A DNA stretch of 64,000 nucleotides from Candidatus Latescibacterota bacterium (GCA_965203355.1 OZ241889.1:2656001-2720000), one strand, 5' to 3'. Positions 1 to 64,000 are shown, numbered from the stretch's first letter. The notes: generated from the sequence alone by a model not told the origin. Translations and numbers: made by a program.

Positions 1-1534
<1,534 letters not shown>

Positions 1535-1831
1535 TTAGGCTACGATGGCGAGGATGTCGTCTTCGCGCATGATCAGATATTCTTCGCCCTCGATCTTGAC
1601 CTCGGTGCCCGAGTACTTGCCGATGAGGACCTTGTCGCCCACGCTCACTTCCAAGCCGACGCGCTCGCCGTCTTCAACGCGCCCGGGGCCGACGGCGACG
1701 ATCTCGGCTTCTTGGGGCTTTTCTTTGGCCGTGTCCGGGATGATGATCCCACCGACCTTCTGCTCTTCGGCCTCGTCGAGACGCTTGACTAACACGCGGT
1801 CGGCGAGGGGCTTAATATTGATAGTGGCCAT
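1535..1831 (-). CDS. groES: Co-chaperonin GroES
   Basis: [10 protein letters not shown]...[14 protein letters not shown]...[16 protein letters not shown]; AAGGAG RBS at 1841-1846; directly upstream of groEL. Confidence 0.98.
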
Positions 1832-1875
1832 GATGGACTTCTCCTTTTAAGGGTAAAATGGCTATCGGCTGTATA

Positions 1876-1892
1876 TGCAAAATTCGTGCCAA
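1876..1892 (-). promoter_or_regulatory. sigma54 (RpoN) -24/-12 promoter of groESL
   Basis: Minus strand reads TTGGCACG-AATT-TTGCA, matching the TGGCACG-N4-TTGCW consensus, about 45 nt upstream of the groES ATG. Confidence 0.8.
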
Positions 1893-1920
1893 TGGACGAA
1901 AGTTTTGCTAGTATCTTGTT

Positions 1921-1933
1921 TATAAAGGACTTA
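1921..1933. promoter_or_regulatory. IHF-like binding site
   Basis: TATAAAGGACTTA is one mismatch from WATCAANNNNTTR and lies 30-42 bp upstream of the sigma54 -24 element, the usual position. Confidence 0.45.
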
Positions 1934-2108
1934 TGCCGTACCTTGCCATCGGGCGGTGACTGGATGTTTTCCCATATTGATAATATATTAAAAAAACAAA
2001 GGTGAAATCTATGTATAAGTATATTAAAAATAACCTATTGCTCCTTTTTCTCTATATGAAAATAAAAGACGCTAATTCTCATTATGAAAACGAAAAATTG
2101 AGGGAATA

Positions 2109-2891
2109 ATGAACTGGGATGACCAACGAGTTGTGCTGACTGGAGCTAGCAGCGGCATCGGGCACGCCTTGGCTCTCGTACTGGCCGAGCGCGGGGCGCG
2201 TTTGGCGTTGGTGGCGCGCCGCGCCCGGGCCCTCGCCGAACTCGGAGCGGCGATTGAAGAAAGCGGCGGTCGCCAGCCGTTGGTGGTGCCGTGCGACGTG
2301 GGCGATCGGGCCCAAGTCCGTGCTTTGTACGCCGAGGTCGAAGCGCAATGGGGGGGGGCCGACGTGCTGATCAACAACGCCGGTCGGGGGCATTATCGCT
2401 CCTTTGCCGATGCGGATGTGCGTGCATGCGAAGCCGTGGTGCAAACGAACCTACTCGGTGCCATCTACTGCACCCGAGCCTTCCTACCGGGGATGTTGGC
2501 GCAAGGGCGGGGCCGATTGGTCTTCATATCGAGTATTGTCGGCGAATTCCCCGTGCCCAAGCACGCCGTGTACAGCGCGACCAAATGCGCGGTGAGTGGC
2601 TTGGCCGAAAGCCTCGACTACGAGCTGGCCCCGCAGGGCATTGGCGTCCACCTCGTGGAGCCGGGCTTGGTGCATACCGAATTTGCCGCGCGGGCTGGTA
2701 CGCAGCACCTACTAGTGCAGAAAAAATTCGCCAAGTCGGCCGAGGAAGTGGCTACAGCCATCGCCGACGCCGTAGCCGCGGGCAAGCGCAAGAGCGTACC
2801 AGACGCCGCCGCGCTTTTGTTGATCAAATTGCGCCAGTATGTACCCGGCTTGACGCGGTGGGCTTTTCGGCGGATCGGCCGTCGGCTCTAG
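2109..2891 (+). CDS. Short-chain dehydrogenase/reductase (SDR)
   Basis: TGASSGIG, NNAG and YSATK (YxxxK) motifs. Confidence 0.92.
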   Translation: MNWDDQRVVLTGASSGIGHALALVLAERGARLALVARRARALAELGAAIEESGGRQPLVVPCDVGDRAQVRALYAEVEAQWGGADVLINNAGRGHYRSFADADVRACEAVVQTNLLGAIYCTRAFLPGMLAQGRGRLVFISSIVGEFPVPKHAVYSATKCAVSGLAESLDYELAPQGIGVHLVEPGLVHTEFAARAGTQHLLVQKKFAKSAEEVATAIADAVAAGKRKSVPDAAALLLIKLRQYVPGLTRWAFRRIGRRL

Positions 2892-2897
2892 GCCGTG

Positions 2898-3680
2898 CTA
2901 TTGAGCGGTGTACCCGCCATCGACGACTAAGGTCGCCCCAGTGGTAAAGCCAGAGGCTGCTGAGGCAAAGTAGAGGACGGCCGTGGCCAATTCGGCCGGT
3001 TCGCCCCAGCGGTCCATGGGGACCTTGGCGATCATGGCGCGCGCTTTGGCCGGGTTTTGTAGCAGGATGGCGTTGATCGGGGTGATAAAGGGGCCGGGGC
3101 AGATGGCGTTGACCGTGATCCCGTGCGATGCCCATTCAAGGGCGAGCGTCTTGGTGAGCTGGACGATGCCGCCTTTGCTCGATGCATACGGCGTGCGGTC
3201 GGCGATTGAGACCTGAGACACGGTGGAGCCGAGGTTGATGACGCGGCCGTACCCGCGCTCGATCATCTGCGGCCCCACCGCTCGGCAGTAGTACATCGGG
3301 CCGGTGAGGTTGATGGCGATGACCGCGTCCCAATCCTCGTCGCGCAGTTCGACGATCGGGCTGCGGATGTTGATGCCGGCGTTGTTGACCAGAATGTCGA
3401 TGGGGCCTAAGGCGTCGTTAGTTTGGCGCACCGAGGCTTCCACTTGGGCGCGGTCGGCTGCATCGGCTTGAAACGCGAGCACGCGGCCGTTGGTGTGAGC
3501 ACTGATTTGCGCGGCGGCGGCGCGGGCTTCTTCCTCGTTGCGGCTGGTGAGAGCTACGTCGGCCCCAGCCGCCGACAGCGCGCCGGCCATGGCTTCGCCG
3601 AGGCCCTTGCTGCCGCCTGTCACCAAGGCCGTGCGGCCCTTGAGGCTGAAGAGGTCGAGCGCGGAAGATGGGATCTTCAT
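2898..3680 (-). CDS. SDR oxidoreductase (FabG/gluconate-5-dehydrogenase-like)
   Basis: [28 protein letters not shown]. Confidence 0.92.
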
Positions 3681-3922
3681 AGGGAGGACCAGCCTTCGGC
3701 CTCGACCATGGACTTGGCGAGGTCGCCCAACTCGGCGACTAGCTCGGCTTGATCTTGGGCGCGGGCCTTATGGGTGATCTGCATGGTTAGGGCGATCAGC
3801 CCCAAGCCGAAGATCCGCTGCAAGCTCTGCGGCGAATCTGGTTTGAGGTCGGGAATCAGCTCGGATAGGCGGTTGAGCAGGTCGCGGTGCTCAGTGGGAA
3901 TTTCAATAACTTCCAAGGACAT
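3677..3922 (-). CDS. Small hypothetical protein (81 aa)
   Basis: [12 protein letters not shown]... from ATG at 3922; stop overlaps the SDR start (ATGA); fills the operon gap. Confidence 0.6.
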
Positions 3923-3957
3923 AGTGGCATTAAAGGTAACGCATGGCCTAGTGGCGG

Positions 3958-4803
3958 TCAAAGTTCCACCTCGCGGGCGACGAAGTGTTCGCCATCTTGG
4001 ACGATGCGGCTCCACGGCGCGTCGGGATCGTGGTCCCAAGCCACGATCCACCCTTGGGCGGCCGCCTCTTCAGCAAAGCGTTGTTTGCGGGTCAAGGTCT
4101 GGTAGGGAAACATGTCGTAGGCCATGTTCCAATAGGGCCGCAGATGAGGGCGCGTGGGGATTAGCTCGCCGGGATAGACGAGGGTATGGCCGCTAGTTTC
4201 GAGGCGAAAGCCCTGATGAGCGCGGGTGTGCCCGCCGGTGACAAAGGCCGTTAGGCCGGGCATTAATGCGTCGTTGCCGTCGAGGAAGCGCATCTCGACT
4301 TGGCGGGCGAGGGTGTGTAGTTCCGCGGGCCGGTAGCTGCTCCGCATGGTGCTGCGGCCAGCCAAGGCGTCGTCCCATTCGCCGCGTTGTACCGCGTGGA
4401 CGGCGTTGGGAAAGAGCGGCTCTAGGCCCATAGGCCCCTCGACGAGACAGCCGCTGAAGTGGTCGAAGTGCAGGTGGGTAAGCGCGACCATGGTGATCGC
4501 CTCCAAGGCCACGCCGGCCGCGGCGAGCGAACCACGCAGTGTGCGTACGCCGTCCACGCCGTACAGGGTGCGCTCGCGCAAGGTAAAACGCTCGCCAAAC
4601 CCAGCGTCGAGCAGCACGAGGTCGCGGCTCGTTTTCAGGAGCAGGCAGTTGCACGATAGGCGGATGCGATTGTGCTCGTCGGCCGTGGCCGTGCGCTGCC
4701 ACAGGGCTTTGGGTACTAGGCCGAACATGGCGCCCCCGTCAAGGCGAAAGTCGCCGCCGGGTACGTGTACGGCCTCGGCGGTGCCTAGGTCGAGCGTGTG
4801 CAT
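3958..4803 (-). CDS. MBL-fold metallo-hydrolase (YtnP-like)
   Basis: FRLDGGAMFGLVPKALW, THLHFDH (HxHxDH), GGHT, MAYDMFP, HDP. Confidence 0.9.
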   Translation of the reverse strand: MHTLDLGTAEAVHVPGGDFRLDGGAMFGLVPKALWQRTATADEHNRIRLSCNCLLLKTSRDLVLLDAGFGERFTLRERTLYGVDGVRTLRGSLAAAGVALEAITMVALTHLHFDHFSGCLVEGPMGLEPLFPNAVHAVQRGEWDDALAGRSTMRSSYRPAELHTLARQVEMRFLDGNDALMPGLTAFVTGGHTRAHQGFRLETSGHTLVYPGELIPTRPHLRPYWNMAYDMFPYQTLTRKQRFAEEAAAQGWIVAWDHDPDAPWSRIVQDGEHFVAREVEL

Positions 4804-5792
4804 TAGCGGTGGACGAGGACCTCGACGCCCTCAGTGGCAAATTGGCAACGCATCTCACGCAGGCCCTCTTGGGCCATACTTGTGCGCAGCTTGGCGTGGT
4901 GTTTAGCCGGGCAATAGAACATGAGGAAACCACCACCGCCCGCTCCTAGCAGCTTGCCGCCGAGGGCACCAGCGGCGCGGCCAGCCGCGTACCAGCGGTC
5001 GATAGCCGCATTGGATATTTGCTGTGCCCGCTGTTTTTTGGCCAACCAGTGCTCGTGGAGCAACTCGCCGAAGCGGTCCAGCGCGTCCTGTTCGAGTGCC
5101 GCCTTGATCTGGTAGCCGATCTGCTTGGTCTGATGCAAGCTGTCTAACACCCGGTCGTCGCCTTGTTGGGTGTCTTGATTTTGCTGGGCGAGGATGTCCG
5201 AGCTCTCGCGCCGAATGCCAGTGAAAAAGACCAGCATGTTGGCCGCTAGGGCCCGGGCCGTGGGCGCGGAGATCGCTAAGGGCGCGACCGCGACGCGGCC
5301 GCTGGTGTCGATGTCGAGACAAGTCAGGCCACCGAAACTGCCCAAGTAGTGGTCGTGTTTGCCCGCTGGCTGAGCGGCCTGCACTGTTTCGATATAGTGG
5401 GCTTCCTCGGCGAGCGTTTGGGGGGAAGGCTGTTCGCGCTTATAGGCGTGTAGCGCGGCCAGCAATGCCACGGTGAACGCGCCCGACGACCCCAAACCCG
5501 TGCGCCCCGGCACGTCGGACATCGCGCTGATTTCGATCCCGCCCTCGATCTGGGCATGGGTCAGGGCTTCGCGCAGCAGGGGGTGTTGAATCTGGCTAGG
5601 GGTAGCGACCTTTTCGGTCTGCGAGTACTTGACGCGGATGAAGTCTTCTACCTTGAGGTCGTTGAGCTGGATATAGACGTATTTGTCGATGCCCGCGCTG
5701 AGCACAAAGCCGCCGTAGTGGGTGTAATAGGAGGCTAGGTCGGTGCCGCCGCCGCCGAGCGGGATGCGCAAGGGTGCTCTGGTAATGATCAA
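4803..5792 (-). CDS. GHMP sugar kinase, HddA (heptose-7-phosphate kinase)-like
   Basis: MIITRAPLRIPLGGGGTD, GLGSSG, GGKLLGAGGGGF. Confidence 0.88.
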   Translation of the reverse strand: MIITRAPLRIPLGGGGTDLASYYTHYGGFVLSAGIDKYVYIQLNDLKVEDFIRVKYSQTEKVATPSQIQHPLLREALTHAQIEGGIEISAMSDVPGRTGLGSSGAFTVALLAALHAYKREQPSPQTLAEEAHYIETVQAAQPAGKHDHYLGSFGGLTCLDIDTSGRVAVAPLAISAPTARALAANMLVFFTGIRRESSDILAQQNQDTQQGDDRVLDSLHQTKQIGYQIKAALEQDALDRFGELLHEHWLAKKQRAQQISNAAIDRWYAAGRAAGALGGKLLGAGGGGFLMFYCPAKHHAKLRTSMAQEGLREMRCQFATEGVEVLVHR

Positions 5793-5804
5793 ACTAGCCT
5801 CGTT

Positions 5805-6524
5805 TCAAGGGAGGACAAAAGCACCTGAATCTACGCATTGGCAGGCGTGGCGATAGCGCGCTGGCGTATCGGTCGAAAGGAGCTGACCTTGCAGGGGATG
5901 CCCGAGCAGGGGGCGCCCGGCGGCGAGCAAGTCGGCAAAGACCGCGCTGAAGTCGCAGGGGATATTCGGCGGGATGCGGTCGAGGATTTCGGGTTGGAGG
6001 GCATAAATCCCGGCATTGACCCAATAGTTGTCAAAGACTTGGTCGGCCCGCGGTTTTTCGATGAATCGCTCGATGCGGTGGCGTGCGTCGAGGCCGACGA
6101 TGCCCCGCGTGGTCGGGTCGTCCATCCACAAAAGCCCGATGCTGGCGATTGCGCCCTCGCGCTGATGGGTTTGCCACAAGTCGCCTAAGTCAAAGTTAGT
6201 CAGGTTGTCTCCGTAGTACACTAAAAAAGGGCTTTCGAAGCAGTCGGCCACTTGCCGCACCGCGCCCGCAGTGCCTAGTAGCTCATTTTCCAGCGAGTAC
6301 GCAATCGACACCCCCCAGGCCCGGCCATTGCCGAAATAGTCGGCGATAACTTGGGGTAAGTGGTGGAGATTGATGACCAGGTCGTCGAATCCGTGCCGCG
6401 CCAACAGGCGCACGACGTATTCGAGCAGGGGTTTGTCGGCAAAGGGGACCATGGCCTTGGGGAGCGCGTTGGTGAGTGGGCGCAGGCGCGTGCCGCGTCC
6501 GGCGGCTAGGATCATCGCCTTCAC
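5805..6524 (-). CDS. Sugar-1-phosphate nucleotidyltransferase (HddC/mannose-1-P guanylyltransferase-like)
   Basis: KAMILAAGRGTRLRPLT..PKAM, LGTAGA, YGDN, NAGIY; GTG start at 6524 overlaps the upstream stop. Confidence 0.9.
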   Translation of the reverse strand: MKAMILAAGRGTRLRPLTNALPKAMVPFADKPLLEYVVRLLARHGFDDLVINLHHLPQVIADYFGNGRAWGVSIAYSLENELLGTAGAVRQVADCFESPFLVYYGDNLTNFDLGDLWQTHQREGAIASIGLLWMDDPTTRGIVGLDARHRIERFIEKPRADQVFDNYWVNAGIYALQPEILDRIPPNIPCDFSAVFADLLAAGRPLLGHPLQGQLLSTDTPARYRHACQCVDSGAFVLP

Positions 6525-7636
6525 GCGCGTGCCCGGCGGAGAACGTTGGCAGCGCGCATGTTCGCTTGGGCCGCGGCGTAGCAGTCCGCGAGATTGGGCT
6601 GCCGTTTGACCCATTCGATGTATTGGCCAACGGTCCGTTCGAGCGAGACCTCGGGCTGCCAGCCGAGCGCTTGCAGCGCCGCGCCAGAGGAGACGGTGTG
6701 GCGGGTGTCGCCAAAGCGGTATTCGCCGCTGACGAGCGGTTCGCTAGCCCGCCCGGCAATGCGCGTTACGAGTTCGGCGTATTCGAGGACGGTGGTGCCG
6801 CGCGGTCCAGCGACATTGAAGGCGCGAAAATTGGCGCGTTCATCTTCGAGACAGAGCACATTGGCGCGGGCCACATCGCCGACATATACGTAGTCGCGCA
6901 GCGATTGGCCGTCTTCGTAGCAGACCGGGGGTTGGCCGTGCAGGACGCGGAGGGCAAAAATGCGGCCAATGCCCGAGTAGGCATTGAAAAAGGAATTGCG
7001 CGGCCCTTGGACGATAGAGTAGCGCATATTGACCGTGGGAATGTCGTATTTGCGGCCGAGGCTGAAGGAGGTCAGTTCGGCTGCGTATTTAGAGATGCCA
7101 TAGGGGGTGTGGGGATTGACGGTGTCTTCCGTGATCGGCTGGTGTTCGAGTGCAGCGGCGCAGTGCGGGCAGCGAACCGCCCATTCCGCTCGGGCTAGCT
7201 GCGCGTCAGGGCGGGCATCGGGATAGACGATGCCGTGTGTGCCGCAGCGGTATTTGCCCTCGCCATAGACGGCTTGCGACGAGGCCAAGACGACTTTTCG
7301 CACGGGCAACTTCTCGGCGACGATCAACTCGTAGAGCAGGGTGGCACCGACCGTGTTGACGTGGTGGAAGGTAGAAAAGTCTGGCATGTAGTCTTGGTAG
7401 GCAGCTAAGTGAATGACGCCATCCATGCCGTCGAGCGCGGCCCGCCAGTCGGCGCGTTGACGCACGTCGCCGCGCATTTTTTCCACCCCGGTGGGCAGAT
7501 AGTCGGGCCAGCCGGCGGGATGGACCCGCTTTTGGAGGGCGTCGAGGATGCGGACGCGATAGCCCGCGGCAACGAGGCGATCTACGGTGTGCGAGCCGAT
7601 AAAGCCGGCGCCGCCTGTGACTAGAATGTGGCGCAT
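6521..7636 (-). CDS. NAD-dependent nucleotide-sugar epimerase/dehydratase with a Cys/His-containing insertion
   Basis: ILVTGGAGFIGSH, YGISK, RDYVYVGDVA; CGTH...CPHC insertion. Start taken at ATG 7636. Confidence 0.92.
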   Translation of the reverse strand: MRHILVTGGAGFIGSHTVDRLVAAGYRVRILDALQKRVHPAGWPDYLPTGVEKMRGDVRQRADWRAALDGMDGVIHLAAYQDYMPDFSTFHHVNTVGATLLYELIVAEKLPVRKVVLASSQAVYGEGKYRCGTHGIVYPDARPDAQLARAEWAVRCPHCAAALEHQPITEDTVNPHTPYGISKYAAELTSFSLGRKYDIPTVNMRYSIVQGPRNSFFNAYSGIGRIFALRVLHGQPPVCYEDGQSLRDYVYVGDVARANVLCLEDERANFRAFNVAGPRGTTVLEYAELVTRIAGRASEPLVSGEYRFGDTRHTVSSGAALQALGWQPEVSLERTVGQYIEWVKRQPNLADCYAAAQANMRAANVLRRARA

Positions 7637-7754
7637 GAGTTGTACTCTAAGATAAATAGGGCGCGAAATCCCGGCCAAAGGCGGCGTGGTTGACAGAAAA
7701 TCGCTGTTGTATGGATTTTCAGAGGCCCAATAAATTGAACGGACAAAACCGAGT

Positions 7755-8876
7755 ATGCGCTACGCCCCCAAGATTGCCCTTGCGCTAGCCAGCTTAGTCA
7801 TCGGGATTGTGCTGTGCGAGCTGGCGTTGAGCTTTCTACACCCGCAGATCTTTCGCCGACCCCCGGTTTGGCGCTACGACCCCGAACTGGGTTGGAGCCA
7901 TGTCCCGGGCCGCGTCGGCCGCTTGGTCACCCCGGAATTCGACGTGGAAATGCAGATCAATAGCATTGGATTGCGCGACCGCGAATTCGCAACAGAAAAG
8001 GCCGCGGGCATTCGCCGCGTGGCGCTGTTCGGCGACTCGTTTGTCGAGGGGTGGGGCGTGCCCATAGAGGCCGCGGTCAGCCGCCAACTCGAAGCCTGTC
8101 TTGGGTGGGAAGGGGCTGCGGTGGAGGTGGCTAACTTCGGGGTGGCTGGCTACGGCACCGATCAAGCGCTGCTGTTTTTTGAACAACAGGGCACGCGCTT
8201 TAAGGCCGATGAAGTAGTGCTCTTTTTTTACGGCAACGACCTGTGGAACAATGCGGCGCGCCGGGGCATTGGTGCCGAGCGGGGCTTCAAGCCCTACTTC
8301 CGGGTGCGGAGCAATGGGCAGCTTGCGCTCGCGGGCGTTCCAGTGCAGGAGTCGCGTTTTTGGCGGGAACCGGCCGGCGCGTTGCCCCTCGCAGTGCGGT
8401 TGGAGCGCTATTTCTCGCAGCACTGGCACTTGTACCGGCTGGTGCAAAAGGCGTGGCAGCCGGAGGTGCCGCACGGGCAGCAGCAGAATTTTTACGCGGG
8501 GCTGTACGGCGCGGACGCGCGCTTTGCGCCCGCGTGGGAGTTGACCGGCCGCATTCTCGCGGCCTTTAAGCAGAGCGTCGAGCAACACGGCGCCCGCCTG
8601 ACCGTCGCGTACGTGCCGTCAATCGTCCAAGTAGAAGAGGACAACTGGCGCACTAAGCGTGCGCTGTACGGTCTGATCGGCGAGTTTGACCTGAGCAAGC
8701 CCAATGCCAAGCTAGCCGGTTTTGCCGCCGAGTACGGATTCGCCTTGATAGACTTGCTCGACGAATTCAGGGAAAAGGCCCAATCCCAAACCCTGTATTG
8801 GCGCGATAGCCACTGGAACGAGGCTGGCCACGCCTTGGCGGCGGAGCGGCTCTGCGCGCATCTGCGGAGGCCCTAG
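7755..8876 (+). CDS. Membrane-anchored SGNH/GDSL hydrolase (AlgJ/AlgX-like O-acyltransferase or esterase)
   Basis: N-terminal TM helix, FGDSF, NFGVAGYG, GND, DSHWN (DxH). Confidence 0.85.
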   Translation: MRYAPKIALALASLVIGIVLCELALSFLHPQIFRRPPVWRYDPELGWSHVPGRVGRLVTPEFDVEMQINSIGLRDREFATEKAAGIRRVALFGDSFVEGWGVPIEAAVSRQLEACLGWEGAAVEVANFGVAGYGTDQALLFFEQQGTRFKADEVVLFFYGNDLWNNAARRGIGAERGFKPYFRVRSNGQLALAGVPVQESRFWREPAGALPLAVRLERYFSQHWHLYRLVQKAWQPEVPHGQQQNFYAGLYGADARFAPAWELTGRILAAFKQSVEQHGARLTVAYVPSIVQVEEDNWRTKRALYGLIGEFDLSKPNAKLAGFAAEYGFALIDLLDEFREKAQSQTLYWRDSHWNEAGHALAAERLCAHLRRP

Positions 8877-8879
8877 CTC

Positions 8880-11240
8880 GTGGCGTGGCACAAGGACTTG
8901 GGGGCAGTGGGGCTGCTCGGAGCGGCGGTCGCCATTTTCTTCTGGCCGGCCGCGGTGCTGGAAGGAGCGTTTTTCGTGCAGGACGTGATGGTGCAAAACC
9001 ACCCGTTCCGCGCCTTTTTCGCCCGCGCCCTCGGCGAAGGCCGGTTGCCGCTGTGGAATGCGGCCATCAACTGCGGCTTTCCGCTGTTTGCCGAAGGTCA
9101 GGCTGGCCCGCTCTATCCGCCGAATGTGATTTTGGCGTTGCTGCTGCCTACTTGGGCCGCGCTCAACTGGAACATTGTCCTGCATCTGTGGTTGGCGGGC
9201 GTGGGCATGTACGCGCTGGTGCGTGCTTTGGGCGCAGTGCGGCCAGCCGCGCTGTGCGCCGGGCTTTGCTACGCCTTGAGCGGGTACATGGTCGTGCGGG
9301 CCATGTCGCCCAACTTTATCGCTGTGTGCGCTTGGTTGCCGCTGCTGTTTTGGCTCGTCGATCGCATCCTGAAGCGAGGGCACTTTTTTTACGTCCTGCT
9401 CTTCGCGTTGGTGATTGGCTTGCAACTGCTGGCAGGCCATCCTCAAGCCGCTCTGTACGGGGCGGTCGCGGTCGCGGGTTACGGGCTCTATCGGAGTTGG
9501 GTGCAGGGGGGATGGATTGCTGGGCTGGCACTGGCTGGCGCATTCGTGCTCGGAGCGGCTTTAGCGGCCGTACAGCTCGTACCTACCGCTGAATTAGTAC
9601 AGCTCTCCAATCGCGGAGCGGGTTTGTCGTGGGCCAGCTTTGTGGCGATGTCGCTGCCGCCCGAGCGGCTGGTTACCTTGTTGTGGCCCAACTTCTTCGG
9701 CAATTCGGCGCACGGCACATACGGGAGTCGGGAGATAGGGTTCTTCATCCAGCTCTGCGCGTACATCGGCGTGGTGCCCCTATTTTTGGCTTGGGTGGCC
9801 CTGCGCGAGCGGCGGGACGGCCAAGTCGGTTTTTTTGTCGTGCTTGCCTTGGTCGGTTTGGTGCTCGCGCTGGGCAAATACACGGCCAGCTTTTCCTTGT
9901 TCTACCAAATTCCAGGGTTTAGCCTGTTCCGCATCCCAACGCGCTTTTTGTTGTGGTTTGCCGTGGGGGTGTCCGTGCTCTGCGGCCTCGGCCTCGACCA
10001 AGTGTTGCGCCGCGCGCGCCAACGGCCCGCGAATGGTTGGCTGTTGGCCGCCATCTTTGGGGTGGCTAGTGCGGGTCTGCTTTGGGTCAGCGAGATCGCG
10101 CTCTTTGGCGACGGCGCACAACCAACGCGCTACATCCACCACTTGCGCGGCGATGGCCTGCGGCTCGTGGGAGCGTTGATAATGGGCGGGTGGCTGCTCG
10201 GGCGGCGGATGCGGCCAGCCGTGGCGTGGGCCGCGCCCGTGGCCATTTTCGTCGAGCTGTACAGCTTTGGCGCGGATTTTAACGGCACGATAGACCCAAC
10301 CGCGTACACCGAGACGCCGGCGACCGCCCGCGAGATTTTGGCCGACCACACGGCCGCTGCGCCGCCGCGTATCGCGAGCTTGGTCAACGAGCGGAACTCG
10401 CCCTTTGACTGGCACGGAGGATGGGCGTACGACTTGGAGTCCTATCGGCGTTACAACGAGACCTTGCGGATGTATTCGGGCGGGCTGTACGGGGTGGCTA
10501 ACGCGCTGCCGGGATGGAGTCCGCTGCATCTGTATCGCCACGGGGAACTCGCTCGTGGCTATCCGGCGTTTGCCGCCTTGGCCGGCGTGGAATACGCGGT
10601 GCGCTACAGCCGAGATGGGGGCTTTGACGTGCAGCGACTGCCCGCGGCCTTACCCCGCGCATACGCGGTGGGCCAATATCACCTCGCTACTAGTCCGCGG
10701 GCTGGGCTGAGTTATATGGCCCGCGGGTTTCCCATGCGGCGCGAAGTCGTCTTGGAGGAAGCACCGGCCGCTTCGATTGGGCCGGGGGGCGCGGCGCAGA
10801 TCGTCCGCTATGAGGATGAGGAAGTCGCCGTGACCCTCGCCGACTCGGCCGGGGGAATTTTGGTTTTGAGCGATACGTACTATCCGGGCTGGCGCGCCTT
10901 TGTCGATGGGGTTGAGCACCCGATCCTGCGCGCCAATCACGTGTTCCGCGCCGTAGTGGTCCCGCCCGGGGCGAAAGAGGTCGTCTTTTCGTACAGGCCG
11001 GATAGTTTTCGCTATGGCTTGCTGGTCAGCGTGGCGGCGGCCGCGCTCTGGTTGGGACTGGCTTGGGGGGGCCGGCGGTTGATTTTGCCGCCGGGGCAGA
11101 ATATGCCAGCGGACGCCGGGGCGCGGTGGAAGGTTCGGGCTGTGCTGGGGGTCTTGATCGTCGCAATGCACGCAATAGCCACCCAGGGATCTTTGTGGAG
11201 TGGCTGGCTGGAACGTCTGCGGCTGGGAGTGGGGTCGTGA
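8880..11240 (+). CDS. YfhO-family polytopic membrane protein (GT-C-type glycosyltransferase)
   Basis: GRLPLWN...GFPLFAEGQAGPLYPPN, AGHPQ, FRIPTRF, C-terminal LVLSDTYYPGWRAFVDG...RANHVFRAV. Confidence 0.85.
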   Translation: MAWHKDLGAVGLLGAAVAIFFWPAAVLEGAFFVQDVMVQNHPFRAFFARALGEGRLPLWNAAINCGFPLFAEGQAGPLYPPNVILALLLPTWAALNWNIVLHLWLAGVGMYALVRALGAVRPAALCAGLCYALSGYMVVRAMSPNFIAVCAWLPLLFWLVDRILKRGHFFYVLLFALVIGLQLLAGHPQAALYGAVAVAGYGLYRSWVQGGWIAGLALAGAFVLGAALAAVQLVPTAELVQLSNRGAGLSWASFVAMSLPPERLVTLLWPNFFGNSAHGTYGSREIGFFIQLCAYIGVVPLFLAWVALRERRDGQVGFFVVLALVGLVLALGKYTASFSLFYQIPGFSLFRIPTRFLLWFAVGVSVLCGLGLDQVLRRARQRPANGWLLAAIFGVASAGLLWVSEIALFGDGAQPTRYIHHLRGDGLRLVGALIMGGWLLGRRMRPAVAWAAPVAIFVELYSFGADFNGTIDPTAYTETPATAREILADHTAAAPPRIASLVNERNSPFDWHGGWAYDLESYRRYNETLRMYSGGLYGVANALPGWSPLHLYRHGELARGYPAFAALAGVEYAVRYSRDGGFDVQRLPAALPRAYAVGQYHLATSPRAGLSYMARGFPMRREVVLEEAPAASIGPGGAAQIVRYEDEEVAVTLADSAGGILVLSDTYYPGWRAFVDGVEHPILRANHVFRAVVVPPGAKEVVFSYRPDSFRYGLLVSVAAAALWLGLAWGGRRLILPPGQNMPADAGARWKVRAVLGVLIVAMHAIATQGSLWSGWLERLRLGVGS

Positions 11241-13081
11241 CGGCCGGCATCATCGGGCTGGTCACTGGGGTTGTCGCGCTCTCAGTCTATGGGATGACGC
11301 TGTGCCCAACTGTATACGTGGAAGGGAGCGGCGAGTTGATCGGGGCGGCCTACGGGTTGGGGACCGCGCATCCGACCGGGTATCCCTTGTTCTGCCTCGG
11401 CAGCCGCTTGCTCGCGCTGGTGCTGCCGTGGGGTAGTCCGGCTATGGCGATCAATGCCGCGTCGGCCCTGTTTGCTGCGGCCTGTTGCGGGGCCTTGGCG
11501 ACCGTACTCTACGGGCGCGAGGTGCGGCCTGTGGCGGCTTGTGCCGCGGCCTTGGTGTTGGCGTTTTCGCGCACCTTTTGGTCCCAGGCCGTCATCGCCG
11601 AAGTCTATGGCTTGGCCTTGTTGCTGGTGGTTTTGGTCTTGGCTCAAACGCTTAGCGTGTGTGAGCACAAGGAGCCGCGCCAAGTGCTCCTCTTGGGCTG
11701 GCTCATGGGCTTGGGACTCACGGCTCACTTGATGCAGGTACTCGTGTGGCCGGGTATAGTCGCGGTCTTGGCTTGGCGCTGGCCCGCGCTGTGGCGGCAG
11801 CCCGTATTGCTGGCGCAGGGACTGCTCGCGGCACTGGCGGGATACAGCTTGGTGGCGTATCTGCCGCTGCGCAATGGCCGGGGCGAGGGATTTCACTGGG
11901 GGCCGCTCGGCGACTTAGCGGCCCTGTGGCAGCACTTGAGTGGTGCGCTGTATCGCTCGTCGTTTTTTTCGTTGCCCTTAGAAGGTATGCTGCTCAACGC
12001 CCAGCGCTGGCTGGTGCAGGCTGTGGGCGAGTTCCACTTCACCTTAGTGCCGTTGGTTGCTTGGGGTGGCTTGGTGGCTTGGCAGCGCGATCGCAGTGCG
12101 TTTGTCTTGGTTGGGGGAGCCATCGCCTGCAACCTGATCGCGGCACTCAACTACCACCGCGATCCCAATGGCTTGCCCGTGTTTTACCTGCTCAGCATAG
12201 TGGGGTTGGCGGTGTGGTTGGGCATGGGGTTGGATGCGTTGGCTCGCCGGGTGCGGCCAGTCGTCTCGGTGCCTGTCGCCGCGCTCGTCGTCGCCGTGGT
12301 GTTCATCTCGCACTACGAGGAATCCGACCGCAGCGAAAATTGGGTGGCCGACCGCTATGGCCGCGATATTCTCGCCGACTTGCCCGAGGGCGCGATCTTG
12401 ATTACCGAGGGAGACGATGCGGCCTTTGTGCTCGACTACCTGTTGCGCCTAGAGGGCTTGCGCCCGGATGTGACCCTGTACAATCGCATGGGCCGAGGGA
12501 CGGATGTACTGGCTTGGAGCGAGTACGCGCTGTCGCCGCTCAAGCGGGATCGGCTGCGCTGGCAGCGCGAGGCGGCTTTGGCTCGGGGCACGCGGCCTCT
12601 TTTTTATTTTGTTCCGCGCCGAGCGCCGATCTCGGGCTGGGTGTTTGTACCGGCTGGATTGGTCTATCGCCTGCAAGCACCAGACGACAGCACGGGGGCC
12701 GCTCCGCCGCTCGAGATGGGCAATGCGTTGAGCACGGGCTTTTTCCGCGACCCGTGGGTGCGAAAGATCCAGAGCAATTACTATTTCATGGCCGGCGAGG
12801 AGTGCCTGTGGGCTGGGGATCGAACTGGGGCGGTGGCCGCGTACGAGCAGGCCGCGGCTGTGGCTTTTGACTCGCGCACTACTCGTTTTAATGTGGCGCT
12901 TAAGCTGTTTGAAGCGGGCGAGATGGAGCGCGCTATGAGTCATGCGAAAGACGCGGCGGCCATCGACCCTTGGCGACCTACGCCCTATCGCTTGATGGCG
13001 CACATCGAGCGCGAACAGGGGCGCTATGACGCGGCGCGTCAACTACTCAGAAAGGCAGGTGAATTACAGCGAGTGCCTTGA
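11237..13081 (+). CDS. DUF2723/TMEM260-like GT-C membrane protein with C-terminal TPR
   Basis: TLCPTVYVEGSGEL..AAYGLGTAHPTGYPLF, FWSQAVIAEVY, GDDAAF..YL..LEGLRPDV; GTG start at 11237 overlaps the previous stop; TPR-like tail. Confidence 0.85.
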   Translation: MTAGIIGLVTGVVALSVYGMTLCPTVYVEGSGELIGAAYGLGTAHPTGYPLFCLGSRLLALVLPWGSPAMAINAASALFAAACCGALATVLYGREVRPVAACAAALVLAFSRTFWSQAVIAEVYGLALLLVVLVLAQTLSVCEHKEPRQVLLLGWLMGLGLTAHLMQVLVWPGIVAVLAWRWPALWRQPVLLAQGLLAALAGYSLVAYLPLRNGRGEGFHWGPLGDLAALWQHLSGALYRSSFFSLPLEGMLLNAQRWLVQAVGEFHFTLVPLVAWGGLVAWQRDRSAFVLVGGAIACNLIAALNYHRDPNGLPVFYLLSIVGLAVWLGMGLDALARRVRPVVSVPVAALVVAVVFISHYEESDRSENWVADRYGRDILADLPEGAILITEGDDAAFVLDYLLRLEGLRPDVTLYNRMGRGTDVLAWSEYALSPLKRDRLRWQREAALARGTRPLFYFVPRRAPISGWVFVPAGLVYRLQAPDDSTGAAPPLEMGNALSTGFFRDPWVRKIQSNYYFMAGEECLWAGDRTGAVAAYEQAAAVAFDSRTTRFNVALKLFEAGEMERAMSHAKDAAAIDPWRPTPYRLMAHIEREQGRYDAARQLLRKAGELQRVP

Positions 13082-13141
13082 CGGGGTTGTACGGCCCGTA
13101 TTTATTGGATTTTGCTCATTGAATAAAAGGGAGACCTTTCA

Positions 13142-14158
13142 ATGAATTCAAGCAATTGGACATTTGTCGATTTGTTTGCTGGAATTGGCGGGATGCGTAT
13201 TCCGTTTGCAGAGTTAGGTGGAGAATGTGTTTTTAGTTCGGAGTGGGATGAGTCTGCCCAGCGGACTTATTATAGCAACTTCGATGATATGCCAGCAGGT
13301 GACATTACAAAGATTGACGAAGCGGCCATTCCCGACCATGATGTGTTGTTAGCGGGTTTTCCTTGTCAACCGTTTAGCATTATAGGCAATAAGCAAGGTT
13401 TTGGCGATACCAGAGGGACTTTGTTCTTTGACATAGAGCGAATTTTAAGAAAAAAGCAGCCGCAGGCATTTCTGCTGGAAAACGTGAGGCAATTGGTAAG
13501 TCACGATAAAGGAAGAACTTTTTTTATTATTCGCGAACGTCTCGAAGAGTTGGGATATACGATATACTATAAAACATTGAATGCGCTCGATTTTGGATTG
13601 CCGCAAAAAAGAGAACGGATTTTCATCGTTGGGTTCAGGGAACAGATAGTCTTTGATTTTCCCATGGGCAATGGGAAATATAAGCCTTTGTCAGAGATTC
13701 TCGATCCAGATGACGAAGTGGACGCCAACTTCTTCGCATCGGAAAGAATCCAAAGATCTCGTCTTAAAAAGTGCAAGATAGAGCCGTTTTACCCTTCTAT
13801 ATGGCATGAAAATAAAGGAGGTAATATATCGGTATTGCCATTTTCGTGTGCGTTGCGAGCCGGAGCGTCTTATAACTATCTCTTGGTGAATGGCATTCGG
13901 CGTTTTTCAGCGAGAGAACTCTTGCGGCTTCAGGGCTTTCCCGAAGATTTTAAGATTGTTGTAAATATTACGCAGCTTAGGAAACAGACTGGAAACAGCG
14001 TCGCGGTTCCAGTGATTCGTGCGATTGCTGAGAAAATGCAGGAAGCTTTACGGCAACGAAAACGGTCTGAACCTCATACTAAGCAACTCAGCTTTTTTGA
14101 ACAATCGCCGATAGAGGGCTTGATATGTGGGCGAATTTTGGCGTCGCTATTCAGATAA
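13142..14158 (+). CDS. DNA (cytosine-5)-methyltransferase, M.HaeII-like
   Basis: DLFAGIGG, GFPCQPFS, LLENV, PQKRERIF, RLQGFP, GNSV; WHENKGGNIS..CALRAGASYNY target-recognition region; markedly lower GC than the flanks. Confidence 0.93.
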   Translation: MNSSNWTFVDLFAGIGGMRIPFAELGGECVFSSEWDESAQRTYYSNFDDMPAGDITKIDEAAIPDHDVLLAGFPCQPFSIIGNKQGFGDTRGTLFFDIERILRKKQPQAFLLENVRQLVSHDKGRTFFIIRERLEELGYTIYYKTLNALDFGLPQKRERIFIVGFREQIVFDFPMGNGKYKPLSEILDPDDEVDANFFASERIQRSRLKKCKIEPFYPSIWHENKGGNISVLPFSCALRAGASYNYLLVNGIRRFSARELLRLQGFPEDFKIVVNITQLRKQTGNSVAVPVIRAIAEKMQEALRQRKRSEPHTKQLSFFEQSPIEGLICGRILASLFR

Positions 14159-14502
14159 AGCATTTATCTCTCACACCTCCAATGATGGATGACATTGCTA
14201 GCGACATAACAGCCGACAGAGTTGTCATTGTTTGCAAAGAGTGCGAGAGGAAAGTTCTCGTTTCTGTGTTGCAGCAATTCGGAAGTGCCAGCAAGATTCA
14301 GAGTGTGATAACAGAAGAAGATCTCGACATATGGTATAGAAAAGCTCTGAGAGGACGATCGGCAAAGTTGATAGGAAATAGAGTGATGAAAAGGTTAGAA
14401 GATGAAATCAAAGTTGAATTTCCTTCGACCACTGAATTTGAAAGTTTTTTTACTCAAAGAGGCTATGATTTTTTGTCGTTTGTCGGTATTTGGGGCGATT
14501 GA
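14107..14502 (+). pseudogene. C-terminal remnant of a HaeII-family type II restriction endonuclease
   Basis: Frame reads ADRGLDMWANFGVAIQIKHLSL...DRVVIVCK...IQSVITEEDL..WY.KALRG...EFP, the C-terminal part of HaeII-family REases as I recall them. An in-frame TGA lies at 14098-14100, so the N-terminus is absent. Confidence 0.72.
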
Positions 14503-14581
14503 GTTACCGATGGTTCCGCATCAAGATGTGTAAGGTCAAAGGGTCCCGCCACTTCCCCTTTTTACGCCGCTGAGGGGTGCC

Positions 14582-15046
14582 ATGGAAAAGTTAAACCGCA
14601 TACTCAAGCCGAACAAGATCGTCCTAAACCTCGCGGCGCAGCGCAACTTCTATGCCATCCGCGAATTGGCTACCGTGCTGTTGCAAGACGAGGTGGTCTC
14701 CGATCAGAAGCGCTTGATCGCGGCCTTGATCCGGCGCGAGCAACAGGCCTCTACGGGCATTGGCAAGGGCGTGGCCATACCCCATGCGTACGAGGATGGG
14801 ATCCAGGGTCAGCTCTTGGCCATCGGCATCTCTCAGGGCGGTATTGATTTTGGCGCACCCGATGGTCAACTCGTCCACATCATCGCGCTATTGGTCACGC
14901 CCCTCCAACACCAAAAACAGCACATGGTGCTGCTGGCCGCCTTGTCGCAGCGCTTGCAGCAAGAGAAAGTGCGCCAGCGCTTGCTGCAAGCGGCTGATGC
15001 GGCCGAGGTCGTCGATATTTTTACTGGCACTTCACCGGTCGGCTGA
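14582..15046 (+). CDS. PTS IIA domain protein (EIIA-Ntr/fructose-type)
   Basis: REQQASTGIGKGVAIPH with the phospho-His retained; GIDFGAPDGQLVH. Confidence 0.9.
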   Translation: MEKLNRILKPNKIVLNLAAQRNFYAIRELATVLLQDEVVSDQKRLIAALIRREQQASTGIGKGVAIPHAYEDGIQGQLLAIGISQGGIDFGAPDGQLVHIIALLVTPLQHQKQHMVLLAALSQRLQQEKVRQRLLQAADAAEVVDIFTGTSPVG

Positions 15047-15062
15047 ACGCAGCGCAAAAATC

Positions 15063-17138
15063 ATGGTTCCAGCATTTACTAGGGCAGTACACGCACCCCT
15101 GTTTGAGCAGCACTCGTGCTTTCTCGCTGGGCCGCTCGTGGCCGGGCAGCGGCAGGCCCTGATCGAGCGGCTACGGGTTTTGCTCGCAGCCGGGGTGCCT
15201 GGGTACGCAATTTTGGTGCTGTTGCCCGACCGGGCGACTGTGCGGCACTTTCGCCAAGCCATTGATCGGCTCGACTTGGGTCCGTACAGCAGCGTCGATC
15301 TACAGACGTACTACGGGCTGGCGAGTCGATTGGTGCGGCTGTTTTGGCCATTGGTAGCTGGCAAGGTCGGCTTTGCGGCCCCAGCGCGACCGCCGGTTTT
15401 CCTCAACTACGAGGCCGCCCAATACCTGATGGGGCAGGTGGTGGAGCCGCTGCTCGCCGAGGGCTATTTCGAGGGATTGTACCTGCGGCCCCAGCGCATT
15501 CTCTCCCAGTTGCTCGACAATCTAAACAAGGCGGCCGTAGCGGATTTCGCGCTCGCGGAGGTGGCACCGCGGCTGAGTCGCGCTTGGGTTGGGGAGGAGC
15601 AGCGGCTGCGCGTGTACGATCAGGTGCAGACGTGCATCGACCGCTACCGCCGCTACTGTCTGCGGCACGGATTGCTCGACGCGTCGCTGGTCTTTGAAGT
15701 ATGCAACCGCCACTTGATCGCGCAGGAGGAATTCTGGTGCTACTTCACCGAGCGCTATCATCACCTTTTGGTTGACTCGGCTGAGGAACTAGTGCCGGTG
15801 GCTGGCGATCTGGTGCGGCGACTCTTGCCGCGGTGCGATTCGGCCCTGTTGGGCGGAGACGCGCAAGCTGGCTTTCGCCTCTTTTTAGGCGTTGATGCGC
15901 CCGGAGCCACTGAGCTACAGCAGCAGTGCAAGGAGACGATCGCGGCCGCGCCCGAGGTCTGTGCCAGCCGAGATATGGTGGCCTTTGCCGACCGGCTTGG
16001 CGCGAAGTTGGGTCAAGCAACCGACCGAGCATCAGGCGGATCGCCGCGGCAGGCGGTAGCCGATGTGGTGCAGGCCCGCTACCGAGGGCAGATGATCGAG
16101 GCCGTGGCCCAGCGGATCGTCCAGAAGATCGCCGAGGGCGTGGCCCCGGGCGACATCGCGGTCGTGGCGCCCCACGCCGACGGGGTATTGCGCTTTGTTT
16201 TGTCCGAGACTTTTCGCGCCGCCGACATCCCCTTTGCGATTGTGCGGCGCTACGAGACATTGCGCGAAGAGCCGGTGGTGCGCGCCTGTCTGGCACTGGC
16301 CGTTCTCGCCCACCCCGATTGGGGGTTGCAACTCTCGCTCTTTGATTTGTCTGGAGCGTTGGAACGGGCGCTCAAGCCCCTCGACCGGCTGCGCGCCGGA
16401 TTGATTGCGCGACACTTGTACGACGTACGTTCAGGTCAACTTAAACCTGCGAGTGCGTTGAATGCGGCCATGGAAGAGCGGCTAGGCCGGGCTGCGCTCG
16501 CGCGCTATGAAGCCCTCCGCACTTGGATCGAGGCGTATCGCAGCGGCGCGGCCGACCCTTGGGATCACTTTTTGCGCCGGCTCTTCGGAGAAGTGCTGTC
16601 GCACGCGGCGCTGGAGCCTGAAGACGCCGAAGTGTACAGCAAACTGATCGCCTCGGCTGCCTCGTTCCGCGAGGTGGCTCCAGCGATGGCGTTAGCGGGC
16701 GCGGCGGTTGGTCAGCGCTACGTCGAGATGATAGGGTCCGGGGTCGTCGCCGCTCAATACCTGACCGATGTCGATCTCGACGAGGCGCCCGAGTCCATTG
16801 CCCTGGTCGCGCCAGTCTATACCTATTTGCTCTCTGGCCACGTGGCGCGCTACCAGTTTTGGCTGGACATTGGCTCGGCCAACTGGTGGGAGCCGCTGCA
16901 CCAGCCCTTGACCAACCACTACGTGCTGACCCGGCGCTGGAGTCCAGAGGAACGCTGGACCGACGCGGTGGATCACTCGATCCGCAACCGGAACCTCTAT
17001 CGCTTGATTCGGGGCCTATGCCTGCGCTGTCGCGATGGGATTTACCTTTGCGCCAGCGACTCAGAAGGCCACGGCTCGGCGCAGGATGGGCCGCTGATGA
17101 TGGCGGTCCAACAGGTGTTGCAGGAGGATCGCCGGTGA
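15063..17138 (+). CDS. Degenerate SF1 (UvrD/AddB-like) helicase-fold protein
   Basis: Helicase-like architecture (HLLVD, DIAVVAP, FWLDIGS) but Walker A is degenerate (AGPLVAGQRQ) and Walker B reads VDSAEE. Start taken at ATG 15063. Confidence 0.7.
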   Translation: MVPAFTRAVHAPLFEQHSCFLAGPLVAGQRQALIERLRVLLAAGVPGYAILVLLPDRATVRHFRQAIDRLDLGPYSSVDLQTYYGLASRLVRLFWPLVAGKVGFAAPARPPVFLNYEAAQYLMGQVVEPLLAEGYFEGLYLRPQRILSQLLDNLNKAAVADFALAEVAPRLSRAWVGEEQRLRVYDQVQTCIDRYRRYCLRHGLLDASLVFEVCNRHLIAQEEFWCYFTERYHHLLVDSAEELVPVAGDLVRRLLPRCDSALLGGDAQAGFRLFLGVDAPGATELQQQCKETIAAAPEVCASRDMVAFADRLGAKLGQATDRASGGSPRQAVADVVQARYRGQMIEAVAQRIVQKIAEGVAPGDIAVVAPHADGVLRFVLSETFRAADIPFAIVRRYETLREEPVVRACLALAVLAHPDWGLQLSLFDLSGALERALKPLDRLRAGLIARHLYDVRSGQLKPASALNAAMEERLGRAALARYEALRTWIEAYRSGAADPWDHFLRRLFGEVLSHAALEPEDAEVYSKLIASAASFREVAPAMALAGAAVGQRYVEMIGSGVVAAQYLTDVDLDEAPESIALVAPVYTYLLSGHVARYQFWLDIGSANWWEPLHQPLTNHYVLTRRWSPEERWTDAVDHSIRNRNLYRLIRGLCLRCRDGIYLCASDSEGHGSAQDGPLMMAVQQVLQEDRR

Positions 17139-19336
17139 GGTTTGAGCCGCGGGCGGGACAGCGCGAGATCTTGGCGTACCAAGGCGGTCTGCTGGGCGTG
17201 TCGGCCGTGCCCGGCAGCGGCAAAACCGCGGCCATTGTCGCCTTGGCGACTCGATTGATCGCCGAAAGGCGCCCCGAGGCGGGGCAGGTGCTGATCGTGA
17301 CGTATCAAAACGCGGCGGTGGATAATGTCCGCGCCCGGATCCGCCAGCACTTGCAAGCAATGGACGTGCTCCCGGTCGGCTATGACGTGCGGACCTTGCA
17401 CAGCTTGGCCTACGGCATCGTCCAAGCCAACCCCGGGCTGGTGGGGGCTGTGGCCGAATTTACGGTCCTCGACGAACGCGCCAGCGAGAGCTTGCTCGAC
17501 AAGGCGGTCCGCACCTGGAACGACAGCAACAAGGGGGTGTGGGGCCGGTTGGGGCCTGGGGAGTACGTGGATCAGCGGTGGGAGCAAGAGTGGCGCGACA
17601 TGGCGCGGAAAGTCGCCCGCACGGTCATCGCCACGGCCAAGAACCGCCGCTTGCGGGCCGAGGACCTCTTGGCGCGGATTGGCGGCCAAGAGGACAGAAA
17701 CCAGTTTTTGCGGATCGGCGCAGAAATCTATCGGCTCTACCAGCAGCAAGTCGAGACCATCGGTGGCCTCGACTTCGACGACTTGGTGTGGATGGCCGTC
17801 GAGATGCTACAGCAGTACCCGGATTTGTGCAGCCGCTACCGGCGGCGTTGGCCCTTCGTCTTGGAGGATGAAGCGCAAGATAGCGTCCCCTTGCAGGAGG
17901 AACTGATCGCGCTGTTGGCGGGTCCGAGCGGCAATTGGGTCCGGGTCGGCGACCCTAATCAGGCGATTATGAGTACCTTCACCGCGGCGGATCCGCGCTA
18001 TTTGCGCGATTTCTTGGATCGCGCAGACGTCGCAGTCGCCGAGATGACGATCTCGGGCCGCTGTGCGCCCAAGATCATGGACTTGGCCAACTTTTTGGTC
18101 GAGTGGGCCGCGGTCGAACACCCGCTGACCGAGGTGCGGCAGCGCGCTTTCCGACCCCAGCAAATGCAGCCCACCGCCCCCGGCGATTCCCAGCAAAATC
18201 CCGCGGACGCAGACAGCGCCATACGATTCCGCGAATACAACAACCGCCACGATGAATTCGACAGCATCGCCCGCCGGGCCAAGGGCTTTGCCGAGCGCCA
18301 TCCGAACTTGACGATAGCAGTGCTAGTACCGACTAACCGCGTTGGCTACGACCTGGCCGAGCGTTTGCGTCAAGCCGGCGTGGATTTTGACGAGGCCCTG
18401 CAAAGCCCGCGCTCGGCGCGGCGGGTGAGCGAGGCGCTGTGTACGGTGTTGGATTTTCTCGCTGATCCCTTGGGGCGCAACCAGTTAGAGCGGTCCTATC
18501 GCGCTTTGGTCGGCTTTTGGCCCGGGCCGAGTGGACCGGGTAACGAGGAGGCCGTGGCCATGCTATTGCGCAGTTGCTATCGGCCCGAAGCCCTGCTCTA
18601 TCCAGCGGCCGGTCAGCGCCTAGAAGCGGCCCTGCCCCCGGTGGACCCCATTGAACCGCAGGATTTGGAAGCCATTGACCTCCTGTGTGGTTATCTACGG
18701 CGCTGGCTGCGGGCCGTTGCGCTGCCGGTGGATCAGCTTTTGCTAACGGTCGCCCAAGATTTGCTAGTAGAGGAAGTAGATAGGGCGCGGGCGCAGCAAC
18801 TGGCGGTCTATGTGCGCATCCGCGCCGACCAAAACACAGACTGGCAGTTGCCCGAGTTGGTGCGCGAGCTGAGCGAGGCCGTGCAGGGCCGGGCCGGCGC
18901 ACTCGCCGAGGCCGAGGCCGCCTTGGGACCGCAGCCTGGGCGGATTTTTCTGACGACCATGCACAAGGCCAAAGGTATGGAATGGGATCTAGTCTATGTC
19001 ATGGGAGTTGATGGCGATTGGTTTCCTCACGACCTCGACGCGCGGTTTTTAGGCGAGTGCGAATTTCTCGGCGGCGATCCCAGCGAGGATGCCAAGGCCG
19101 AGCTGTTGGACTTACTCGGCGAAATCGGGTCGAGCCGGCTGTCGGCCACCGACCGCTCGCACGCCGAGGTGATCGCCGAGCGGCTGCGGCTGCTCTACGT
19201 GGCGATCACCCGGGCGCGGCGCTATTTGGTCTTGAGCTGGAGTCGCCAGATTCCGCGCACAACGCGGATGCAGCCCGCGCCCATGGCCGAGGTGTTCCGC
19301 CAGTTGCAACGCTATTGCGAGCAGCAGAGCCGATGA
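17135..19336 (+). CDS. ATP-dependent UvrD/REP-family helicase
   Basis: AVPGSGKT, TLHSL, LEDEAQD, VGDPNQAI, TMHKAKGMEWD, RLLYVAITRAR; GTG start at 17135 with GGAGG RBS, overlapping the prior stop. Confidence 0.92.
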   Translation: MRFEPRAGQREILAYQGGLLGVSAVPGSGKTAAIVALATRLIAERRPEAGQVLIVTYQNAAVDNVRARIRQHLQAMDVLPVGYDVRTLHSLAYGIVQANPGLVGAVAEFTVLDERASESLLDKAVRTWNDSNKGVWGRLGPGEYVDQRWEQEWRDMARKVARTVIATAKNRRLRAEDLLARIGGQEDRNQFLRIGAEIYRLYQQQVETIGGLDFDDLVWMAVEMLQQYPDLCSRYRRRWPFVLEDEAQDSVPLQEELIALLAGPSGNWVRVGDPNQAIMSTFTAADPRYLRDFLDRADVAVAEMTISGRCAPKIMDLANFLVEWAAVEHPLTEVRQRAFRPQQMQPTAPGDSQQNPADADSAIRFREYNNRHDEFDSIARRAKGFAERHPNLTIAVLVPTNRVGYDLAERLRQAGVDFDEALQSPRSARRVSEALCTVLDFLADPLGRNQLERSYRALVGFWPGPSGPGNEEAVAMLLRSCYRPEALLYPAAGQRLEAALPPVDPIEPQDLEAIDLLCGYLRRWLRAVALPVDQLLLTVAQDLLVEEVDRARAQQLAVYVRIRADQNTDWQLPELVRELSEAVQGRAGALAEAEAALGPQPGRIFLTTMHKAKGMEWDLVYVMGVDGDWFPHDLDARFLGECEFLGGDPSEDAKAELLDLLGEIGSSRLSATDRSHAEVIAERLRLLYVAITRARRYLVLSWSRQIPRTTRMQPAPMAEVFRQLQRYCEQQSR

Positions 19337-20136
19337 TTCCGCCGGGATTCAAGTACAGCCAAAGCAGTCTGACGGCCTTTGACCGCTGTCGGCGACAGTT
19401 CCTGTTGCGCTATGTGGAGCGGTTGGCGTGGCCCGCGCCGCTGACCGACCGGCTCGACGAGTGGGAAGCTGCCGCCGACCGGGGGCGGGCGTTCCACCAG
19501 TTGGTGTTGCAGGAGAGCTTGGGCCTGGATGTGGAAGACGCCGTGCAGCGGAGCCGCGATCCGCTGTTGGCCGCTTGGTGGCGCAACTGGTGCGAGCAGC
19601 CGCCGGTGGTGCCCGCCGGGGCGGTATTCGGGGAAACCATGCTCTCCGTGCCGCTGGCGGGTCGGAGGCTCGTCGCCCGGTTCGACCGCGTGGTCCTAGC
19701 CGACGATGGCCGCGCTTGGATCTTCGACTGGAAGACCGGCCGTAAAAAGCCCGAACAAGCCGCCTATGCCCAAAGTTGGCAAACGCTGGTCTATCGCTTT
19801 GTCTTGGTCGAGGCCGGCGCCGTCTTCAACGAGGGCCGGGCGCTCGCACCCGACGCTGTGACGTTGGTCTATTGGCATGCTCAGTATCCGCAGGCCCTGC
19901 AGCCGATTGCCTATTCAGCCGCCGAGCACGAGCAGGCGCGGGCCCTTTTGTCAGAGGTGATTGCCGCCATTGAGGCCCTGCCCGACGCCGAGGCGTACGC
20001 CAAGACCGACGACGAGAGCGAATGTCAGCGCTGCCAATTTCACACCTATTGCGACCGACCGGCAACGCGGAGCGACGACTGGGACATCGACGAGGACGAA
20101 CTGGACTGGGAGCAGATTCCCCAAGCAGAGCTTTGA
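19333..20136 (+). CDS. Stand-alone PD-(D/E)XK nuclease (RecB/AddB/Cas4-like, 4-Cys Fe-S)
   Basis: YSQSSLTAFDRC, GRAFH, E...RFDR...DWKTG, QTLVY, C-terminal CQRCQFHTYC; ATGA overlap with the helicase. Confidence 0.88.
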   Translation: MIPPGFKYSQSSLTAFDRCRRQFLLRYVERLAWPAPLTDRLDEWEAAADRGRAFHQLVLQESLGLDVEDAVQRSRDPLLAAWWRNWCEQPPVVPAGAVFGETMLSVPLAGRRLVARFDRVVLADDGRAWIFDWKTGRKKPEQAAYAQSWQTLVYRFVLVEAGAVFNEGRALAPDAVTLVYWHAQYPQALQPIAYSAAEHEQARALLSEVIAAIEALPDAEAYAKTDDESECQRCQFHTYCDRPATRSDDWDIDEDELDWEQIPQAEL

Positions 20137-20142
20137 CGCGGG

Positions 20143-21624
20143 TCAGCCTTTGAGTGCGCCGAGCTGGATGCCGCGCACGAAGAATCGCTGGCCGAAGACA
20201 AAGAGCACGATCATCGGCAGCATCATCAGCACGCTCCCGGTCATCAATAGCGAGTAGTTGGTTCCCTGCGAGGAATCGAAATAGCGCAGGGCCACCGGCA
20301 GGACCCGCATGTGCTCGGAGTGGGTGACGATCAGCGGCCAGGTAAAGGACTGCCAAGTGCCCATAAAGGAGAAGATCGACAGGGTAATCAACGCCGGTTT
20401 GGACAGGGGCATGACGATGCTCCAGAAAGTCTTCCAGAGGTTGGCGCCGTCGATTTCAGCGGCCTCCTCAAGCCCCCTAGGCAGCCCCGTCATAAACTGG
20501 CGCATCATAAAGGTGCCAAAAGCAGTGAACATGGCCGGGATGATGAGTGCTTGGAACGAGTCGAGCCAGCCGAGGCTTTTTAGCAACACGTAATTGGGCA
20601 GCAAGGTGACGATTCCGGGCACCATCAAGGTCGCCAAATAGAGCAGGAAGACGGCGTCGCGGTAGCGCCATTCGAGGCGGGCAAAGGCAAAGCCAGCCAT
20701 GGCCGAGGTCACCACTTGGCCTATCATCACGCAGACGGCGACAAAAAGGCTGTTCCATCCGTAGAGCGAGAACTTGATGTCCTTGTCGCGCAAGACCCGG
20801 ATATAGTTGGACCACATGAAGCGCGGCTCGCTAATTTTCAACACGTCACTGCCATAGACGATGCGCAGCTCGTCCTCCCCAGGGAAGCGGGCGTAGAGGA
20901 TGTCGCCTCCGGCTTTTTCCGTTAGCGGGTCGTCGTCGCTTCTGAGCAGGGGAAAAGCCGAGCGAAAGGGGATCGCGTGGCCGTCGGCGGCGAGAATCGG
21001 CTCTTTGGCTTGGACGTCCAAAACCGGGTCCCCGACGCGATCCCAAGAAATGTCGCGATAGGTGTAGGGCGTACCGTCGGGGCGCAATAGGGGCGTACCG
21101 TTGGCCAGTTCGACCGAGGCGGGCGGTAGCTGCTCGGCTGTGCGCCAGCTCTGGCGCTGCTGCACGAGTCGCTGCTGCCATTTGTCGCGCAGCGCTTCGG
21201 TCAACAGCAGCGGATCCCCATCGACGAGGATCGGATTCCAGCGGTTTTTGTACACGGCGATGCCGCCGCGCTCTTCGACGTTTTTGCCGGGAATAGGTTG
21301 CCCGTCCGGGTCGTAGATTAGCCGTCCTTGCTGGTCGCGGATGGGGTCGCCGGGCGCACCGAGTATCACTGGGTTGCCGAGGGTGATGCGGATTGGCTCG
21401 CCTTGAGCGTTGAGCAGCGGTTGGCCATCGCGGGTCCGCAGCAGGTCGCCTTCGTTGCCGAGGCGCACCTCCTGCGGCCAGACGTGGCTCTGGAAGACCT
21501 CGTTTTCGCTCTTGAGCGAGGTGAGCACCATCCACAGGAACGGCACGAGGGTGGTGAAGCCGAAGAGGACGAGCAGCCCGTGGCTCAGCGAGTGGAGTGC
21601 CGCCGTGCGCGCAACTTTGGCCAT
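20143..21624 (-). CDS. Carbohydrate ABC transporter permease (MalG-type) with a large extracytoplasmic insertion
   Basis: PFLWMVLTSLK, EAA loop LEEAAEIDGA, QRFFVRGI; about 220 aa inserted after TM1. Confidence 0.92.
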   Translation of the reverse strand: MAKVARTAALHSLSHGLLVLFGFTTLVPFLWMVLTSLKSENEVFQSHVWPQEVRLGNEGDLLRTRDGQPLLNAQGEPIRITLGNPVILGAPGDPIRDQQGRLIYDPDGQPIPGKNVEERGGIAVYKNRWNPILVDGDPLLLTEALRDKWQQRLVQQRQSWRTAEQLPPASVELANGTPLLRPDGTPYTYRDISWDRVGDPVLDVQAKEPILAADGHAIPFRSAFPLLRSDDDPLTEKAGGDILYARFPGEDELRIVYGSDVLKISEPRFMWSNYIRVLRDKDIKFSLYGWNSLFVAVCVMIGQVVTSAMAGFAFARLEWRYRDAVFLLYLATLMVPGIVTLLPNYVLLKSLGWLDSFQALIIPAMFTAFGTFMMRQFMTGLPRGLEEAAEIDGANLWKTFWSIVMPLSKPALITLSIFSFMGTWQSFTWPLIVTHSEHMRVLPVALRYFDSSQGTNYSLLMTGSVLMMLPMIVLFVFGQRFFVRGIQLGALKG

Positions 21625-21637
21625 GCGCCTTGCCCCC

Positions 21638-22795
21638 TCAGTTGACCGCGCCCCGACCGAAGCGCCAGTTGAACAGCGTGATGGTGAATATGATGACAAA
21701 CATAAACCAAGCCACCGCGGCCGCGTATCCGAACTCTAGGTTTTCAAAGGCCGAGCGGTAGATGTAGTAGCCGAGCGTGACCGTGTTGTCCCCGTCCTTG
21801 CCCGGGCCGCCATTGGTCATCAAGTAGGCGATTTCAAAACCGCCTTGCAGCCCGCCGATAATAGACATGACGCAGATAAAGAAGGTCGTCGGAGCGATCA
21901 TCGGCCACGTGATGTGCCAAAATTGCTGCCACTTAGAGGCTCCGTCGATGTCCGAGGCTTCGTATAGCTCCTCGGGCACATTGGCCAGCGCCGCGAGGTA
22001 GAGGATCATGTTGCCCCCGCCCATGGACGCCCAGATACCCATGAAGATGATGGCTGTCTTGGCCCAATAGGCGGCTTGATCTAGGCCGAGCCAAGAAAGC
22101 CAGCCCAGATCGACGCTGCTGGAAAGCCAGTTGGGCAAGTCGTCGATGCTGTCGAGGCCAGACAAGAGGGCCAGGCGCCCGGACAGCCAAGCCGAAGGGC
22201 CGCCGTATTCGTAGAGGCCGCTGGCGATCCAGTAGAGCGTGGCGGCGGCGAGAAGCGCGAACAGGACTCGGGGGGGCCGTTCAGACATCGCCTTGCGCGC
22301 TAGCGATTGCAGGGCCAAGCCTACCAGCACGAGAATCGACACGCGCACGGCGAGCGAGAAGTAGGGCCACGAGAGAATGGGCAGCAGGATCGAATTGACG
22401 AGGCCGTACTTGGGGTTGTAGAGCCACTTCCACAGCAGGAACAACGCCACCCCATTGGTGACGGTGGGGAGGTAGAAGACGGTGCGATAGACGATGATAC
22501 CGCGCAGCTTTTGCGAGAGGACGATGGCCAACAGCAGCGAGCCGCCGATGGACAGGGGCAAGCCTATCATGAGAAAGACCGTGTTGTATAGATAAAACCA
22601 GAGCTTGGGGTCGGTCAGTAGCCGAATGAAGTTGTCGAAGCCGATAAAGCGCGGCGCCGAGAACGTGTCCCATTGAAAGAACGCCAGCCCAAAGGAAAAG
22701 AGCACCGGCAGGGACGTGAAGATCAAAAACCCGCTCAGATTGGGCGCGAGGAAGAGCAAGGCCCAACGCAGCATTCTCTTTTCGCGCGGCTTCAA
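21638..22795 (-). CDS. Carbohydrate ABC transporter permease (MalF-type)
   Basis: GFDNF, YRTVFYLP, ELYEASDIDGA, FGYAAAVAW. Confidence 0.93.
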   Translation of the reverse strand: MKPREKRMLRWALLFLAPNLSGFLIFTSLPVLFSFGLAFFQWDTFSAPRFIGFDNFIRLLTDPKLWFYLYNTVFLMIGLPLSIGGSLLLAIVLSQKLRGIIVYRTVFYLPTVTNGVALFLLWKWLYNPKYGLVNSILLPILSWPYFSLAVRVSILVLVGLALQSLARKAMSERPPRVLFALLAAATLYWIASGLYEYGGPSAWLSGRLALLSGLDSIDDLPNWLSSSVDLGWLSWLGLDQAAYWAKTAIIFMGIWASMGGGNMILYLAALANVPEELYEASDIDGASKWQQFWHITWPMIAPTTFFICVMSIIGGLQGGFEIAYLMTNGGPGKDGDNTVTLGYYIYRSAFENLEFGYAAAVAWFMFVIIFTITLFNWRFGRGAVN

Positions 22796-24501
22796 ACGTC
22801 CATCTCCGTGCGTTGCCGCCGCACGTAAAACGCTAGGCCGCCGCCGATGGCCACTAGGAGGACCGCGATCCCGAGGATATCGAGCGCGTGGCTGCGGCTG
22901 GAGAGCGTGCGGTTGCGCTTGGCCTTGGCCAAGGACTCGCGCATGCGGACGGACATTTCGGCGACCGCCGCTTGGCCAACCGTGGGATTGCTCACCGCGC
23001 TCTGGTCGGGCATGCGGCCGAGGAATCGGTAGGTCTGGCGGGCTGTTGAGTCGGCGGGCTGATACGCCGCGTTGATTAGATTCGTACCGAGTGCGCCCTG
23101 CAACCGGGTGATGTCAAAAGCGGCTCCGTAGGCTGCGGCCTGCTCTGCAACCGGGTGCTCCATGGCGTCAAGCAGGGCCGAGCGGTGTTGGTTCTCATCG
23201 GGGAATTCGGGGTCGGGTTGAGAGAAATAGCGCACTGAGAATTGCTTGCGACTGCCGAAGGCGTCTGCGTCCTTGGTCAACAAGTTGTTGAAATCCGGGC
23301 TGGACAAGTATTCCAAGAAGTAAAAGGCCTCCCGCTCGTGTTGAGTGCCCTTGCGGATGGCTGTCACCCGCCCACCCATCTCGCCCGCCTTGCCGCGGTG
23401 GCGACTGGCCTCGCTGATTTCGCCCCAAGGGCCGTCGCGCAGGCTCGGGTTGGCGCGGATCTCGGGATCGCTCATCCAGCGCTCCCACTCCTCGTAGGGC
23501 ACGTAGCGGGGCATGGGGTAAATCTCGGTGACAAAGCGAGCCTCGCGGCGCACCTTGATCAGCCCCCAGCGGCCGATGAGAATGGTGCCCAGTTTGCCCG
23601 CCGAATAAAGCCCTAAGATGGATTGTCCACCCCAACCGCCCCCACCTGTTTGCGCGGATTGATCTTCGGCCGAGGGCACGACGTGAAAGGTGTTGACCAG
23701 ATCGTACAGATACTGGGCGGCGGTGGCACCGGCTGGAGAATCGAGGGCGATTTCGGTGCCGTTGTCGTTGAGGAAGCTGCCACCAGCTTGGTAGATGAAA
23801 TTGTTCAGCCCGCCGCCAAAGCCTGCTCCGCCCGAGCCAAAGGTCTCATAGCGCCGGCCATCGACGCTCTTTTTGGTGAGGGCTTGGCACAAGCGGACGT
23901 AGTCCCACCAAGTCCAGTGGTTCCACGGCAAGGGCGGCATGGCCAAGTTCCGCGCCTGTCGCTCGCGCTGAACGGCGTCGTAGAGCGAGCGATTGAGAAA
24001 AGTAACGCTGACGGTGACGTTGTTGGGGACGGCAAAGATGCGAAAGCGCTCGTATTCGTCGGCTTCGGCTGGCGCGCTGGCTACGGGCACGGCGAGGGCG
24101 TTGCGCCGATGCAGCCAAAAGTCGTCGAGGCTCAGCTTGGCCTCGCGCATGTAGTCGTTTATTTCGACCATGACGCCCTTAGAAGCGTAGAGCGCGAAGG
24201 TCGCATAGCTATAAATGTCGAAAACGTCCGGCCCCGAGCCCGCCGCGGCTTGGGTGAGAATCTTTTGCACGTCCGCGCTTGGGTCGAGGACGACGCGTAC
24301 TTTCTTGTCTTCGTAGAGCCGGTTGAAGAGGGCCATCTGTTCGGTGCGCGCCGGATTGGGGTCAGAGGCCCAGCGGATGACGGTGTACTCGCCGTTGGCG
24401 GACGGGTCGTCTGGATAGACCAATAAGCCCCAGCGGTTAAGGGCGTACCAACCGGCCAAGATCAGGGCGAGGACAACGACGGTTGTAGATAGATCGCGCA
24501 A
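22792..24501 (-). CDS. Sugar ABC transporter solute-binding protein with N- and C-terminal hydrophobic anchors
   Basis: AAAGSGPDVF, FLNRSLYD, WTWWDY, AFYFLEYL; hydrophobic segments at both ends; first gene of the permease operon. Confidence 0.85.
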   Translation of the reverse strand: MRDLSTTVVVLALILAGWYALNRWGLLVYPDDPSANGEYTVIRWASDPNPARTEQMALFNRLYEDKKVRVVLDPSADVQKILTQAAAGSGPDVFDIYSYATFALYASKGVMVEINDYMREAKLSLDDFWLHRRNALAVPVASAPAEADEYERFRIFAVPNNVTVSVTFLNRSLYDAVQRERQARNLAMPPLPWNHWTWWDYVRLCQALTKKSVDGRRYETFGSGGAGFGGGLNNFIYQAGGSFLNDNGTEIALDSPAGATAAQYLYDLVNTFHVVPSAEDQSAQTGGGGWGGQSILGLYSAGKLGTILIGRWGLIKVRREARFVTEIYPMPRYVPYEEWERWMSDPEIRANPSLRDGPWGEISEASRHRGKAGEMGGRVTAIRKGTQHEREAFYFLEYLSSPDFNNLLTKDADAFGSRKQFSVRYFSQPDPEFPDENQHRSALLDAMEHPVAEQAAAYGAAFDITRLQGALGTNLINAAYQPADSTARQTYRFLGRMPDQSAVSNPTVGQAAVAEMSVRMRESLAKAKRNRTLSSRSHALDILGIAVLLVAIGGGLAFYVRRQRTEMDV

Positions 24502-24537
24502 GGAAAATCCCGTTGAGAATGCGAGGCGAAAAGGCCA

Positions 24538-24565
24538 AGTGTAAAAAAAAATGCGAGATTGTCAA
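24538..24565 (-). promoter_or_regulatory. Putative sigma70 promoter of the ABC operon
   Basis: Minus strand TTGACA (24565-24560), N16, TACACT (24543-24538). Confidence 0.55.
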
Positions 24566-24598
24566 TGCAGGCATAAAGTAATAACTATTGATAAAAAT

Positions 24599-24612
24599 AA
24601 TTATCGGTAATG
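24599..24612. promoter_or_regulatory. LacI-type operator O1
   Basis: AATTATCGGTAATG, a near-palindrome with central CG, located between the two divergent -35 boxes. Confidence 0.6.
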
Positions 24613-24623
24613 TAAGAAATACC

Positions 24624-24652
24624 TTGACAGCCATGAGAAGGGCCGATAAATT
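24624..24652 (+). promoter_or_regulatory. Putative sigma70 promoter of the envelope-protein cluster
   Basis: TTGACA (24624-24629), N17, TAAATT (24647-24652). Confidence 0.65.
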
Positions 24653-24738
24653 GAAAACTTCGCTTTTCCAAAATAACTTCAATGAAAGGAGGTTTTGCAC
24701 ATCTACTCTGAGGTCCTCGGCATCCCTGAAACTCCACA

Positions 24739-24752
24739 AATTATCGATAATT
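24739..24752. promoter_or_regulatory. LacI-type operator O2
   Basis: Perfect 14-bp palindrome AATTATCGATAATT; 12/14 identical to O1. Confidence 0.65.
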
Positions 24753-24822
24753 ATTTTTACCGCCGAGTTTCGGGGGCCATTTATTCAATCCATTTCATCT
24801 AACCCATTTGGAGGTTTTTCTA

Positions 24823-25725
24823 ATGAAGAGACTTGGTCTTTTCGCCTTAGTGACCGTGATGGCTGCTTCGGCTGCTTTCGCGCATCAGGCTAACTATTTC
24901 ATGCCGCAGATTCCCAACCCCGACAACATGGTCATTGACGGCAACGACGACGACTGGGGCTGGATTGATCCGGCTTTCGCCATTAATCCCGACACCTTGT
25001 TCGAGATTCTCGGTAGTGAGTGGCCTCCGGCCAAAGACGACTGGGACTGCATTCTCTACGTGGCTTGGAGTTCGGCTCCCGACAATTCGCTGTACTACTT
25101 TGCTCGGGTTACCGATGACTCGCTGGGCCTCTTCATCGAGAACCCGCAGGAGTATTGGAAGGACGACTCGTTGGAAATCATCGTTGATGCCGACCATTCG
25201 AGCGAGAACTTCAACGAGACCGAGATGACCTCCGGCCAGCAGTACGGTATCCGCGTCCTGCCCGCCTCTGGTCAGGCGGACACTTGGATCTACAACGTGC
25301 CGCAGGAGAGCATTCTGTGGTCCACCGAGCGTCCTTGGTTCGTCTATGAGTGGACGCTCGATCCGCCGGACGCCCGTCCGCTGGAGCAGCCCGCCGGTAG
25401 CTCGGTGACCTATACTTACGAGGTCAAGCAGGCCTTGTGGACCTTCCACGACAAGACGGGTCCCGAGGGCAGTGCCCGCCACAATTTCGCCCCCGACCAG
25501 ATCATCGGTCTGACTTTCCAGTTTGACGAGACCGAGAATCCCGAGACGGGCCGCGAAAAGCAGCCGGGCACCACGCCGGTTAATGGTGCCTTCCAAGACA
25601 ACTCGAACGGTTCGGACTTCATCACAGTGGAGACCGAAGGTGCTACGGGTGGTACTGGCGACATGATGAAGGATACGGCAGTCGAGGCCGATAGCTGGGG
25701 TCGGATCAAAAGCTACATCCAATAA
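24823..25725 (+). CDS. Secreted acidic protein, CBM9/DOMON-like, with a C-terminal TAVExxSWGxIK motif
   Basis: GGAGG RBS; signal peptide MKRLGLFALVTVMAASAAFA; IDGNDDDW, LYYFARVTDD, DSLEIIVDAD; ends TAVEADSWGRIKSYIQ. Confidence 0.75.
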   Translation: MKRLGLFALVTVMAASAAFAHQANYFMPQIPNPDNMVIDGNDDDWGWIDPAFAINPDTLFEILGSEWPPAKDDWDCILYVAWSSAPDNSLYYFARVTDDSLGLFIENPQEYWKDDSLEIIVDADHSSENFNETEMTSGQQYGIRVLPASGQADTWIYNVPQESILWSTERPWFVYEWTLDPPDARPLEQPAGSSVTYTYEVKQALWTFHDKTGPEGSARHNFAPDQIIGLTFQFDETENPETGREKQPGTTPVNGAFQDNSNGSDFITVETEGATGGTGDMMKDTAVEADSWGRIKSYIQ

Positions 25726-25733
25726 GGCGCACC

Positions 25734-25750
25734 CTAGCATCTTCTGCTAG
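25734..25750 (+). terminator. Short hairpin
   Basis: CTAGCA-TCTTC-TGCTAG immediately after the stop codon. Confidence 0.35.
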
Positions 25751-25763
25751 ATCGCACATTATG

Positions 25764-25816
25764 GGCGATAGATAATATAGAGATGGAGGCGACTTCATCT
25801 CTATTTATCTATCGCC
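25764..25816 (+). terminator. Long (~24 bp) stem-loop; terminator, attenuator or mRNA stabiliser
   Basis: GGCGATAGATAATATAGAGATGGAG-GCGA-CTTCATCTCTATTTATCTATCGCC; one bulge, one G-U pair, GNRA loop, followed by TTTG. Confidence 0.75.
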
Positions 25817-25845
25817 TTTGCATCGCTTTCAGGAAGGCATTCTCA

Positions 25846-26592
25846 ATGAGGATACGGAACATCGCAACGAGCGGACTTTTGTCGGCTCTTTATCTGTTCG
25901 CGCTTGTCGGGTGCATCTCACAGGTGGGGCTGCGGCGCTTTGCAACGTTTCCCGAACCCATTCCGCAACAAGACCCGGCCATGACCGTCCTCGACGACGG
26001 GGCGATTGTCTATGCCAAGGATCGCTTGGAGATCTCGCTACAGGTGTTGGATGACGGATTCCTCAATCGCCAGTTCGCGGCCAGTTCAAGGAAGGGTACT
26101 GAATCGACCAATCCATACACGTATGGCAATTGGAAGCCTTGGGGCCAAGACTGGACGCCAGCGCGCTTTACCGTGGTCTTGCTGAAGGTCAAAAACTACG
26201 AGTATCCCAAGGTTTTCATCGACCCCAAATCGCTCGTGATCACCACGTCGAACAATCGAGTGTACAATGCGCTCGATGGCGGACTGCTCGAAGATCACTT
26301 CAGCCCGTATCTGCGCGCTTATGCTGGCAACCAGCGGCAGCAGTTTGAGGCTACCACCGACCTGCTCAAAAGCACGGTCTATCCGCCTGACATGGTGTTT
26401 TCTGGCCAAGAGTCAGAAGGATATGTCGTCTTTCCGGTGTTGCACCGAGACGTGAGCCATTTCACGATCAACGTGCCAGACATGGCCGTGCGTTTCGACT
26501 ACAAGGGCGAACCGGTGGAGACCATTGACTTAGCATTTAAGTTCCAACGCGAAGTGTACTACGCTCTTCATCCCCGGGTGGAGACGCCGTGA
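25846..26592 (+). CDS. Lipoprotein of unknown function (DUF4352-like Ig fold suspected)
   Basis: Lipobox ..LFALVGC; VLLKVKN...VFSGQESEGYVVFP pattern. Start taken at ATG 25846. Confidence 0.7.
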   Translation: MRIRNIATSGLLSALYLFALVGCISQVGLRRFATFPEPIPQQDPAMTVLDDGAIVYAKDRLEISLQVLDDGFLNRQFAASSRKGTESTNPYTYGNWKPWGQDWTPARFTVVLLKVKNYEYPKVFIDPKSLVITTSNNRVYNALDGGLLEDHFSPYLRAYAGNQRQQFEATTDLLKSTVYPPDMVFSGQESEGYVVFPVLHRDVSHFTINVPDMAVRFDYKGEPVETIDLAFKFQREVYYALHPRVETP

Positions 26593-28559
26593 TGAATCGA
26601 GGGAGGGCCGCCCGTATGGCCGTGCTGTTGTGCGCCTCGTGCGTTTGGCCCCCGTGGCTTGCTGCAGACGAATGGGTGCTTGGCGGCAGCGGTGGATTTC
26701 CCTGGGGGGATCTCGTCGAGGTTCGCGCCCAAATCGACGACCAAAGTAGCCCCGGCGCGATTCAGGTCCGCGGCTTTACGCCGGACGATAACATCATTAC
26801 CTCCCTCTCTTGGTCCTACGGCAAGCCCAACGACTTGGTCAGCGAAGGCAATGCGGTGCTGTGGGATAACACAGCGGCGAGGAATCCCATTTCGCTGTCG
26901 ATCGTCGATGGCGACGACACCACAAGCACGGCAGACCTCTTTAAAACCGCTGGCGTCGATCAAGACGGGCGCACCTTCTTTTTTGATATGGGCTCGCGCG
27001 TACCAGCCGATAGCTTGGTCTTCTTCCCCCGGCAAGAGGGGACCTACGCCAACGGCAAGCCCTTTAGCGAGGACTTTGTTCGCAAGCACCGGATTTCCGT
27101 CAGCGATGGGCTTACGTACGTGAACGAACAGCCGCTCTTCACCTTACTGCGCGACGTCCCGGTGAACCCCAACAGCGTGTTCACCATGAAATTTCCCCAG
27201 CAATTCATTCGCTTCATTCAGTTGCGCGTGGGGTCGCGGAGTCCCTTTGAGCTGGCCGAATTTGAACTCTACGGTAACGGCTTCGTGCCGCGAGCAACGT
27301 ACCGGAGCCAAGTCATCGACTTGGGCGAGGTCTCCAACTACGGCACCATATCTTGGGCCCAGCGGGCCTTAGAACTGGTGGACGGTGCGTTGATCGAGTT
27401 GCCGGACTTGGGGCGGACCGCGGTCGCGGTGCGCATGAAGACCGGGCAAGACGACAGCCCGTTGGTTCACTTCAAAAAGGTCATTGACGACGAAACGCGA
27501 GCGGTCAGCCAAGTAGTGGTCTCGGAAGCGGATTACAACAAACTGTCTTCGGGCGAGAAGGGCGATATCGAGGACGACGTCGACAACTGGAGTCCTTGGT
27601 CGTTGCCGCTCGAATCTGGCGAGTTGATCCCATTGCCCAGTCCGCGTCCCTATTTTCAGCTGCAGATTATCATGGAGAGCCAAGCCGTGACGCAGACGGT
27701 GCGCATTGACTCGTTGCGGATTGAGCATTCGCTGCCCTCGGCTGCTGTAGTTGTCGGTGAGATATCCTTGGCTGACGAGCCCAACCCACCGGCCGACATC
27801 GGCGTAATCGACAAAGATGACGCCGTTGTGCTGCCGAGCATTGACGGGGGAGAAGAGGTGCTCTTCGCCTATGACGTGCGCGCCACGATAAACGACAACC
27901 AGAACGGCTTTGATGCTTTGCGCATCGACACGCCGACGCCTGCGCGCTTTGTCGGTCTGCAAATGGGCGATCCGCTCGAGCCTGTGGAACCCGATCGCGT
28001 GCGTGCGGGCGACAGAAGCCTCGAAGTGATTTTCACTAGCAATAAGATCTCTTTTGACAACAATGTGCCGCTGCGGGTGCTCTTTGAGGGATCAACCGTG
28101 GTGTTCGGCACGATTTTTACTGGTACGGTCTGGGATACTCAGTCCGACATTCTCGGCCAGCCCGTGCTCGAAGGCGATGCCAATTTCGACGTCAGCACCA
28201 ACTCGCTGCGCGTGGCTTTGACTCAGCAGTCCGTGGGCGAAATCGTCCGCGCTATAGAGTTTAATCCTGCGGTCTTCACGCCGAATGGGGATGGCATCAA
28301 CGACCATATCGCCATCCAGTACACTGTCATCCAGATTTCCGAGCCTAAGCCCATTGAGGTGGCCATTTACGATTTGGCCGGTCGGCTGGTGCGCGTGCTG
28401 GCCGACCGAGAGCAGCCCGGCGGGATTTACACCGAGATGTGGGATGGGCGGAGCGATGCCGACGAGGCCGTGCCTCCGGGTAGTTACGTGGTCTCGCTCT
28501 CGGTTGACAGCGGGGTCGGCCACTTCAGGCGAGTCGGCGCGGTCGGCGTGGTCTATTAA
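26589..28559 (+). CDS. Secreted discoidin-like/beta-sandwich protein with a C-terminal PNGDGxND (CHU_C/FlgD-like) domain, paralog 1
   Basis: Signal peptide; IVDGD..FDMG..RFIQL..ELAEFELYG; GFDALRI; FTPNGDGIND..IYDLAGRLVR..WDGR..PPGSY; ends VGVVY. Confidence 0.8.
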   Translation: MMNRGRAARMAVLLCASCVWPPWLAADEWVLGGSGGFPWGDLVEVRAQIDDQSSPGAIQVRGFTPDDNIITSLSWSYGKPNDLVSEGNAVLWDNTAARNPISLSIVDGDDTTSTADLFKTAGVDQDGRTFFFDMGSRVPADSLVFFPRQEGTYANGKPFSEDFVRKHRISVSDGLTYVNEQPLFTLLRDVPVNPNSVFTMKFPQQFIRFIQLRVGSRSPFELAEFELYGNGFVPRATYRSQVIDLGEVSNYGTISWAQRALELVDGALIELPDLGRTAVAVRMKTGQDDSPLVHFKKVIDDETRAVSQVVVSEADYNKLSSGEKGDIEDDVDNWSPWSLPLESGELIPLPSPRPYFQLQIIMESQAVTQTVRIDSLRIEHSLPSAAVVVGEISLADEPNPPADIGVIDKDDAVVLPSIDGGEEVLFAYDVRATINDNQNGFDALRIDTPTPARFVGLQMGDPLEPVEPDRVRAGDRSLEVIFTSNKISFDNNVPLRVLFEGSTVVFGTIFTGTVWDTQSDILGQPVLEGDANFDVSTNSLRVALTQQSVGEIVRAIEFNPAVFTPNGDGINDHIAIQYTVIQISEPKPIEVAIYDLAGRLVRVLADREQPGGIYTEMWDGRSDADEAVPPGSYVVSLSVDSGVGHFRRVGAVGVVY

Positions 28560-28600
28560 TGGCGCTTGACCGACAAAAATTCAAAAGGGAGGGTTACAGC

Positions 28601-31231
28601 GTGAGGTCCATGATCTACGCAGTAGTTATCACGGCCGGCGTCGCGTTCCTGTGCGATGCCGCTTTTGCCCAACGGGTTGGCTTTCTGACTGGACGCGAAC
28701 CGCGCGGCGTGGATGTCTATGAGATGGCGATGACTCCAGCCCAGCGGAAGTGGCAATATCCGCAAAGCCTATACCACTTCTATCGTTGGACCGGCGAGGA
28801 ATACAGCAATTACGCCCGTCAAAACTACGAGCGCTACGTATCTACCGAGCTTGAAGGCTTTCGCACTTACGATCTCTACGGGAACTACATCACGCGTGGT
28901 TTTGAGGTGTACAACTGGTCCATGGACAGTCCCGTGACTTCGGGTAGCACGGTCCGCAAGGGGCCCAAGTACAGTGGGTGGTTTCGCAGCTTAATCGTCT
29001 CGTCGATGTCCAAAGGGCAGTTTTATTCTTCGATGACCATTAGCGATGCCCTGCGCACCACCCTGACGCCGCTGACCTTTTCCAAGCCGGCCTTCAACGG
29101 GGTGCAATGGGATTTTGCCGCTGATAAGTACCAGATGACACTCTTGGCGTCGCGCTTGGCTTCCCCGGGTTCAGCCGTGCAATACGAAAACTCACTCGGC
29201 CAGATCTTGGGCGACATGACGAATCTCTTCGGCGCACACTCCAAGGTCCAGCTCGGGGATTTTTCCAAGTTGGGCTTTACCTATCTGAACATTGCCAACT
29301 TTTCCACAGGTCGCAAATTAGGCGACAACTCGCTCAAAGGCGTGCTGACCGAGGCCCAAAACGGCGGCAATGTCGAGACAATCGTCCTGCGGCTCTCGGA
29401 CGATTCGCCCGAAGACGGCGTAGGCGGTGCTCAGCTTTTTGCCGAGCGCATTATCATCAACGGGGTCGATCATCCCGAAATTGTCCCCTCGCCGCGCGGT
29501 GGTGTGCGGCGCGCCGGCGTCATTGAGGCCAATGGGGCGGAGACATTAGAGCTGACTTACAACATCGCCCGCGACTTCCGCCAACAGCCCGACGACGAGA
29601 TCACCACGTTTCAGGAGATCCGCGAAATTGAGTTCGAGTTGGTCATCGCCAATGATTACCGAGTCGAAATCACCTCGAACCTCCAAGTCAATGCTCAAGG
29701 CGAGCCTGTGTTCTTGGAAGTCGAGCGCGCCCACGGCAACGTCAGCGATGGCTCCAACCAGCGCTTCATCCGCTTTGAATACGGCCTGCCGACCGGCAAG
29801 GACATCATTGGCTTCAACTTTGACATAGACGATATCAAGGGCTTCAATATGCGCTCGGAGCTTGCTTTCAGCCGGGCGTTTCGCCGCTTCCCCAATCAGA
29901 ACTTCCAAGATCACGCCCTCGCCCAAGACGAGGGCATGGCCTACTACATCACGGCCTCGCAGGATGCGTATCCGTTTTTCGCGTACGGAGAACTCTATCG
30001 GCTGGAGCCTGAGTACCGCACCAATGCGTTTATCTCGGATGCGCGGGGTTTCATCGATTACGAACACCCAGAGCGCTATTCCTTTGAGGCGGTTGACGAC
30101 AACGACGACCAAGATCGCTTTGCCGACTGGAAGCGCCTGTGGCAAAACGGCGACAACGCCTTTGGTGAATCGCCTTTTGGCACAGGTGGTGCAGCCGACC
30201 CAGAGGTCTTCCCCGGGTACGACGAGAACTCGGACTTCATCTCGGACTTTAACCAGAACGGCAATAGCCAGCCGGATTTCGCCGAGCCGTTTCTGCGCTA
30301 CAACGTCGATCCACCTGAGTTTCTCTTTGGCGTTGACATGAACAACAACAACGTCATCGATCGCTTTGAGAACGACACCTTTGCCGATTATCCCTACCGA
30401 CACGACCGCGATGGCTACAACGTGTACGGAGGCGTTCACTTGACCGAAGCCATCAAAGTGACGCTGGGCCACTCCACGGCCGACGAGATTAGCTCCAAGC
30501 GCAACGCGCAGATGAGCTATGCGGTTGTCACGGGCGAGTGGAAATGGCCGGGCATTGAGGCGCGGGCCTTCCAATACGCTCGCTCGGTCCAAGACGACAT
30601 CGAAGACGATGTGATACAATGGGTCGATCCAGATGGATTTCGCGAAACCATTGACCCGCTGATCGCCCAAGACACCTTTGTCTGGACCGGCTATCTGACG
30701 TTCGACTACCTGCGCCTCAAAAACCTGAATATCTACAACAAGGTGAAGTACGACTGGTTTAATCAGCGCGGTGAGCAAGCCGAGGCCAAAGACAATCGCC
30801 TCTTTTTTGGCGCGATCAACAAGGTGGATTATCCGCTGCCGATTACCGACAATCTGTCTTTTTGGCCGCGCTACAAGAGCGTCTTCCGCAAGATCAACCC
30901 GACCTCTAGCACTGACCTCGACATCACCGAGTGGTCGCAGTTTTACATGCTGACCTCAAAGTACTTCATCCTGCCTGAAACCTTTATCGAATACGGCGTC
31001 GAGCTCAATCTCTTCCGCAACCTCGAAGAGCGCCCGGAGATCTTGCCGCCCGGCTACGTCGATGATTTCACGGGTTCGGTACTCGCCTTGCAGTTTTCCA
31101 ACAAGTCGGCGTACCACGGTTATGCACTCACGATGAACACTGGTTTTCGCTGGGAGCGTCAGGCCTTTGCCGAAGCGACCGAAACGAACACCTTGCTCTT
31201 CATTCGGGCTTTCGTAGGTGTCCAAGAGTAG
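28601..31231 (+). CDS. Large exported protein, putative outer-membrane beta-barrel with a Ca-binding Asp/Asn-rich insert
   Basis: GGAGG RBS before GTG 28601; signal peptide ending AAFA; alternating aromatic beta-strand patterns; DDNDDQD, DENSDFISDFNQNGN, DMNNNNVID loops. Confidence 0.65.
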   Translation: MRSMIYAVVITAGVAFLCDAAFAQRVGFLTGREPRGVDVYEMAMTPAQRKWQYPQSLYHFYRWTGEEYSNYARQNYERYVSTELEGFRTYDLYGNYITRGFEVYNWSMDSPVTSGSTVRKGPKYSGWFRSLIVSSMSKGQFYSSMTISDALRTTLTPLTFSKPAFNGVQWDFAADKYQMTLLASRLASPGSAVQYENSLGQILGDMTNLFGAHSKVQLGDFSKLGFTYLNIANFSTGRKLGDNSLKGVLTEAQNGGNVETIVLRLSDDSPEDGVGGAQLFAERIIINGVDHPEIVPSPRGGVRRAGVIEANGAETLELTYNIARDFRQQPDDEITTFQEIREIEFELVIANDYRVEITSNLQVNAQGEPVFLEVERAHGNVSDGSNQRFIRFEYGLPTGKDIIGFNFDIDDIKGFNMRSELAFSRAFRRFPNQNFQDHALAQDEGMAYYITASQDAYPFFAYGELYRLEPEYRTNAFISDARGFIDYEHPERYSFEAVDDNDDQDRFADWKRLWQNGDNAFGESPFGTGGAADPEVFPGYDENSDFISDFNQNGNSQPDFAEPFLRYNVDPPEFLFGVDMNNNNVIDRFENDTFADYPYRHDRDGYNVYGGVHLTEAIKVTLGHSTADEISSKRNAQMSYAVVTGEWKWPGIEARAFQYARSVQDDIEDDVIQWVDPDGFRETIDPLIAQDTFVWTGYLTFDYLRLKNLNIYNKVKYDWFNQRGEQAEAKDNRLFFGAINKVDYPLPITDNLSFWPRYKSVFRKINPTSSTDLDITEWSQFYMLTSKYFILPETFIEYGVELNLFRNLEERPEILPPGYVDDFTGSVLALQFSNKSAYHGYALTMNTGFRWERQAFAEATETNTLLFIRAFVGVQE

Positions 31232-31257
31232 GGGTTGCCGTATTTTTTTGTGGACCC

Positions 31258-31297
31258 AAAGCGCCCGGCGTTCTCTAGCGGAGATGCCGGGCGCTTT
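31258..31297 (+). terminator. Stem-loop after the putative barrel gene
   Basis: AAAGCGCCCGGCGTTCTC-TAGCG-GAGATGCCGGGCGCTTT followed by ATTG; covers the candidate ATG at 31284. Confidence 0.65.
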
Positions 31298-32534
31298 ATT
31301 GCCTATTGCCGTGGCGTGGCTAGGGCTAGTCGTCCTCCTGGGGGGCGGCTGTGGTTCCGCGGAACGCCACATCCTCAAAAAGCCCGCCACGCCCCAACCT
31401 CTCGCGTTCTATCAACGCGCCTACGAGCAAGACCCCACGGACCCAGCGGTGCTGTTGGCCTTGGGATGGCTTTACCTGCAAAAGGACCGCACGCGCCGTG
31501 CGGCCGCCGTGCTGGCCGAGCTGGTTGCGGTCGCGCCCGACGACGCGGATGCTCACTACTATCTCGGCGTTGCTCTCGCCAAAGAACACCGCAAGAGCGA
31601 GGCCATAGCCGCCCTTAAATACGCCCTTGAAAAGGCACCGGGCTTTGCCGAGGTGTACTGGGCCTTAGCGCTGCTGTACAACGAGCGCGGCGATGGGTAC
31701 GAAGAGGCGCTTGCAGCGGCCGAAGAGGGGCTGCAGCTAGCTGGACAGAGCGGTTATGGGCACTTCGTGTTGGGTTTTGTGCTGTGTTCGCGTGGCGACA
31801 ATGAAAACGCCAAGACCGTGCTGTTGAAGGCTATTGAACTCGACCCGGACTTGGCCCACGCCCACTACTACTTGGCGTTGGTGTACTTGCGCTTACAGGA
31901 CGAGCCGCGCGCCATGGCAGCGATGGAACGGACCATTGCCGCGGACCCAGGTTACACCTCGGCCTATTACAGCTTGGGCACGCTCTATGCGCGCACGGGC
32001 CGCGACGCCGGGGGCGCGCGAATGATCGAGCTTTTCCAGCAGTTGAGTAGCGCGACGATGGACGAGGATCACTACCGCCGCTTGCTCTACCGCCAAGCCG
32101 TGCCCTTAGTGACCGACAAGCAGGTGGCCACGCATTTCAACTTGGGACTGGTCTATTTGCGTAGAAAGGAGTTGACAGCGGCGCTCGAACAATTCGAGGC
32201 GGCCTTGGCCCTCGATTCCACGTACGCGGAGGCCAGCCACAACATCGGGGTGATCTATTCGCTGCAAGAGCAACACGCGGCGGCTCGGCCCTTTTTGCTG
32301 CGCGCAGTTCGCCACAAGCCCGACTACGCGTTGGCCTTTGAAAACATAGGCAACAACAGCTTGGCCCTCGGCGAGTACGCGGAGGCGGTCGCCGCGTTTC
32401 GCCGCGCCTTGGCCCTCGGCGGGAGCATGGTCTCGGCCCTCGAGGGCTTGGGAACCGCGCTAATCCAGCAGGGGCACACAGCAGAAGGCCGCGCGGTTCG
32501 CGCTGAGGCCGCAGCCTTGAGGGCACGACAATAA
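31284..32534 (+). CDS. TPR-repeat lipoprotein
   Basis: LVVLLGGGC lipobox; repeated AHYYLG/HFNLG/AYYSLG TPR units. Start uncertain (31284-31311). Confidence 0.85.
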   Translation: MPGALLPIAVAWLGLVVLLGGGCGSAERHILKKPATPQPLAFYQRAYEQDPTDPAVLLALGWLYLQKDRTRRAAAVLAELVAVAPDDADAHYYLGVALAKEHRKSEAIAALKYALEKAPGFAEVYWALALLYNERGDGYEEALAAAEEGLQLAGQSGYGHFVLGFVLCSRGDNENAKTVLLKAIELDPDLAHAHYYLALVYLRLQDEPRAMAAMERTIAADPGYTSAYYSLGTLYARTGRDAGGARMIELFQQLSSATMDEDHYRRLLYRQAVPLVTDKQVATHFNLGLVYLRRKELTAALEQFEAALALDSTYAEASHNIGVIYSLQEQHAAARPFLLRAVRHKPDYALAFENIGNNSLALGEYAEAVAAFRRALALGGSMVSALEGLGTALIQQGHTAEGRAVRAEAAALRARQ

Positions 32535-34226
32535 ATGTGGTTTGTGCTAGTGGCTATTGGGGCGTTGGCAGGGTGCGGGGGCGAAGCGGCCCAGCCTAGT
32601 TTCGTCGATGTAGCCACCGAAGCGGGGGTCCAATTGCGCACCGTATCTGGGACCCCGCAAAAAGAGCACATCATCGAATGCAACACGGGCGGGACGGCCC
32701 TTTTAGACTACGATCTAGACGGCGACGTGGATATTTTTATCGTCAACGGCTCGCGCATCACCGGATACGCCCCGGGCCGAGAACCTCGCGCTGAGCTGTA
32801 CCGCAACGACAGTGCTTGGCGCTTTACGGGCGTGGGGCGAGAGGCTGGTGTCGCGCACGTGGGTTGGGGGATGGGGGCCACGGCGGTCGACTACAATGCC
32901 GACGGATGGCCCGATCTGTACTTGGCCAACTACGGCCCCAATGCCCTGTACGAAAACAAAGGCACTGGCGCGTTTGTCAATGTGGCGGCCGAGCGGGGCG
33001 TGGACTTTGACGGCTGGAGCTCGTCTGCGGCCTTTGGCGACTACGATCTAGACGGCGACTTGGACTTTTACTTGGCTAATTACATCGACTTTGATCCGGC
33101 GTTTCGCCCGGCGGATCCAAGCTATTGCACTTGGCGCGGGATAGACGTATTCTGCGGCCCGCGCGGGATGCCGGGGGAGCGGGATCTGTTCTATCGCAAC
33201 GAAGGCCCCAGCGCAGGTTGGACCTTTGCCGAGGCGAGTGCGGCGTTTGGCATCGCCGACTACGAGTACTATGGTTTTGCCGCGCTGGCTGGCGATTGGG
33301 ACGAGGACGGCGACTTGGACATTTACATTGCCAATGATTCAACGCCGAATGTGCTCTACCGCAACGACCGAGGCGCGTTTGCGGACGTGTCGCTGCTGTC
33401 GGCGACCGCGTACAGCGAGGACGGCCGCGAACAGGGCGGCATGGGCTTGGCGAGCGGCGACTACGATCGAGACGGCGACTTCGACCTCTTCGTTACCAAT
33501 TTCTCGCACGACAACAACTCGCTCTACGACAACAATGGCCGGGGGTTTTTCACCGACGCGAGTTTCAGCTCGGCGCTGGGCCGTGCGAGCATCAGCTCTT
33601 TGGGATGGGGCGCGGGTTTTTTCGATTGCGACAACGACGGCGACGACGACCTATTCGTCGCCAATGGCCACGTGTACCCGGCCGTCGACCACCGCGACTT
33701 AGGAACCCGCTACGCCCAGCGCAACCATCTGTTTGAAAATCGCGACGGCGCATTTGTCGAAGTGGGTGTAGCCTCGGGGCCGGGCCTCGCCGTGGAAAAG
33801 TCGAGCCGGGGCGCGGCCTTCGGCGATTTGGACAACGATGGCGACTTGGACCTTGTGATAGTCAATATCGACGACACGCCAACGGTCCTGCGCAACGACG
33901 GGGGCAATCGCCACAACTATCTAATGGTGAGGTTGCGCGGCGCGGGCGGGAATACTGAGGCCATTGGTGCGCGGGTTTCGGTTTCGGTGGGTGGTGCGGT
34001 GCAGATGCGGGAGGTGCGTGCGGGCACGGGCTATCTGTCGCAGGACGACCTACGGCTGCATTTCGGCTTGGGAGCGGCGACGGCGGCCGATCACCTCGTG
34101 GTGCGCTGGCCCGATGGCGTGGAAGAGCGCCTCGACCGGGTGGAGGGCAATAGGCTGATCACCATCCAGCGCGGCGCGGGCCTCGTCGCCGAGGGATTTG
34201 GACCCGGGCCGAGGCTGAGGCCGTGA
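32535..34226 (+). CDS. CRTAC1-family (FG-GAP/VCBS repeats + ASPIC/UnbV) lipoprotein
   Basis: LAGC lipobox; many DYDxDGDxD repeats; C-terminal AIGARV...GYLSQDD..LHFGLG..VRWPDG. Confidence 0.9.
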   Translation: MWFVLVAIGALAGCGGEAAQPSFVDVATEAGVQLRTVSGTPQKEHIIECNTGGTALLDYDLDGDVDIFIVNGSRITGYAPGREPRAELYRNDSAWRFTGVGREAGVAHVGWGMGATAVDYNADGWPDLYLANYGPNALYENKGTGAFVNVAAERGVDFDGWSSSAAFGDYDLDGDLDFYLANYIDFDPAFRPADPSYCTWRGIDVFCGPRGMPGERDLFYRNEGPSAGWTFAEASAAFGIADYEYYGFAALAGDWDEDGDLDIYIANDSTPNVLYRNDRGAFADVSLLSATAYSEDGREQGGMGLASGDYDRDGDFDLFVTNFSHDNNSLYDNNGRGFFTDASFSSALGRASISSLGWGAGFFDCDNDGDDDLFVANGHVYPAVDHRDLGTRYAQRNHLFENRDGAFVEVGVASGPGLAVEKSSRGAAFGDLDNDGDLDLVIVNIDDTPTVLRNDGGNRHNYLMVRLRGAGGNTEAIGARVSVSVGGAVQMREVRAGTGYLSQDDLRLHFGLGAATAADHLVVRWPDGVEERLDRVEGNRLITIQRGAGLVAEGFGPGPRLRP

Positions 34227-35860
34227 AGGTGCGCTACGGAATGGTCCTGCTGCTTTGTTGCAGTGCGGCGGCCGAATCGCGCTTTGTCGATATCGCGCAA
34301 TCGGCCGGGGTTGATTTCGTTCACCGCAGCGGTGCGACCGGCGCGCGCTATTTGCCCGAGACCTACGGCTCTGGGGCTGCGTTCTTGGATTTCGATGGCG
34401 ATGGTGCGCTCGACCTCTACTTGGTCAACGCCGGACGATTACCTCAGTTATCAAGCGAGCCTGAAGCGGCCAACGCGCTTTTTTACAACGATGGTGCGGG
34501 CCGCTTCTCAGAGCAGACAGCGCGGGCTGGCGTCGGCGATCGAGGCTACGGCATGGGGGCTACTGTGGGCGACTACGACAACGATGGCTGGGCCGACCTC
34601 TACGTTACTAATTTTGGCCCCAACGTGCTCTTCCACAATCGCGGGCTGGGGCGTTTTGCCGATGTTACGGCTACAGCCGATGTGGGTTGCCCGGGATGGG
34701 GGACGAGCGCGGCCTTTGCCGACGTGGATCTCGACGGAGATTTGGATCTATTCGTCGGCAACTACCTCGACTACCCGACCGCCGATCCGCTCGTGTGCCG
34801 TATCGGCAACAGCGAGGAGCGGCTCTACTGCGACCCGCGCAAGTTCGATGGTCAGGTCGATCGGCTCTATATCAACGAGGGCCACGCGGGCGGCTGGGTT
34901 TTTGCCGACCGCACGGTGGCCTTCGGCCTCGCCAGCACGGCCGGAAAGGAACTGGGGGTCGTCTTTGGCGACTACGATCAAGACGGCGATCCCGATCTGT
35001 ACTTGGCCAACGATCTCGTGTCCAACATGCTTTACCGCAACGATGGCACGCGCTTTGTCGATCGCGGGCTTGCCAGCGGCACCAGCCTCAACGGTGCTGG
35101 GGTCGCTGAGGCTGGGATGGGCGTTGACATGGCCGATGCAGACGGCGACGGCGACGCGGATTTGTTCGTGACCAACTTCCAGTGGGAGAGCAATACCCTG
35201 TACAGCAACTTGGGTGGGGGGTTCTTTGCCGACGCTACCGTGGCGTCGGGCATCACGCGCGCTAGCATGGCCTTTCTCGGGTTTGGCACGGGATTTTTCG
35301 ACGGCGACAACGACGGCGATCTCGACCTATTCGTCGCCAATGGCCACGTGTACGACAACGTGGAAAAGGTCGATCGCGCGGCCGCGTACGCCCAGCGCAA
35401 TCAACTGCTTGAAAATGTCGGCGCAGGTATCTTTGTCGATCGTCGGGACTACGGCCCGGGCCTTGCGCTGGTACAGGTCAGTCGCGGGGCTGCGTTCGGG
35501 GACATCGACAGCGATGGCGACTTAGATATTGTGGTGAACAACTCCAACGACCGGCCAGCCCTGTTGCGCAACGACGCCAGTGGCGGTGGATGGTTGGGGT
35601 TTAGGCTGCGGGGCGCGGCGAGCAATCGCGATGCCATTGGGGCGCGGATCGCGCTGACGACCGATGGCCGCACGCTCGTGCGCGAGGTGCGCCGCAACGC
35701 GAGCTACCTGTCGTCGAGCGATCCCCGCGTGTTCTTTGGCCTTGGGAACGCCGAGGTCGCCGAGCGGGTTGAGATTCGCTGGCCATCCGGTTTTGTCCAA
35801 GTCGTCGAGGACCTGCCCGGGCGGCAATACGTGGACCTAGAGGAGGGTACCAGTCGATGA
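34223..35860 (+). CDS. CRTAC1-family (FG-GAP + ASPIC/UnbV) protein
   Basis: DxDGDxD repeats; SNRDAIGARI...SYLSSSD..VFFGLG..IRWPSG. Confidence 0.9.
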   Translation: MKVRYGMVLLLCCSAAAESRFVDIAQSAGVDFVHRSGATGARYLPETYGSGAAFLDFDGDGALDLYLVNAGRLPQLSSEPEAANALFYNDGAGRFSEQTARAGVGDRGYGMGATVGDYDNDGWADLYVTNFGPNVLFHNRGLGRFADVTATADVGCPGWGTSAAFADVDLDGDLDLFVGNYLDYPTADPLVCRIGNSEERLYCDPRKFDGQVDRLYINEGHAGGWVFADRTVAFGLASTAGKELGVVFGDYDQDGDPDLYLANDLVSNMLYRNDGTRFVDRGLASGTSLNGAGVAEAGMGVDMADADGDGDADLFVTNFQWESNTLYSNLGGGFFADATVASGITRASMAFLGFGTGFFDGDNDGDLDLFVANGHVYDNVEKVDRAAAYAQRNQLLENVGAGIFVDRRDYGPGLALVQVSRGAAFGDIDSDGDLDIVVNNSNDRPALLRNDASGGGWLGFRLRGAASNRDAIGARIALTTDGRTLVREVRRNASYLSSSDPRVFFGLGNAEVAERVEIRWPSGFVQVVEDLPGRQYVDLEEGTSR

Positions 35861-37245
35861 TTAAATGGGTTTCATTCGCCCTGGGCGTCGCGCTGGCAAC
35901 AGGCTGCGAGACCAAACCGGAAGCCCCGCCCCCTCAGCCGGTAGTGCAATCGCCTTTGGTTGAGGATCCGCTGCTGATCGGGCGCACCCTGTTGCGACAG
36001 AAGCGGTACGCGGACGCGCTGGCGGTGTACGGAGAGGCGCGGAAGCACCATCCGCAGTCGGGTGAGGTGCTGGCCACGCTGGGCCGAATCCACTTGGCTT
36101 TGGGCCAGCCCGAAGAAGCGGTCCAATTCTACGAAATGGCCGTGGCCCTGGAATCCGAGCAGCCTGAATGGCTCGTCGCCTTGGGCAATGTGCAGCTGAA
36201 ACTGAGCCGCTACGACGAAGCCCACGCCGCGTTTGCCGCGGCTTTGGCCTTGGACTCGACGTATGCGCCAGCGCGGCGCAACAAAGCGGCGGTGTACAGC
36301 AAGCAGGGGCGGTTGGGCGACGCGGTCCACGAATACGAGCGCGCCTTGGCGTTGCGGCCCGAACATCTCCACACCCGCTTCAACCTCGGGCTGGTGTACG
36401 CCAGTTTGGGCCGCTATGCCGATGCCAGCGAAACCCTGCAACAGGTCTTGGTGGCAACGCCGGAAAACGCGCGGGCGCTCTACGCGATGGGGGAGATCAA
36501 GCACCAAGAGGGCGATGACGAGGGGGCGGTCGAGTACTTTGAGCGCACGCTGGCCGCCGACACCACCTATGCGGAGGCCCATCTGCAACTGGGGCGGATC
36601 CAGATGAGCCAAAACGATCTGGCGGCGGCGGCTGAGCGCTTCCGCCGCGCCATTCTAATTGAACCCGGGCTGGCCGAGTCCTTCCGTCTGCTGGGCCAGA
36701 TTCACCTGCGGCAGGGCCGCGCGGCCGCCGGCGAAAAAGCGCTCGCCGCGTACGAAAAGGTCAAGCAGGTCGAGGGGGATATCCAGCGCTATCGCGAGCG
36801 GCTGCGCAGCGATCCAGACGACGCCGACGCCCATTACAGCTTGGGGTTTACGTACAACCGCTTGGGGTTTACCGGCGTGGCGCTGCCGCACTACGCCCAA
36901 GCCGTGCGAATCAATCCCAGCCACGTGCGGGCGCTGAACAACCTGGGCAACATCTACTTGCGCACCGGACATTTTGAGCAAGCGGCCGCGGCCTATCAGC
37001 AGATCATCGAACAAAACCCCGAACACGTGGCCGCCTTTGCCGCGCTCGGACAGGTCTATTTGAATCAGCAGCGCACCGATGAAGCCATTGCCATGCTCAA
37101 CCGCGCCCTCGCGCTCGACGAAAACTGGCTTGGTGCTCACCAAGCCTTAGCCGAAGCCTACAAGCGGCTGGGGCAAATTGCCAAAAGCGAAGAACACAAA
37201 CGCATGGCCGACGCCTTGCTTAGAAAGCAAAAAAATGATCAATAA
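35857..37245 (+). CDS. TPR-repeat lipoprotein
   Basis: LATGC lipobox; more than 10 TPR units (RFNLG, ALNNLG, AHYSLG). Confidence 0.9.
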   Translation: MIKWVSFALGVALATGCETKPEAPPPQPVVQSPLVEDPLLIGRTLLRQKRYADALAVYGEARKHHPQSGEVLATLGRIHLALGQPEEAVQFYEMAVALESEQPEWLVALGNVQLKLSRYDEAHAAFAAALALDSTYAPARRNKAAVYSKQGRLGDAVHEYERALALRPEHLHTRFNLGLVYASLGRYADASETLQQVLVATPENARALYAMGEIKHQEGDDEGAVEYFERTLAADTTYAEAHLQLGRIQMSQNDLAAAAERFRRAILIEPGLAESFRLLGQIHLRQGRAAAGEKALAAYEKVKQVEGDIQRYRERLRSDPDDADAHYSLGFTYNRLGFTGVALPHYAQAVRINPSHVRALNNLGNIYLRTGHFEQAAAAYQQIIEQNPEHVAAFAALGQVYLNQQRTDEAIAMLNRALALDENWLGAHQALAEAYKRLGQIAKSEEHKRMADALLRKQKNDQ

Positions 37246-38983
37246 CGCGAGAAAATGGATAGGGCTTGCTGCCGGTGCCTTCCTTTTTGGTTGTGCGCAA
37301 GAGCCAGCGGCTCCGGTTGCCGAGGGAGGTGGTTTAGCGGTGCCTGATGCCGCTTTGGCCCAAGTCGGCGACGACCTAATTGACGACCGCGCATTCCGCC
37401 GCTACGAAGCCCGGATCCAATCGCAGCACCGATCTTTGGCCCAAGGCGTGGAAAAGCACCGCGAGCACCTGATGAGTTTGATCGACATCAAGCTCATGGT
37501 GCGCGAGGCGTACGTGCGAGGACTGGACAAAAACCCCGCATGGATCAAGGCTGTGGAACTCGCCCAACACAAGGCCATGATCGAAGCCTATCTGCGCGAG
37601 CAAGTCGGGCTGCAAATCGAGATTTCCGAAGACGAGTTGCGCGCCAATTTTGCCGTGCATCCAGCCCGCTACGCCGTGCGCGGGGCGCACATCCTGCTCG
37701 ACAGCCGCGCCCGCGCCGATTCCATCTACGCGGAGATCGCATCCGGCCGGGCTACTTTTGAGGACATGGCACGCCAGCACTCGCTGGACGAAAAGACAGC
37801 GGCCGATGGGGGTTGGTTTGCTTCGTACTATGCCTTTGACCGAGTCTCCGACCGAGTGTACGAGCGCGTGTTCTCGTTGGACGTAGGCGAGGTCAGCCCA
37901 CCCTTCCGCACGCCTCAAGGCTGGGAAATCGCCCAGGTCGTCGATAAGAAGTTGGTGCCTTTTGAAAAGTATCGCTCGGTGATCCAGCGGGCGACTTTTC
38001 TCGAAAAAATCGAGAACTTGCGCAGCGATCACATTGATAAGCTAGTCGTCGAGAGCGGCTTGCGCCCGGTGGGGGAGCAGGTGCGGCGTTTTGTCGCGGC
38101 TTGGAACCAACAGCCTGGTGCGCCACAGCTTGCGCCCGAGGAGTGGAACGCCTCGCTCTACGAGTACGATGGCGGCGTTATCACCGTGCAGCAGGGCAGC
38201 AACCTGTTGCACAATACGCGGTTGGGCCGCGCCCAAATCGACAGTGCCTTGCTCGACGACCGAATCCGCCGCCGTGGAGCACCCGACCTGCTGTTGGGCT
38301 TGGCGGCCGAGCGCGGAGGATACGCCGAGCGGCCCGAGGTGCAGGAGCAGGTGACGGCCGAAAAGGAGCGCTTGTTGCTACAAGGGCTGTGGGAAGATTT
38401 GCTCGAAGACGCCTTAGCGGTGAGCGACGAGGAAGCACGCGCCCACTACGAAGCGCATCCAGAGATGTACTGGGCACCAGAGGAAATTATCGTCCAAGAA
38501 ATCATGGTCGCCGACGAGTCGCTCGCCCAAGAGCTGCTGGAGCAAATTCGCGATGGGGCCGATATGGCCGCGCTGGCAACCAAGCATAGCATCCGCCGCG
38601 ATGCGGATGAAAATGGTGGCCTCTACGCGCTGCGTGCATTTGAAAAGATCGTTTACAAGGAGCTGATGGACGCGGCCATATCCGCGCCCGAAAGGGAGTT
38701 GCAAGGTCCGATTGAACTAGTCGATCCCTTGCCGGCTTCGCTGCGCGATCTTCAGCCTTTGGAACGGGCTTTTTCAATCTTCAAGGTCTTGCAGCACCGA
38801 CCCAAGCGAGTGCAAGAATACGAATTGAGCCAACAGAAGGCCCACTACTTGGCTCGTCAAGAAAAACAGCAGCGCGAATTGCGTACCCTCAACCTACAGT
38901 TGCGCGACAAATGGCGCGATGTATGGGGCATCAACGCGGCCGCGCTCGAAAAATACGCGCTGGCCAATGCGTCGCAAAAATAA
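37235..38983 (+). CDS. Peptidyl-prolyl isomerase lipoprotein with two parvulin domains (SurA/PrsA-like)
   Basis: FLFGC lipobox; VRGAHIL..FEDMARQHSLD..GG..GEVSPPFRTPQGW; second domain VQEIMV..DMAALATKHS. Confidence 0.88.
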   Translation: MINNARKWIGLAAGAFLFGCAQEPAAPVAEGGGLAVPDAALAQVGDDLIDDRAFRRYEARIQSQHRSLAQGVEKHREHLMSLIDIKLMVREAYVRGLDKNPAWIKAVELAQHKAMIEAYLREQVGLQIEISEDELRANFAVHPARYAVRGAHILLDSRARADSIYAEIASGRATFEDMARQHSLDEKTAADGGWFASYYAFDRVSDRVYERVFSLDVGEVSPPFRTPQGWEIAQVVDKKLVPFEKYRSVIQRATFLEKIENLRSDHIDKLVVESGLRPVGEQVRRFVAAWNQQPGAPQLAPEEWNASLYEYDGGVITVQQGSNLLHNTRLGRAQIDSALLDDRIRRRGAPDLLLGLAAERGGYAERPEVQEQVTAEKERLLLQGLWEDLLEDALAVSDEEARAHYEAHPEMYWAPEEIIVQEIMVADESLAQELLEQIRDGADMAALATKHSIRRDADENGGLYALRAFEKIVYKELMDAAISAPERELQGPIELVDPLPASLRDLQPLERAFSIFKVLQHRPKRVQEYELSQQKAHYLARQEKQQRELRTLNLQLRDKWRDVWGINAAALEKYALANASQK

Positions 38984-39040
38984 AACAGCACCGCTTGGGT
39001 AAATTTTTTATACTACCCTGATATATCGGGAGTAAAACCT

Positions 39041-41086
39041 ATGAAACGTCTATTGAATTTGTGGCTTTGGTTTCTCACCGCGGCATTAGCTACGGGCGCG
39101 GCAGCGGACATCGCCCTGTGGCAGCTCGGCGGCAGCGGCCTTGGCTGGGCCGCTAGCGACTCGGCGCAGGTAATGATCGACTTTACCGGAGCGAATAACT
39201 CGATCCAGCCAGTGCTGGTGAGTTCGGATACGACGGTCTTTCCCCTGCTCGAGAATTGGTCGCCGAAAAAGGATCCAGACGAGCTAGGTTTTGTCGATGG
39301 CGAGCGGCCCCGCGCTTGGAAGGGCTGCTGCGGCACCTCATCAACGGTTGACAACGCGCTCAACCTCATCGACGGCAATGGCAAGACGTACAATCCGGTG
39401 ACCAGCAACAGCATTAACAGCGAGTACTACACCATTGATTTGGGGGTGCCGTTGCCGTTGTTCGGCTTTGCTATGAGCACACCGGACAAGGGGTTTTATC
39501 GTTCGGATGGGACGCCGCTAGAAGAAGACGCCGTCCCGGCCTTTGAGGTGTCTATTGCCCCAGACACCAACAACGACGTGCTGAACACCGCCAACCCCAT
39601 CGGGGAGATCATCGTCGAGGCGCGTGAGAATGTGATCCCCAAGATAGCGGCGGATTTTCCCTTGCAATACGTGCGCTACGTGCGCTACAAGCGCAAGAAT
39701 TCAATCCTCGATGAAGCGACCAATCAGTCGGCCGGCCATTCGGGCACGGCGCGTAAAGGCACGGTGGCCGAGTTTTTCCTCTGGGGAGAGGGCATCCCCA
39801 AGCGGGCCACGTACAAGACCGTTATTTTTGATCTCGGCACCGTCGTCAACTTCGGTCGGCTGTTCTGGAAGGCCACGCCCATGCGCCTAGTCAACGGCGT
39901 GGCTGAGGAAGCCCCGGACGCCCATGTGCAGATAGAGGTCGAAGCGCGCACCGGGATAGACTCAAATCCAGACATCTACTACGAGTTCACGGACATGGGG
40001 ACGCGCGTCGCGGTCGATCAAGCCCGCTATCAGGGCGTGTTAAAAAATCAGAGTTCGGCCATTACCAATGCCGACGGGCTGGGCGGCACGCTTACCCTTT
40101 CCACGCGGCCCAAGCCGGGGCTGCGCGCTGGCATTGAGTACGACCAACAAAACTGGACGTTTTGGTCTTTTCCGACCACCGAGTCCGACCGACCTCTCAA
40201 CCTCAACCGGGGGTCGCATTTGCAGATCAAGGTAGTGCTGCACAGCGAGCGATTCGACGAGTTCGTGCGTCTCGATTCCCTGTGGATAGAGACCTCGCCG
40301 ATTCTGGCCAGCCGCGTCGTAGCTGAGGTGGCCGAACTCGGTCAGCCCAATCCAGTGCGCGGCGTGGCCGAGGTGTCTTTGGGCGAGATGACCGACTTCA
40401 CCTACGACATTAAGGCAGAATTTGCGGCAGATGAGCTGGGTTTTGACGCCCTGCGGATTAGGACGGGCAGCGCACAGACCGAGTTCAAAGGGCTGGAAAT
40501 GGACGGGGTTACAACCGAGCCGGCCGGAGTAGAGGTCGCGGATGGCGGCTTTGTCGTGGAGTTGCCGCAGCGCATAAGTCGCGCCTACAACCCGCGCTTG
40601 CGGGTTACTTTTGCCGCCGAGGTCTTCGACTTTGCGCGCACCTTTGAGGGCGAGGTTTTCAACACCGACCGGGCCGATTTGCCGCAGCCAGTCGAGGGTG
40701 GGGACGTCAGCGATGCGATCGGGACCAATAGCGTTCGGGTCTTGGCTGCGAGCGCGGCCAATCCGCAATTAGTACAAGACGTGCAGTTTTCCAGCGGCGT
40801 GATCACCCCCAATGGCGACGGGGTCAACGACGAGTTGGTCCTGTCCTACGCGCTCTTCGCGCTGCCGCAATCGGTGCCTGTACAGTTGCAAGTATTTTCG
40901 CTTGACGGTCGTCAGGTGGCGCAAATCCAGCGCGGCCAGCAAGGGTCTGGGCCTCAGCAATTACACTGGGATGGCCGCGACCAACGCGGCAAGACGCTGG
41001 CCCCGGGCCTGTATCTTTTGGGCGTCGGCATTGAAGCCGAAGACGCGGGCGATCTGCGGTTGAGGCCGGTCGGTATTGCATATTAA
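39041..41086 (+). CDS. Secreted PNGDGxND-tailed protein, paralog 2
   Basis: Signal peptide; WQLGGSG (cf. WVLGGSG in paralog 1); LIDGN..IDLG; GFDALRI; ITPNGDGVND; WDGRD..APGLY; ends VGIAY. Confidence 0.8.
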   Translation: MKRLLNLWLWFLTAALATGAAADIALWQLGGSGLGWAASDSAQVMIDFTGANNSIQPVLVSSDTTVFPLLENWSPKKDPDELGFVDGERPRAWKGCCGTSSTVDNALNLIDGNGKTYNPVTSNSINSEYYTIDLGVPLPLFGFAMSTPDKGFYRSDGTPLEEDAVPAFEVSIAPDTNNDVLNTANPIGEIIVEARENVIPKIAADFPLQYVRYVRYKRKNSILDEATNQSAGHSGTARKGTVAEFFLWGEGIPKRATYKTVIFDLGTVVNFGRLFWKATPMRLVNGVAEEAPDAHVQIEVEARTGIDSNPDIYYEFTDMGTRVAVDQARYQGVLKNQSSAITNADGLGGTLTLSTRPKPGLRAGIEYDQQNWTFWSFPTTESDRPLNLNRGSHLQIKVVLHSERFDEFVRLDSLWIETSPILASRVVAEVAELGQPNPVRGVAEVSLGEMTDFTYDIKAEFAADELGFDALRIRTGSAQTEFKGLEMDGVTTEPAGVEVADGGFVVELPQRISRAYNPRLRVTFAAEVFDFARTFEGEVFNTDRADLPQPVEGGDVSDAIGTNSVRVLAASAANPQLVQDVQFSSGVITPNGDGVNDELVLSYALFALPQSVPVQLQVFSLDGRQVAQIQRGQQGSGPQQLHWDGRDQRGKTLAPGLYLLGVGIEAEDAGDLRLRPVGIAY

Positions 41087-41157
41087 ACCGAGTGCTCAGG
41101 CGGCACTGTTCAACCGTTAAACATTGGCTTGCCAAAGCGAGGAGAAGAAACCCTATC

Positions 41158-43623
41158 ATGCGAGACTATACCATGCACATACTTGCCCTGGCCCTACTGC
41201 TGCCTGGTGGGGCTTACGCCGAGTTCCTCTCCTTCGACAGCCAAGCCGCTTGGGAAGCCAACTGGTCGCTCAAGCCCCAGTTAAACGTCTTCACGCCGGA
41301 GGGGCACTTGGGGTTGATCAAGTTTCGCAAGGACATTAACGCCACGCTCGACGCCCACCGCTTTGTCCACCCAACCAATGAACGCGGTGATGTGGCCGGT
41401 GGCATCTGGTCGGCGCTGAGCAACCCCAACGCCGCCCCCCGGATCATCGACGGGGATACCGCCACCTTTTGGCAGCCAGTCGGCAGCGATCCGCTCGACA
41501 CGTGGATCGTGCAAATCGACTTGGGCCGTGCGGTACTGGCCAAAGAGATCCGCATCCACTTCCCCGACCAAGAGGGGGCCAAACCCTTCCGCCAGTTTAG
41601 CGTTTTCGCCTCTACCGGTGCTCACGTGGCGGCCTTAGAGGACGTATATCGCTTTGCACCGGTCTATCGCACAACCCAACCCAACTTGGATACGTATGTC
41701 AGCTTTGGGTTCAAGTCGGCCGTGGAGGATACCACCCGCGCCGTGGAGCAACTGAGCGACACTGGAGGCAGCGCGGACTTTTCCGCCCCGGAGTTTACCG
41801 GCGACGCCAACACCGCCACCACCGGCGGCCGCAACAAGGCGGTGGCGACCGGCCAAGCCGATTCACGAGTGGACGCTAACGCTAGGTGGCAGATGATCCA
41901 GTTCGTCCGCTTTCTCGTCGATGAGCACCAGCTCGACGGTGCGCTCGCCGAAATCGAGGTCATTGCCGTCGGCGACAATATCAGCCTTGGGGTCGAGGAA
42001 AAGGGGGGCACGTACATCAATGGATCGCGGGCGACCGACCCCTTCTTTTGGCTCGACGGCAACCTCAATACGTACGGGGTCATTGAGGTGCATCAACAGT
42101 TTACCGAGTCGCGCGGCACGGCCTTTGAAGGGGGCTTGTGGTGGCAGGTAGATCTGGGGGCGACCTACTGGGTTGACGATGCCTTCGTCTATTGGCAAAA
42201 GGCCGGCGAGCGCCTCGCCGATTTCCGCTTGGGGACCAACAACGCCGGCACGGGGTACACCTTTTTCTCTTCTGACGGCACCGAGACCCTGACCGGAGAC
42301 TTTGACTTTGATACGTGGATTTTTGAACCGGAGTGGACCAATGCCCGCGAGCAATACAAGCGGCACTACCGGTATTTGTTCAACCCGCGCAAGGTGCGGC
42401 ACATCTTCTGGCTGGCCCTGCACGACTTGGGTTGGCGCGCCCATCCCATGGAACTACAGATGTTCTCCCCGGGGTATCCAGCCGAAGTTGTGATCCAATC
42501 GAACTTTTTGGATCTGAGTGTGCTCGCGGGCGACGGGCAGCCCAAGGTGATCAAGGCACTCCACTACGACGCCGACCTGCCACCCAATACCCAGATCGAG
42601 CTGCGCTCCCGCTCGGGCAACGCAATGGGCGAGGTGTACACCTTTCACAACAAGATCGGCGAGGTAGTAACCGAGGAGAAGTGGAAAAGCTCTCCCAAGG
42701 TGCTGCGGGGCCGAGTGGATACCTCGGTCGTCGTCGGGGAGGATTGGAGCGAGTGGAGCAACGTGTACAAGCTGTCGGGGGAGCCTTTTAAGTCGGACTC
42801 GCCGCGCAAATTCGCCCAGTTAGCGCTGGTTATGAGCACGGAAGATCCCGAGGTGGCTCCCACAGTGCGCTCCGTCGAGTTGGAATTCGTCGATGCGCTG
42901 GTCAACGAGGCGCGCGGGTCGATTTTGCCGCGCCAAGCTAAGCCCAACGAAGCTACCCGTTTCACGTATAAGCTGTGGCCGTCCGTGGTCGCGGACAACA
43001 AGGGTTTTGACCGCCTGCGCTTGGTCGTGCCCGACTTGGTACGGGCCGATGAAGTCGAGGTGACCGTCGCTGGTCAGGTGGTGGCGCCGATGGCTATGGG
43101 CCTTGCCGCCGATTCGCTGTTGATCGACTTGCCGCAGGTCGTACAAGGGGACTCCGTGCAGGTCGCCTTCACCACGCGGTTGGTGCGGAACGCCGCCGTC
43201 GTCGAGGCCGATCTCGGGCTGAGCGACGCGCCCGGCCTGTGGCAAGATGTCGAGCCAGCCGAGCGTCGATCTAACGTGGTGCTGTTGCCCGAGCTGGCCG
43301 ACAGCGAGCGCTTGATGGGCGACTTGCAGCTTTCGAGCCGAGTGCTCACGCCCAATGGCGATGGGGTCAACGACGCGGTGGAACTGAGCTTCGTCGTCTT
43401 CAAGGCCCAAGATGCGGTGCCCCTGGTTGAGGTGCGCGACTTGGTCGGCCGGCCCGTGGCCCAGTTGACGCCGGTCTCAGAGGGGCCGACCCGCCGCTTT
43501 ACGTGGAATGGCCAAGATGCGGCCGGTGCCACCGTGCCGCCGGGCATCTATCTCTGGCGCATAGACGCAAACGCAGACTCAGGGGATACCATTGAGCTGC
43601 GCGTCGTCGAGGTGGCCTACTAA
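41158..43623 (+). CDS. Secreted PNGDGxND-tailed protein with two discoidin-like modules, paralog 3
   Basis: IIDGD..IDLG; WWQVDLG; GFDRLRL; LTPNGDGVND; PPGIY; ends VEVAY. Confidence 0.8.
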   Translation: MRDYTMHILALALLLPGGAYAEFLSFDSQAAWEANWSLKPQLNVFTPEGHLGLIKFRKDINATLDAHRFVHPTNERGDVAGGIWSALSNPNAAPRIIDGDTATFWQPVGSDPLDTWIVQIDLGRAVLAKEIRIHFPDQEGAKPFRQFSVFASTGAHVAALEDVYRFAPVYRTTQPNLDTYVSFGFKSAVEDTTRAVEQLSDTGGSADFSAPEFTGDANTATTGGRNKAVATGQADSRVDANARWQMIQFVRFLVDEHQLDGALAEIEVIAVGDNISLGVEEKGGTYINGSRATDPFFWLDGNLNTYGVIEVHQQFTESRGTAFEGGLWWQVDLGATYWVDDAFVYWQKAGERLADFRLGTNNAGTGYTFFSSDGTETLTGDFDFDTWIFEPEWTNAREQYKRHYRYLFNPRKVRHIFWLALHDLGWRAHPMELQMFSPGYPAEVVIQSNFLDLSVLAGDGQPKVIKALHYDADLPPNTQIELRSRSGNAMGEVYTFHNKIGEVVTEEKWKSSPKVLRGRVDTSVVVGEDWSEWSNVYKLSGEPFKSDSPRKFAQLALVMSTEDPEVAPTVRSVELEFVDALVNEARGSILPRQAKPNEATRFTYKLWPSVVADNKGFDRLRLVVPDLVRADEVEVTVAGQVVAPMAMGLAADSLLIDLPQVVQGDSVQVAFTTRLVRNAAVVEADLGLSDAPGLWQDVEPAERRSNVVLLPELADSERLMGDLQLSSRVLTPNGDGVNDAVELSFVVFKAQDAVPLVEVRDLVGRPVAQLTPVSEGPTRRFTWNGQDAAGATVPPGIYLWRIDANADSGDTIELRVVEVAY

Positions 43624-43637
43624 CAGGTTAGAGCCGT

Positions 43638-45992
43638 ATGATGCAGAGGAAATACCGGATTTGCTACGTGTTCGCGGCCCTGTTCATCTGTGGTGCGAGC
43701 CGGGCCGAGGAAATCCGCTTCGATACCCCGGCCGAATGGGCGACTTGGGAAGTTCCGGTCGACATCGTCCAGTTTGCCGCCGACGGCTCGCTGGAACTGA
43801 GGAAATTCCGCAAGGAGATCAACGCGGCCCTCAATGCCCATCTCTTCACCCAACCCACCCAGAAGCGCGGCGAAATCACGGGCGGGATCTGGCAGGTCGG
43901 CTCCAATCCGACGACGGCCCGGCGCATCATGGACGGAGACCAGGCGACCGTGTGGCAGCCCAGTCAAGCCGACGACTTGGTCGATTGGGTCGTGACCATC
44001 GACTTGGGGCGTCCCGTGCTAGCCGAGCGCATTCGCTTGGTGTTCCCCGATCGTGTGGGAGCGCGTCCTTGGCGACAATTCAGTGTTTTCACGGCCAATG
44101 GTGCGCGGATCCAGGCTACGGACGATGTCTTCAAGTTCGACCAAGCCTTTCAGACGACCCAGCCCAATCGAGAGCAGGTCGTCGATATCGAGTTAATCGG
44201 CGAGCGCGACGTAACGCGGGTTATCGACGAAAACCTCGGGCTGGAACCCGCCGCGCTGAATACCTTCCGCATGGTGCGCTTTGTGCGCGTGCGTGCCGAC
44301 GAAAAGAGCCCTGACGCGGCTTTGGCCGAGGTGGAAGTGATCGCCGCGGGCGACAACATAAGCCTCGGCGTGTTGGCACGCGGGGGCCGCTTTGACAACG
44401 GACTTTTGGCGCGCGAACCCCAGAACATGTTCGATGGCATCACCGACACGTACGGCAATATATTCACCGTCCAGAGCAAGGGCGGCTGGCGCGAGAGTGG
44501 GGTGTGGTGGTCGGTCGATTTAGGTGCGTTGTTTTGGCTCGACGAGGCCTTCATTTACTGGCAGAATCGCGGCGAGGGCCAGTCGAGCTTCCTGTTCGAG
44601 GGATTGCAGGCTGGCACCGGCTATCAAATCCTCTTTTCCGATGGGCGGCGCACCATTGCCGGCGACATCGACTACGCCCCCCTGATTTTCGAGCCGGCGC
44701 CGGTTAGCACCGCCGAGCGGAACTTGCGCCGCCACCGCTACGTGTTTGCGCCGCGCAAGATCCGCTACTTGTTCTGGCATTCGCTGACGGATACAGGTTG
44801 GTTTTCCCACCCCATGGAGTTGATGCTGTTCTCGCCGGGCTACCCGGCGCAGGTGGTGTTGCTCTCGGACTTTATCGACCTCGGCCAACTCGCTGGCGAT
44901 GGTCGCGCCAAGGCCATCAAGCACTTGCGCTGGGAGGCGACCACGCCGGAACAGACGCGATTGCAGGTGCGTTCGCGGTCGGGCAACACCCTCCGAGAGT
45001 TCTACACGTTCTACGACAAAAAGGGCGATGAAGTCACCGAGACGCGCTACAATAGCCTGCCCAAAGTCATCCGCGGCCCCATCGACACCATGGTCGTCGT
45101 CGGGGCCGATTGGGGTGCGTGGAGCAATTTTTACCAGTTTTCCGGCGAAGCGTTTAAGTCGGAGACGCCGCGCCGTTTTATTCAACTGGAGCTGATTCTC
45201 TCCACCGAGGATCCGGCTGTCGCACCGGTGCTGCACGCGCTGGCACTGGATTTTGAGGATGCGTTGGTCGCCCAAGCCGCCGGGCAGATTGCGCCGCGTC
45301 AGGCCGTGCCCAACGAGACGACGCGGTTTACCTATACGCTGCGGACGAATGCGACCGAAGGCGATTCGGGCTTTGATCGGCTGCGCTTTTCGACGCCGAG
45401 TGCCGTGGATGCGGCGGCGGTGCGGCTGCGGGTCGGCGGTGCGGAACGCGCGGCGAGCGCGGTGCGCCTGGAGGGCGATTCGCTGCTTTTTGTCGATTTG
45501 CCGGAGGTGGTGCGGACGGATTCTGTCGCCGTGGAGTTTACCGCGAAGGTGCTGCACAATGCCACGGTCTTTGCCGTCGACTTAGGGCAGTCAGCGCGTC
45601 CCGATTTGTGGCAGTCAGTCGAGGCGACCGAGCGGCAAGCGAACGTGGTATTTTTGCCGGACTTACCCGGCAGCCAGCGGCTGATCGGCGATTTGCAGGT
45701 TGCGCCGTCGGTGTTTTCGCCCAACGGCGATGGGGTCAACGACCGCGTGCAGATCCGCTTTGCGCTGTTCAAGGCGGTGAATGCCACGCCGAGTGTGCGC
45801 ATCTTCGACTTGGCGGGTCGAGAAGTGGCGGAGCTTGTGTCGTCTGGTGGCGATGTGTTGCAGTCGTTTAGTTGGGGCGGGCTGGATGCGTCGGGTGCTC
45901 GGGTGATGCCGGGCGTGTACGTATGCCGCATTGACGCGGGAGCCGATGCCGGGCAGGGGGAAGTAATTCGCACCATAGCCGTAGCCTATTGA
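43638..45992 (+). CDS. Secreted PNGDGxND-tailed protein, paralog 4 (closest to paralog 3)
   Basis: KFRKEINAALNAH (cf. KFRKDINATLDAH), HPMELMLFSPGYPA, GFDRLRF, FSPNGDGVND; ends IAVAY. Confidence 0.8.
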   Translation: MMQRKYRICYVFAALFICGASRAEEIRFDTPAEWATWEVPVDIVQFAADGSLELRKFRKEINAALNAHLFTQPTQKRGEITGGIWQVGSNPTTARRIMDGDQATVWQPSQADDLVDWVVTIDLGRPVLAERIRLVFPDRVGARPWRQFSVFTANGARIQATDDVFKFDQAFQTTQPNREQVVDIELIGERDVTRVIDENLGLEPAALNTFRMVRFVRVRADEKSPDAALAEVEVIAAGDNISLGVLARGGRFDNGLLAREPQNMFDGITDTYGNIFTVQSKGGWRESGVWWSVDLGALFWLDEAFIYWQNRGEGQSSFLFEGLQAGTGYQILFSDGRRTIAGDIDYAPLIFEPAPVSTAERNLRRHRYVFAPRKIRYLFWHSLTDTGWFSHPMELMLFSPGYPAQVVLLSDFIDLGQLAGDGRAKAIKHLRWEATTPEQTRLQVRSRSGNTLREFYTFYDKKGDEVTETRYNSLPKVIRGPIDTMVVVGADWGAWSNFYQFSGEAFKSETPRRFIQLELILSTEDPAVAPVLHALALDFEDALVAQAAGQIAPRQAVPNETTRFTYTLRTNATEGDSGFDRLRFSTPSAVDAAAVRLRVGGAERAASAVRLEGDSLLFVDLPEVVRTDSVAVEFTAKVLHNATVFAVDLGQSARPDLWQSVEATERQANVVFLPDLPGSQRLIGDLQVAPSVFSPNGDGVNDRVQIRFALFKAVNATPSVRIFDLAGREVAELVSSGGDVLQSFSWGGLDASGARVMPGVYVCRIDAGADAGQGEVIRTIAVAY

Positions 45993-45998
45993 GGGGGC

Positions 45999-47873
45999 AT
46001 GACTGTCGCTCCAGCCGTGTACCGCGATCAAAAGTGGATCATCTCGCCCTTTGGCGACCTGTTCCTTTTTATTGGTACGCCCCTTTTGTGCTTGGTGACC
46101 ATGCTGCCATTGCGGGCCGTGTTCGACTCTCAGACCATCGCCTTCTACGCGCTGGCCCTGTTTGCCACCGGCCATCACCTGCCGGGCTTTATGCGCGCAT
46201 ACGGCGACCCGGAGCTATTTAGCACCTTCAAAGAGAAGTTCATCGTCGCGCCCGTTGTCGTGCTCTTCGTGACGGTGCTGGCGCAGTTCAATACCTTGCA
46301 CGGGCTTTTTCTGATGGTGCTAGTGTGGGAGATCTGGCACCTGTTTATGCAGCATTACGGCATCATGCGAATCTACGATGCCAAAAACAAGATTTTCTCC
46401 CGGCTCGACGCCCGGCTCGACTGGCTGTTGACCTTGTGTGCCTTTGCAACAGTCGTAGTCTATAGCCCCGAATACTTCCACCGCATCCTCGATCACAATC
46501 AGCGGGTCGGCGTACCCTTCCTGTCGGCCGAGTTGACGTTCCTGCTCAAAAAGGTGCTGTTCTATGTTGCGATGGCTGTGCTCGCGGCGTACTGGGCCAA
46601 TATCGTCCGGCGGGCGATTACCGGTCAGAAGATAAGCCTGCCCAAGATCGCGGTCATGGCGACCACGGTGTTCATCATCTACTACGGCTGGATACATATC
46701 AACGACCTCGTCATCGGCTACGCGGCCTTTGCCGTTTTCCACGATATCCAGTACTTCGCCATCGTCTGGGTCTATAACAACAACCTCGTCAAAAGGCAGG
46801 AGCGCACCACCAAGCTCCTGCGCACTTTTTTCACCACGCGCACCTTGCCGATCTTGGTCGCGTATGTGCTGGTCTGCTTTGCCTACGGCAGCATCAACAT
46901 GATGGAAGGCTTCCTCAAGTCCGAGCAGGCGATCAAAATGGTCGAGGTTTTCGTCATCACCTCGACGCTTTTGCACTACTATTTCGACGGATTCATCTGG
47001 AAGATCCGCGACCGCAAAAATCAAGCCAATTTGGGGATCCATACCGAGGAAGGGGCCAATCGCATTGGCTTGCAGACCTTGCCGAGCGGCTTGGTATCGT
47101 ACGTCCGCGAAACGGGCCGACAACTAGCCTATTTCGCGGTGCCGGTGGTGGTGCTATCGCTTTTTCAGTTTTACTGGACGGCCGACGAGGCCGAGGCGCG
47201 GGAGAAGATGGTCGAATTGTTCCCGGACTTGGCCGGTGCCCACAACAACCTCGGCGTCTTCTATGCGCGGCAGGGCGATTGGGAAAAGGCCGCTGGCGAG
47301 TATCAGCGGGCGCTTGCGTTGGATGCGGGGGCCTATGAAGCGCACAAGAACCTCGGCCTACTCTATGCGCGCCAGGGTGTGCTCGACAAGGCGCATTTGC
47401 ACTACCAACAGGCGATTGACCACAAGCCACGCTACGTCGAAGCACTCAACGCGCAGGGATTGGTACTTTTGCAGCGGGGCGAGTTCGCCAAGGCCGAGGA
47501 ACGCTTCCGCGCGGCCCTCGACGAGTTCGACTATGCGCCAGCGTACAACAACCTCGGCACGGCCTATTTGCAGATGGAAAACGTGCCAGCGGCGCTCGAT
47601 GCCTACCAAAAGGCCGTCGCGCTCAACCGGACCGACGCTTCGCACCACTTCAACTTGGGGTTGGCCTATCAGAAGGCCGGAGAGAACGAGCCGGCCGTCG
47701 CCGCGTTTGCCGCGGCCCTTTCTTTAGAGCCGCGCCACGTCAAAGCCTATTTGAGTATGGCGCTTTCCTACCAGCGGCTGGGCCACATTGCTGCGGCGCG
47801 GCAGGCGTTGCAGCAACTCTTGGCGGTAGAGCCGAATCACGCCACGGCCGCGCGGCTGTTGGCCCGGCTATGA
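45999..47873 (+). CDS. Polytopic membrane protein with His motifs fused to C-terminal TPRs
   Basis: About 10 hydrophobic segments; GHH, WHLFMQHYG, FHDIQY, LHYYFDGFIWK; AHNNLG/AYNNLG TPRs. Confidence 0.8.
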   Translation: MTVAPAVYRDQKWIISPFGDLFLFIGTPLLCLVTMLPLRAVFDSQTIAFYALALFATGHHLPGFMRAYGDPELFSTFKEKFIVAPVVVLFVTVLAQFNTLHGLFLMVLVWEIWHLFMQHYGIMRIYDAKNKIFSRLDARLDWLLTLCAFATVVVYSPEYFHRILDHNQRVGVPFLSAELTFLLKKVLFYVAMAVLAAYWANIVRRAITGQKISLPKIAVMATTVFIIYYGWIHINDLVIGYAAFAVFHDIQYFAIVWVYNNNLVKRQERTTKLLRTFFTTRTLPILVAYVLVCFAYGSINMMEGFLKSEQAIKMVEVFVITSTLLHYYFDGFIWKIRDRKNQANLGIHTEEGANRIGLQTLPSGLVSYVRETGRQLAYFAVPVVVLSLFQFYWTADEAEAREKMVELFPDLAGAHNNLGVFYARQGDWEKAAGEYQRALALDAGAYEAHKNLGLLYARQGVLDKAHLHYQQAIDHKPRYVEALNAQGLVLLQRGEFAKAEERFRAALDEFDYAPAYNNLGTAYLQMENVPAALDAYQKAVALNRTDASHHFNLGLAYQKAGENEPAVAAFAAALSLEPRHVKAYLSMALSYQRLGHIAAARQALQQLLAVEPNHATAARLLARL

Positions 47874-47884
47874 GCGGTGCGGCG

Positions 47885-50059
47885 CTAGTGGCTGTGCGCA
47901 CCCGGTCCCTCGGTGGCTAGCGCGAGGGACTCGACGGCCAAGTGCTCCAAGGTCGCGGCGTCCTCGCGGACTCGATACACTTGATTGACCGGCACGTTGG
48001 TAAAGGTTTGCACTGTGCCCGACGGCCAGTGCAAAATTAGCGCGTCGAGTACCGCCGCTTCCCCCAGCCCTATTTCCTGTTGTAAGGTCGAGGCCCCAAA
48101 ACTCGCGCCCGTGCCAGCGAGGGCGTGGATCGTCCGCGCCGCCGTGCGGGCCTGAATCCGCGTCCCGACCCCGGCTCGATTCGATTTAGTCCCTTCCAGC
48201 TTGAGGGTGATCCAATGGTTGCCGTGTCCGGGGTTTTCAAAGAGCACATTGGTGTACACGTCTCCCGAATAGGCTCCGCCGATCACCGCGTAGATATCCT
48301 GATCGCCGTCGTTGTCAATATCGCCGAAGGCCACGCCATGCCCTTTTTGCAGGTGCCCGAAGCCGCCGGAAGTAGTTACATCCTCGAAGCGCTGTCCAGC
48401 GGCGTTGCGGAACATGCGGTTGGGCATTAGCGAGCGGTAGTCCGGGTCGCCGGTGCCAGCATAGAAGTCGAGCCAGCCGTCGTTGTCGAGGTCGCCGAAG
48501 TTACAGCCCATTGTATAGAGGACTTTGTCGCTGTGGGTCTGTCCGGCCAGGTCGGCGAAGGTGCCGTCGCCTTGGTTGCGGTAGAGGCGCGGCGGCTCGC
48601 CTTTGTGCGGCAGGCCCATGTAGTCAGCGGCGATGTCGCCAGCGTCGGCCTTGTAGCCGGAGACGAACAGGTCGAGCCAGCCGTCGTTGTCGTAATCCCA
48701 AAACCACACTGGAAAGCTAAACGTCGGCTGCCGTACGCCAGCGCGGGCGGTTATGTCGGAGAAACGCCATTGGCCATTGGCGTCTGGGCCGTCGTTGCGG
48801 AAGAGCAGGTTGGGTTGTCCGAGGCGGGAGATGTAGAGGTCCGGGCGGCGGTCGTTGTCAATATCGCCCCAGGCCACCCCTTTGACGAAACCCTCGACCG
48901 CCAAGCCGACTTGGGCCGCTACGTCGGCGAAGGTGCCGTCGCCTTGGTTGCGGAATAACTCGCAGGGATGGCGTGCTTGGGCCGAGGATTCGTTGCCCAC
49001 GAATAGGTCGAGCCAACCGTCGTTGTCGAAGTCGGCCCAAGCCGCGGTCTGCGTTGGGTGCAACGTGAGCAGCCCAGCCGCCTCGGTTACGTCGGCGAAG
49101 GTGCCGTCGCCTTGATTGTGCAATAGCGAGTTGGGATGGAGGCCGTCGGCACCAAACCAGCCACCGCGCAGGACTAGCACATCGGCGAAGCCATCGTTGT
49201 CAAAATCCGTCTGCACGGCATTAAGGCCGCCGACTAGGCCGGTCAAGCCAGCCGCCGCGGTGCGCTCGGCGAAAGTACCGTCGCCTTGGTTGCGGAAGTA
49301 GCGCAGTGGATCGTCGAGGCCCCAAGAAGTGGCGATGATGTCGAGGAAGCCGTCGTTGTCAAAGTCTTCCATAATGCCGCTGCCGGCCAAGCCGAGGACA
49401 TTCAACCCTAGCGCGGGTGCCCGGTCGGGAAAGGGGCCGATATCGGCGTCAGCGGCGAATACTTCCGGGGGAATGAGCTGGGCGGCTGGTACTTGGTGCG
49501 GGTACTCGCCTACGGTCATATAGGCGATGTTGAGCAACCAGCGCGAAGTCAGGTCGTAGGGGGTCTTTGCCAGAATGGCTCGGTAGTAAGCGATGGCCGC
49601 ACGCGATCCCTCTTGTGCCTGGTGAACTCCTGCGGCCGCGATGGGCAGCAGGCAGGAAGCGAGGTTGTGGTCGTCAAGGCAGTTTTGCTGCTCGCCGAGT
49701 CGCAAATAGGCGAGGGCGGTCAGCTCGGCAAGGCTCGGTCGAGTGCGGAAGCGGTGGACGTCGGCTTGCTCGTACACCTGCTCGAACAGGGCGGCCGCCT
49801 CGGCCGAGGCGCCGGCGCGCAACAACTCTTTGGCTAGCTCGACCTGTCGGCTGAGTTGTTGGACGGGATCGTCTGGCGCGGGCTGGCGGCGCAGCCAGTC
49901 AACGCGGCGTTGGCTCAGATAAATGTTGTCCTCGGCGTTGGCCTGAGCGGCGAGGGCGGCGAGTTGCTCGGCCATGCGTTGCGTGCCCGGGGCTTGGTAG
50001 GGATCGGCCGTGCAACTGGCTAACGAGAGGGCCAAGAGGAAAGTGGCGCAGGGATTCAT
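47885..50059 (-). CDS. CRTAC1-family (FG-GAP + ASPIC/UnbV) lipoprotein with a helical N-terminal region
   Basis: LASC lipobox; repeated RNQGDGTFAD and DFDNDGWLD; GHLQKGHG; QQEIGLG..HWPSG. Confidence 0.9.
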   Translation of the reverse strand: MNPCATFLLALSLASCTADPYQAPGTQRMAEQLAALAAQANAEDNIYLSQRRVDWLRRQPAPDDPVQQLSRQVELAKELLRAGASAEAAALFEQVYEQADVHRFRTRPSLAELTALAYLRLGEQQNCLDDHNLASCLLPIAAAGVHQAQEGSRAAIAYYRAILAKTPYDLTSRWLLNIAYMTVGEYPHQVPAAQLIPPEVFAADADIGPFPDRAPALGLNVLGLAGSGIMEDFDNDGFLDIIATSWGLDDPLRYFRNQGDGTFAERTAAAGLTGLVGGLNAVQTDFDNDGFADVLVLRGGWFGADGLHPNSLLHNQGDGTFADVTEAAGLLTLHPTQTAAWADFDNDGWLDLFVGNESSAQARHPCELFRNQGDGTFADVAAQVGLAVEGFVKGVAWGDIDNDRRPDLYISRLGQPNLLFRNDGPDANGQWRFSDITARAGVRQPTFSFPVWFWDYDNDGWLDLFVSGYKADAGDIAADYMGLPHKGEPPRLYRNQGDGTFADLAGQTHSDKVLYTMGCNFGDLDNDGWLDFYAGTGDPDYRSLMPNRMFRNAAGQRFEDVTTSGGFGHLQKGHGVAFGDIDNDGDQDIYAVIGGAYSGDVYTNVLFENPGHGNHWITLKLEGTKSNRAGVGTRIQARTAARTIHALAGTGASFGASTLQQEIGLGEAAVLDALILHWPSGTVQTFTNVPVNQVYRVREDAATLEHLAVESLALATEGPGAHSH

Positions 50060-50096
50060 AGGGGGTGATCGCGTCGGCAGAGTACTCCGCTGGCTT

Positions 50097-53030
50097 CTAT
50101 TTTAACAGGGTGAGTTGTTTGATGTCTAGGAAAGCTCCAGCGCGTAACCTGTAGAAATAGGAACCGCTGGCGACTGCATGGCCGTCGTCGTCGCGTCCGG
50201 TCCACTGAGCGCGATAGCGTCCAGCAGCGAGATGCCGGGCGACTAAGGTGCGGACCTTTTGGCCGAGCGCGTCGTAGATGCTCAACTCAACGGCGACCGG
50301 CGTCGCTAGCTGGAATTCAATCGTCGTGGCCGCATTGAAGGGATTGGGGTAGTTCGCGTCGAGGGCGAAAGCGGTTGGTGTGGTTTCTTCGACAGCGGCC
50401 ACCATCGTCGCGGAATCCATGCTGGCAATCCATGCTGCGATGAGCTCGGCTCCGCGCTCGTCGATGATGGAGGAAGCCAGCGGCGGCATGCGAAAGGTGC
50501 CCAGCGTCAGCATCCGCAGGTAGAGGGTGGAAAGCTGGGGTGCTTTAGGCGTGAGGATGCGGGCTTCTGGCTCGCCTACATCGCCCAGGGTGGGGAAAGC
50601 CCCGACCGCGTTGGTTTGCGCCAAAGGCGTGTCGTAGCGCAGGTCAATGATGGTGCGGTTGACGCTTTGGGGCCGGTGGCACGGAGCGCAGTTGACTGAG
50701 AGGTACGAGCGGGCGCGCTGCTCGAGTGGAACGCTGGGGTCGAAGGGGTTGGGCAGATGGGGCAAAGAAGACAAGTCGGCTGGCAAATTTCCAGTGAAAA
50801 GGCCCTGCTGGGCCAGGGCGTGCAACTGGTTTTGCTCGGCGCTGGTGGTGTGGAGTTGGGCCGTGTGTACGCCGAGAACATAGCCCGCGCCCTTGGTGTG
50901 GCAGACCTCGCAGTCTTGGCGCGAGGGAAAGTAGTACTTTTGCAAGAAAAAGCCCACTGGATCTTGGGGGTCGTCAATCACGTAGGTAACGGTCGTGCTG
51001 TCGGCGAGCAAGGTCGCGTCGGTGCCGGCTTCGTTCCACAGATAGCTATAACCGTCCCAGCCCGGAGCATCCACGCGCTTGATGAGCAAGCGCGTTTCGA
51101 TGATGCGCCGGCTGGCCGGATCGCCGCGCACCAAATCGAGATAAAAGTTCTTAATCAGCAGGGTTTCAGCGGGAAAGCCCCAAGGCCCGCTGCTGGCAAA
51201 GTCAATGCGTGCGCCGGGCGGCAAGCGCATGAACCGCGTCTTGGTGGCTCCATCCGACCAAAACGGCGCATTGACTTCGTAGGGCACCACGTCGGCCGCG
51301 GGCGTTTGCGTACCGAGGTGGCTGAAAACCCGTGCGTCGGCCAAGTGCGCGGGCGGGAATTCCCGAGCGGGCGGCAGGGCGACTTCCCACAGCCCGCGCT
51401 CGCCGCTCCATTCGATCACATAGAGGTGCTCGCCGATAATTTCGGCGTCAATCGGGTTGGAAAACCCGCCGACAATGCGGGTGACGCGTGCCTCGTAGCG
51501 GTCGCCGACTTTGGTTAAGTCGAGGTGCAACAGATCTTGGCTGGGGTCGTTGAACGGGCCGTTGACGCTGTCGCCGTCTGGATCGCCCCGAGTCCAACTG
51601 AGCGCGAAGCCATCGCCTTGAAATGGCTCGGCGAGGGCCTGGTCCACGTCGAACACTAATCCCAAGGGCGAGCGGTGCGCGGTGAAGGTGCCGAAGCGCA
51701 CCCCTTCTTCACTGGCATCCTTGATGCGACCGTCGGCTGGGTCGCGGTAGGCGTCGGCGTCTGGCCCGAGATTGATCACCGGATCGGTAAAATCGCGCGG
51801 GGGCGGCGGGAACGTGGGATCGTTGTGGTAATAGCCTTCGCGCACGGCCGTGGAGCGCGGCGAGAGGAGGAAATCAGTGGCTGGATCGTAGTTGGGAAAT
51901 TGCTGGGGGGTATCGTCGAATCCCATGCGCCAAGGAAAGCCGTAGTGATGCCCTGGACGCAGCCAGTTGAGTTCTTCGGCCATGTCGCGGCCCGGCCCGT
52001 TTTCCGTGGCGAAGAGGTCGCCGTTGGGCGCGAACGCGAAGTCGTAGGCGTTGCGCAAGCCCTCGGCAAAGAGGAATCCTTGGGCGCGGAGCGCGGCGCG
52101 GTCGTTGGGCAGCACCAGGTCGCGGGCATCGGTCGGAACGCGCAAAATCACGGCGGTGAGTGCGGTTTCGCGCAGCCCGGGGAAGTGCCCATTGCCGTCT
52201 TGTATTTCGCCGTGATCGGTGCGCGAGCCGCTGTTGATAAAGAGCGAGCGATTGTCCGGGCTGACGATTAGCGCGTTGACTTCGTGGTTGTAGATGCAGT
52301 CGCACCGCTCATACGGTGCGGTTTCCGCGAGCGTGAACCAAATGCGCTCGCCCCTGTTTGGATCGACTTCGCCCTTGGTGATGGTGGCGATATTGTAGAT
52401 AGACAGGTCGATGCGTTTGAGAACGTAAAAGGTGCCGTCGTCGGCGATAAACAGCGCACTCGGACGGATGAAACCGTGGTCCGCGGTCGTGTACGCCGTG
52501 CCCTCAGGCAAGCGGGTGATATCGCCGTTGTTCTCGAGGACGTAGCGATTAGCGGTCGTGGGGTCGCGGCCAAAAATGGAGGCCGCGAGGATGTCGTCGA
52601 TGGGAATGTCGGCGGGCAGATGGTCCGGGTCGAGCTGTTCCCAGCGTCGCTCGCCGGTGTCTGCGTCGAGCAAAGTGCCGCGTGCAAGGGCAAATTGGCC
52701 GCTGTTGCCGGGGCCGTGGCGATTGGAGGCTAAGTAAAACGAGCCGTCTGGCCCGATGGCAAAGCCCGTGAAGCCGCTGCCAATGCCGTGGTCGCGGTGG
52801 GAATACACTGGGACGCGCTCAGCCGCCGCTAGGTTGATGCGTTCGATCACGCCATCTTGCCGCAAGATATAGAGCGCGTCGTCGCGTGGATCCTTGGCGA
52901 TGCGGATGGTGCCTTGCGCAACGCCGAGGATGCGGCGGATTTCAATATCGTCGCGGGTCGCTTGTGGGGCTGCGTACGCGGTGGAGCAGAAGGCGGCGAG
53001 CGCGACAAGCGAGAGGCGACGGACCAGCAT
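50097..53030 (-). CDS. Secreted glucose/sorbosone dehydrogenase-like propeller + di-heme cytochrome c module + PNPFN (T9SS type-A/FlgD-like) C-terminal domain
   Basis: Signal peptide; GLRNAYDFAF..ENGP..EELN..HYGFP; PFWSDGATKTR, CEVCH, CAPCH, RMPPLAS; NYPNPFNAAT...WTGRDDDG..VASGSYFY. Confidence 0.85.
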   Translation of the reverse strand: MLVRRLSLVALAAFCSTAYAAPQATRDDIEIRRILGVAQGTIRIAKDPRDDALYILRQDGVIERINLAAAERVPVYSHRDHGIGSGFTGFAIGPDGSFYLASNRHGPGNSGQFALARGTLLDADTGERRWEQLDPDHLPADIPIDDILAASIFGRDPTTANRYVLENNGDITRLPEGTAYTTADHGFIRPSALFIADDGTFYVLKRIDLSIYNIATITKGEVDPNRGERIWFTLAETAPYERCDCIYNHEVNALIVSPDNRSLFINSGSRTDHGEIQDGNGHFPGLRETALTAVILRVPTDARDLVLPNDRAALRAQGFLFAEGLRNAYDFAFAPNGDLFATENGPGRDMAEELNWLRPGHHYGFPWRMGFDDTPQQFPNYDPATDFLLSPRSTAVREGYYHNDPTFPPPPRDFTDPVINLGPDADAYRDPADGRIKDASEEGVRFGTFTAHRSPLGLVFDVDQALAEPFQGDGFALSWTRGDPDGDSVNGPFNDPSQDLLHLDLTKVGDRYEARVTRIVGGFSNPIDAEIIGEHLYVIEWSGERGLWEVALPPAREFPPAHLADARVFSHLGTQTPAADVVPYEVNAPFWSDGATKTRFMRLPPGARIDFASSGPWGFPAETLLIKNFYLDLVRGDPASRRIIETRLLIKRVDAPGWDGYSYLWNEAGTDATLLADSTTVTYVIDDPQDPVGFFLQKYYFPSRQDCEVCHTKGAGYVLGVHTAQLHTTSAEQNQLHALAQQGLFTGNLPADLSSLPHLPNPFDPSVPLEQRARSYLSVNCAPCHRPQSVNRTIIDLRYDTPLAQTNAVGAFPTLGDVGEPEARILTPKAPQLSTLYLRMLTLGTFRMPPLASSIIDERGAELIAAWIASMDSATMVAAVEETTPTAFALDANYPNPFNAATTIEFQLATPVAVELSIYDALGQKVRTLVARHLAAGRYRAQWTGRDDDGHAVASGSYFYRLRAGAFLDIKQLTLLK

Positions 53031-54970
53031 GGCGTTCCTCAGCGCAACTCATTTGAGCAGCGTAAGCTGGCGGGTGGCGACAAAATCATCGGCCGATAGC
53101 TGATATAGATACGCGCCACTGGCGACGGGCACGCCGCCCTCGTTGTGGCCGTCCCATTGCCGGCGGTGGTATCCGGCGGGCAGAGAGCCGCTGATAAGGG
53201 TGCGCACGTGCTGGCCGCTGATGCTGTAAATGGCCAATTCGACCTGGGCCGGCCGGGCGAGTTGGAAGGCAATGGTCGTGCTGGCGTTAAAGGGGTTGGG
53301 GAAGTTTTGCGCCAGCGCAACGGCTTCGGGTACAACGCCTTCGGCTTCGGCCACGGCCGTTTCGACTGGCGCCGGTGGCAAGGCGATTTCCCACAGGCCG
53401 CGCCCGCCGCTCCACTCAATGACGTACAGGCGATTGCCGATGATTTCCGCGTCAATGGGGTTGGAAAACCCGCCGACGATGCGGGTGACGTGCGCCTCAT
53501 AGTTGTCGCCGACTTTGGCTAAGTCGAGATGTAGCATATCCTCGCTGGGGTCGTTGAACGGGCCGGCGACGTCATCGCCGTCGGGATCGCCAGCGGTCCA
53601 ACTCAGCACGAAGCCGTCGCCCTTGAACGGCTCGGCCAAGGCGTGGCCCACGTCGAACACCAGCCCCAAGGGCGAGCGGTGCGCGGTGAAGGTGCCGAAG
53701 CGCACGCCTTCTTCACTGGCGTCCTTGATTTGGCCATCGGCTGAATCGCGGTACGCGTCGGCGTCCGGTCCGAGGTTGATCACCGGATCGGTGAAGTTGC
53801 GCGGCGGCGGCGGGAACGTGGGATCCTGGTGATAGTAGCCTTCGCGCACGGCCGTAAATCTAGCGGGGAGGAGCAAGTCGCTGGCTGGATCGTAGTCGGG
53901 AAATTGCTGGGGGGTGTCGTCGAGTCCCATGCGCCAAGGAAAACCGTAGTGATGGCCTTGGCGCAGCCAATTAAGTTCTTCGGCCATGTCGCGGTCCGGC
54001 CCGTTTTCCGTGGCGAAGAGGTCGCCGTTGGGCGCGAAGGCAAGGTCGTAGGCGTTGCGCAGCCCCTCGGCAAAGAGAAATCCCTGGGCGCGGAGCGCGT
54101 CGCGGTCGTTGGGCAACACGAGATCGCGGGCATCGGTTGGGACGCGCAAGACGATCGCGGTGAGCGCGGTTTCGCGCAGGTTGGGAAAGGCACCGCCGTT
54201 GCCGTCTTGTATTTCGCCGTGATCGGTGCGCGAGCCGCTGTTGATAAAGAGCGCGCGATTGTCGGGGCTGACGAGCAGTCCGTTGACCTGGTGGTTGAAG
54301 ATGCAGTCGCACCGCTCATAGGGTGCGGTTGCTGCGAGGGTGAACCAAGTGCGCTTCTCGCTTGTTGGATCGACCTCGCCTTTGGTGATAGTGGCGATGT
54401 TGTAGCCGGAGAGGTCAATGCGTTTGAGGACGTAAAAGGTGCCGCCGCTGTCGATAAACAGAGCACTCGGGCGGCTGAGGCCGTGATCCGCGGCTGTGTA
54501 CACCGTGCCGGCCGGCACGAGGGTAATGTCGCCATTGTTCTTGAGTGCATAGCGGGTATCGGTCGTGGGGTCGCGGCCGAGGCTGGAGGCGGCGAGGATG
54601 TCGTCGATGGGAACATCATCGGGCAAGTTGTCTGGGGCGAGTTGTTCCCATTGTCGCTCGCCGGTGTCGGCGTCGAGCAAAATGCCGCGGGCCAGGGCAA
54701 ATTGGCCGCTATCGCGCGGACCGCGGCGATTCGAGGCCAAGTAAAACGAGCCGTCCGGCCCGATGGCAAAGCCCGTGAAACCACTGCGGATGCCGTGATC
54801 CGCGTTGGAATATGCGGACGTGTGCGCGGCTGCCGCTAGGTCAATGCGATCAATAGCGCCGTTTTGCCGCAAGGTGTAGAGTGCGTTGGTACGCGGATCC
54901 TTGGCGATGCGGATCGTGCCTTGGGGGACGTTGAGGACGCGGCTGACTTCAATGTCGTCGCGGGTGGCTT
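51370..54970 (-). repeat. ~1.6 kb direct repeat (about 51370-52960 and 53375-54970) from a tandem gene duplication
   Basis: Long near-identical nucleotide stretches, e.g. gccgtcttgtatttcgccgtgatcggtgcgcgagccgctgttgataaagagcg at about 52194 and 54201. Confidence 0.85.
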
Positions 54971-55031
54971 GTGGGTCGGCATAGGCGGCGGAGCAAAGGG
55001 CCGCGAGTACAGCCAATGAGAAGGGGAACAT
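53049..55031 (-). CDS. Secreted glucose/sorbosone dehydrogenase-like protein with a PNPFN C-terminal domain (tandem paralog lacking the cytochrome)
   Basis: Highly similar to the N-terminal ~550 aa of 50097-53030; TAVAE..NFPNPFNAST..WDGHNEGG..VASGAYLY. Confidence 0.85.
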   Translation of the reverse strand: MFPFSLAVLAALCSAAYADPQATRDDIEVSRVLNVPQGTIRIAKDPRTNALYTLRQNGAIDRIDLAAAAHTSAYSNADHGIRSGFTGFAIGPDGSFYLASNRRGPRDSGQFALARGILLDADTGERQWEQLAPDNLPDDVPIDDILAASSLGRDPTTDTRYALKNNGDITLVPAGTVYTAADHGLSRPSALFIDSGGTFYVLKRIDLSGYNIATITKGEVDPTSEKRTWFTLAATAPYERCDCIFNHQVNGLLVSPDNRALFINSGSRTDHGEIQDGNGGAFPNLRETALTAIVLRVPTDARDLVLPNDRDALRAQGFLFAEGLRNAYDLAFAPNGDLFATENGPDRDMAEELNWLRQGHHYGFPWRMGLDDTPQQFPDYDPASDLLLPARFTAVREGYYHQDPTFPPPPRNFTDPVINLGPDADAYRDSADGQIKDASEEGVRFGTFTAHRSPLGLVFDVGHALAEPFKGDGFVLSWTAGDPDGDDVAGPFNDPSEDMLHLDLAKVGDNYEAHVTRIVGGFSNPIDAEIIGNRLYVIEWSGGRGLWEIALPPAPVETAVAEAEGVVPEAVALAQNFPNPFNASTTIAFQLARPAQVELAIYSISGQHVRTLISGSLPAGYHRRQWDGHNEGGVPVASGAYLYQLSADDFVATRQLTLLK

Positions 55032-55305
55032 GGGGGCCTTTCGGAATGAAGTTAAGTAGCCTAGACCGCTTCTAACAGCCGGACGTTAAAGGCGGCTTCG
55101 TTTGGTTCGCAGGATGAGTGCGCCGTGTCCGGCCTTGCTGCTGGCGAGTGCCGATCCAACAAAAAGAGTCAGTAGTCTATATTGTACTATGCTCGGGCTT
55201 GATTCGCTTGGAACAGAATTCCGAACTTCGCTTCTGTTCATTTTTTATACGTTTCTCTCTCATCTAGGCTGTCGCCTTTCAACATATTCTAAGTTGCAAT
55301 GCGGC

Positions 55306-58206
55306 TTAAGAAGTGTCAATCCGCGTCTTTTTGCCGCCGTGGACGCTTGGCTCGGCGCACCATTGATCGCGCAAAAGAGCGAGCGGTTCGAGGGCTGATT
55401 CGGGCAGATGCAGCAGGTCAACCAAAACGGCGCGGTCGAGGGCTTGGCGCGCGTCGTCCCGGTATGCTTCGTTGGCTGGCAGGAACTCCTTTTCCGCAAA
55501 CCGCGCAAAGATAGATTTGGCTCGGGCAAGCTGCTCTTCGCTGAGAGTGCGCGGATCCAAGACCGTCAGACCGGGCAACTGGGTGATCGTCAGACACGCC
55601 CGGCCCTGCTGTTGTCGGGTGCCAATCCACCAAAAGGCAAGAAGCCCTAGCGTCGTGTTGGACCACAAAACGAGCGGTAGCGTCCACTCGTCTTCCGCTG
55701 GAACGAAGTTGGGCCATGCTCGGCCACCAATCGCTTTGGTTGGCGTAATGCAGGCGGTGAGACTCTGCGAGTTGATTTGAAAATCGCGATTGAAGTGCAG
55801 CCGTGATGCCGTGCGCTGCCAAACCCGGACCGCGTGCGCATCGCAGCCGGGGCGTACTTCGCCTTCGCTATCAGGCGGAACGACGAGGCTCCGTTCGCGC
55901 TTGGCGTCGTGGCCCCACAAAACCGGATATTGCGGGACGCCCTGAATGGGAATGACTTCAAAGGGACCGCGTGGCGTTCCATTACTGTTCTGCCCAGCGA
56001 TGTCGCGGTCGAGTAGCCCCTTCTCGCCAATATCTCCGAGGCAAATCGTGGAAAGCGGCGCGGTGTAACCGCGGGGCAACCGGAGCTCTTTTTCGGTTAA
56101 TCCAAGGGCGGTGTCGGCGAGCGTGGTTTCGCGGAGGGACGCGCAACCGCCTTGGCGCAAAGGAGCGCGAATGTACGTACCGATGATCGTGCGATCGCCC
56201 ACGCAAAGCCGCCCTTGCCGGGCTTGGGGAGCGATGTGACATACGGCCCGCGCTATCTCAAAGGCTTCCACGAGGCTGCTCGGCCGGTGATAAAGATTGA
56301 CGAATAGCGTTTTATCGCATCCTGCTCGTCCATCGTGTTTTTTGGTCCCCACCACCAGGGCCTCGGCCATGCCGGTATCGGCTGAAAAAGCCCGGTCGGT
56401 ATTGCCGTACCCGGCAATGGTCAGCACCGCCAAGTTTTCGTATTCGCGTTCCAACAAGCAACGGACACCCTCCCAAGCACCGCCACTCACACACGAGGCC
56501 GGCAACACCAGCGCGAGGACGCCGCTTGGCTTGGTCTTGACGTGGGCGAGGTCAATGAAATTGGACGCTAGCCCCGCGTTGCCGTGGCCGGCTGGATTGG
56601 CCAACCGCCGCCGTATCTCGGCTAGTCGCTTGGCCATGGCCTGCTGTTCGTCCCCGGTCCGGCCCAATCCGGCAAAGGAAGGAACCGGCACCTCGGTATT
56701 TTCGTGGTTGGTCGGTCGAGTAAAGGGAGGATTCATAATCACCAGATCGGCCGTTTCGCGGGGAAGGATCATGTCTTGGCTCCCCTCGGTTGTCACGTCC
56801 GCGCCCGTACCGTGCGCCGTGGTGGCACCAGTACCAAACAACGATGGCGCCGCGTCATCTTCAATCAGATCCAGGGCCCCCAACGCCATGGTATGCCGCT
56901 TTTCTTGGCTCTGCTGTCCATAGGGCAACGTATGGACGCGGGTGCGGCCAAAAGTGGTGCCCGGATGGGCACTCGACAGCATGGATGCGGTAAGGTGGGT
57001 GGCCGCTGGCATGATGTCAGCCGCGATGAGGGCGTGTTCCATCATCTGCTGGTGCAGTAGCTGATCGTCGCCGCCCGCTCGCCGATGGCGCGACGCTAGG
57101 GCGCGATAAGTCGCCGAAAGCAGAGCACCCGTGCCGCAGGCTAGGTCGGCGACTCGGAGACGGATGAAAGCGTCCGGGTTGGACCAATCCGTTGCCGCAT
57201 CCAAACGAGCCACCGCTAACTCGCCGAGCAGGGCGGCCGAGGTCGGCAGCGTATAGAACGTGGCGAGAAATTTCCGGTCGGCGATGAGCCGCTGGAACAT
57301 CCGTCCAGAAAGATCGTGCAAAGTGGTAGCCCCCAACCCGGCTAAGTCGCTGGCCGCCTGCGCGAGGCGATTGAGGACCCCATTCGCCGTACCGTCGGGA
57401 ATCGGTAGAAGCAAATCGGAGGCAATGCGAAAAATTGGATAGTAATTGATGTTATCGAGGATATGCTGCCAACATGCAAGCAACCGGCTCTTGCTGACGT
57501 CGTTGCGCCCTGGAATACGCAATTCGTCGATGGCAGCGATACCGTGCGCTTCAACAATAGCGGTGTGAAAGACGAGCGCGTTGGCGACGATGGCCATAGC
57601 CATGCGCGAGGTTTGCTCGCCGTCCTCTTGGTGGAGGAACTGCGCCATTTTCTTTAGCACGGTGGGTCCAGCCGTTTCGCGCAACGCGCCGCTGGCATCG
57701 CCAATACTCTGCTCTAGAATTTGCGTTCCCTCGGCGAGCAGCCGCTCGGACAACGAGACGTTTTCAATACAGCTAGCGAGATCGTCAATGCTGCCGGAGA
57801 GCCAGCCCTTGGCGGGCCAGCGCACGGCCCTATCCGCTGGCAACGAGTACGTGCAATAGCGGAACTCAGCCGCTTCGATCTCCCGCGCCAAATTTTCCTG
57901 CGGCACTTCGCTTAGGTCTTGCGGAATGCGGACGGCGATGGTTTGCTCAAGCTGGGTACCTGTGTGCTGCAAGAAGTTCCCCAAGCGTTTTTGGGCGTCT
58001 TCTTCGACGCTGCGTGCTGGTTCAAACTCGGTTTCGAGGACGACCGGAATGCCACCCGGAGGACGAATGACGATATCCGGCCGCAATGCCGTCTCACGGA
58101 CGACGTCCTGTTGCTCTGCACTGGTGCGGTCGCGCCAGCGCGGGTGCTTGGTCCGCAGCACGTTCGACAGTGCGACGTTAAAGGCGATTTCGTTGGTGCG
58201 GGGCAT
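55306..58206 (-). CDS. Type IIG/IIC-like restriction-modification fusion (nuclease + N6-adenine MTase + target-recognition region)
   Basis: N-terminal RPDIV...VVLETEF; RKFLATFYT; DLACGTGALL (motif I); IMNPPF (motif IV). Confidence 0.82.
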   Translation of the reverse strand: MPRTNEIAFNVALSNVLRTKHPRWRDRTSAEQQDVVRETALRPDIVIRPPGGIPVVLETEFEPARSVEEDAQKRLGNFLQHTGTQLEQTIAVRIPQDLSEVPQENLAREIEAAEFRYCTYSLPADRAVRWPAKGWLSGSIDDLASCIENVSLSERLLAEGTQILEQSIGDASGALRETAGPTVLKKMAQFLHQEDGEQTSRMAMAIVANALVFHTAIVEAHGIAAIDELRIPGRNDVSKSRLLACWQHILDNINYYPIFRIASDLLLPIPDGTANGVLNRLAQAASDLAGLGATTLHDLSGRMFQRLIADRKFLATFYTLPTSAALLGELAVARLDAATDWSNPDAFIRLRVADLACGTGALLSATYRALASRHRRAGGDDQLLHQQMMEHALIAADIMPAATHLTASMLSSAHPGTTFGRTRVHTLPYGQQSQEKRHTMALGALDLIEDDAAPSLFGTGATTAHGTGADVTTEGSQDMILPRETADLVIMNPPFTRPTNHENTEVPVPSFAGLGRTGDEQQAMAKRLAEIRRRLANPAGHGNAGLASNFIDLAHVKTKPSGVLALVLPASCVSGGAWEGVRCLLEREYENLAVLTIAGYGNTDRAFSADTGMAEALVVGTKKHDGRAGCDKTLFVNLYHRPSSLVEAFEIARAVCHIAPQARQGRLCVGDRTIIGTYIRAPLRQGGCASLRETTLADTALGLTEKELRLPRGYTAPLSTICLGDIGEKGLLDRDIAGQNSNGTPRGPFEVIPIQGVPQYPVLWGHDAKRERSLVVPPDSEGEVRPGCDAHAVRVWQRTASRLHFNRDFQINSQSLTACITPTKAIGGRAWPNFVPAEDEWTLPLVLWSNTTLGLLAFWWIGTRQQQGRACLTITQLPGLTVLDPRTLSEEQLARAKSIFARFAEKEFLPANEAYRDDARQALDRAVLVDLLHLPESALEPLALLRDQWCAEPSVHGGKKTRIDTS

Positions 58207-58389
58207 GGGAAGTTTCGGAAGGCTTCTCAGTGGATAGTTCGTTTGTCAAGGCTGCAAGCGTTAGTGGTTGCCTGACAAATGTTGCGATATTAGTTCCTTT
58301 ATACCGTTCGTTTTCAGTGCTGTACTTAGGTCTTACTGATTGTTTTTCGAGCCTTTTATTCCGCTTTTCGTTCTTGATTAAGCGTTGCG

Positions 58390-58554
58390 CTATCTACGGT
58401 GCGTTTGAATCTGGTGCAACCCCAACGCGGACGACGAGATTTCAGAAAGCCATAAAGCGTATACAAGAGTAGGTCTTATCGTCAGATTGCCTGATTCTAG
58501 TACTGCTTCCCGTATGGAGCCAATCTTTTTGAAGCGAAATTTGGCAGGTGCCAT
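58390..58554 (-). pseudogene. Decayed N-terminal fragment of an AAA_15/AAA_21-type ATPase
   Basis: AAGGA RBS then MAPAKFRFKKIGSIREAVLESGNLTI; the Walker A segment is missing; across frameshifts the sequence continues TY/LVYAL/GFLK; low GC. Confidence 0.5.
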
Positions 58555-58603
58555 CGCAGGTTTCCTTTAGTAGATAGCCCGTCAACTTGTCGCTCGCTTG
58601 GTA

Positions 58604-59974
58604 CTAAAGCCGGTCGCCAAAGAGGGTGTGCGATGTGGTGCGGGCGATGCGGACGGAGGCGAACTCGTTGCTCGTTGCTCGTTGTGGGAAAATAGCTGTC
58701 TTGCCCTGCGGGGTGCGGCCGTAGTAACGGGGTTGGCCATCGGCGGCGGGCCGCTTGGAGAGGCCCTCGACGAGGACTTCGACCGTGCGGCCAACTTGCC
58801 GCTGATTGATCTGGCGCGAAATCCCCTCTTGCAGGGCGATGATGTGCTGGAGACGCTCGCCCTTGACGGCTTCGGGGACCTCGTCGGGCAACTTCTTGTG
58901 GGCGTACGTGCCTTCGCGCTCCGAGTACTTAAACATGAAAGCCGAATCGTAGCGGATCTCGGCCATTAGGTCGCAGGTTTGGCGGAAGTCCGCGTCGGTC
59001 TCGCCGCAAAAGCCGGTGATAATGTCGGTCGTCAGAGCGAGGTCGGGCAGGGCGGTGCGCAGCTTGTACACGAGCTGTCGGTATTGATCGACGGTGTACC
59101 CGCGACGCATGCGGGCGAGTTGCTCATCCGAGCCGCTCTGCACGGGCAGGTGCAGGCTCGGGCACACCGGACCGACCTCGGCCATAGCGTCGATCACGCG
59201 GTCGGTAAAGTCAACCGGATAGGGCGAGGTGAAGCGCACCCGCTCAATGCCCTCGACTTGGCTGACTTGCCGCAAGAGATCGGCGAAATCCACGTTGCCC
59301 GTGCGGTAGGAATTAACGGTCTGACCGAGTAAGGTGACTTCCTTGAACCCCTCGGCAGCAAGGTGTTGGACTTGACGAACTATATCGTCGGCGGGTACGC
59401 TGCGCTCCCGGCCGCGCACAAAGGGCACAATGCAGAACGTGCAGAACTTGTCGCACCCGCGGATGATGGTCACCCACGCATTGGTGCCGGTTGTGCGCTG
59501 GGGATGGACGCCGCTGTAGTTCTCCGAGCGGTCGAGCCGCACGTCTAAGAGCGCGTCGTCGCTCGATTGGGCGAGCAGTTGGGGCAGGCGGCGGTAGGAA
59601 TCCGGCCCCATGACCAAATCGACAAAAGGAGCGCGGTCCGGCAGGGTTTTGCTCAGGTGTTGGGCCATGCAGCCGAGGATGCCCAAGGTGAGGTTGGGCC
59701 GGTGGGCGCGGAGGCCGTTGAGCTGGCTGACGCGGCCAATGACCCGCTCCTCGGCGTGTTCGCGCACCGCACAGGTATTGAGCAGGATGATGTCGGCCTG
59801 TTCGGCTTGTTCGGTAATCTGAAACCCGGCGTCGGTGAGGATGCTGGCCACCAACTCGCTGTCAGCCACGTTCATCTGGCAGCCATAGGTCTCGATGTAC
59901 ACGCGTCGGCCCGCCGGACCAGGGCGCGTTGCCACGGGCTGGTATTCGGTCGTATCGAGGAGAGGCAAGTTCAT
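58604..59974 (-). CDS. miaB: tRNA-i6A37 methylthiotransferase MiaB
   Basis: ETYGCQMN..DSE, NTCAVRE, GCDKFCTFC, LGQTVNSY, C-terminal TRAM domain. Confidence 0.95.
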   Translation of the reverse strand: MNLPLLDTTEYQPVATRPGPAGRRVYIETYGCQMNVADSELVASILTDAGFQITEQAEQADIILLNTCAVREHAEERVIGRVSQLNGLRAHRPNLTLGILGCMAQHLSKTLPDRAPFVDLVMGPDSYRRLPQLLAQSSDDALLDVRLDRSENYSGVHPQRTTGTNAWVTIIRGCDKFCTFCIVPFVRGRERSVPADDIVRQVQHLAAEGFKEVTLLGQTVNSYRTGNVDFADLLRQVSQVEGIERVRFTSPYPVDFTDRVIDAMAEVGPVCPSLHLPVQSGSDEQLARMRRGYTVDQYRQLVYKLRTALPDLALTTDIITGFCGETDADFRQTCDLMAEIRYDSAFMFKYSEREGTYAHKKLPDEVPEAVKGERLQHIIALQEGISRQINQRQVGRTVEVLVEGLSKRPAADGQPRYYGRTPQGKTAIFPQRATSNEFASVRIARTTSHTLFGDRL

Positions 59975-61290
59975 GGGCGCACTCCAAAAACTAGGTCTTC
60001 GCGGGCCTGCTCGATTTGCACGTCCGCGAATTCGTTGGACCGGGCCGAGCCGGCGAAGAGGACCTTGACGTAGTTATCGCTCAAGCCGACCTGCAAGCCG
60101 GTGGCTGGGTCTGAGCGCCCTTCGGCGAGGACTTGGAGTGTGTGGCCGACAAAGCGCTGGTGGAAGGCAAGCCGCTTGGCTGCGCCGAGGGCAATGAGTG
60201 CTTGGGCGCGCTCCTTTTTGACGGCGGTGTCCTGGTGATCGGGCAGGCGCTCGGCCGGGGTGCCGGCCCGCTGAGAATACGAAAAGACGTGGAGGTACGT
60301 CAGCGGCAGGTCGGCCAACAAGGCGCGCGTCTGGGCAAAATGCGCGTCGGCCTCCCCGGGGAAGCCGACCATGACGTCAGTGCCAATGGCGCAGCCGGGG
60401 ATGTGGCTGGCGATCCGCTCTATCCGCTCGGCGTAATAGGCGCGCGTGTAGCGCCGCCCCATGCGCTTGAGAATGTGGTCGTCACCGCTTTGCAAAGGCA
60501 CGTGGAAATGGCGACAGAGCGCCGGAGAAGCGGCCACTTGGTCAATCAGCGCGTCGGTGACATAACCCGGCTCAATGGAGTTGAGGCGAATGCGCTCCAA
60601 ACCGTCGATTTGTTCCAGCGCGGCGAGGAGTCCGACGAGGGCTTCGGGCTGGCCTTGGTCGAACCCATAGCGGCCCGTGTGGACGCCGGTCAGAGCGAGC
60701 TCGCGGTAGCCGGCTGCGACCATGCGCTGGGCTTGGGCGATGACTGCGGCGGCTGGGCGACTGGCGCTGTGCCCGCGCACCGCTGGGATAATGCAATAGG
60801 TGCAGTGTTCGTCGCAGCCGTCTTGGATTTGTAGGCTGCCGCGGGTGCGGCCTTGGGGCACGATGCCGTCAATGGCGAGAAATTGCTCAGTGCGCGGCCT
60901 CGTTGCCGCGGGGGCGGGGATTTCGGCACCGGCTAGGTGTGCTTCGAGCAACTCGACGAGCTGGGCCTTCTGGCCGTTGCCCACGACCAAGTCGGCCCCG
61001 GCCGCTGCGAGGTCTGTTGGTCTCCGCTGAGCATAGCAGCCCGTGGCGACGATCTCCGCGCTTGGATTGCGCCGCCGGGCACGGCGTACGGCCTTGCGCG
61101 AGTCTGCGTCGCCCGCACCGGTGACCGTGCAGGTATTGACCACGTACACGTCGGCCTCAGAGCCGAAGGGCACGAGCGAATAGCCGCGCTCGGTCAGGCG
61201 GTGGGCGAGGGCTTCTACTTCGTAGGCATTGAGCTTGCAACCTACGTTTTGCAGGGCCACGCGTGGGTTTGCGGATGTTGGAGTGCCCAT
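59971..61290 (-). CDS. mtaB: tRNA-t6A37 methylthiotransferase MtaB
   Basis: GCKLNAYE, NTCTVT, IQDGCDEHCTYC, LTGVH, HVFSYSQR.GTPA. Confidence 0.93.
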   Translation of the reverse strand: MGTPTSANPRVALQNVGCKLNAYEVEALAHRLTERGYSLVPFGSEADVYVVNTCTVTGAGDADSRKAVRRARRRNPSAEIVATGCYAQRRPTDLAAAGADLVVGNGQKAQLVELLEAHLAGAEIPAPAATRPRTEQFLAIDGIVPQGRTRGSLQIQDGCDEHCTYCIIPAVRGHSASRPAAAVIAQAQRMVAAGYRELALTGVHTGRYGFDQGQPEALVGLLAALEQIDGLERIRLNSIEPGYVTDALIDQVAASPALCRHFHVPLQSGDDHILKRMGRRYTRAYYAERIERIASHIPGCAIGTDVMVGFPGEADAHFAQTRALLADLPLTYLHVFSYSQRAGTPAERLPDHQDTAVKKERAQALIALGAAKRLAFHQRFVGHTLQVLAEGRSDPATGLQVGLSDNYVKVLFAGSARSNEFADVQIEQAREDLVFGVRP

Positions 61291-61359
61291 AAGTCCGTTA
61301 GGGAAAACGAGATAAACAGTTAAACCTAACGATCAGCCCCTGCTGGGGCAATGGGCCGC

Positions 61360-63576
61360 TCAGGCGGGTTCGAGCTGGGCGTACGCGACCGCAATGCGTT
61401 TGGTCCGCGTCCCAAAGCGGATGGAGAGCTTCATCTTTTCGCCGTGCCCTTCGCGGCTGACGATCTGCCCACGCCCCCATTGGGGGTGGCGCACCCACTG
61501 GCCCTCGGCGAGGAAGTCGTCTTGGGCAACGAACTCGTCGAAGTTAGCCGCCTGCTCGGCGTCCCACTCGTAGTGGACGCCTTGGGGGGCCGCGGCCTTC
61601 TTTCGCTGCCGTGGGCCGACGCGCTGCCGCGTGCGGTCCACGCCGCGGTCCAACTCGTAATGCTGGGTCGTTAGCTCGGCTGGGACTTCGCTTAAAAACC
61701 GCGAGGGTTCGGTTGCAAGCAGCGAGCCGTACGCATAGCGACGCCGGGCATAGGTGAGGCTGAGCTGTTCTTGCGCCCGGGTCATGCCCACGTAGCAGAG
61801 TCGGCGCTCTTCTTCAATGGCTGGGGGATCGCCGACAGCCCGCGCCGTGGGAAAGAGATTCTCTTCGAGGCCGCAGACAAAAACCAAGGGGAACTCCAAG
61901 CCCTTGGCACTGTGCAGGGTCATCAAGGTAATGGCGTTGCCCTTGTTGTCGCTTTCGTCCGCCGAGGTCAGCAGGGACTTTTCTTCGAGATAGATCGCTA
62001 AAGTCGCGGCTGGATTCGCGTCTGCGTATTCGGTCATATCAGCGAGTAACTGGTCGAGATTCTGCAAGCGGGCCTCGGCTTCTGGCGTGTTTTCCGCCGC
62101 GAGCATGGCGCGGTATCCACTCTTTTCGACGACGGCAAAGCCTAGTTCGGGCAGGGAGAGTTCATCGGTGGCGGCCATCAGTTCGCCGATCAGGTCCGCG
62201 AAGGCCGCGAGGCTTTTTTGTGCGCGACTGCTGAGGCTGGGCACCTCGTCGAGGTGTTTCAGTGCCGTAGAAAGGCTCCAGCCTTGGGTTTGGGCGAAAG
62301 CCTGCAAGCGCGTAAGCGAGGTGTCGCCAATGCCGCGGCGCGGCGTATTGACGATACGGCGCAGGGCCGTGTCGTCGGCCGGGTTGACCAACAGCCTCAA
62401 GTAGGACAGCACATCGCGGATTTCGCGACGGTCGTAAAAGCGGATACCGCCGATGATCACATAGGGAAGACGGGCGCGTTGCAACTCCTCTTCAAAGGGC
62501 CTCGATTGGGCGTTGGTGCGGTAGAGCACGGCGGCGTCTCCGAGGCTGTAGCGGCCCAAGCGGTCGTAGCGACGGATGGCATCGACGACGTGGCGGGCCT
62601 CACGGCGGTCCGAGTCGCATTCAACAACCGCGACCGGGTCGCCTTCGGGGCCATTCGTCCACAGCGCTTTGCCCTTGCGGCCTTGGTTGTGGCTGATGAC
62701 GGCGTTGGCGGCGGCGAGAATGCGGCCGGTGGAGCGGTAGTTTTGCTCTAACCGCACTAGGCGGGCCTCTGGATAGTCGCGTTCAAAGTCGAGGATGTTG
62801 CGGATGTCGGCCCCGCGAAACTGGTAGATCGACTGGTCGTCATCGCCGACCACGCAGATGTTGCAGTGGAGCGCCGCTAGCTGGCGGCAGAGCAAGTACT
62901 GAGGCCGATTGGTGTCTTGGTATTCATCGACGAGCAAATGCTCAAAGCGCTCTTGGTAGGTTTGCAAAATGTCTGGGTGGCGCTCGAACTGGCGCACGAC
63001 CTCGACGAGCAAGTCGTCGAAATCAAGGGCTTGGTTGCGGCGCAACTCGCGCTCGTAGTCGGCGTAGAGTTCGGCGATTTGCCGTTGGTTCTCGTTTGCT
63101 TGGTGCGCGAATTCTCTGGGGTCGAGCATGGCGTTCTTGGCGCGGCTGATCTGGCTGACGACCGCGCGCGGCGCGAGTTCGCGCTCGTCGATCTGGTGGG
63201 CGTTGAGGACGCGGCGGATGGTGGCGCGGCGGTCGTCTTCGTCGTAGATGGAGAAGTTGGGGTCAAAACCAAAACCCTCGGCCTGACGACGCAGGATGCG
63301 CGCACATATCGAGTGGAAGGTGCCGACCCATAGTTCGGTGGCCGCCGAACCGACGAGCTGCTCGATGCGCTCGCGCATTTCGCCCGCCGCCTTATTGGTA
63401 AAGGTCGCGGCGAGGATGCGCCACGGGGGCACCCCGACTTCTTTGATGAGAAAGGCGATGCGATGGGTGAGGACGCGGGTTTTACCCGAGCCGGCTCCAG
63501 CGAGGACCAACAGCGGGCCGCCCGCGGCCTCGGCCGCCCGGCGTTGCTCTGGATTGAGAGCGTCTAGTATGGACAT
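61360..63576 (-). CDS. uvrD: DNA helicase UvrD/PcrA
   Basis: LNPEQ, AGAGSGKT, TFTNKAA, VDEYQD, GDDDQSIY.FRGA, LEQNYRS, HSAKGLEF, C-terminal VRHPQWGRG Tudor-like domain. Confidence 0.93.
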   Translation of the reverse strand: MSILDALNPEQRRAAEAAGGPLLVLAGAGSGKTRVLTHRIAFLIKEVGVPPWRILAATFTNKAAGEMRERIEQLVGSAATELWVGTFHSICARILRRQAEGFGFDPNFSIYDEDDRRATIRRVLNAHQIDERELAPRAVVSQISRAKNAMLDPREFAHQANENQRQIAELYADYERELRRNQALDFDDLLVEVVRQFERHPDILQTYQERFEHLLVDEYQDTNRPQYLLCRQLAALHCNICVVGDDDQSIYQFRGADIRNILDFERDYPEARLVRLEQNYRSTGRILAAANAVISHNQGRKGKALWTNGPEGDPVAVVECDSDRREARHVVDAIRRYDRLGRYSLGDAAVLYRTNAQSRPFEEELQRARLPYVIIGGIRFYDRREIRDVLSYLRLLVNPADDTALRRIVNTPRRGIGDTSLTRLQAFAQTQGWSLSTALKHLDEVPSLSSRAQKSLAAFADLIGELMAATDELSLPELGFAVVEKSGYRAMLAAENTPEAEARLQNLDQLLADMTEYADANPAATLAIYLEEKSLLTSADESDNKGNAITLMTLHSAKGLEFPLVFVCGLEENLFPTARAVGDPPAIEEERRLCYVGMTRAQEQLSLTYARRRYAYGSLLATEPSRFLSEVPAELTTQHYELDRGVDRTRQRVGPRQRKKAAAPQGVHYEWDAEQAANFDEFVAQDDFLAEGQWVRHPQWGRGQIVSREGHGEKMKLSIRFGTRTKRIAVAYAQLEPA

Positions 63577-63687
63577 GGAGGGATGTCGCTAGACAAGACC
63601 TATCTCAGCGTTTGATTCCGGCACTCGTGTAGCGCCGGTTTTGAATGGATAATTATCAGGGTGATCAAGATGCCTTCAGGTTTATTG

Positions 63688-63909
63688 CTACCGCCGCAAG
63701 TCGCTAAAGGTTGAGGTCGTATGCGTATCTTGCCACGCGACAAAGCCCATCGCCGCGATGACACAAGCCCCTAGCACCAAAATGCCAAAAACCACCAAAC
63801 CCGTCCGGTCCTCTCGATTGGAAGCCAGAGCCGTCATTAGGACCTCGCAGCCTTTAACCACTAAGTAGAAAGCCAGCATATAGGTAATAATCTGCAACAT
63901 CCCGGCCAT
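63688..63909 (-). CDS. Small two-TM hypothetical membrane protein
   Basis: AGGAG RBS; MAGMLQIITYMLAFYLVVKG..., two hydrophobic helices. Confidence 0.6.
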   Translation of the reverse strand: MAGMLQIITYMLAFYLVVKGCEVLMTALASNREDRTGLVVFGILVLGACVIAAMGFVAWQDTHTTSTFSDLRR

Positions 63910-64000
63910 GCGTTTGCTCCTGCTTGGGTTTGGTTGGGTTTTGAGAGAATATAGCCGCAGATCATTGAGCGTCAATTCACGCGCTGGGCTAGCTTGATCC

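Follow-up and report, generated by a model that had tools for sequence, protein, structure and literature searches.

A 64,000-nucleotide stretch of DNA from Candidatus Latescibacterota bacterium (GCA_965203355.1 OZ241889.1:2656001-2720000), hereafter the window, carries four long genes whose products resemble one another and all end in tyrosine. This raises the question of what these proteins are, how they reach the cell surface and what may hold them there. An earlier note, made from the sequence alone, had proposed interchangeable lectin-like or receptor subunits on a common stalk, with the terminal beta-strand as a possible docking or export signal; it had missed the size of the family (>100 genes per genome), a giant barrel as fixed neighbour, and the T9SS context. 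According to the present analysis, the four genes belong to a very large and so far unstudied family, that of secreted surface proteins of the sugar-binding type in Latescibacterota-like bacteria.

Architecture of the four paralogs and their gene row

All four genes lie on the plus strand. Paralog 1 (26589..28559, +, 656 aa, with a signal peptide) and paralog 2 (39041..41086, +, 681 aa) contain the motif WxLGGSG, while a motif scan finds KFRKxINA in paralog 3 (41158..43623, +) and paralog 4 (43638..45992, +, 784 aa). Paralog 3 has 821 aa when counted from the ATG at 41158, and its frame opens earlier, at GTG 41092 (843 aa from there). The codons of the terminal tyrosines are located at 28554-28556, 41081-41083, 43618-43620 and 45987-45989, respectively, all on the plus strand.

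In an end-to-end MAFFT alignment, the other three proteins show 23-30% identity to paralog 1, and every motif that the earlier note had listed as shared corresponds to invariant columns. In paralog 1 numbering, these are D244-L245 (I/F-DL), W334..W337-S338 (WSxWS-like), G440-F441-D442..L444-R445 (GFDxLR), P565-N-G-D-G..N571-D572 (PNGDGxND), W618..G620..P630-G631..Y633 and the terminal Y656. The division into two subfamilies is likewise real, as judged from the motif positions and from region-wise identities of 27-36% between paralogs 1 and 2 and of 49-55% in every region between paralogs 3 and 4. Between the subfamilies, the N-terminal region is 18-23% identical, the two middle regions 19-26% and 20-28%, and the C-terminal domain (CTD) 29-39%. 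The paralogs are homologous over their whole length, with nearly even identity and only slight differences along it, and the picture of variable heads exchanged on a constant stalk was overstated.

Paralog 1 is the only one for which a structure was predicted. Its AF2 model (pLDDT 88) is composed of four parts: a CBM32/discoidin head (aa ~64-231), two beta-sandwiches (aa ~235-394 and ~420-545) and the CTD (aa ~550-656). Residues 64-231 match the CBM32 module 4a42_A with Z 14.0 and rmsd 2.2 over 124 aligned residues, although no Pfam model recognises the heads of paralogs 1 and 2, even at E<=1, and single-domain searches with the paralog 1 head and with its two spacers returned nothing usable at this threshold. 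For paralog 2, the assignment is based on alignment of its head region with that of paralog 1 (27% identity) and on no HMM match. The spacer domains (aa 235-545) may be FN3/Ig-like, as suggested by a generic Foldseek list. The other subfamily is recognised directly by the F5/8 type C models of Pfam, paralog 3 in two stretches (PF22633, 50.6 bits; PF00754, 36.0 bits) and paralog 4 by PF22633 (31.3 bits). The best reading is that the heads are of the CBM32/discoidin type and candidates for glycan binding, with one head in paralogs 1 and 2 and two in paralogs 3 and 4; the latter pair differs by one extra N-terminal discoidin module. The galactose-binding-like fold expected of the N-terminal regions is found both in the F5/8 type C matches of paralogs 3 and 4 and in the CBM32 fold of the paralog 1 model. 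The earlier note was right to give two discoidin modules to paralogs 3 and 4 only, but paralog 1 has one as well.

The paralogs are part of a co-directional row on the plus strand. The row starts with a CBM9-like secreted protein (24808..25725, +, 305 aa), whose gene recurs in many related loci, followed by a lipoprotein with an LVGC lipobox (25783..26592, +; likely start 25846) from a family without a Pfam model; in some related loci, it is again found upstream of paralog-1-type genes. Between paralogs 1 and 2, beyond the barrel gene discussed below, there are a TPR protein (31218-32534, +), two FG-GAP/ASPIC-UnbV (CRTAC1-like) proteins (32535-34226 and 34223-35860, +), a second TPR protein (35857-37245, +) and an exported parvulin-type peptidyl-prolyl isomerase (37178..38983, +) with two PPIC domains and weak SurA/PrsA-like matches, a candidate periplasmic chaperone. 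The last gene (45999..47873, +) encodes a polytopic membrane domain of ~390 aa fused to TPR repeats; the membrane domain has no family match and nothing usable in Pfam at E<=1, and homologues of this gene follow barrel genes in two related loci (L010, L023). An ABC importer (SBP_bac_1 and two permeases) is encoded divergently upstream, at 20143-24501. A survey of 60 of the 206 non-redundant neighbour ORFs of related loci found solute-binding proteins, ABC parts, sulfatases, some glycoside hydrolases and LRR proteins, a mix that is no more than suggestive.

The C-terminal domain and a family ending in tyrosine

The last ~105 residues of paralog 1 provide the clearest link to a known system. Residues 550-656 align with the CTD of Porphyromonas gingivalis PorU (6za2_A, 1054-1157) with Z 12.8 and rmsd 2.4 over 99 residues (22% identity), the best structural match of the family CTD and one of similar length. 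By this comparison, the protein ends in a seven-stranded Ig-like beta-sandwich, which AF2 predicts to be a complete, self-contained Ig fold. Non-cleaved CTDs hold PorU and PorZ on the barrels PorV and PorQ, and PMC11285876 and PMC10994853 describe a C-terminal motif in the last strand of the CTD as necessary for T9SS function. However, sequence similarity is marginal: against the PDB, the family profile finds FlgD Ig domains (3osv) at E 1.3e-9 and PorU weakly, at E 0.066. In addition, the PorU of a related genome, G001, ends in ...LQVAQ and not in tyrosine, and CTD retention in the family is something that we infer.

Profile searches place the domain near several known families. CHU_C and/or FlgD_ig are found by Pfam at all four C-termini, some of them below cut-off: CHU_C (PF13585, cut-off 27) is passed by paralogs 1 (35.1) and 4 (27.7) and failed by paralogs 2 (24.7) and 3 (22.5), while FlgD_ig (PF13860, cut-off 27 bits) is passed by paralogs 1 (31.4) and 2 (30.0) and failed by paralogs 3 (19.5) and 4 (18.9). 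The T9SS sorting-domain models are not reached. For type A (TIGR04183, cut-off 23), paralog 1 scores 18.1 bits and paralogs 2-4 have no match at E<=0.01; for type B (TIGR04131, cut-off 35), paralogs 1 (24.5) and 4 (17.7) both remain below. Weak NCBIfam matches in the CTD region name PorU for paralog 2 and PorZ for paralog 4.

Genome-wide statements rest on G001, in which the orthologue of paralog 1 shows 94% identity, and on other related genomes. G001 contains 153 family matches, and the family extends over ~800 clusters (50% identity) at E<=1e-30. Far more often than by chance, the C-terminal residue is tyrosine: this holds for 139 of 144 distinct family tails (with an aromatic residue in 142), as opposed to 1 of 162 non-family neighbour ORFs. 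Tyrosine likewise closes 91 of 95 paralog 1 homologues; of the four exceptions, three are truncated fragments. It also ends 138 of the 143 family ORFs found in 64 related loci, and 134 of 143 distant cluster representatives, in which phenylalanine accounts for another five. The tyrosine to which the earlier note had drawn attention is therefore kept in four sets of homologues, within an ending of the pattern ...[R/G]-x-[VIL]-x-[VIL]-[A/V]-Tyr.

The giant barrel B890 and its pairing with the family

Directly downstream of paralog 1, and overlapping its stop by one base, is the gene for B890 (28559..31231, +, 890 aa), which has a signal peptide and is predicted to form a giant outer-membrane beta-barrel, into which a beta domain is inserted (aa ~265-400) and which has a loop rich in Asp and Asn (aa ~500-615). 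The AF2 model (pLDDT 78.8, pTM 0.78) has ~24 long strands. Foldseek returned 47 matches at E<=0.001, and all 45 listed are outer-membrane barrels, with MtrB as the best (E 1.5e-9), followed by SlpA, FimD (also the PapC usher) and LptD. With VIA, the model scores Z 11-14 against dozens of unrelated barrels, so these matches are generic. By its predicted fold, B890 is an outer-membrane barrel.

Sequence searches assign B890 to no known family. It has no Pfam or NCBIfam match at E<=0.01 and no sequence relative in the PDB, and its N-terminal region, insert and acidic loop, searched singly, gave nothing usable in Pfam at E<=1. Matches to Plug, TonB_dep_Rec, usher and POTRA domains are absent in Pfam, while the same HMM library recognises true TonB-dependent transporters in neighbouring loci. 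The structural likeness of B890 to such transporters is generic, in Foldseek as in VIA. Furthermore, since neither PF11751 nor TIGR03519 matches B890, no PorP/SprF-family carrier is encoded directly downstream of paralog 1; comparison with the PorP-like and PorV-like proteins of G001 by hhalign gave probabilities of 0.5% and 0.2%. B890 ends in ...VYAGL[E/Q/D], without the terminal aromatic residue usual in outer-membrane barrels. Named homologues among the matches listed are all 'hypothetical', and ESM Atlas searches with B890 and the lipoprotein yielded unnamed clusters only. A lead to DUF6029 from these searches (score 0.89) was dropped, as hmmscan gave no support.

The barrel is a regular companion of the family. 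In the 64 related loci, 41 of the 55 complete B890-family ORFs directly follow a same-strand family member at <400 bp; of the rest, nine come after another B890 gene, three have a family member upstream at a greater distance, and two have another gene there. Family arrays without a barrel gene within 10 kb occur as well (L005, L053, L047). Both families are expanded in G001, which has ~55 B890 ORFs (60 matches) alongside the 153 family matches; by arithmetic from match counts, heads and barrels make up ~6% of its DNA.

Across 35 adjacent pairs, mirror-tree correlations of co-divergence were r 0.53 for the CTD, 0.68 for the middle and 0.38 for the N-terminal region (Spearman 0.17-0.35); as there is no CTD-specific signal, joint duplication can explain the correlation. 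Of 120 genomes sampled from the phylum, 119 have SprA and 67 have B890, and the one in which SprA has no match does contain B890; because SprA is nearly universal, this co-occurrence is uninformative. In the RNA libraries of three studies there are contigs, 90-95% alike, that cover paralog 1 and B890; two of these contigs run across the junction. As DNA can be present in such libraries, they are only a hint that the two genes are expressed; the operon parts left uncovered carry no meaning, and depth cannot rank the genes.

Proposed export and retention, and possible function

A T9SS is present in related genomes. In G001, the translocon and attachment parts exceed their cut-offs, with SprA at 484 bits, PorU at 624 bits and an adjacent PorV/PorQ-family protein at 235 bits (cut-off 90). 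TIGR03519 finds one sub-threshold PorP-like gene there (49.7 bits), and PF11751 (PorP_SprF) and TIGR03517 (GldM) have no match in G001; as the controls likewise matched nowhere, these negatives are no evidence of absence. All genomes tested but one have the system, and in the window itself two proteins (50097-53030 and 53049-55031) pass TIGR04183 with 27.5 and 30.0 bits.

We tentatively favour the view, at somewhat less than even confidence, that the paralogs are T9SS-exported lectin-like proteins held by their CTD on a cognate barrel, within a multi-copy module for capture or uptake. The export route, CTD retention, barrel docking, ligand and uptake that we infer would combine as follows. All-beta proteins consisting of one or two heads, two spacers and a ~105-residue Ig-like CTD of the T9SS kind would be exported by Sec, and the CTD would carry them across the outer membrane via the SprA translocon. 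The uncut CTD would then dock each protein on the giant barrel encoded directly downstream, in parallel to type B CTD cargo on a PorP/SprF-like carrier and to PorU on PorV, and the invariant last strand, aromatic end included, would belong to the surface that is recognised. Cargo-then-carrier gene order is reported for type B CTD cargo and PorP/SprF-like carriers in PMC12618676 and PMC9143113. Paralogs 2-4, which have no adjoining barrel gene, could share B890 or use another barrel. Finally, many lectin/barrel pairs might make up a multi-copy module for capturing glycans or other polymers, and probably for their uptake, together with the periplasmic prolyl isomerase, the TPR lipoproteins, the CRTAC1-like propellers and the inner-membrane importers nearby. 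Of the earlier proposal, lectin-like subunits with a terminal beta-strand for docking or export remain the best reading; the last ~105 residues resemble a T9SS CTD.

An unlikely alternative is that the paralogs are ordinary T9SS cargo, from which PorU removes the CTD, leaving the proteins to be released or, like type A cargo, attached to lipopolysaccharide. B890 would then be a co-regulated diffusion or uptake channel, SusC-like in function and no physical anchor. The fold of the CTD does equal that of type A-like CTDs, but its length of ~105 residues is that of the non-cleaved PorU/PorZ class and not of cleaved domains (67-88 residues, PMC11285876), it fails TIGR04183, and the VAY terminus differs from the ...LLK/R/Q in which type A cargo and PorU of the same genomes end. 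PorU and the PorV-family protein of G001 would fit this alternative, as would the importer genes nearby and B890 itself, which in VIA resembles porins and the sugar channels CymA, AlgE and KdgM as much as anything; the cargo-then-barrel order in 41 of 55 cases, on the other hand, is as for carrier-bound type B cargo.

It is less probable still that the proteins coat the cell or serve as an adhesin layer by which it attaches to a host or to particles, with no part in taking up nutrients, and that the paralogs provide binding diversity or antigenic variation. Such a layer would suit the very large family, the discoidin-type heads, the likeness of B890 to the S-layer-anchoring barrel SlpA, the LRR proteins beside some barrels, and a copy number that varies between close relatives, with five paralogs each in L046 and in the G001 locus orthologous to this one, and four here. 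Sponge metagenomes are among the run labels, but the family also occurs in MAGs titled as freshwater and pelagic, and importers, sulfatases and hydrolases recur nearby. Least probable of all is a T9SS-independent role of B890 as an export or assembly device into which a paralog is threaded or plugged during BAM folding, on the model of MtrA in MtrB, LptE in LptD or usher export: the order of the Foldseek matches (MtrB, FimD/PapC, LptD), a family C-terminus of alternating hydrophobics and Tyr/Phe/Trp that resembles the beta-signal of outer-membrane proteins, the lack of a terminal aromatic in B890, whereas the PorV-like and PorP-like barrels of G001 end in Phe, and the prolyl isomerase and TPR lipoproteins of the operon would be in keeping with it, but the FimD score (Z 13.3 in VIA) is tied with those of unrelated barrels, usher, Plug and POTRA matches are absent, the CTD of paralog 1 is predicted to be a complete Ig fold, and the T9SS is found in all tested genomes but one.

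Docking of a retained CTD on a cognate barrel, the preferred reading, has a close known counterpart in type B cargo and its PorP/SprF-like carriers (SprB-SprF, PG1035-PorP). Both systems share a Sec signal peptide and a C-terminal sorting domain, the family CTD opens with a TPNGDGxND-type motif and has CHU_C/TIGR04131 similarity, and an outer-membrane barrel gene lies directly downstream (for type B, as reported in PMC12618676); 'orphan' cargo genes without their own carrier gene also exist. However, the B890-family barrel has ~890 residues instead of ~300 and no detectable PorP/SprF relation, the CTD stays below the TIGR04131 cut-off with the seven-stranded fold of the type A/PorU CTD, the C-terminal tyrosine is obligatory, and there are >100 copies per genome, in contrast to the 12 type B substrates that PMC12618676 gives for Flavobacterium johnsoniae. 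A second parallel is found in the SusC/SusD loci of Bacteroidota, which also feature many pairs of a barrel and a surface-binding protein per genome, neighbouring importers and some degradative enzymes. Unlike SusC, B890 matches neither TonB-dependent receptor nor Plug domains, the binding proteins carry a CTD instead of being SusD-like lipoproteins, the genes stand in the reverse order, and the operon has no CAZymes.

A broader proposal, possible though more doubtful than docking itself, is that Latescibacterota and their relatives have an undescribed outer-membrane system in which a third class of T9SS-type sorting domain plugs diversified lectin heads onto new giant barrels. The sorting domain would have a FlgD-Ig core, begin with PNGDGxND much as type B does, and obligatorily end in an aromatic residue; the barrels would form a new family of ~24 strands or more with EF-hand-like acidic loops. 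With dozens of barrels and >100 heads per genome, the system might be a functional counterpart of SusC/SusD built from unrelated parts. A description of the paralog/B890 system was not found in the literature covered, which is weak evidence, as subscription journals lie outside that coverage.

If this proposal is true, a large share of the envelope-coding capacity of an uncultured, widespread phylum would consist of one modular system unnamed in databases, and the repertoire of T9SS sorting signals and carriers would be widened beyond Bacteroidota. The cargo would be recognisable by a simple rule, a CTD ending in [VIL]-[AV]-Tyr. Moreover, the paralog/barrel pairs would offer testable cases of how barrels can tether surface proteins, and of what these bacteria bind in sponges, sediments and water.

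Four paralogs in one operon

Thirteen tightly packed ORFs run in one direction from 24808 to 47873 (+), and four of them encode the paralogs: paralog 1 (26589-28559, +), paralog 2 (39041-41086, +), paralog 3 (41092/41158-43623, +, with two possible starts) and paralog 4 (43638-45992, +). In the window, a family HMM found no members beyond these four, and a barrel HMM found a single barrel gene. In a MAFFT alignment, paralogs 2-4 share 23-30% identity with paralog 1, and every motif that an earlier note had listed as common to the four falls in invariant columns, as does the terminal Tyr. The proposed division into two subfamilies is also borne out: paralogs 1 and 2 carry WxLGGSG, paralogs 3 and 4 KFRKxINA. 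The "constant" C-terminal scaffold stands only in part: between subfamilies, the C-terminal domain (CTD) reaches 29-39% identity, but this is only slightly above the N-terminal region (18-23%) and the two middle regions (19-28%). Within subfamilies, identity is uniform from N- to C-terminus.

By inspection of the sequences, all four paralogs start with a signal peptide, and Pfam places CHU_C and/or FlgD_ig on their last ~80 residues. Pfam also assigns F5/8 type C domains to paralogs 3 and 4; no HMM matched a discoidin-type head in the WxLGGSG subfamily. Structure prediction, which the earlier note had suggested, was run on paralog 1 and gave an all-beta AlphaFold2 model (26 homologues, pLDDT 88). 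In VIA-align, two parts of this model have clear counterparts: residues 64-231 in CBM32 modules (4a42_A, Z 14.0, rmsd 2.2, 124 aligned; 7blg, Z 13.3), and residues 550-656 in the CTD of PorU, which is not cleaved (6za2_A, Z 12.8, rmsd 2.4, 99 aligned). The WxLGGSG subfamily thus appears to carry a discoidin-type head as well, and the galactose-binding-like N-terminal fold that had been anticipated is supported in paralogs 1, 3 and 4. The WSxWS-like and GFDxLR motifs sit in two middle domains, both beta-sandwiches, which may resemble FN3/Ig, going by a generic Foldseek list.

Several neighbors deserve mention. An ABC importer made up of an SBP_bac_1 binding protein plus two permeases (20143-24501, -) diverges from the operon, an arrangement repeated in the orthologous locus L001. 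YfhO-like and TMEM260-like (with TPR) membrane proteins lie upstream (8880-13081, +), and the last gene of the operon (45999-47873, +) joins a polytopic membrane domain to TPR repeats; the exported proteins may be glycosylated. Further downstream, a 966-aa ORF (55306-58206, -) belongs to no Pfam or NCBIfam family; its NPPF motif is methyltransferase-like, and the product may serve in defence or restriction-modification.

A conserved terminal tyrosine

All four paralogs end in Tyr, and the residue is kept in homologues. It terminates 91/95 database homologues of paralog 1 (identity down to 24%), the others being one His end and three truncated fragments. In 64 related loci, 143 family ORFs exceed 450 aa; Tyr is the last residue in 138 of them, Trp in two, and Phe, His and Gln in one each. 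The last seven residues of 144 distinct tails follow the consensus [R/G]-x-[VIL]-[AGS]-[VIL]-[A/V]-Y. For distant homologues, a profile search covered 1.84 billion representatives. The best 148 matches were inspected and five of >1500 aa set aside, leaving 143 (Tyr 134, Phe 5, Arg 2, His 1, Lys 1), and at least two of the non-aromatic ends appear truncated. Of the non-family neighbour ORFs, 1/162 ends in Tyr.

A predicted giant barrel, its gene paired with those of the paralogs

The next gene, B890 (28559-31231, +; 890 aa), starts on the last base of the paralog 1 stop codon. Its product has no sequence relative in Pfam, NCBIfam or PDB, and its family comprises at least 880 database clusters, the named ones all labelled 'hypothetical'. 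In the model (pLDDT 78.8), ~24 long strands run antiparallel, with a beta domain inserted among them and an acidic loop of low model quality. Among the matches listed by Foldseek and VIA-align, all are outer-membrane barrels: MtrB (E 1.5e-9), then SlpA, FimD, LptD and porins (Z 11-14, no clear leader). Within the acidic loop, which is conserved and rich in Asp/Asn, two stretches (aa ~555-610), invariant in 37 homologues and modelled at pLDDT <50, resemble EF-hand or dockerin-type Ca2+ loops (DxNxNxxxDxxE) when sequence and consensus are read by eye. The barrel family ends ...VYAGL[E/Q/D], without a terminal aromatic (31229-31231 in B890); the PorV-like and PorP-like barrels of a relative end in Phe (L066:1405-2457; L068:357-1292).

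Searches of the 64 related loci with the operon proteins (tblastn and phmmer) revealed a recurrent cassette in which one, two or three paralogs precede one or two barrel genes, often near prolyl isomerase, CRTAC1-like, TPR, CBM9-like and lipoprotein genes. A same-strand paralog lies directly upstream of 41/55 complete barrel ORFs, a set that takes in five near-identical orthologous loci; the remainder follow another barrel gene (9/55), a paralog further upstream (3/55) or another gene (2/55). Paralog-1-like (22) and paralog-4-like (15) genes hold the position before the barrel. Leucine-rich-repeat proteins occur in three loci (L032:14525-16087, L044:14129-15544, L006:2387-4237), their genes starting at or just before the barrel gene end in L032 and L044, and DUF6785/DUF6784 membrane proteins in three (L006:19065-21059, L009:4983-6959, L022:17160-19145).

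The complete 6.6 Mb genome of a relative, G001, whose paralog 1 orthologue is 94% identical, has 60 barrel matches (~55 ORFs by count of matches). With 150/283 candidates scored, it also has at least 153 matches to the paralogs (E<=1e-10); from the match table, these resolve to at least 130 paralog genes and ~11 larger proteins. The latter (1026-1152 aa) form a third class that has only the last ~165 residues in common with the paralogs, and several are encoded directly upstream of barrel genes (e.g., C1:3083044-3083529, 4206050-4206550, 452025-452510). Copy number differs between close relatives, as the orthologous locus (G001:C1:5072209-5094674) has five paralogs, one extra being of paralog-3/4 type, and L046 has five after an isomerase gene. 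Across the phylum, the barrel is present in 67/120 sampled genomes, one of which gave as many as 96 first-look candidates.

Paralog 1 and B890 are represented in metatranscriptome contigs (90-95% alike) from four runs in three studies, and two of these contigs bridge the junction. This is a weak hint of expression, because the runs were selected with this same stretch and DNA carry-over is possible.

Proposed secretion and retention

G001 encodes SprA, PorU and an adjacent PorV/PorQ-family gene. SprA, the type IX secretion (T9SS) translocon, is found in 5/5 further barrel-bearing genomes and in 119/120 sampled genomes of the phylum; being near-universal, it makes T9SS presence a matter of compatibility, not evidence of dependence. 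In the window, two adjacent secreted proteins with PQQ/GSDH-like propellers (50097-53030, -; 53049-55031, -) score above the cut-off of the type A sorting-domain model, and one of them bears an SO2930-family diheme cytochrome c domain. Both end ...LTLLK, and the PorU of G001 ends ...LQVAQ.

PMC9143113 reports that type B CTD cargo remains bound to PorP/SprF-like barrels, and the paralogs resemble such cargo in gene order, with a barrel gene next. Their CTD recalls PorU/PorZ in its retained-type size and fold and its strict C-terminal motif; PMC11285876 describes longer CTDs (96-108 residues) kept by PorU and PorZ, and a C-terminal strand motif required for function. In type A CTDs, a Lys close to the terminus contacts PorV (PMC10994853). 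Unlike known T9SS cargo, however, the paralogs fail both curated CTD models (type A, type B and PorU/PorZ regions in NCBIfam gave sub-threshold matches only), they are roughly tenfold more numerous, and the partner barrel is unrelated to PorP or PorV and three times larger.

It is unlikely that the paralogs are cleaved type A-like cargo adjoining an independent channel. A pure adhesin coat, which overlaps partly with the other alternatives, is improbable. That the barrel itself exports or assembles the paralog, with the Tyr strand as a beta-signal-like element, is slightly more improbable, even though the soluble partner has the aromatic end that the barrel family lacks, in contrast to the relative's Phe-ended barrels.

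We tentatively favour retention on the barrel, as a possible rather than a probable course of events. The paralogs would be exported by Sec, pass the outer membrane by T9SS and be retained through docking of the CTD on a cognate barrel, where their heads may bind glycans within a capture or uptake module.
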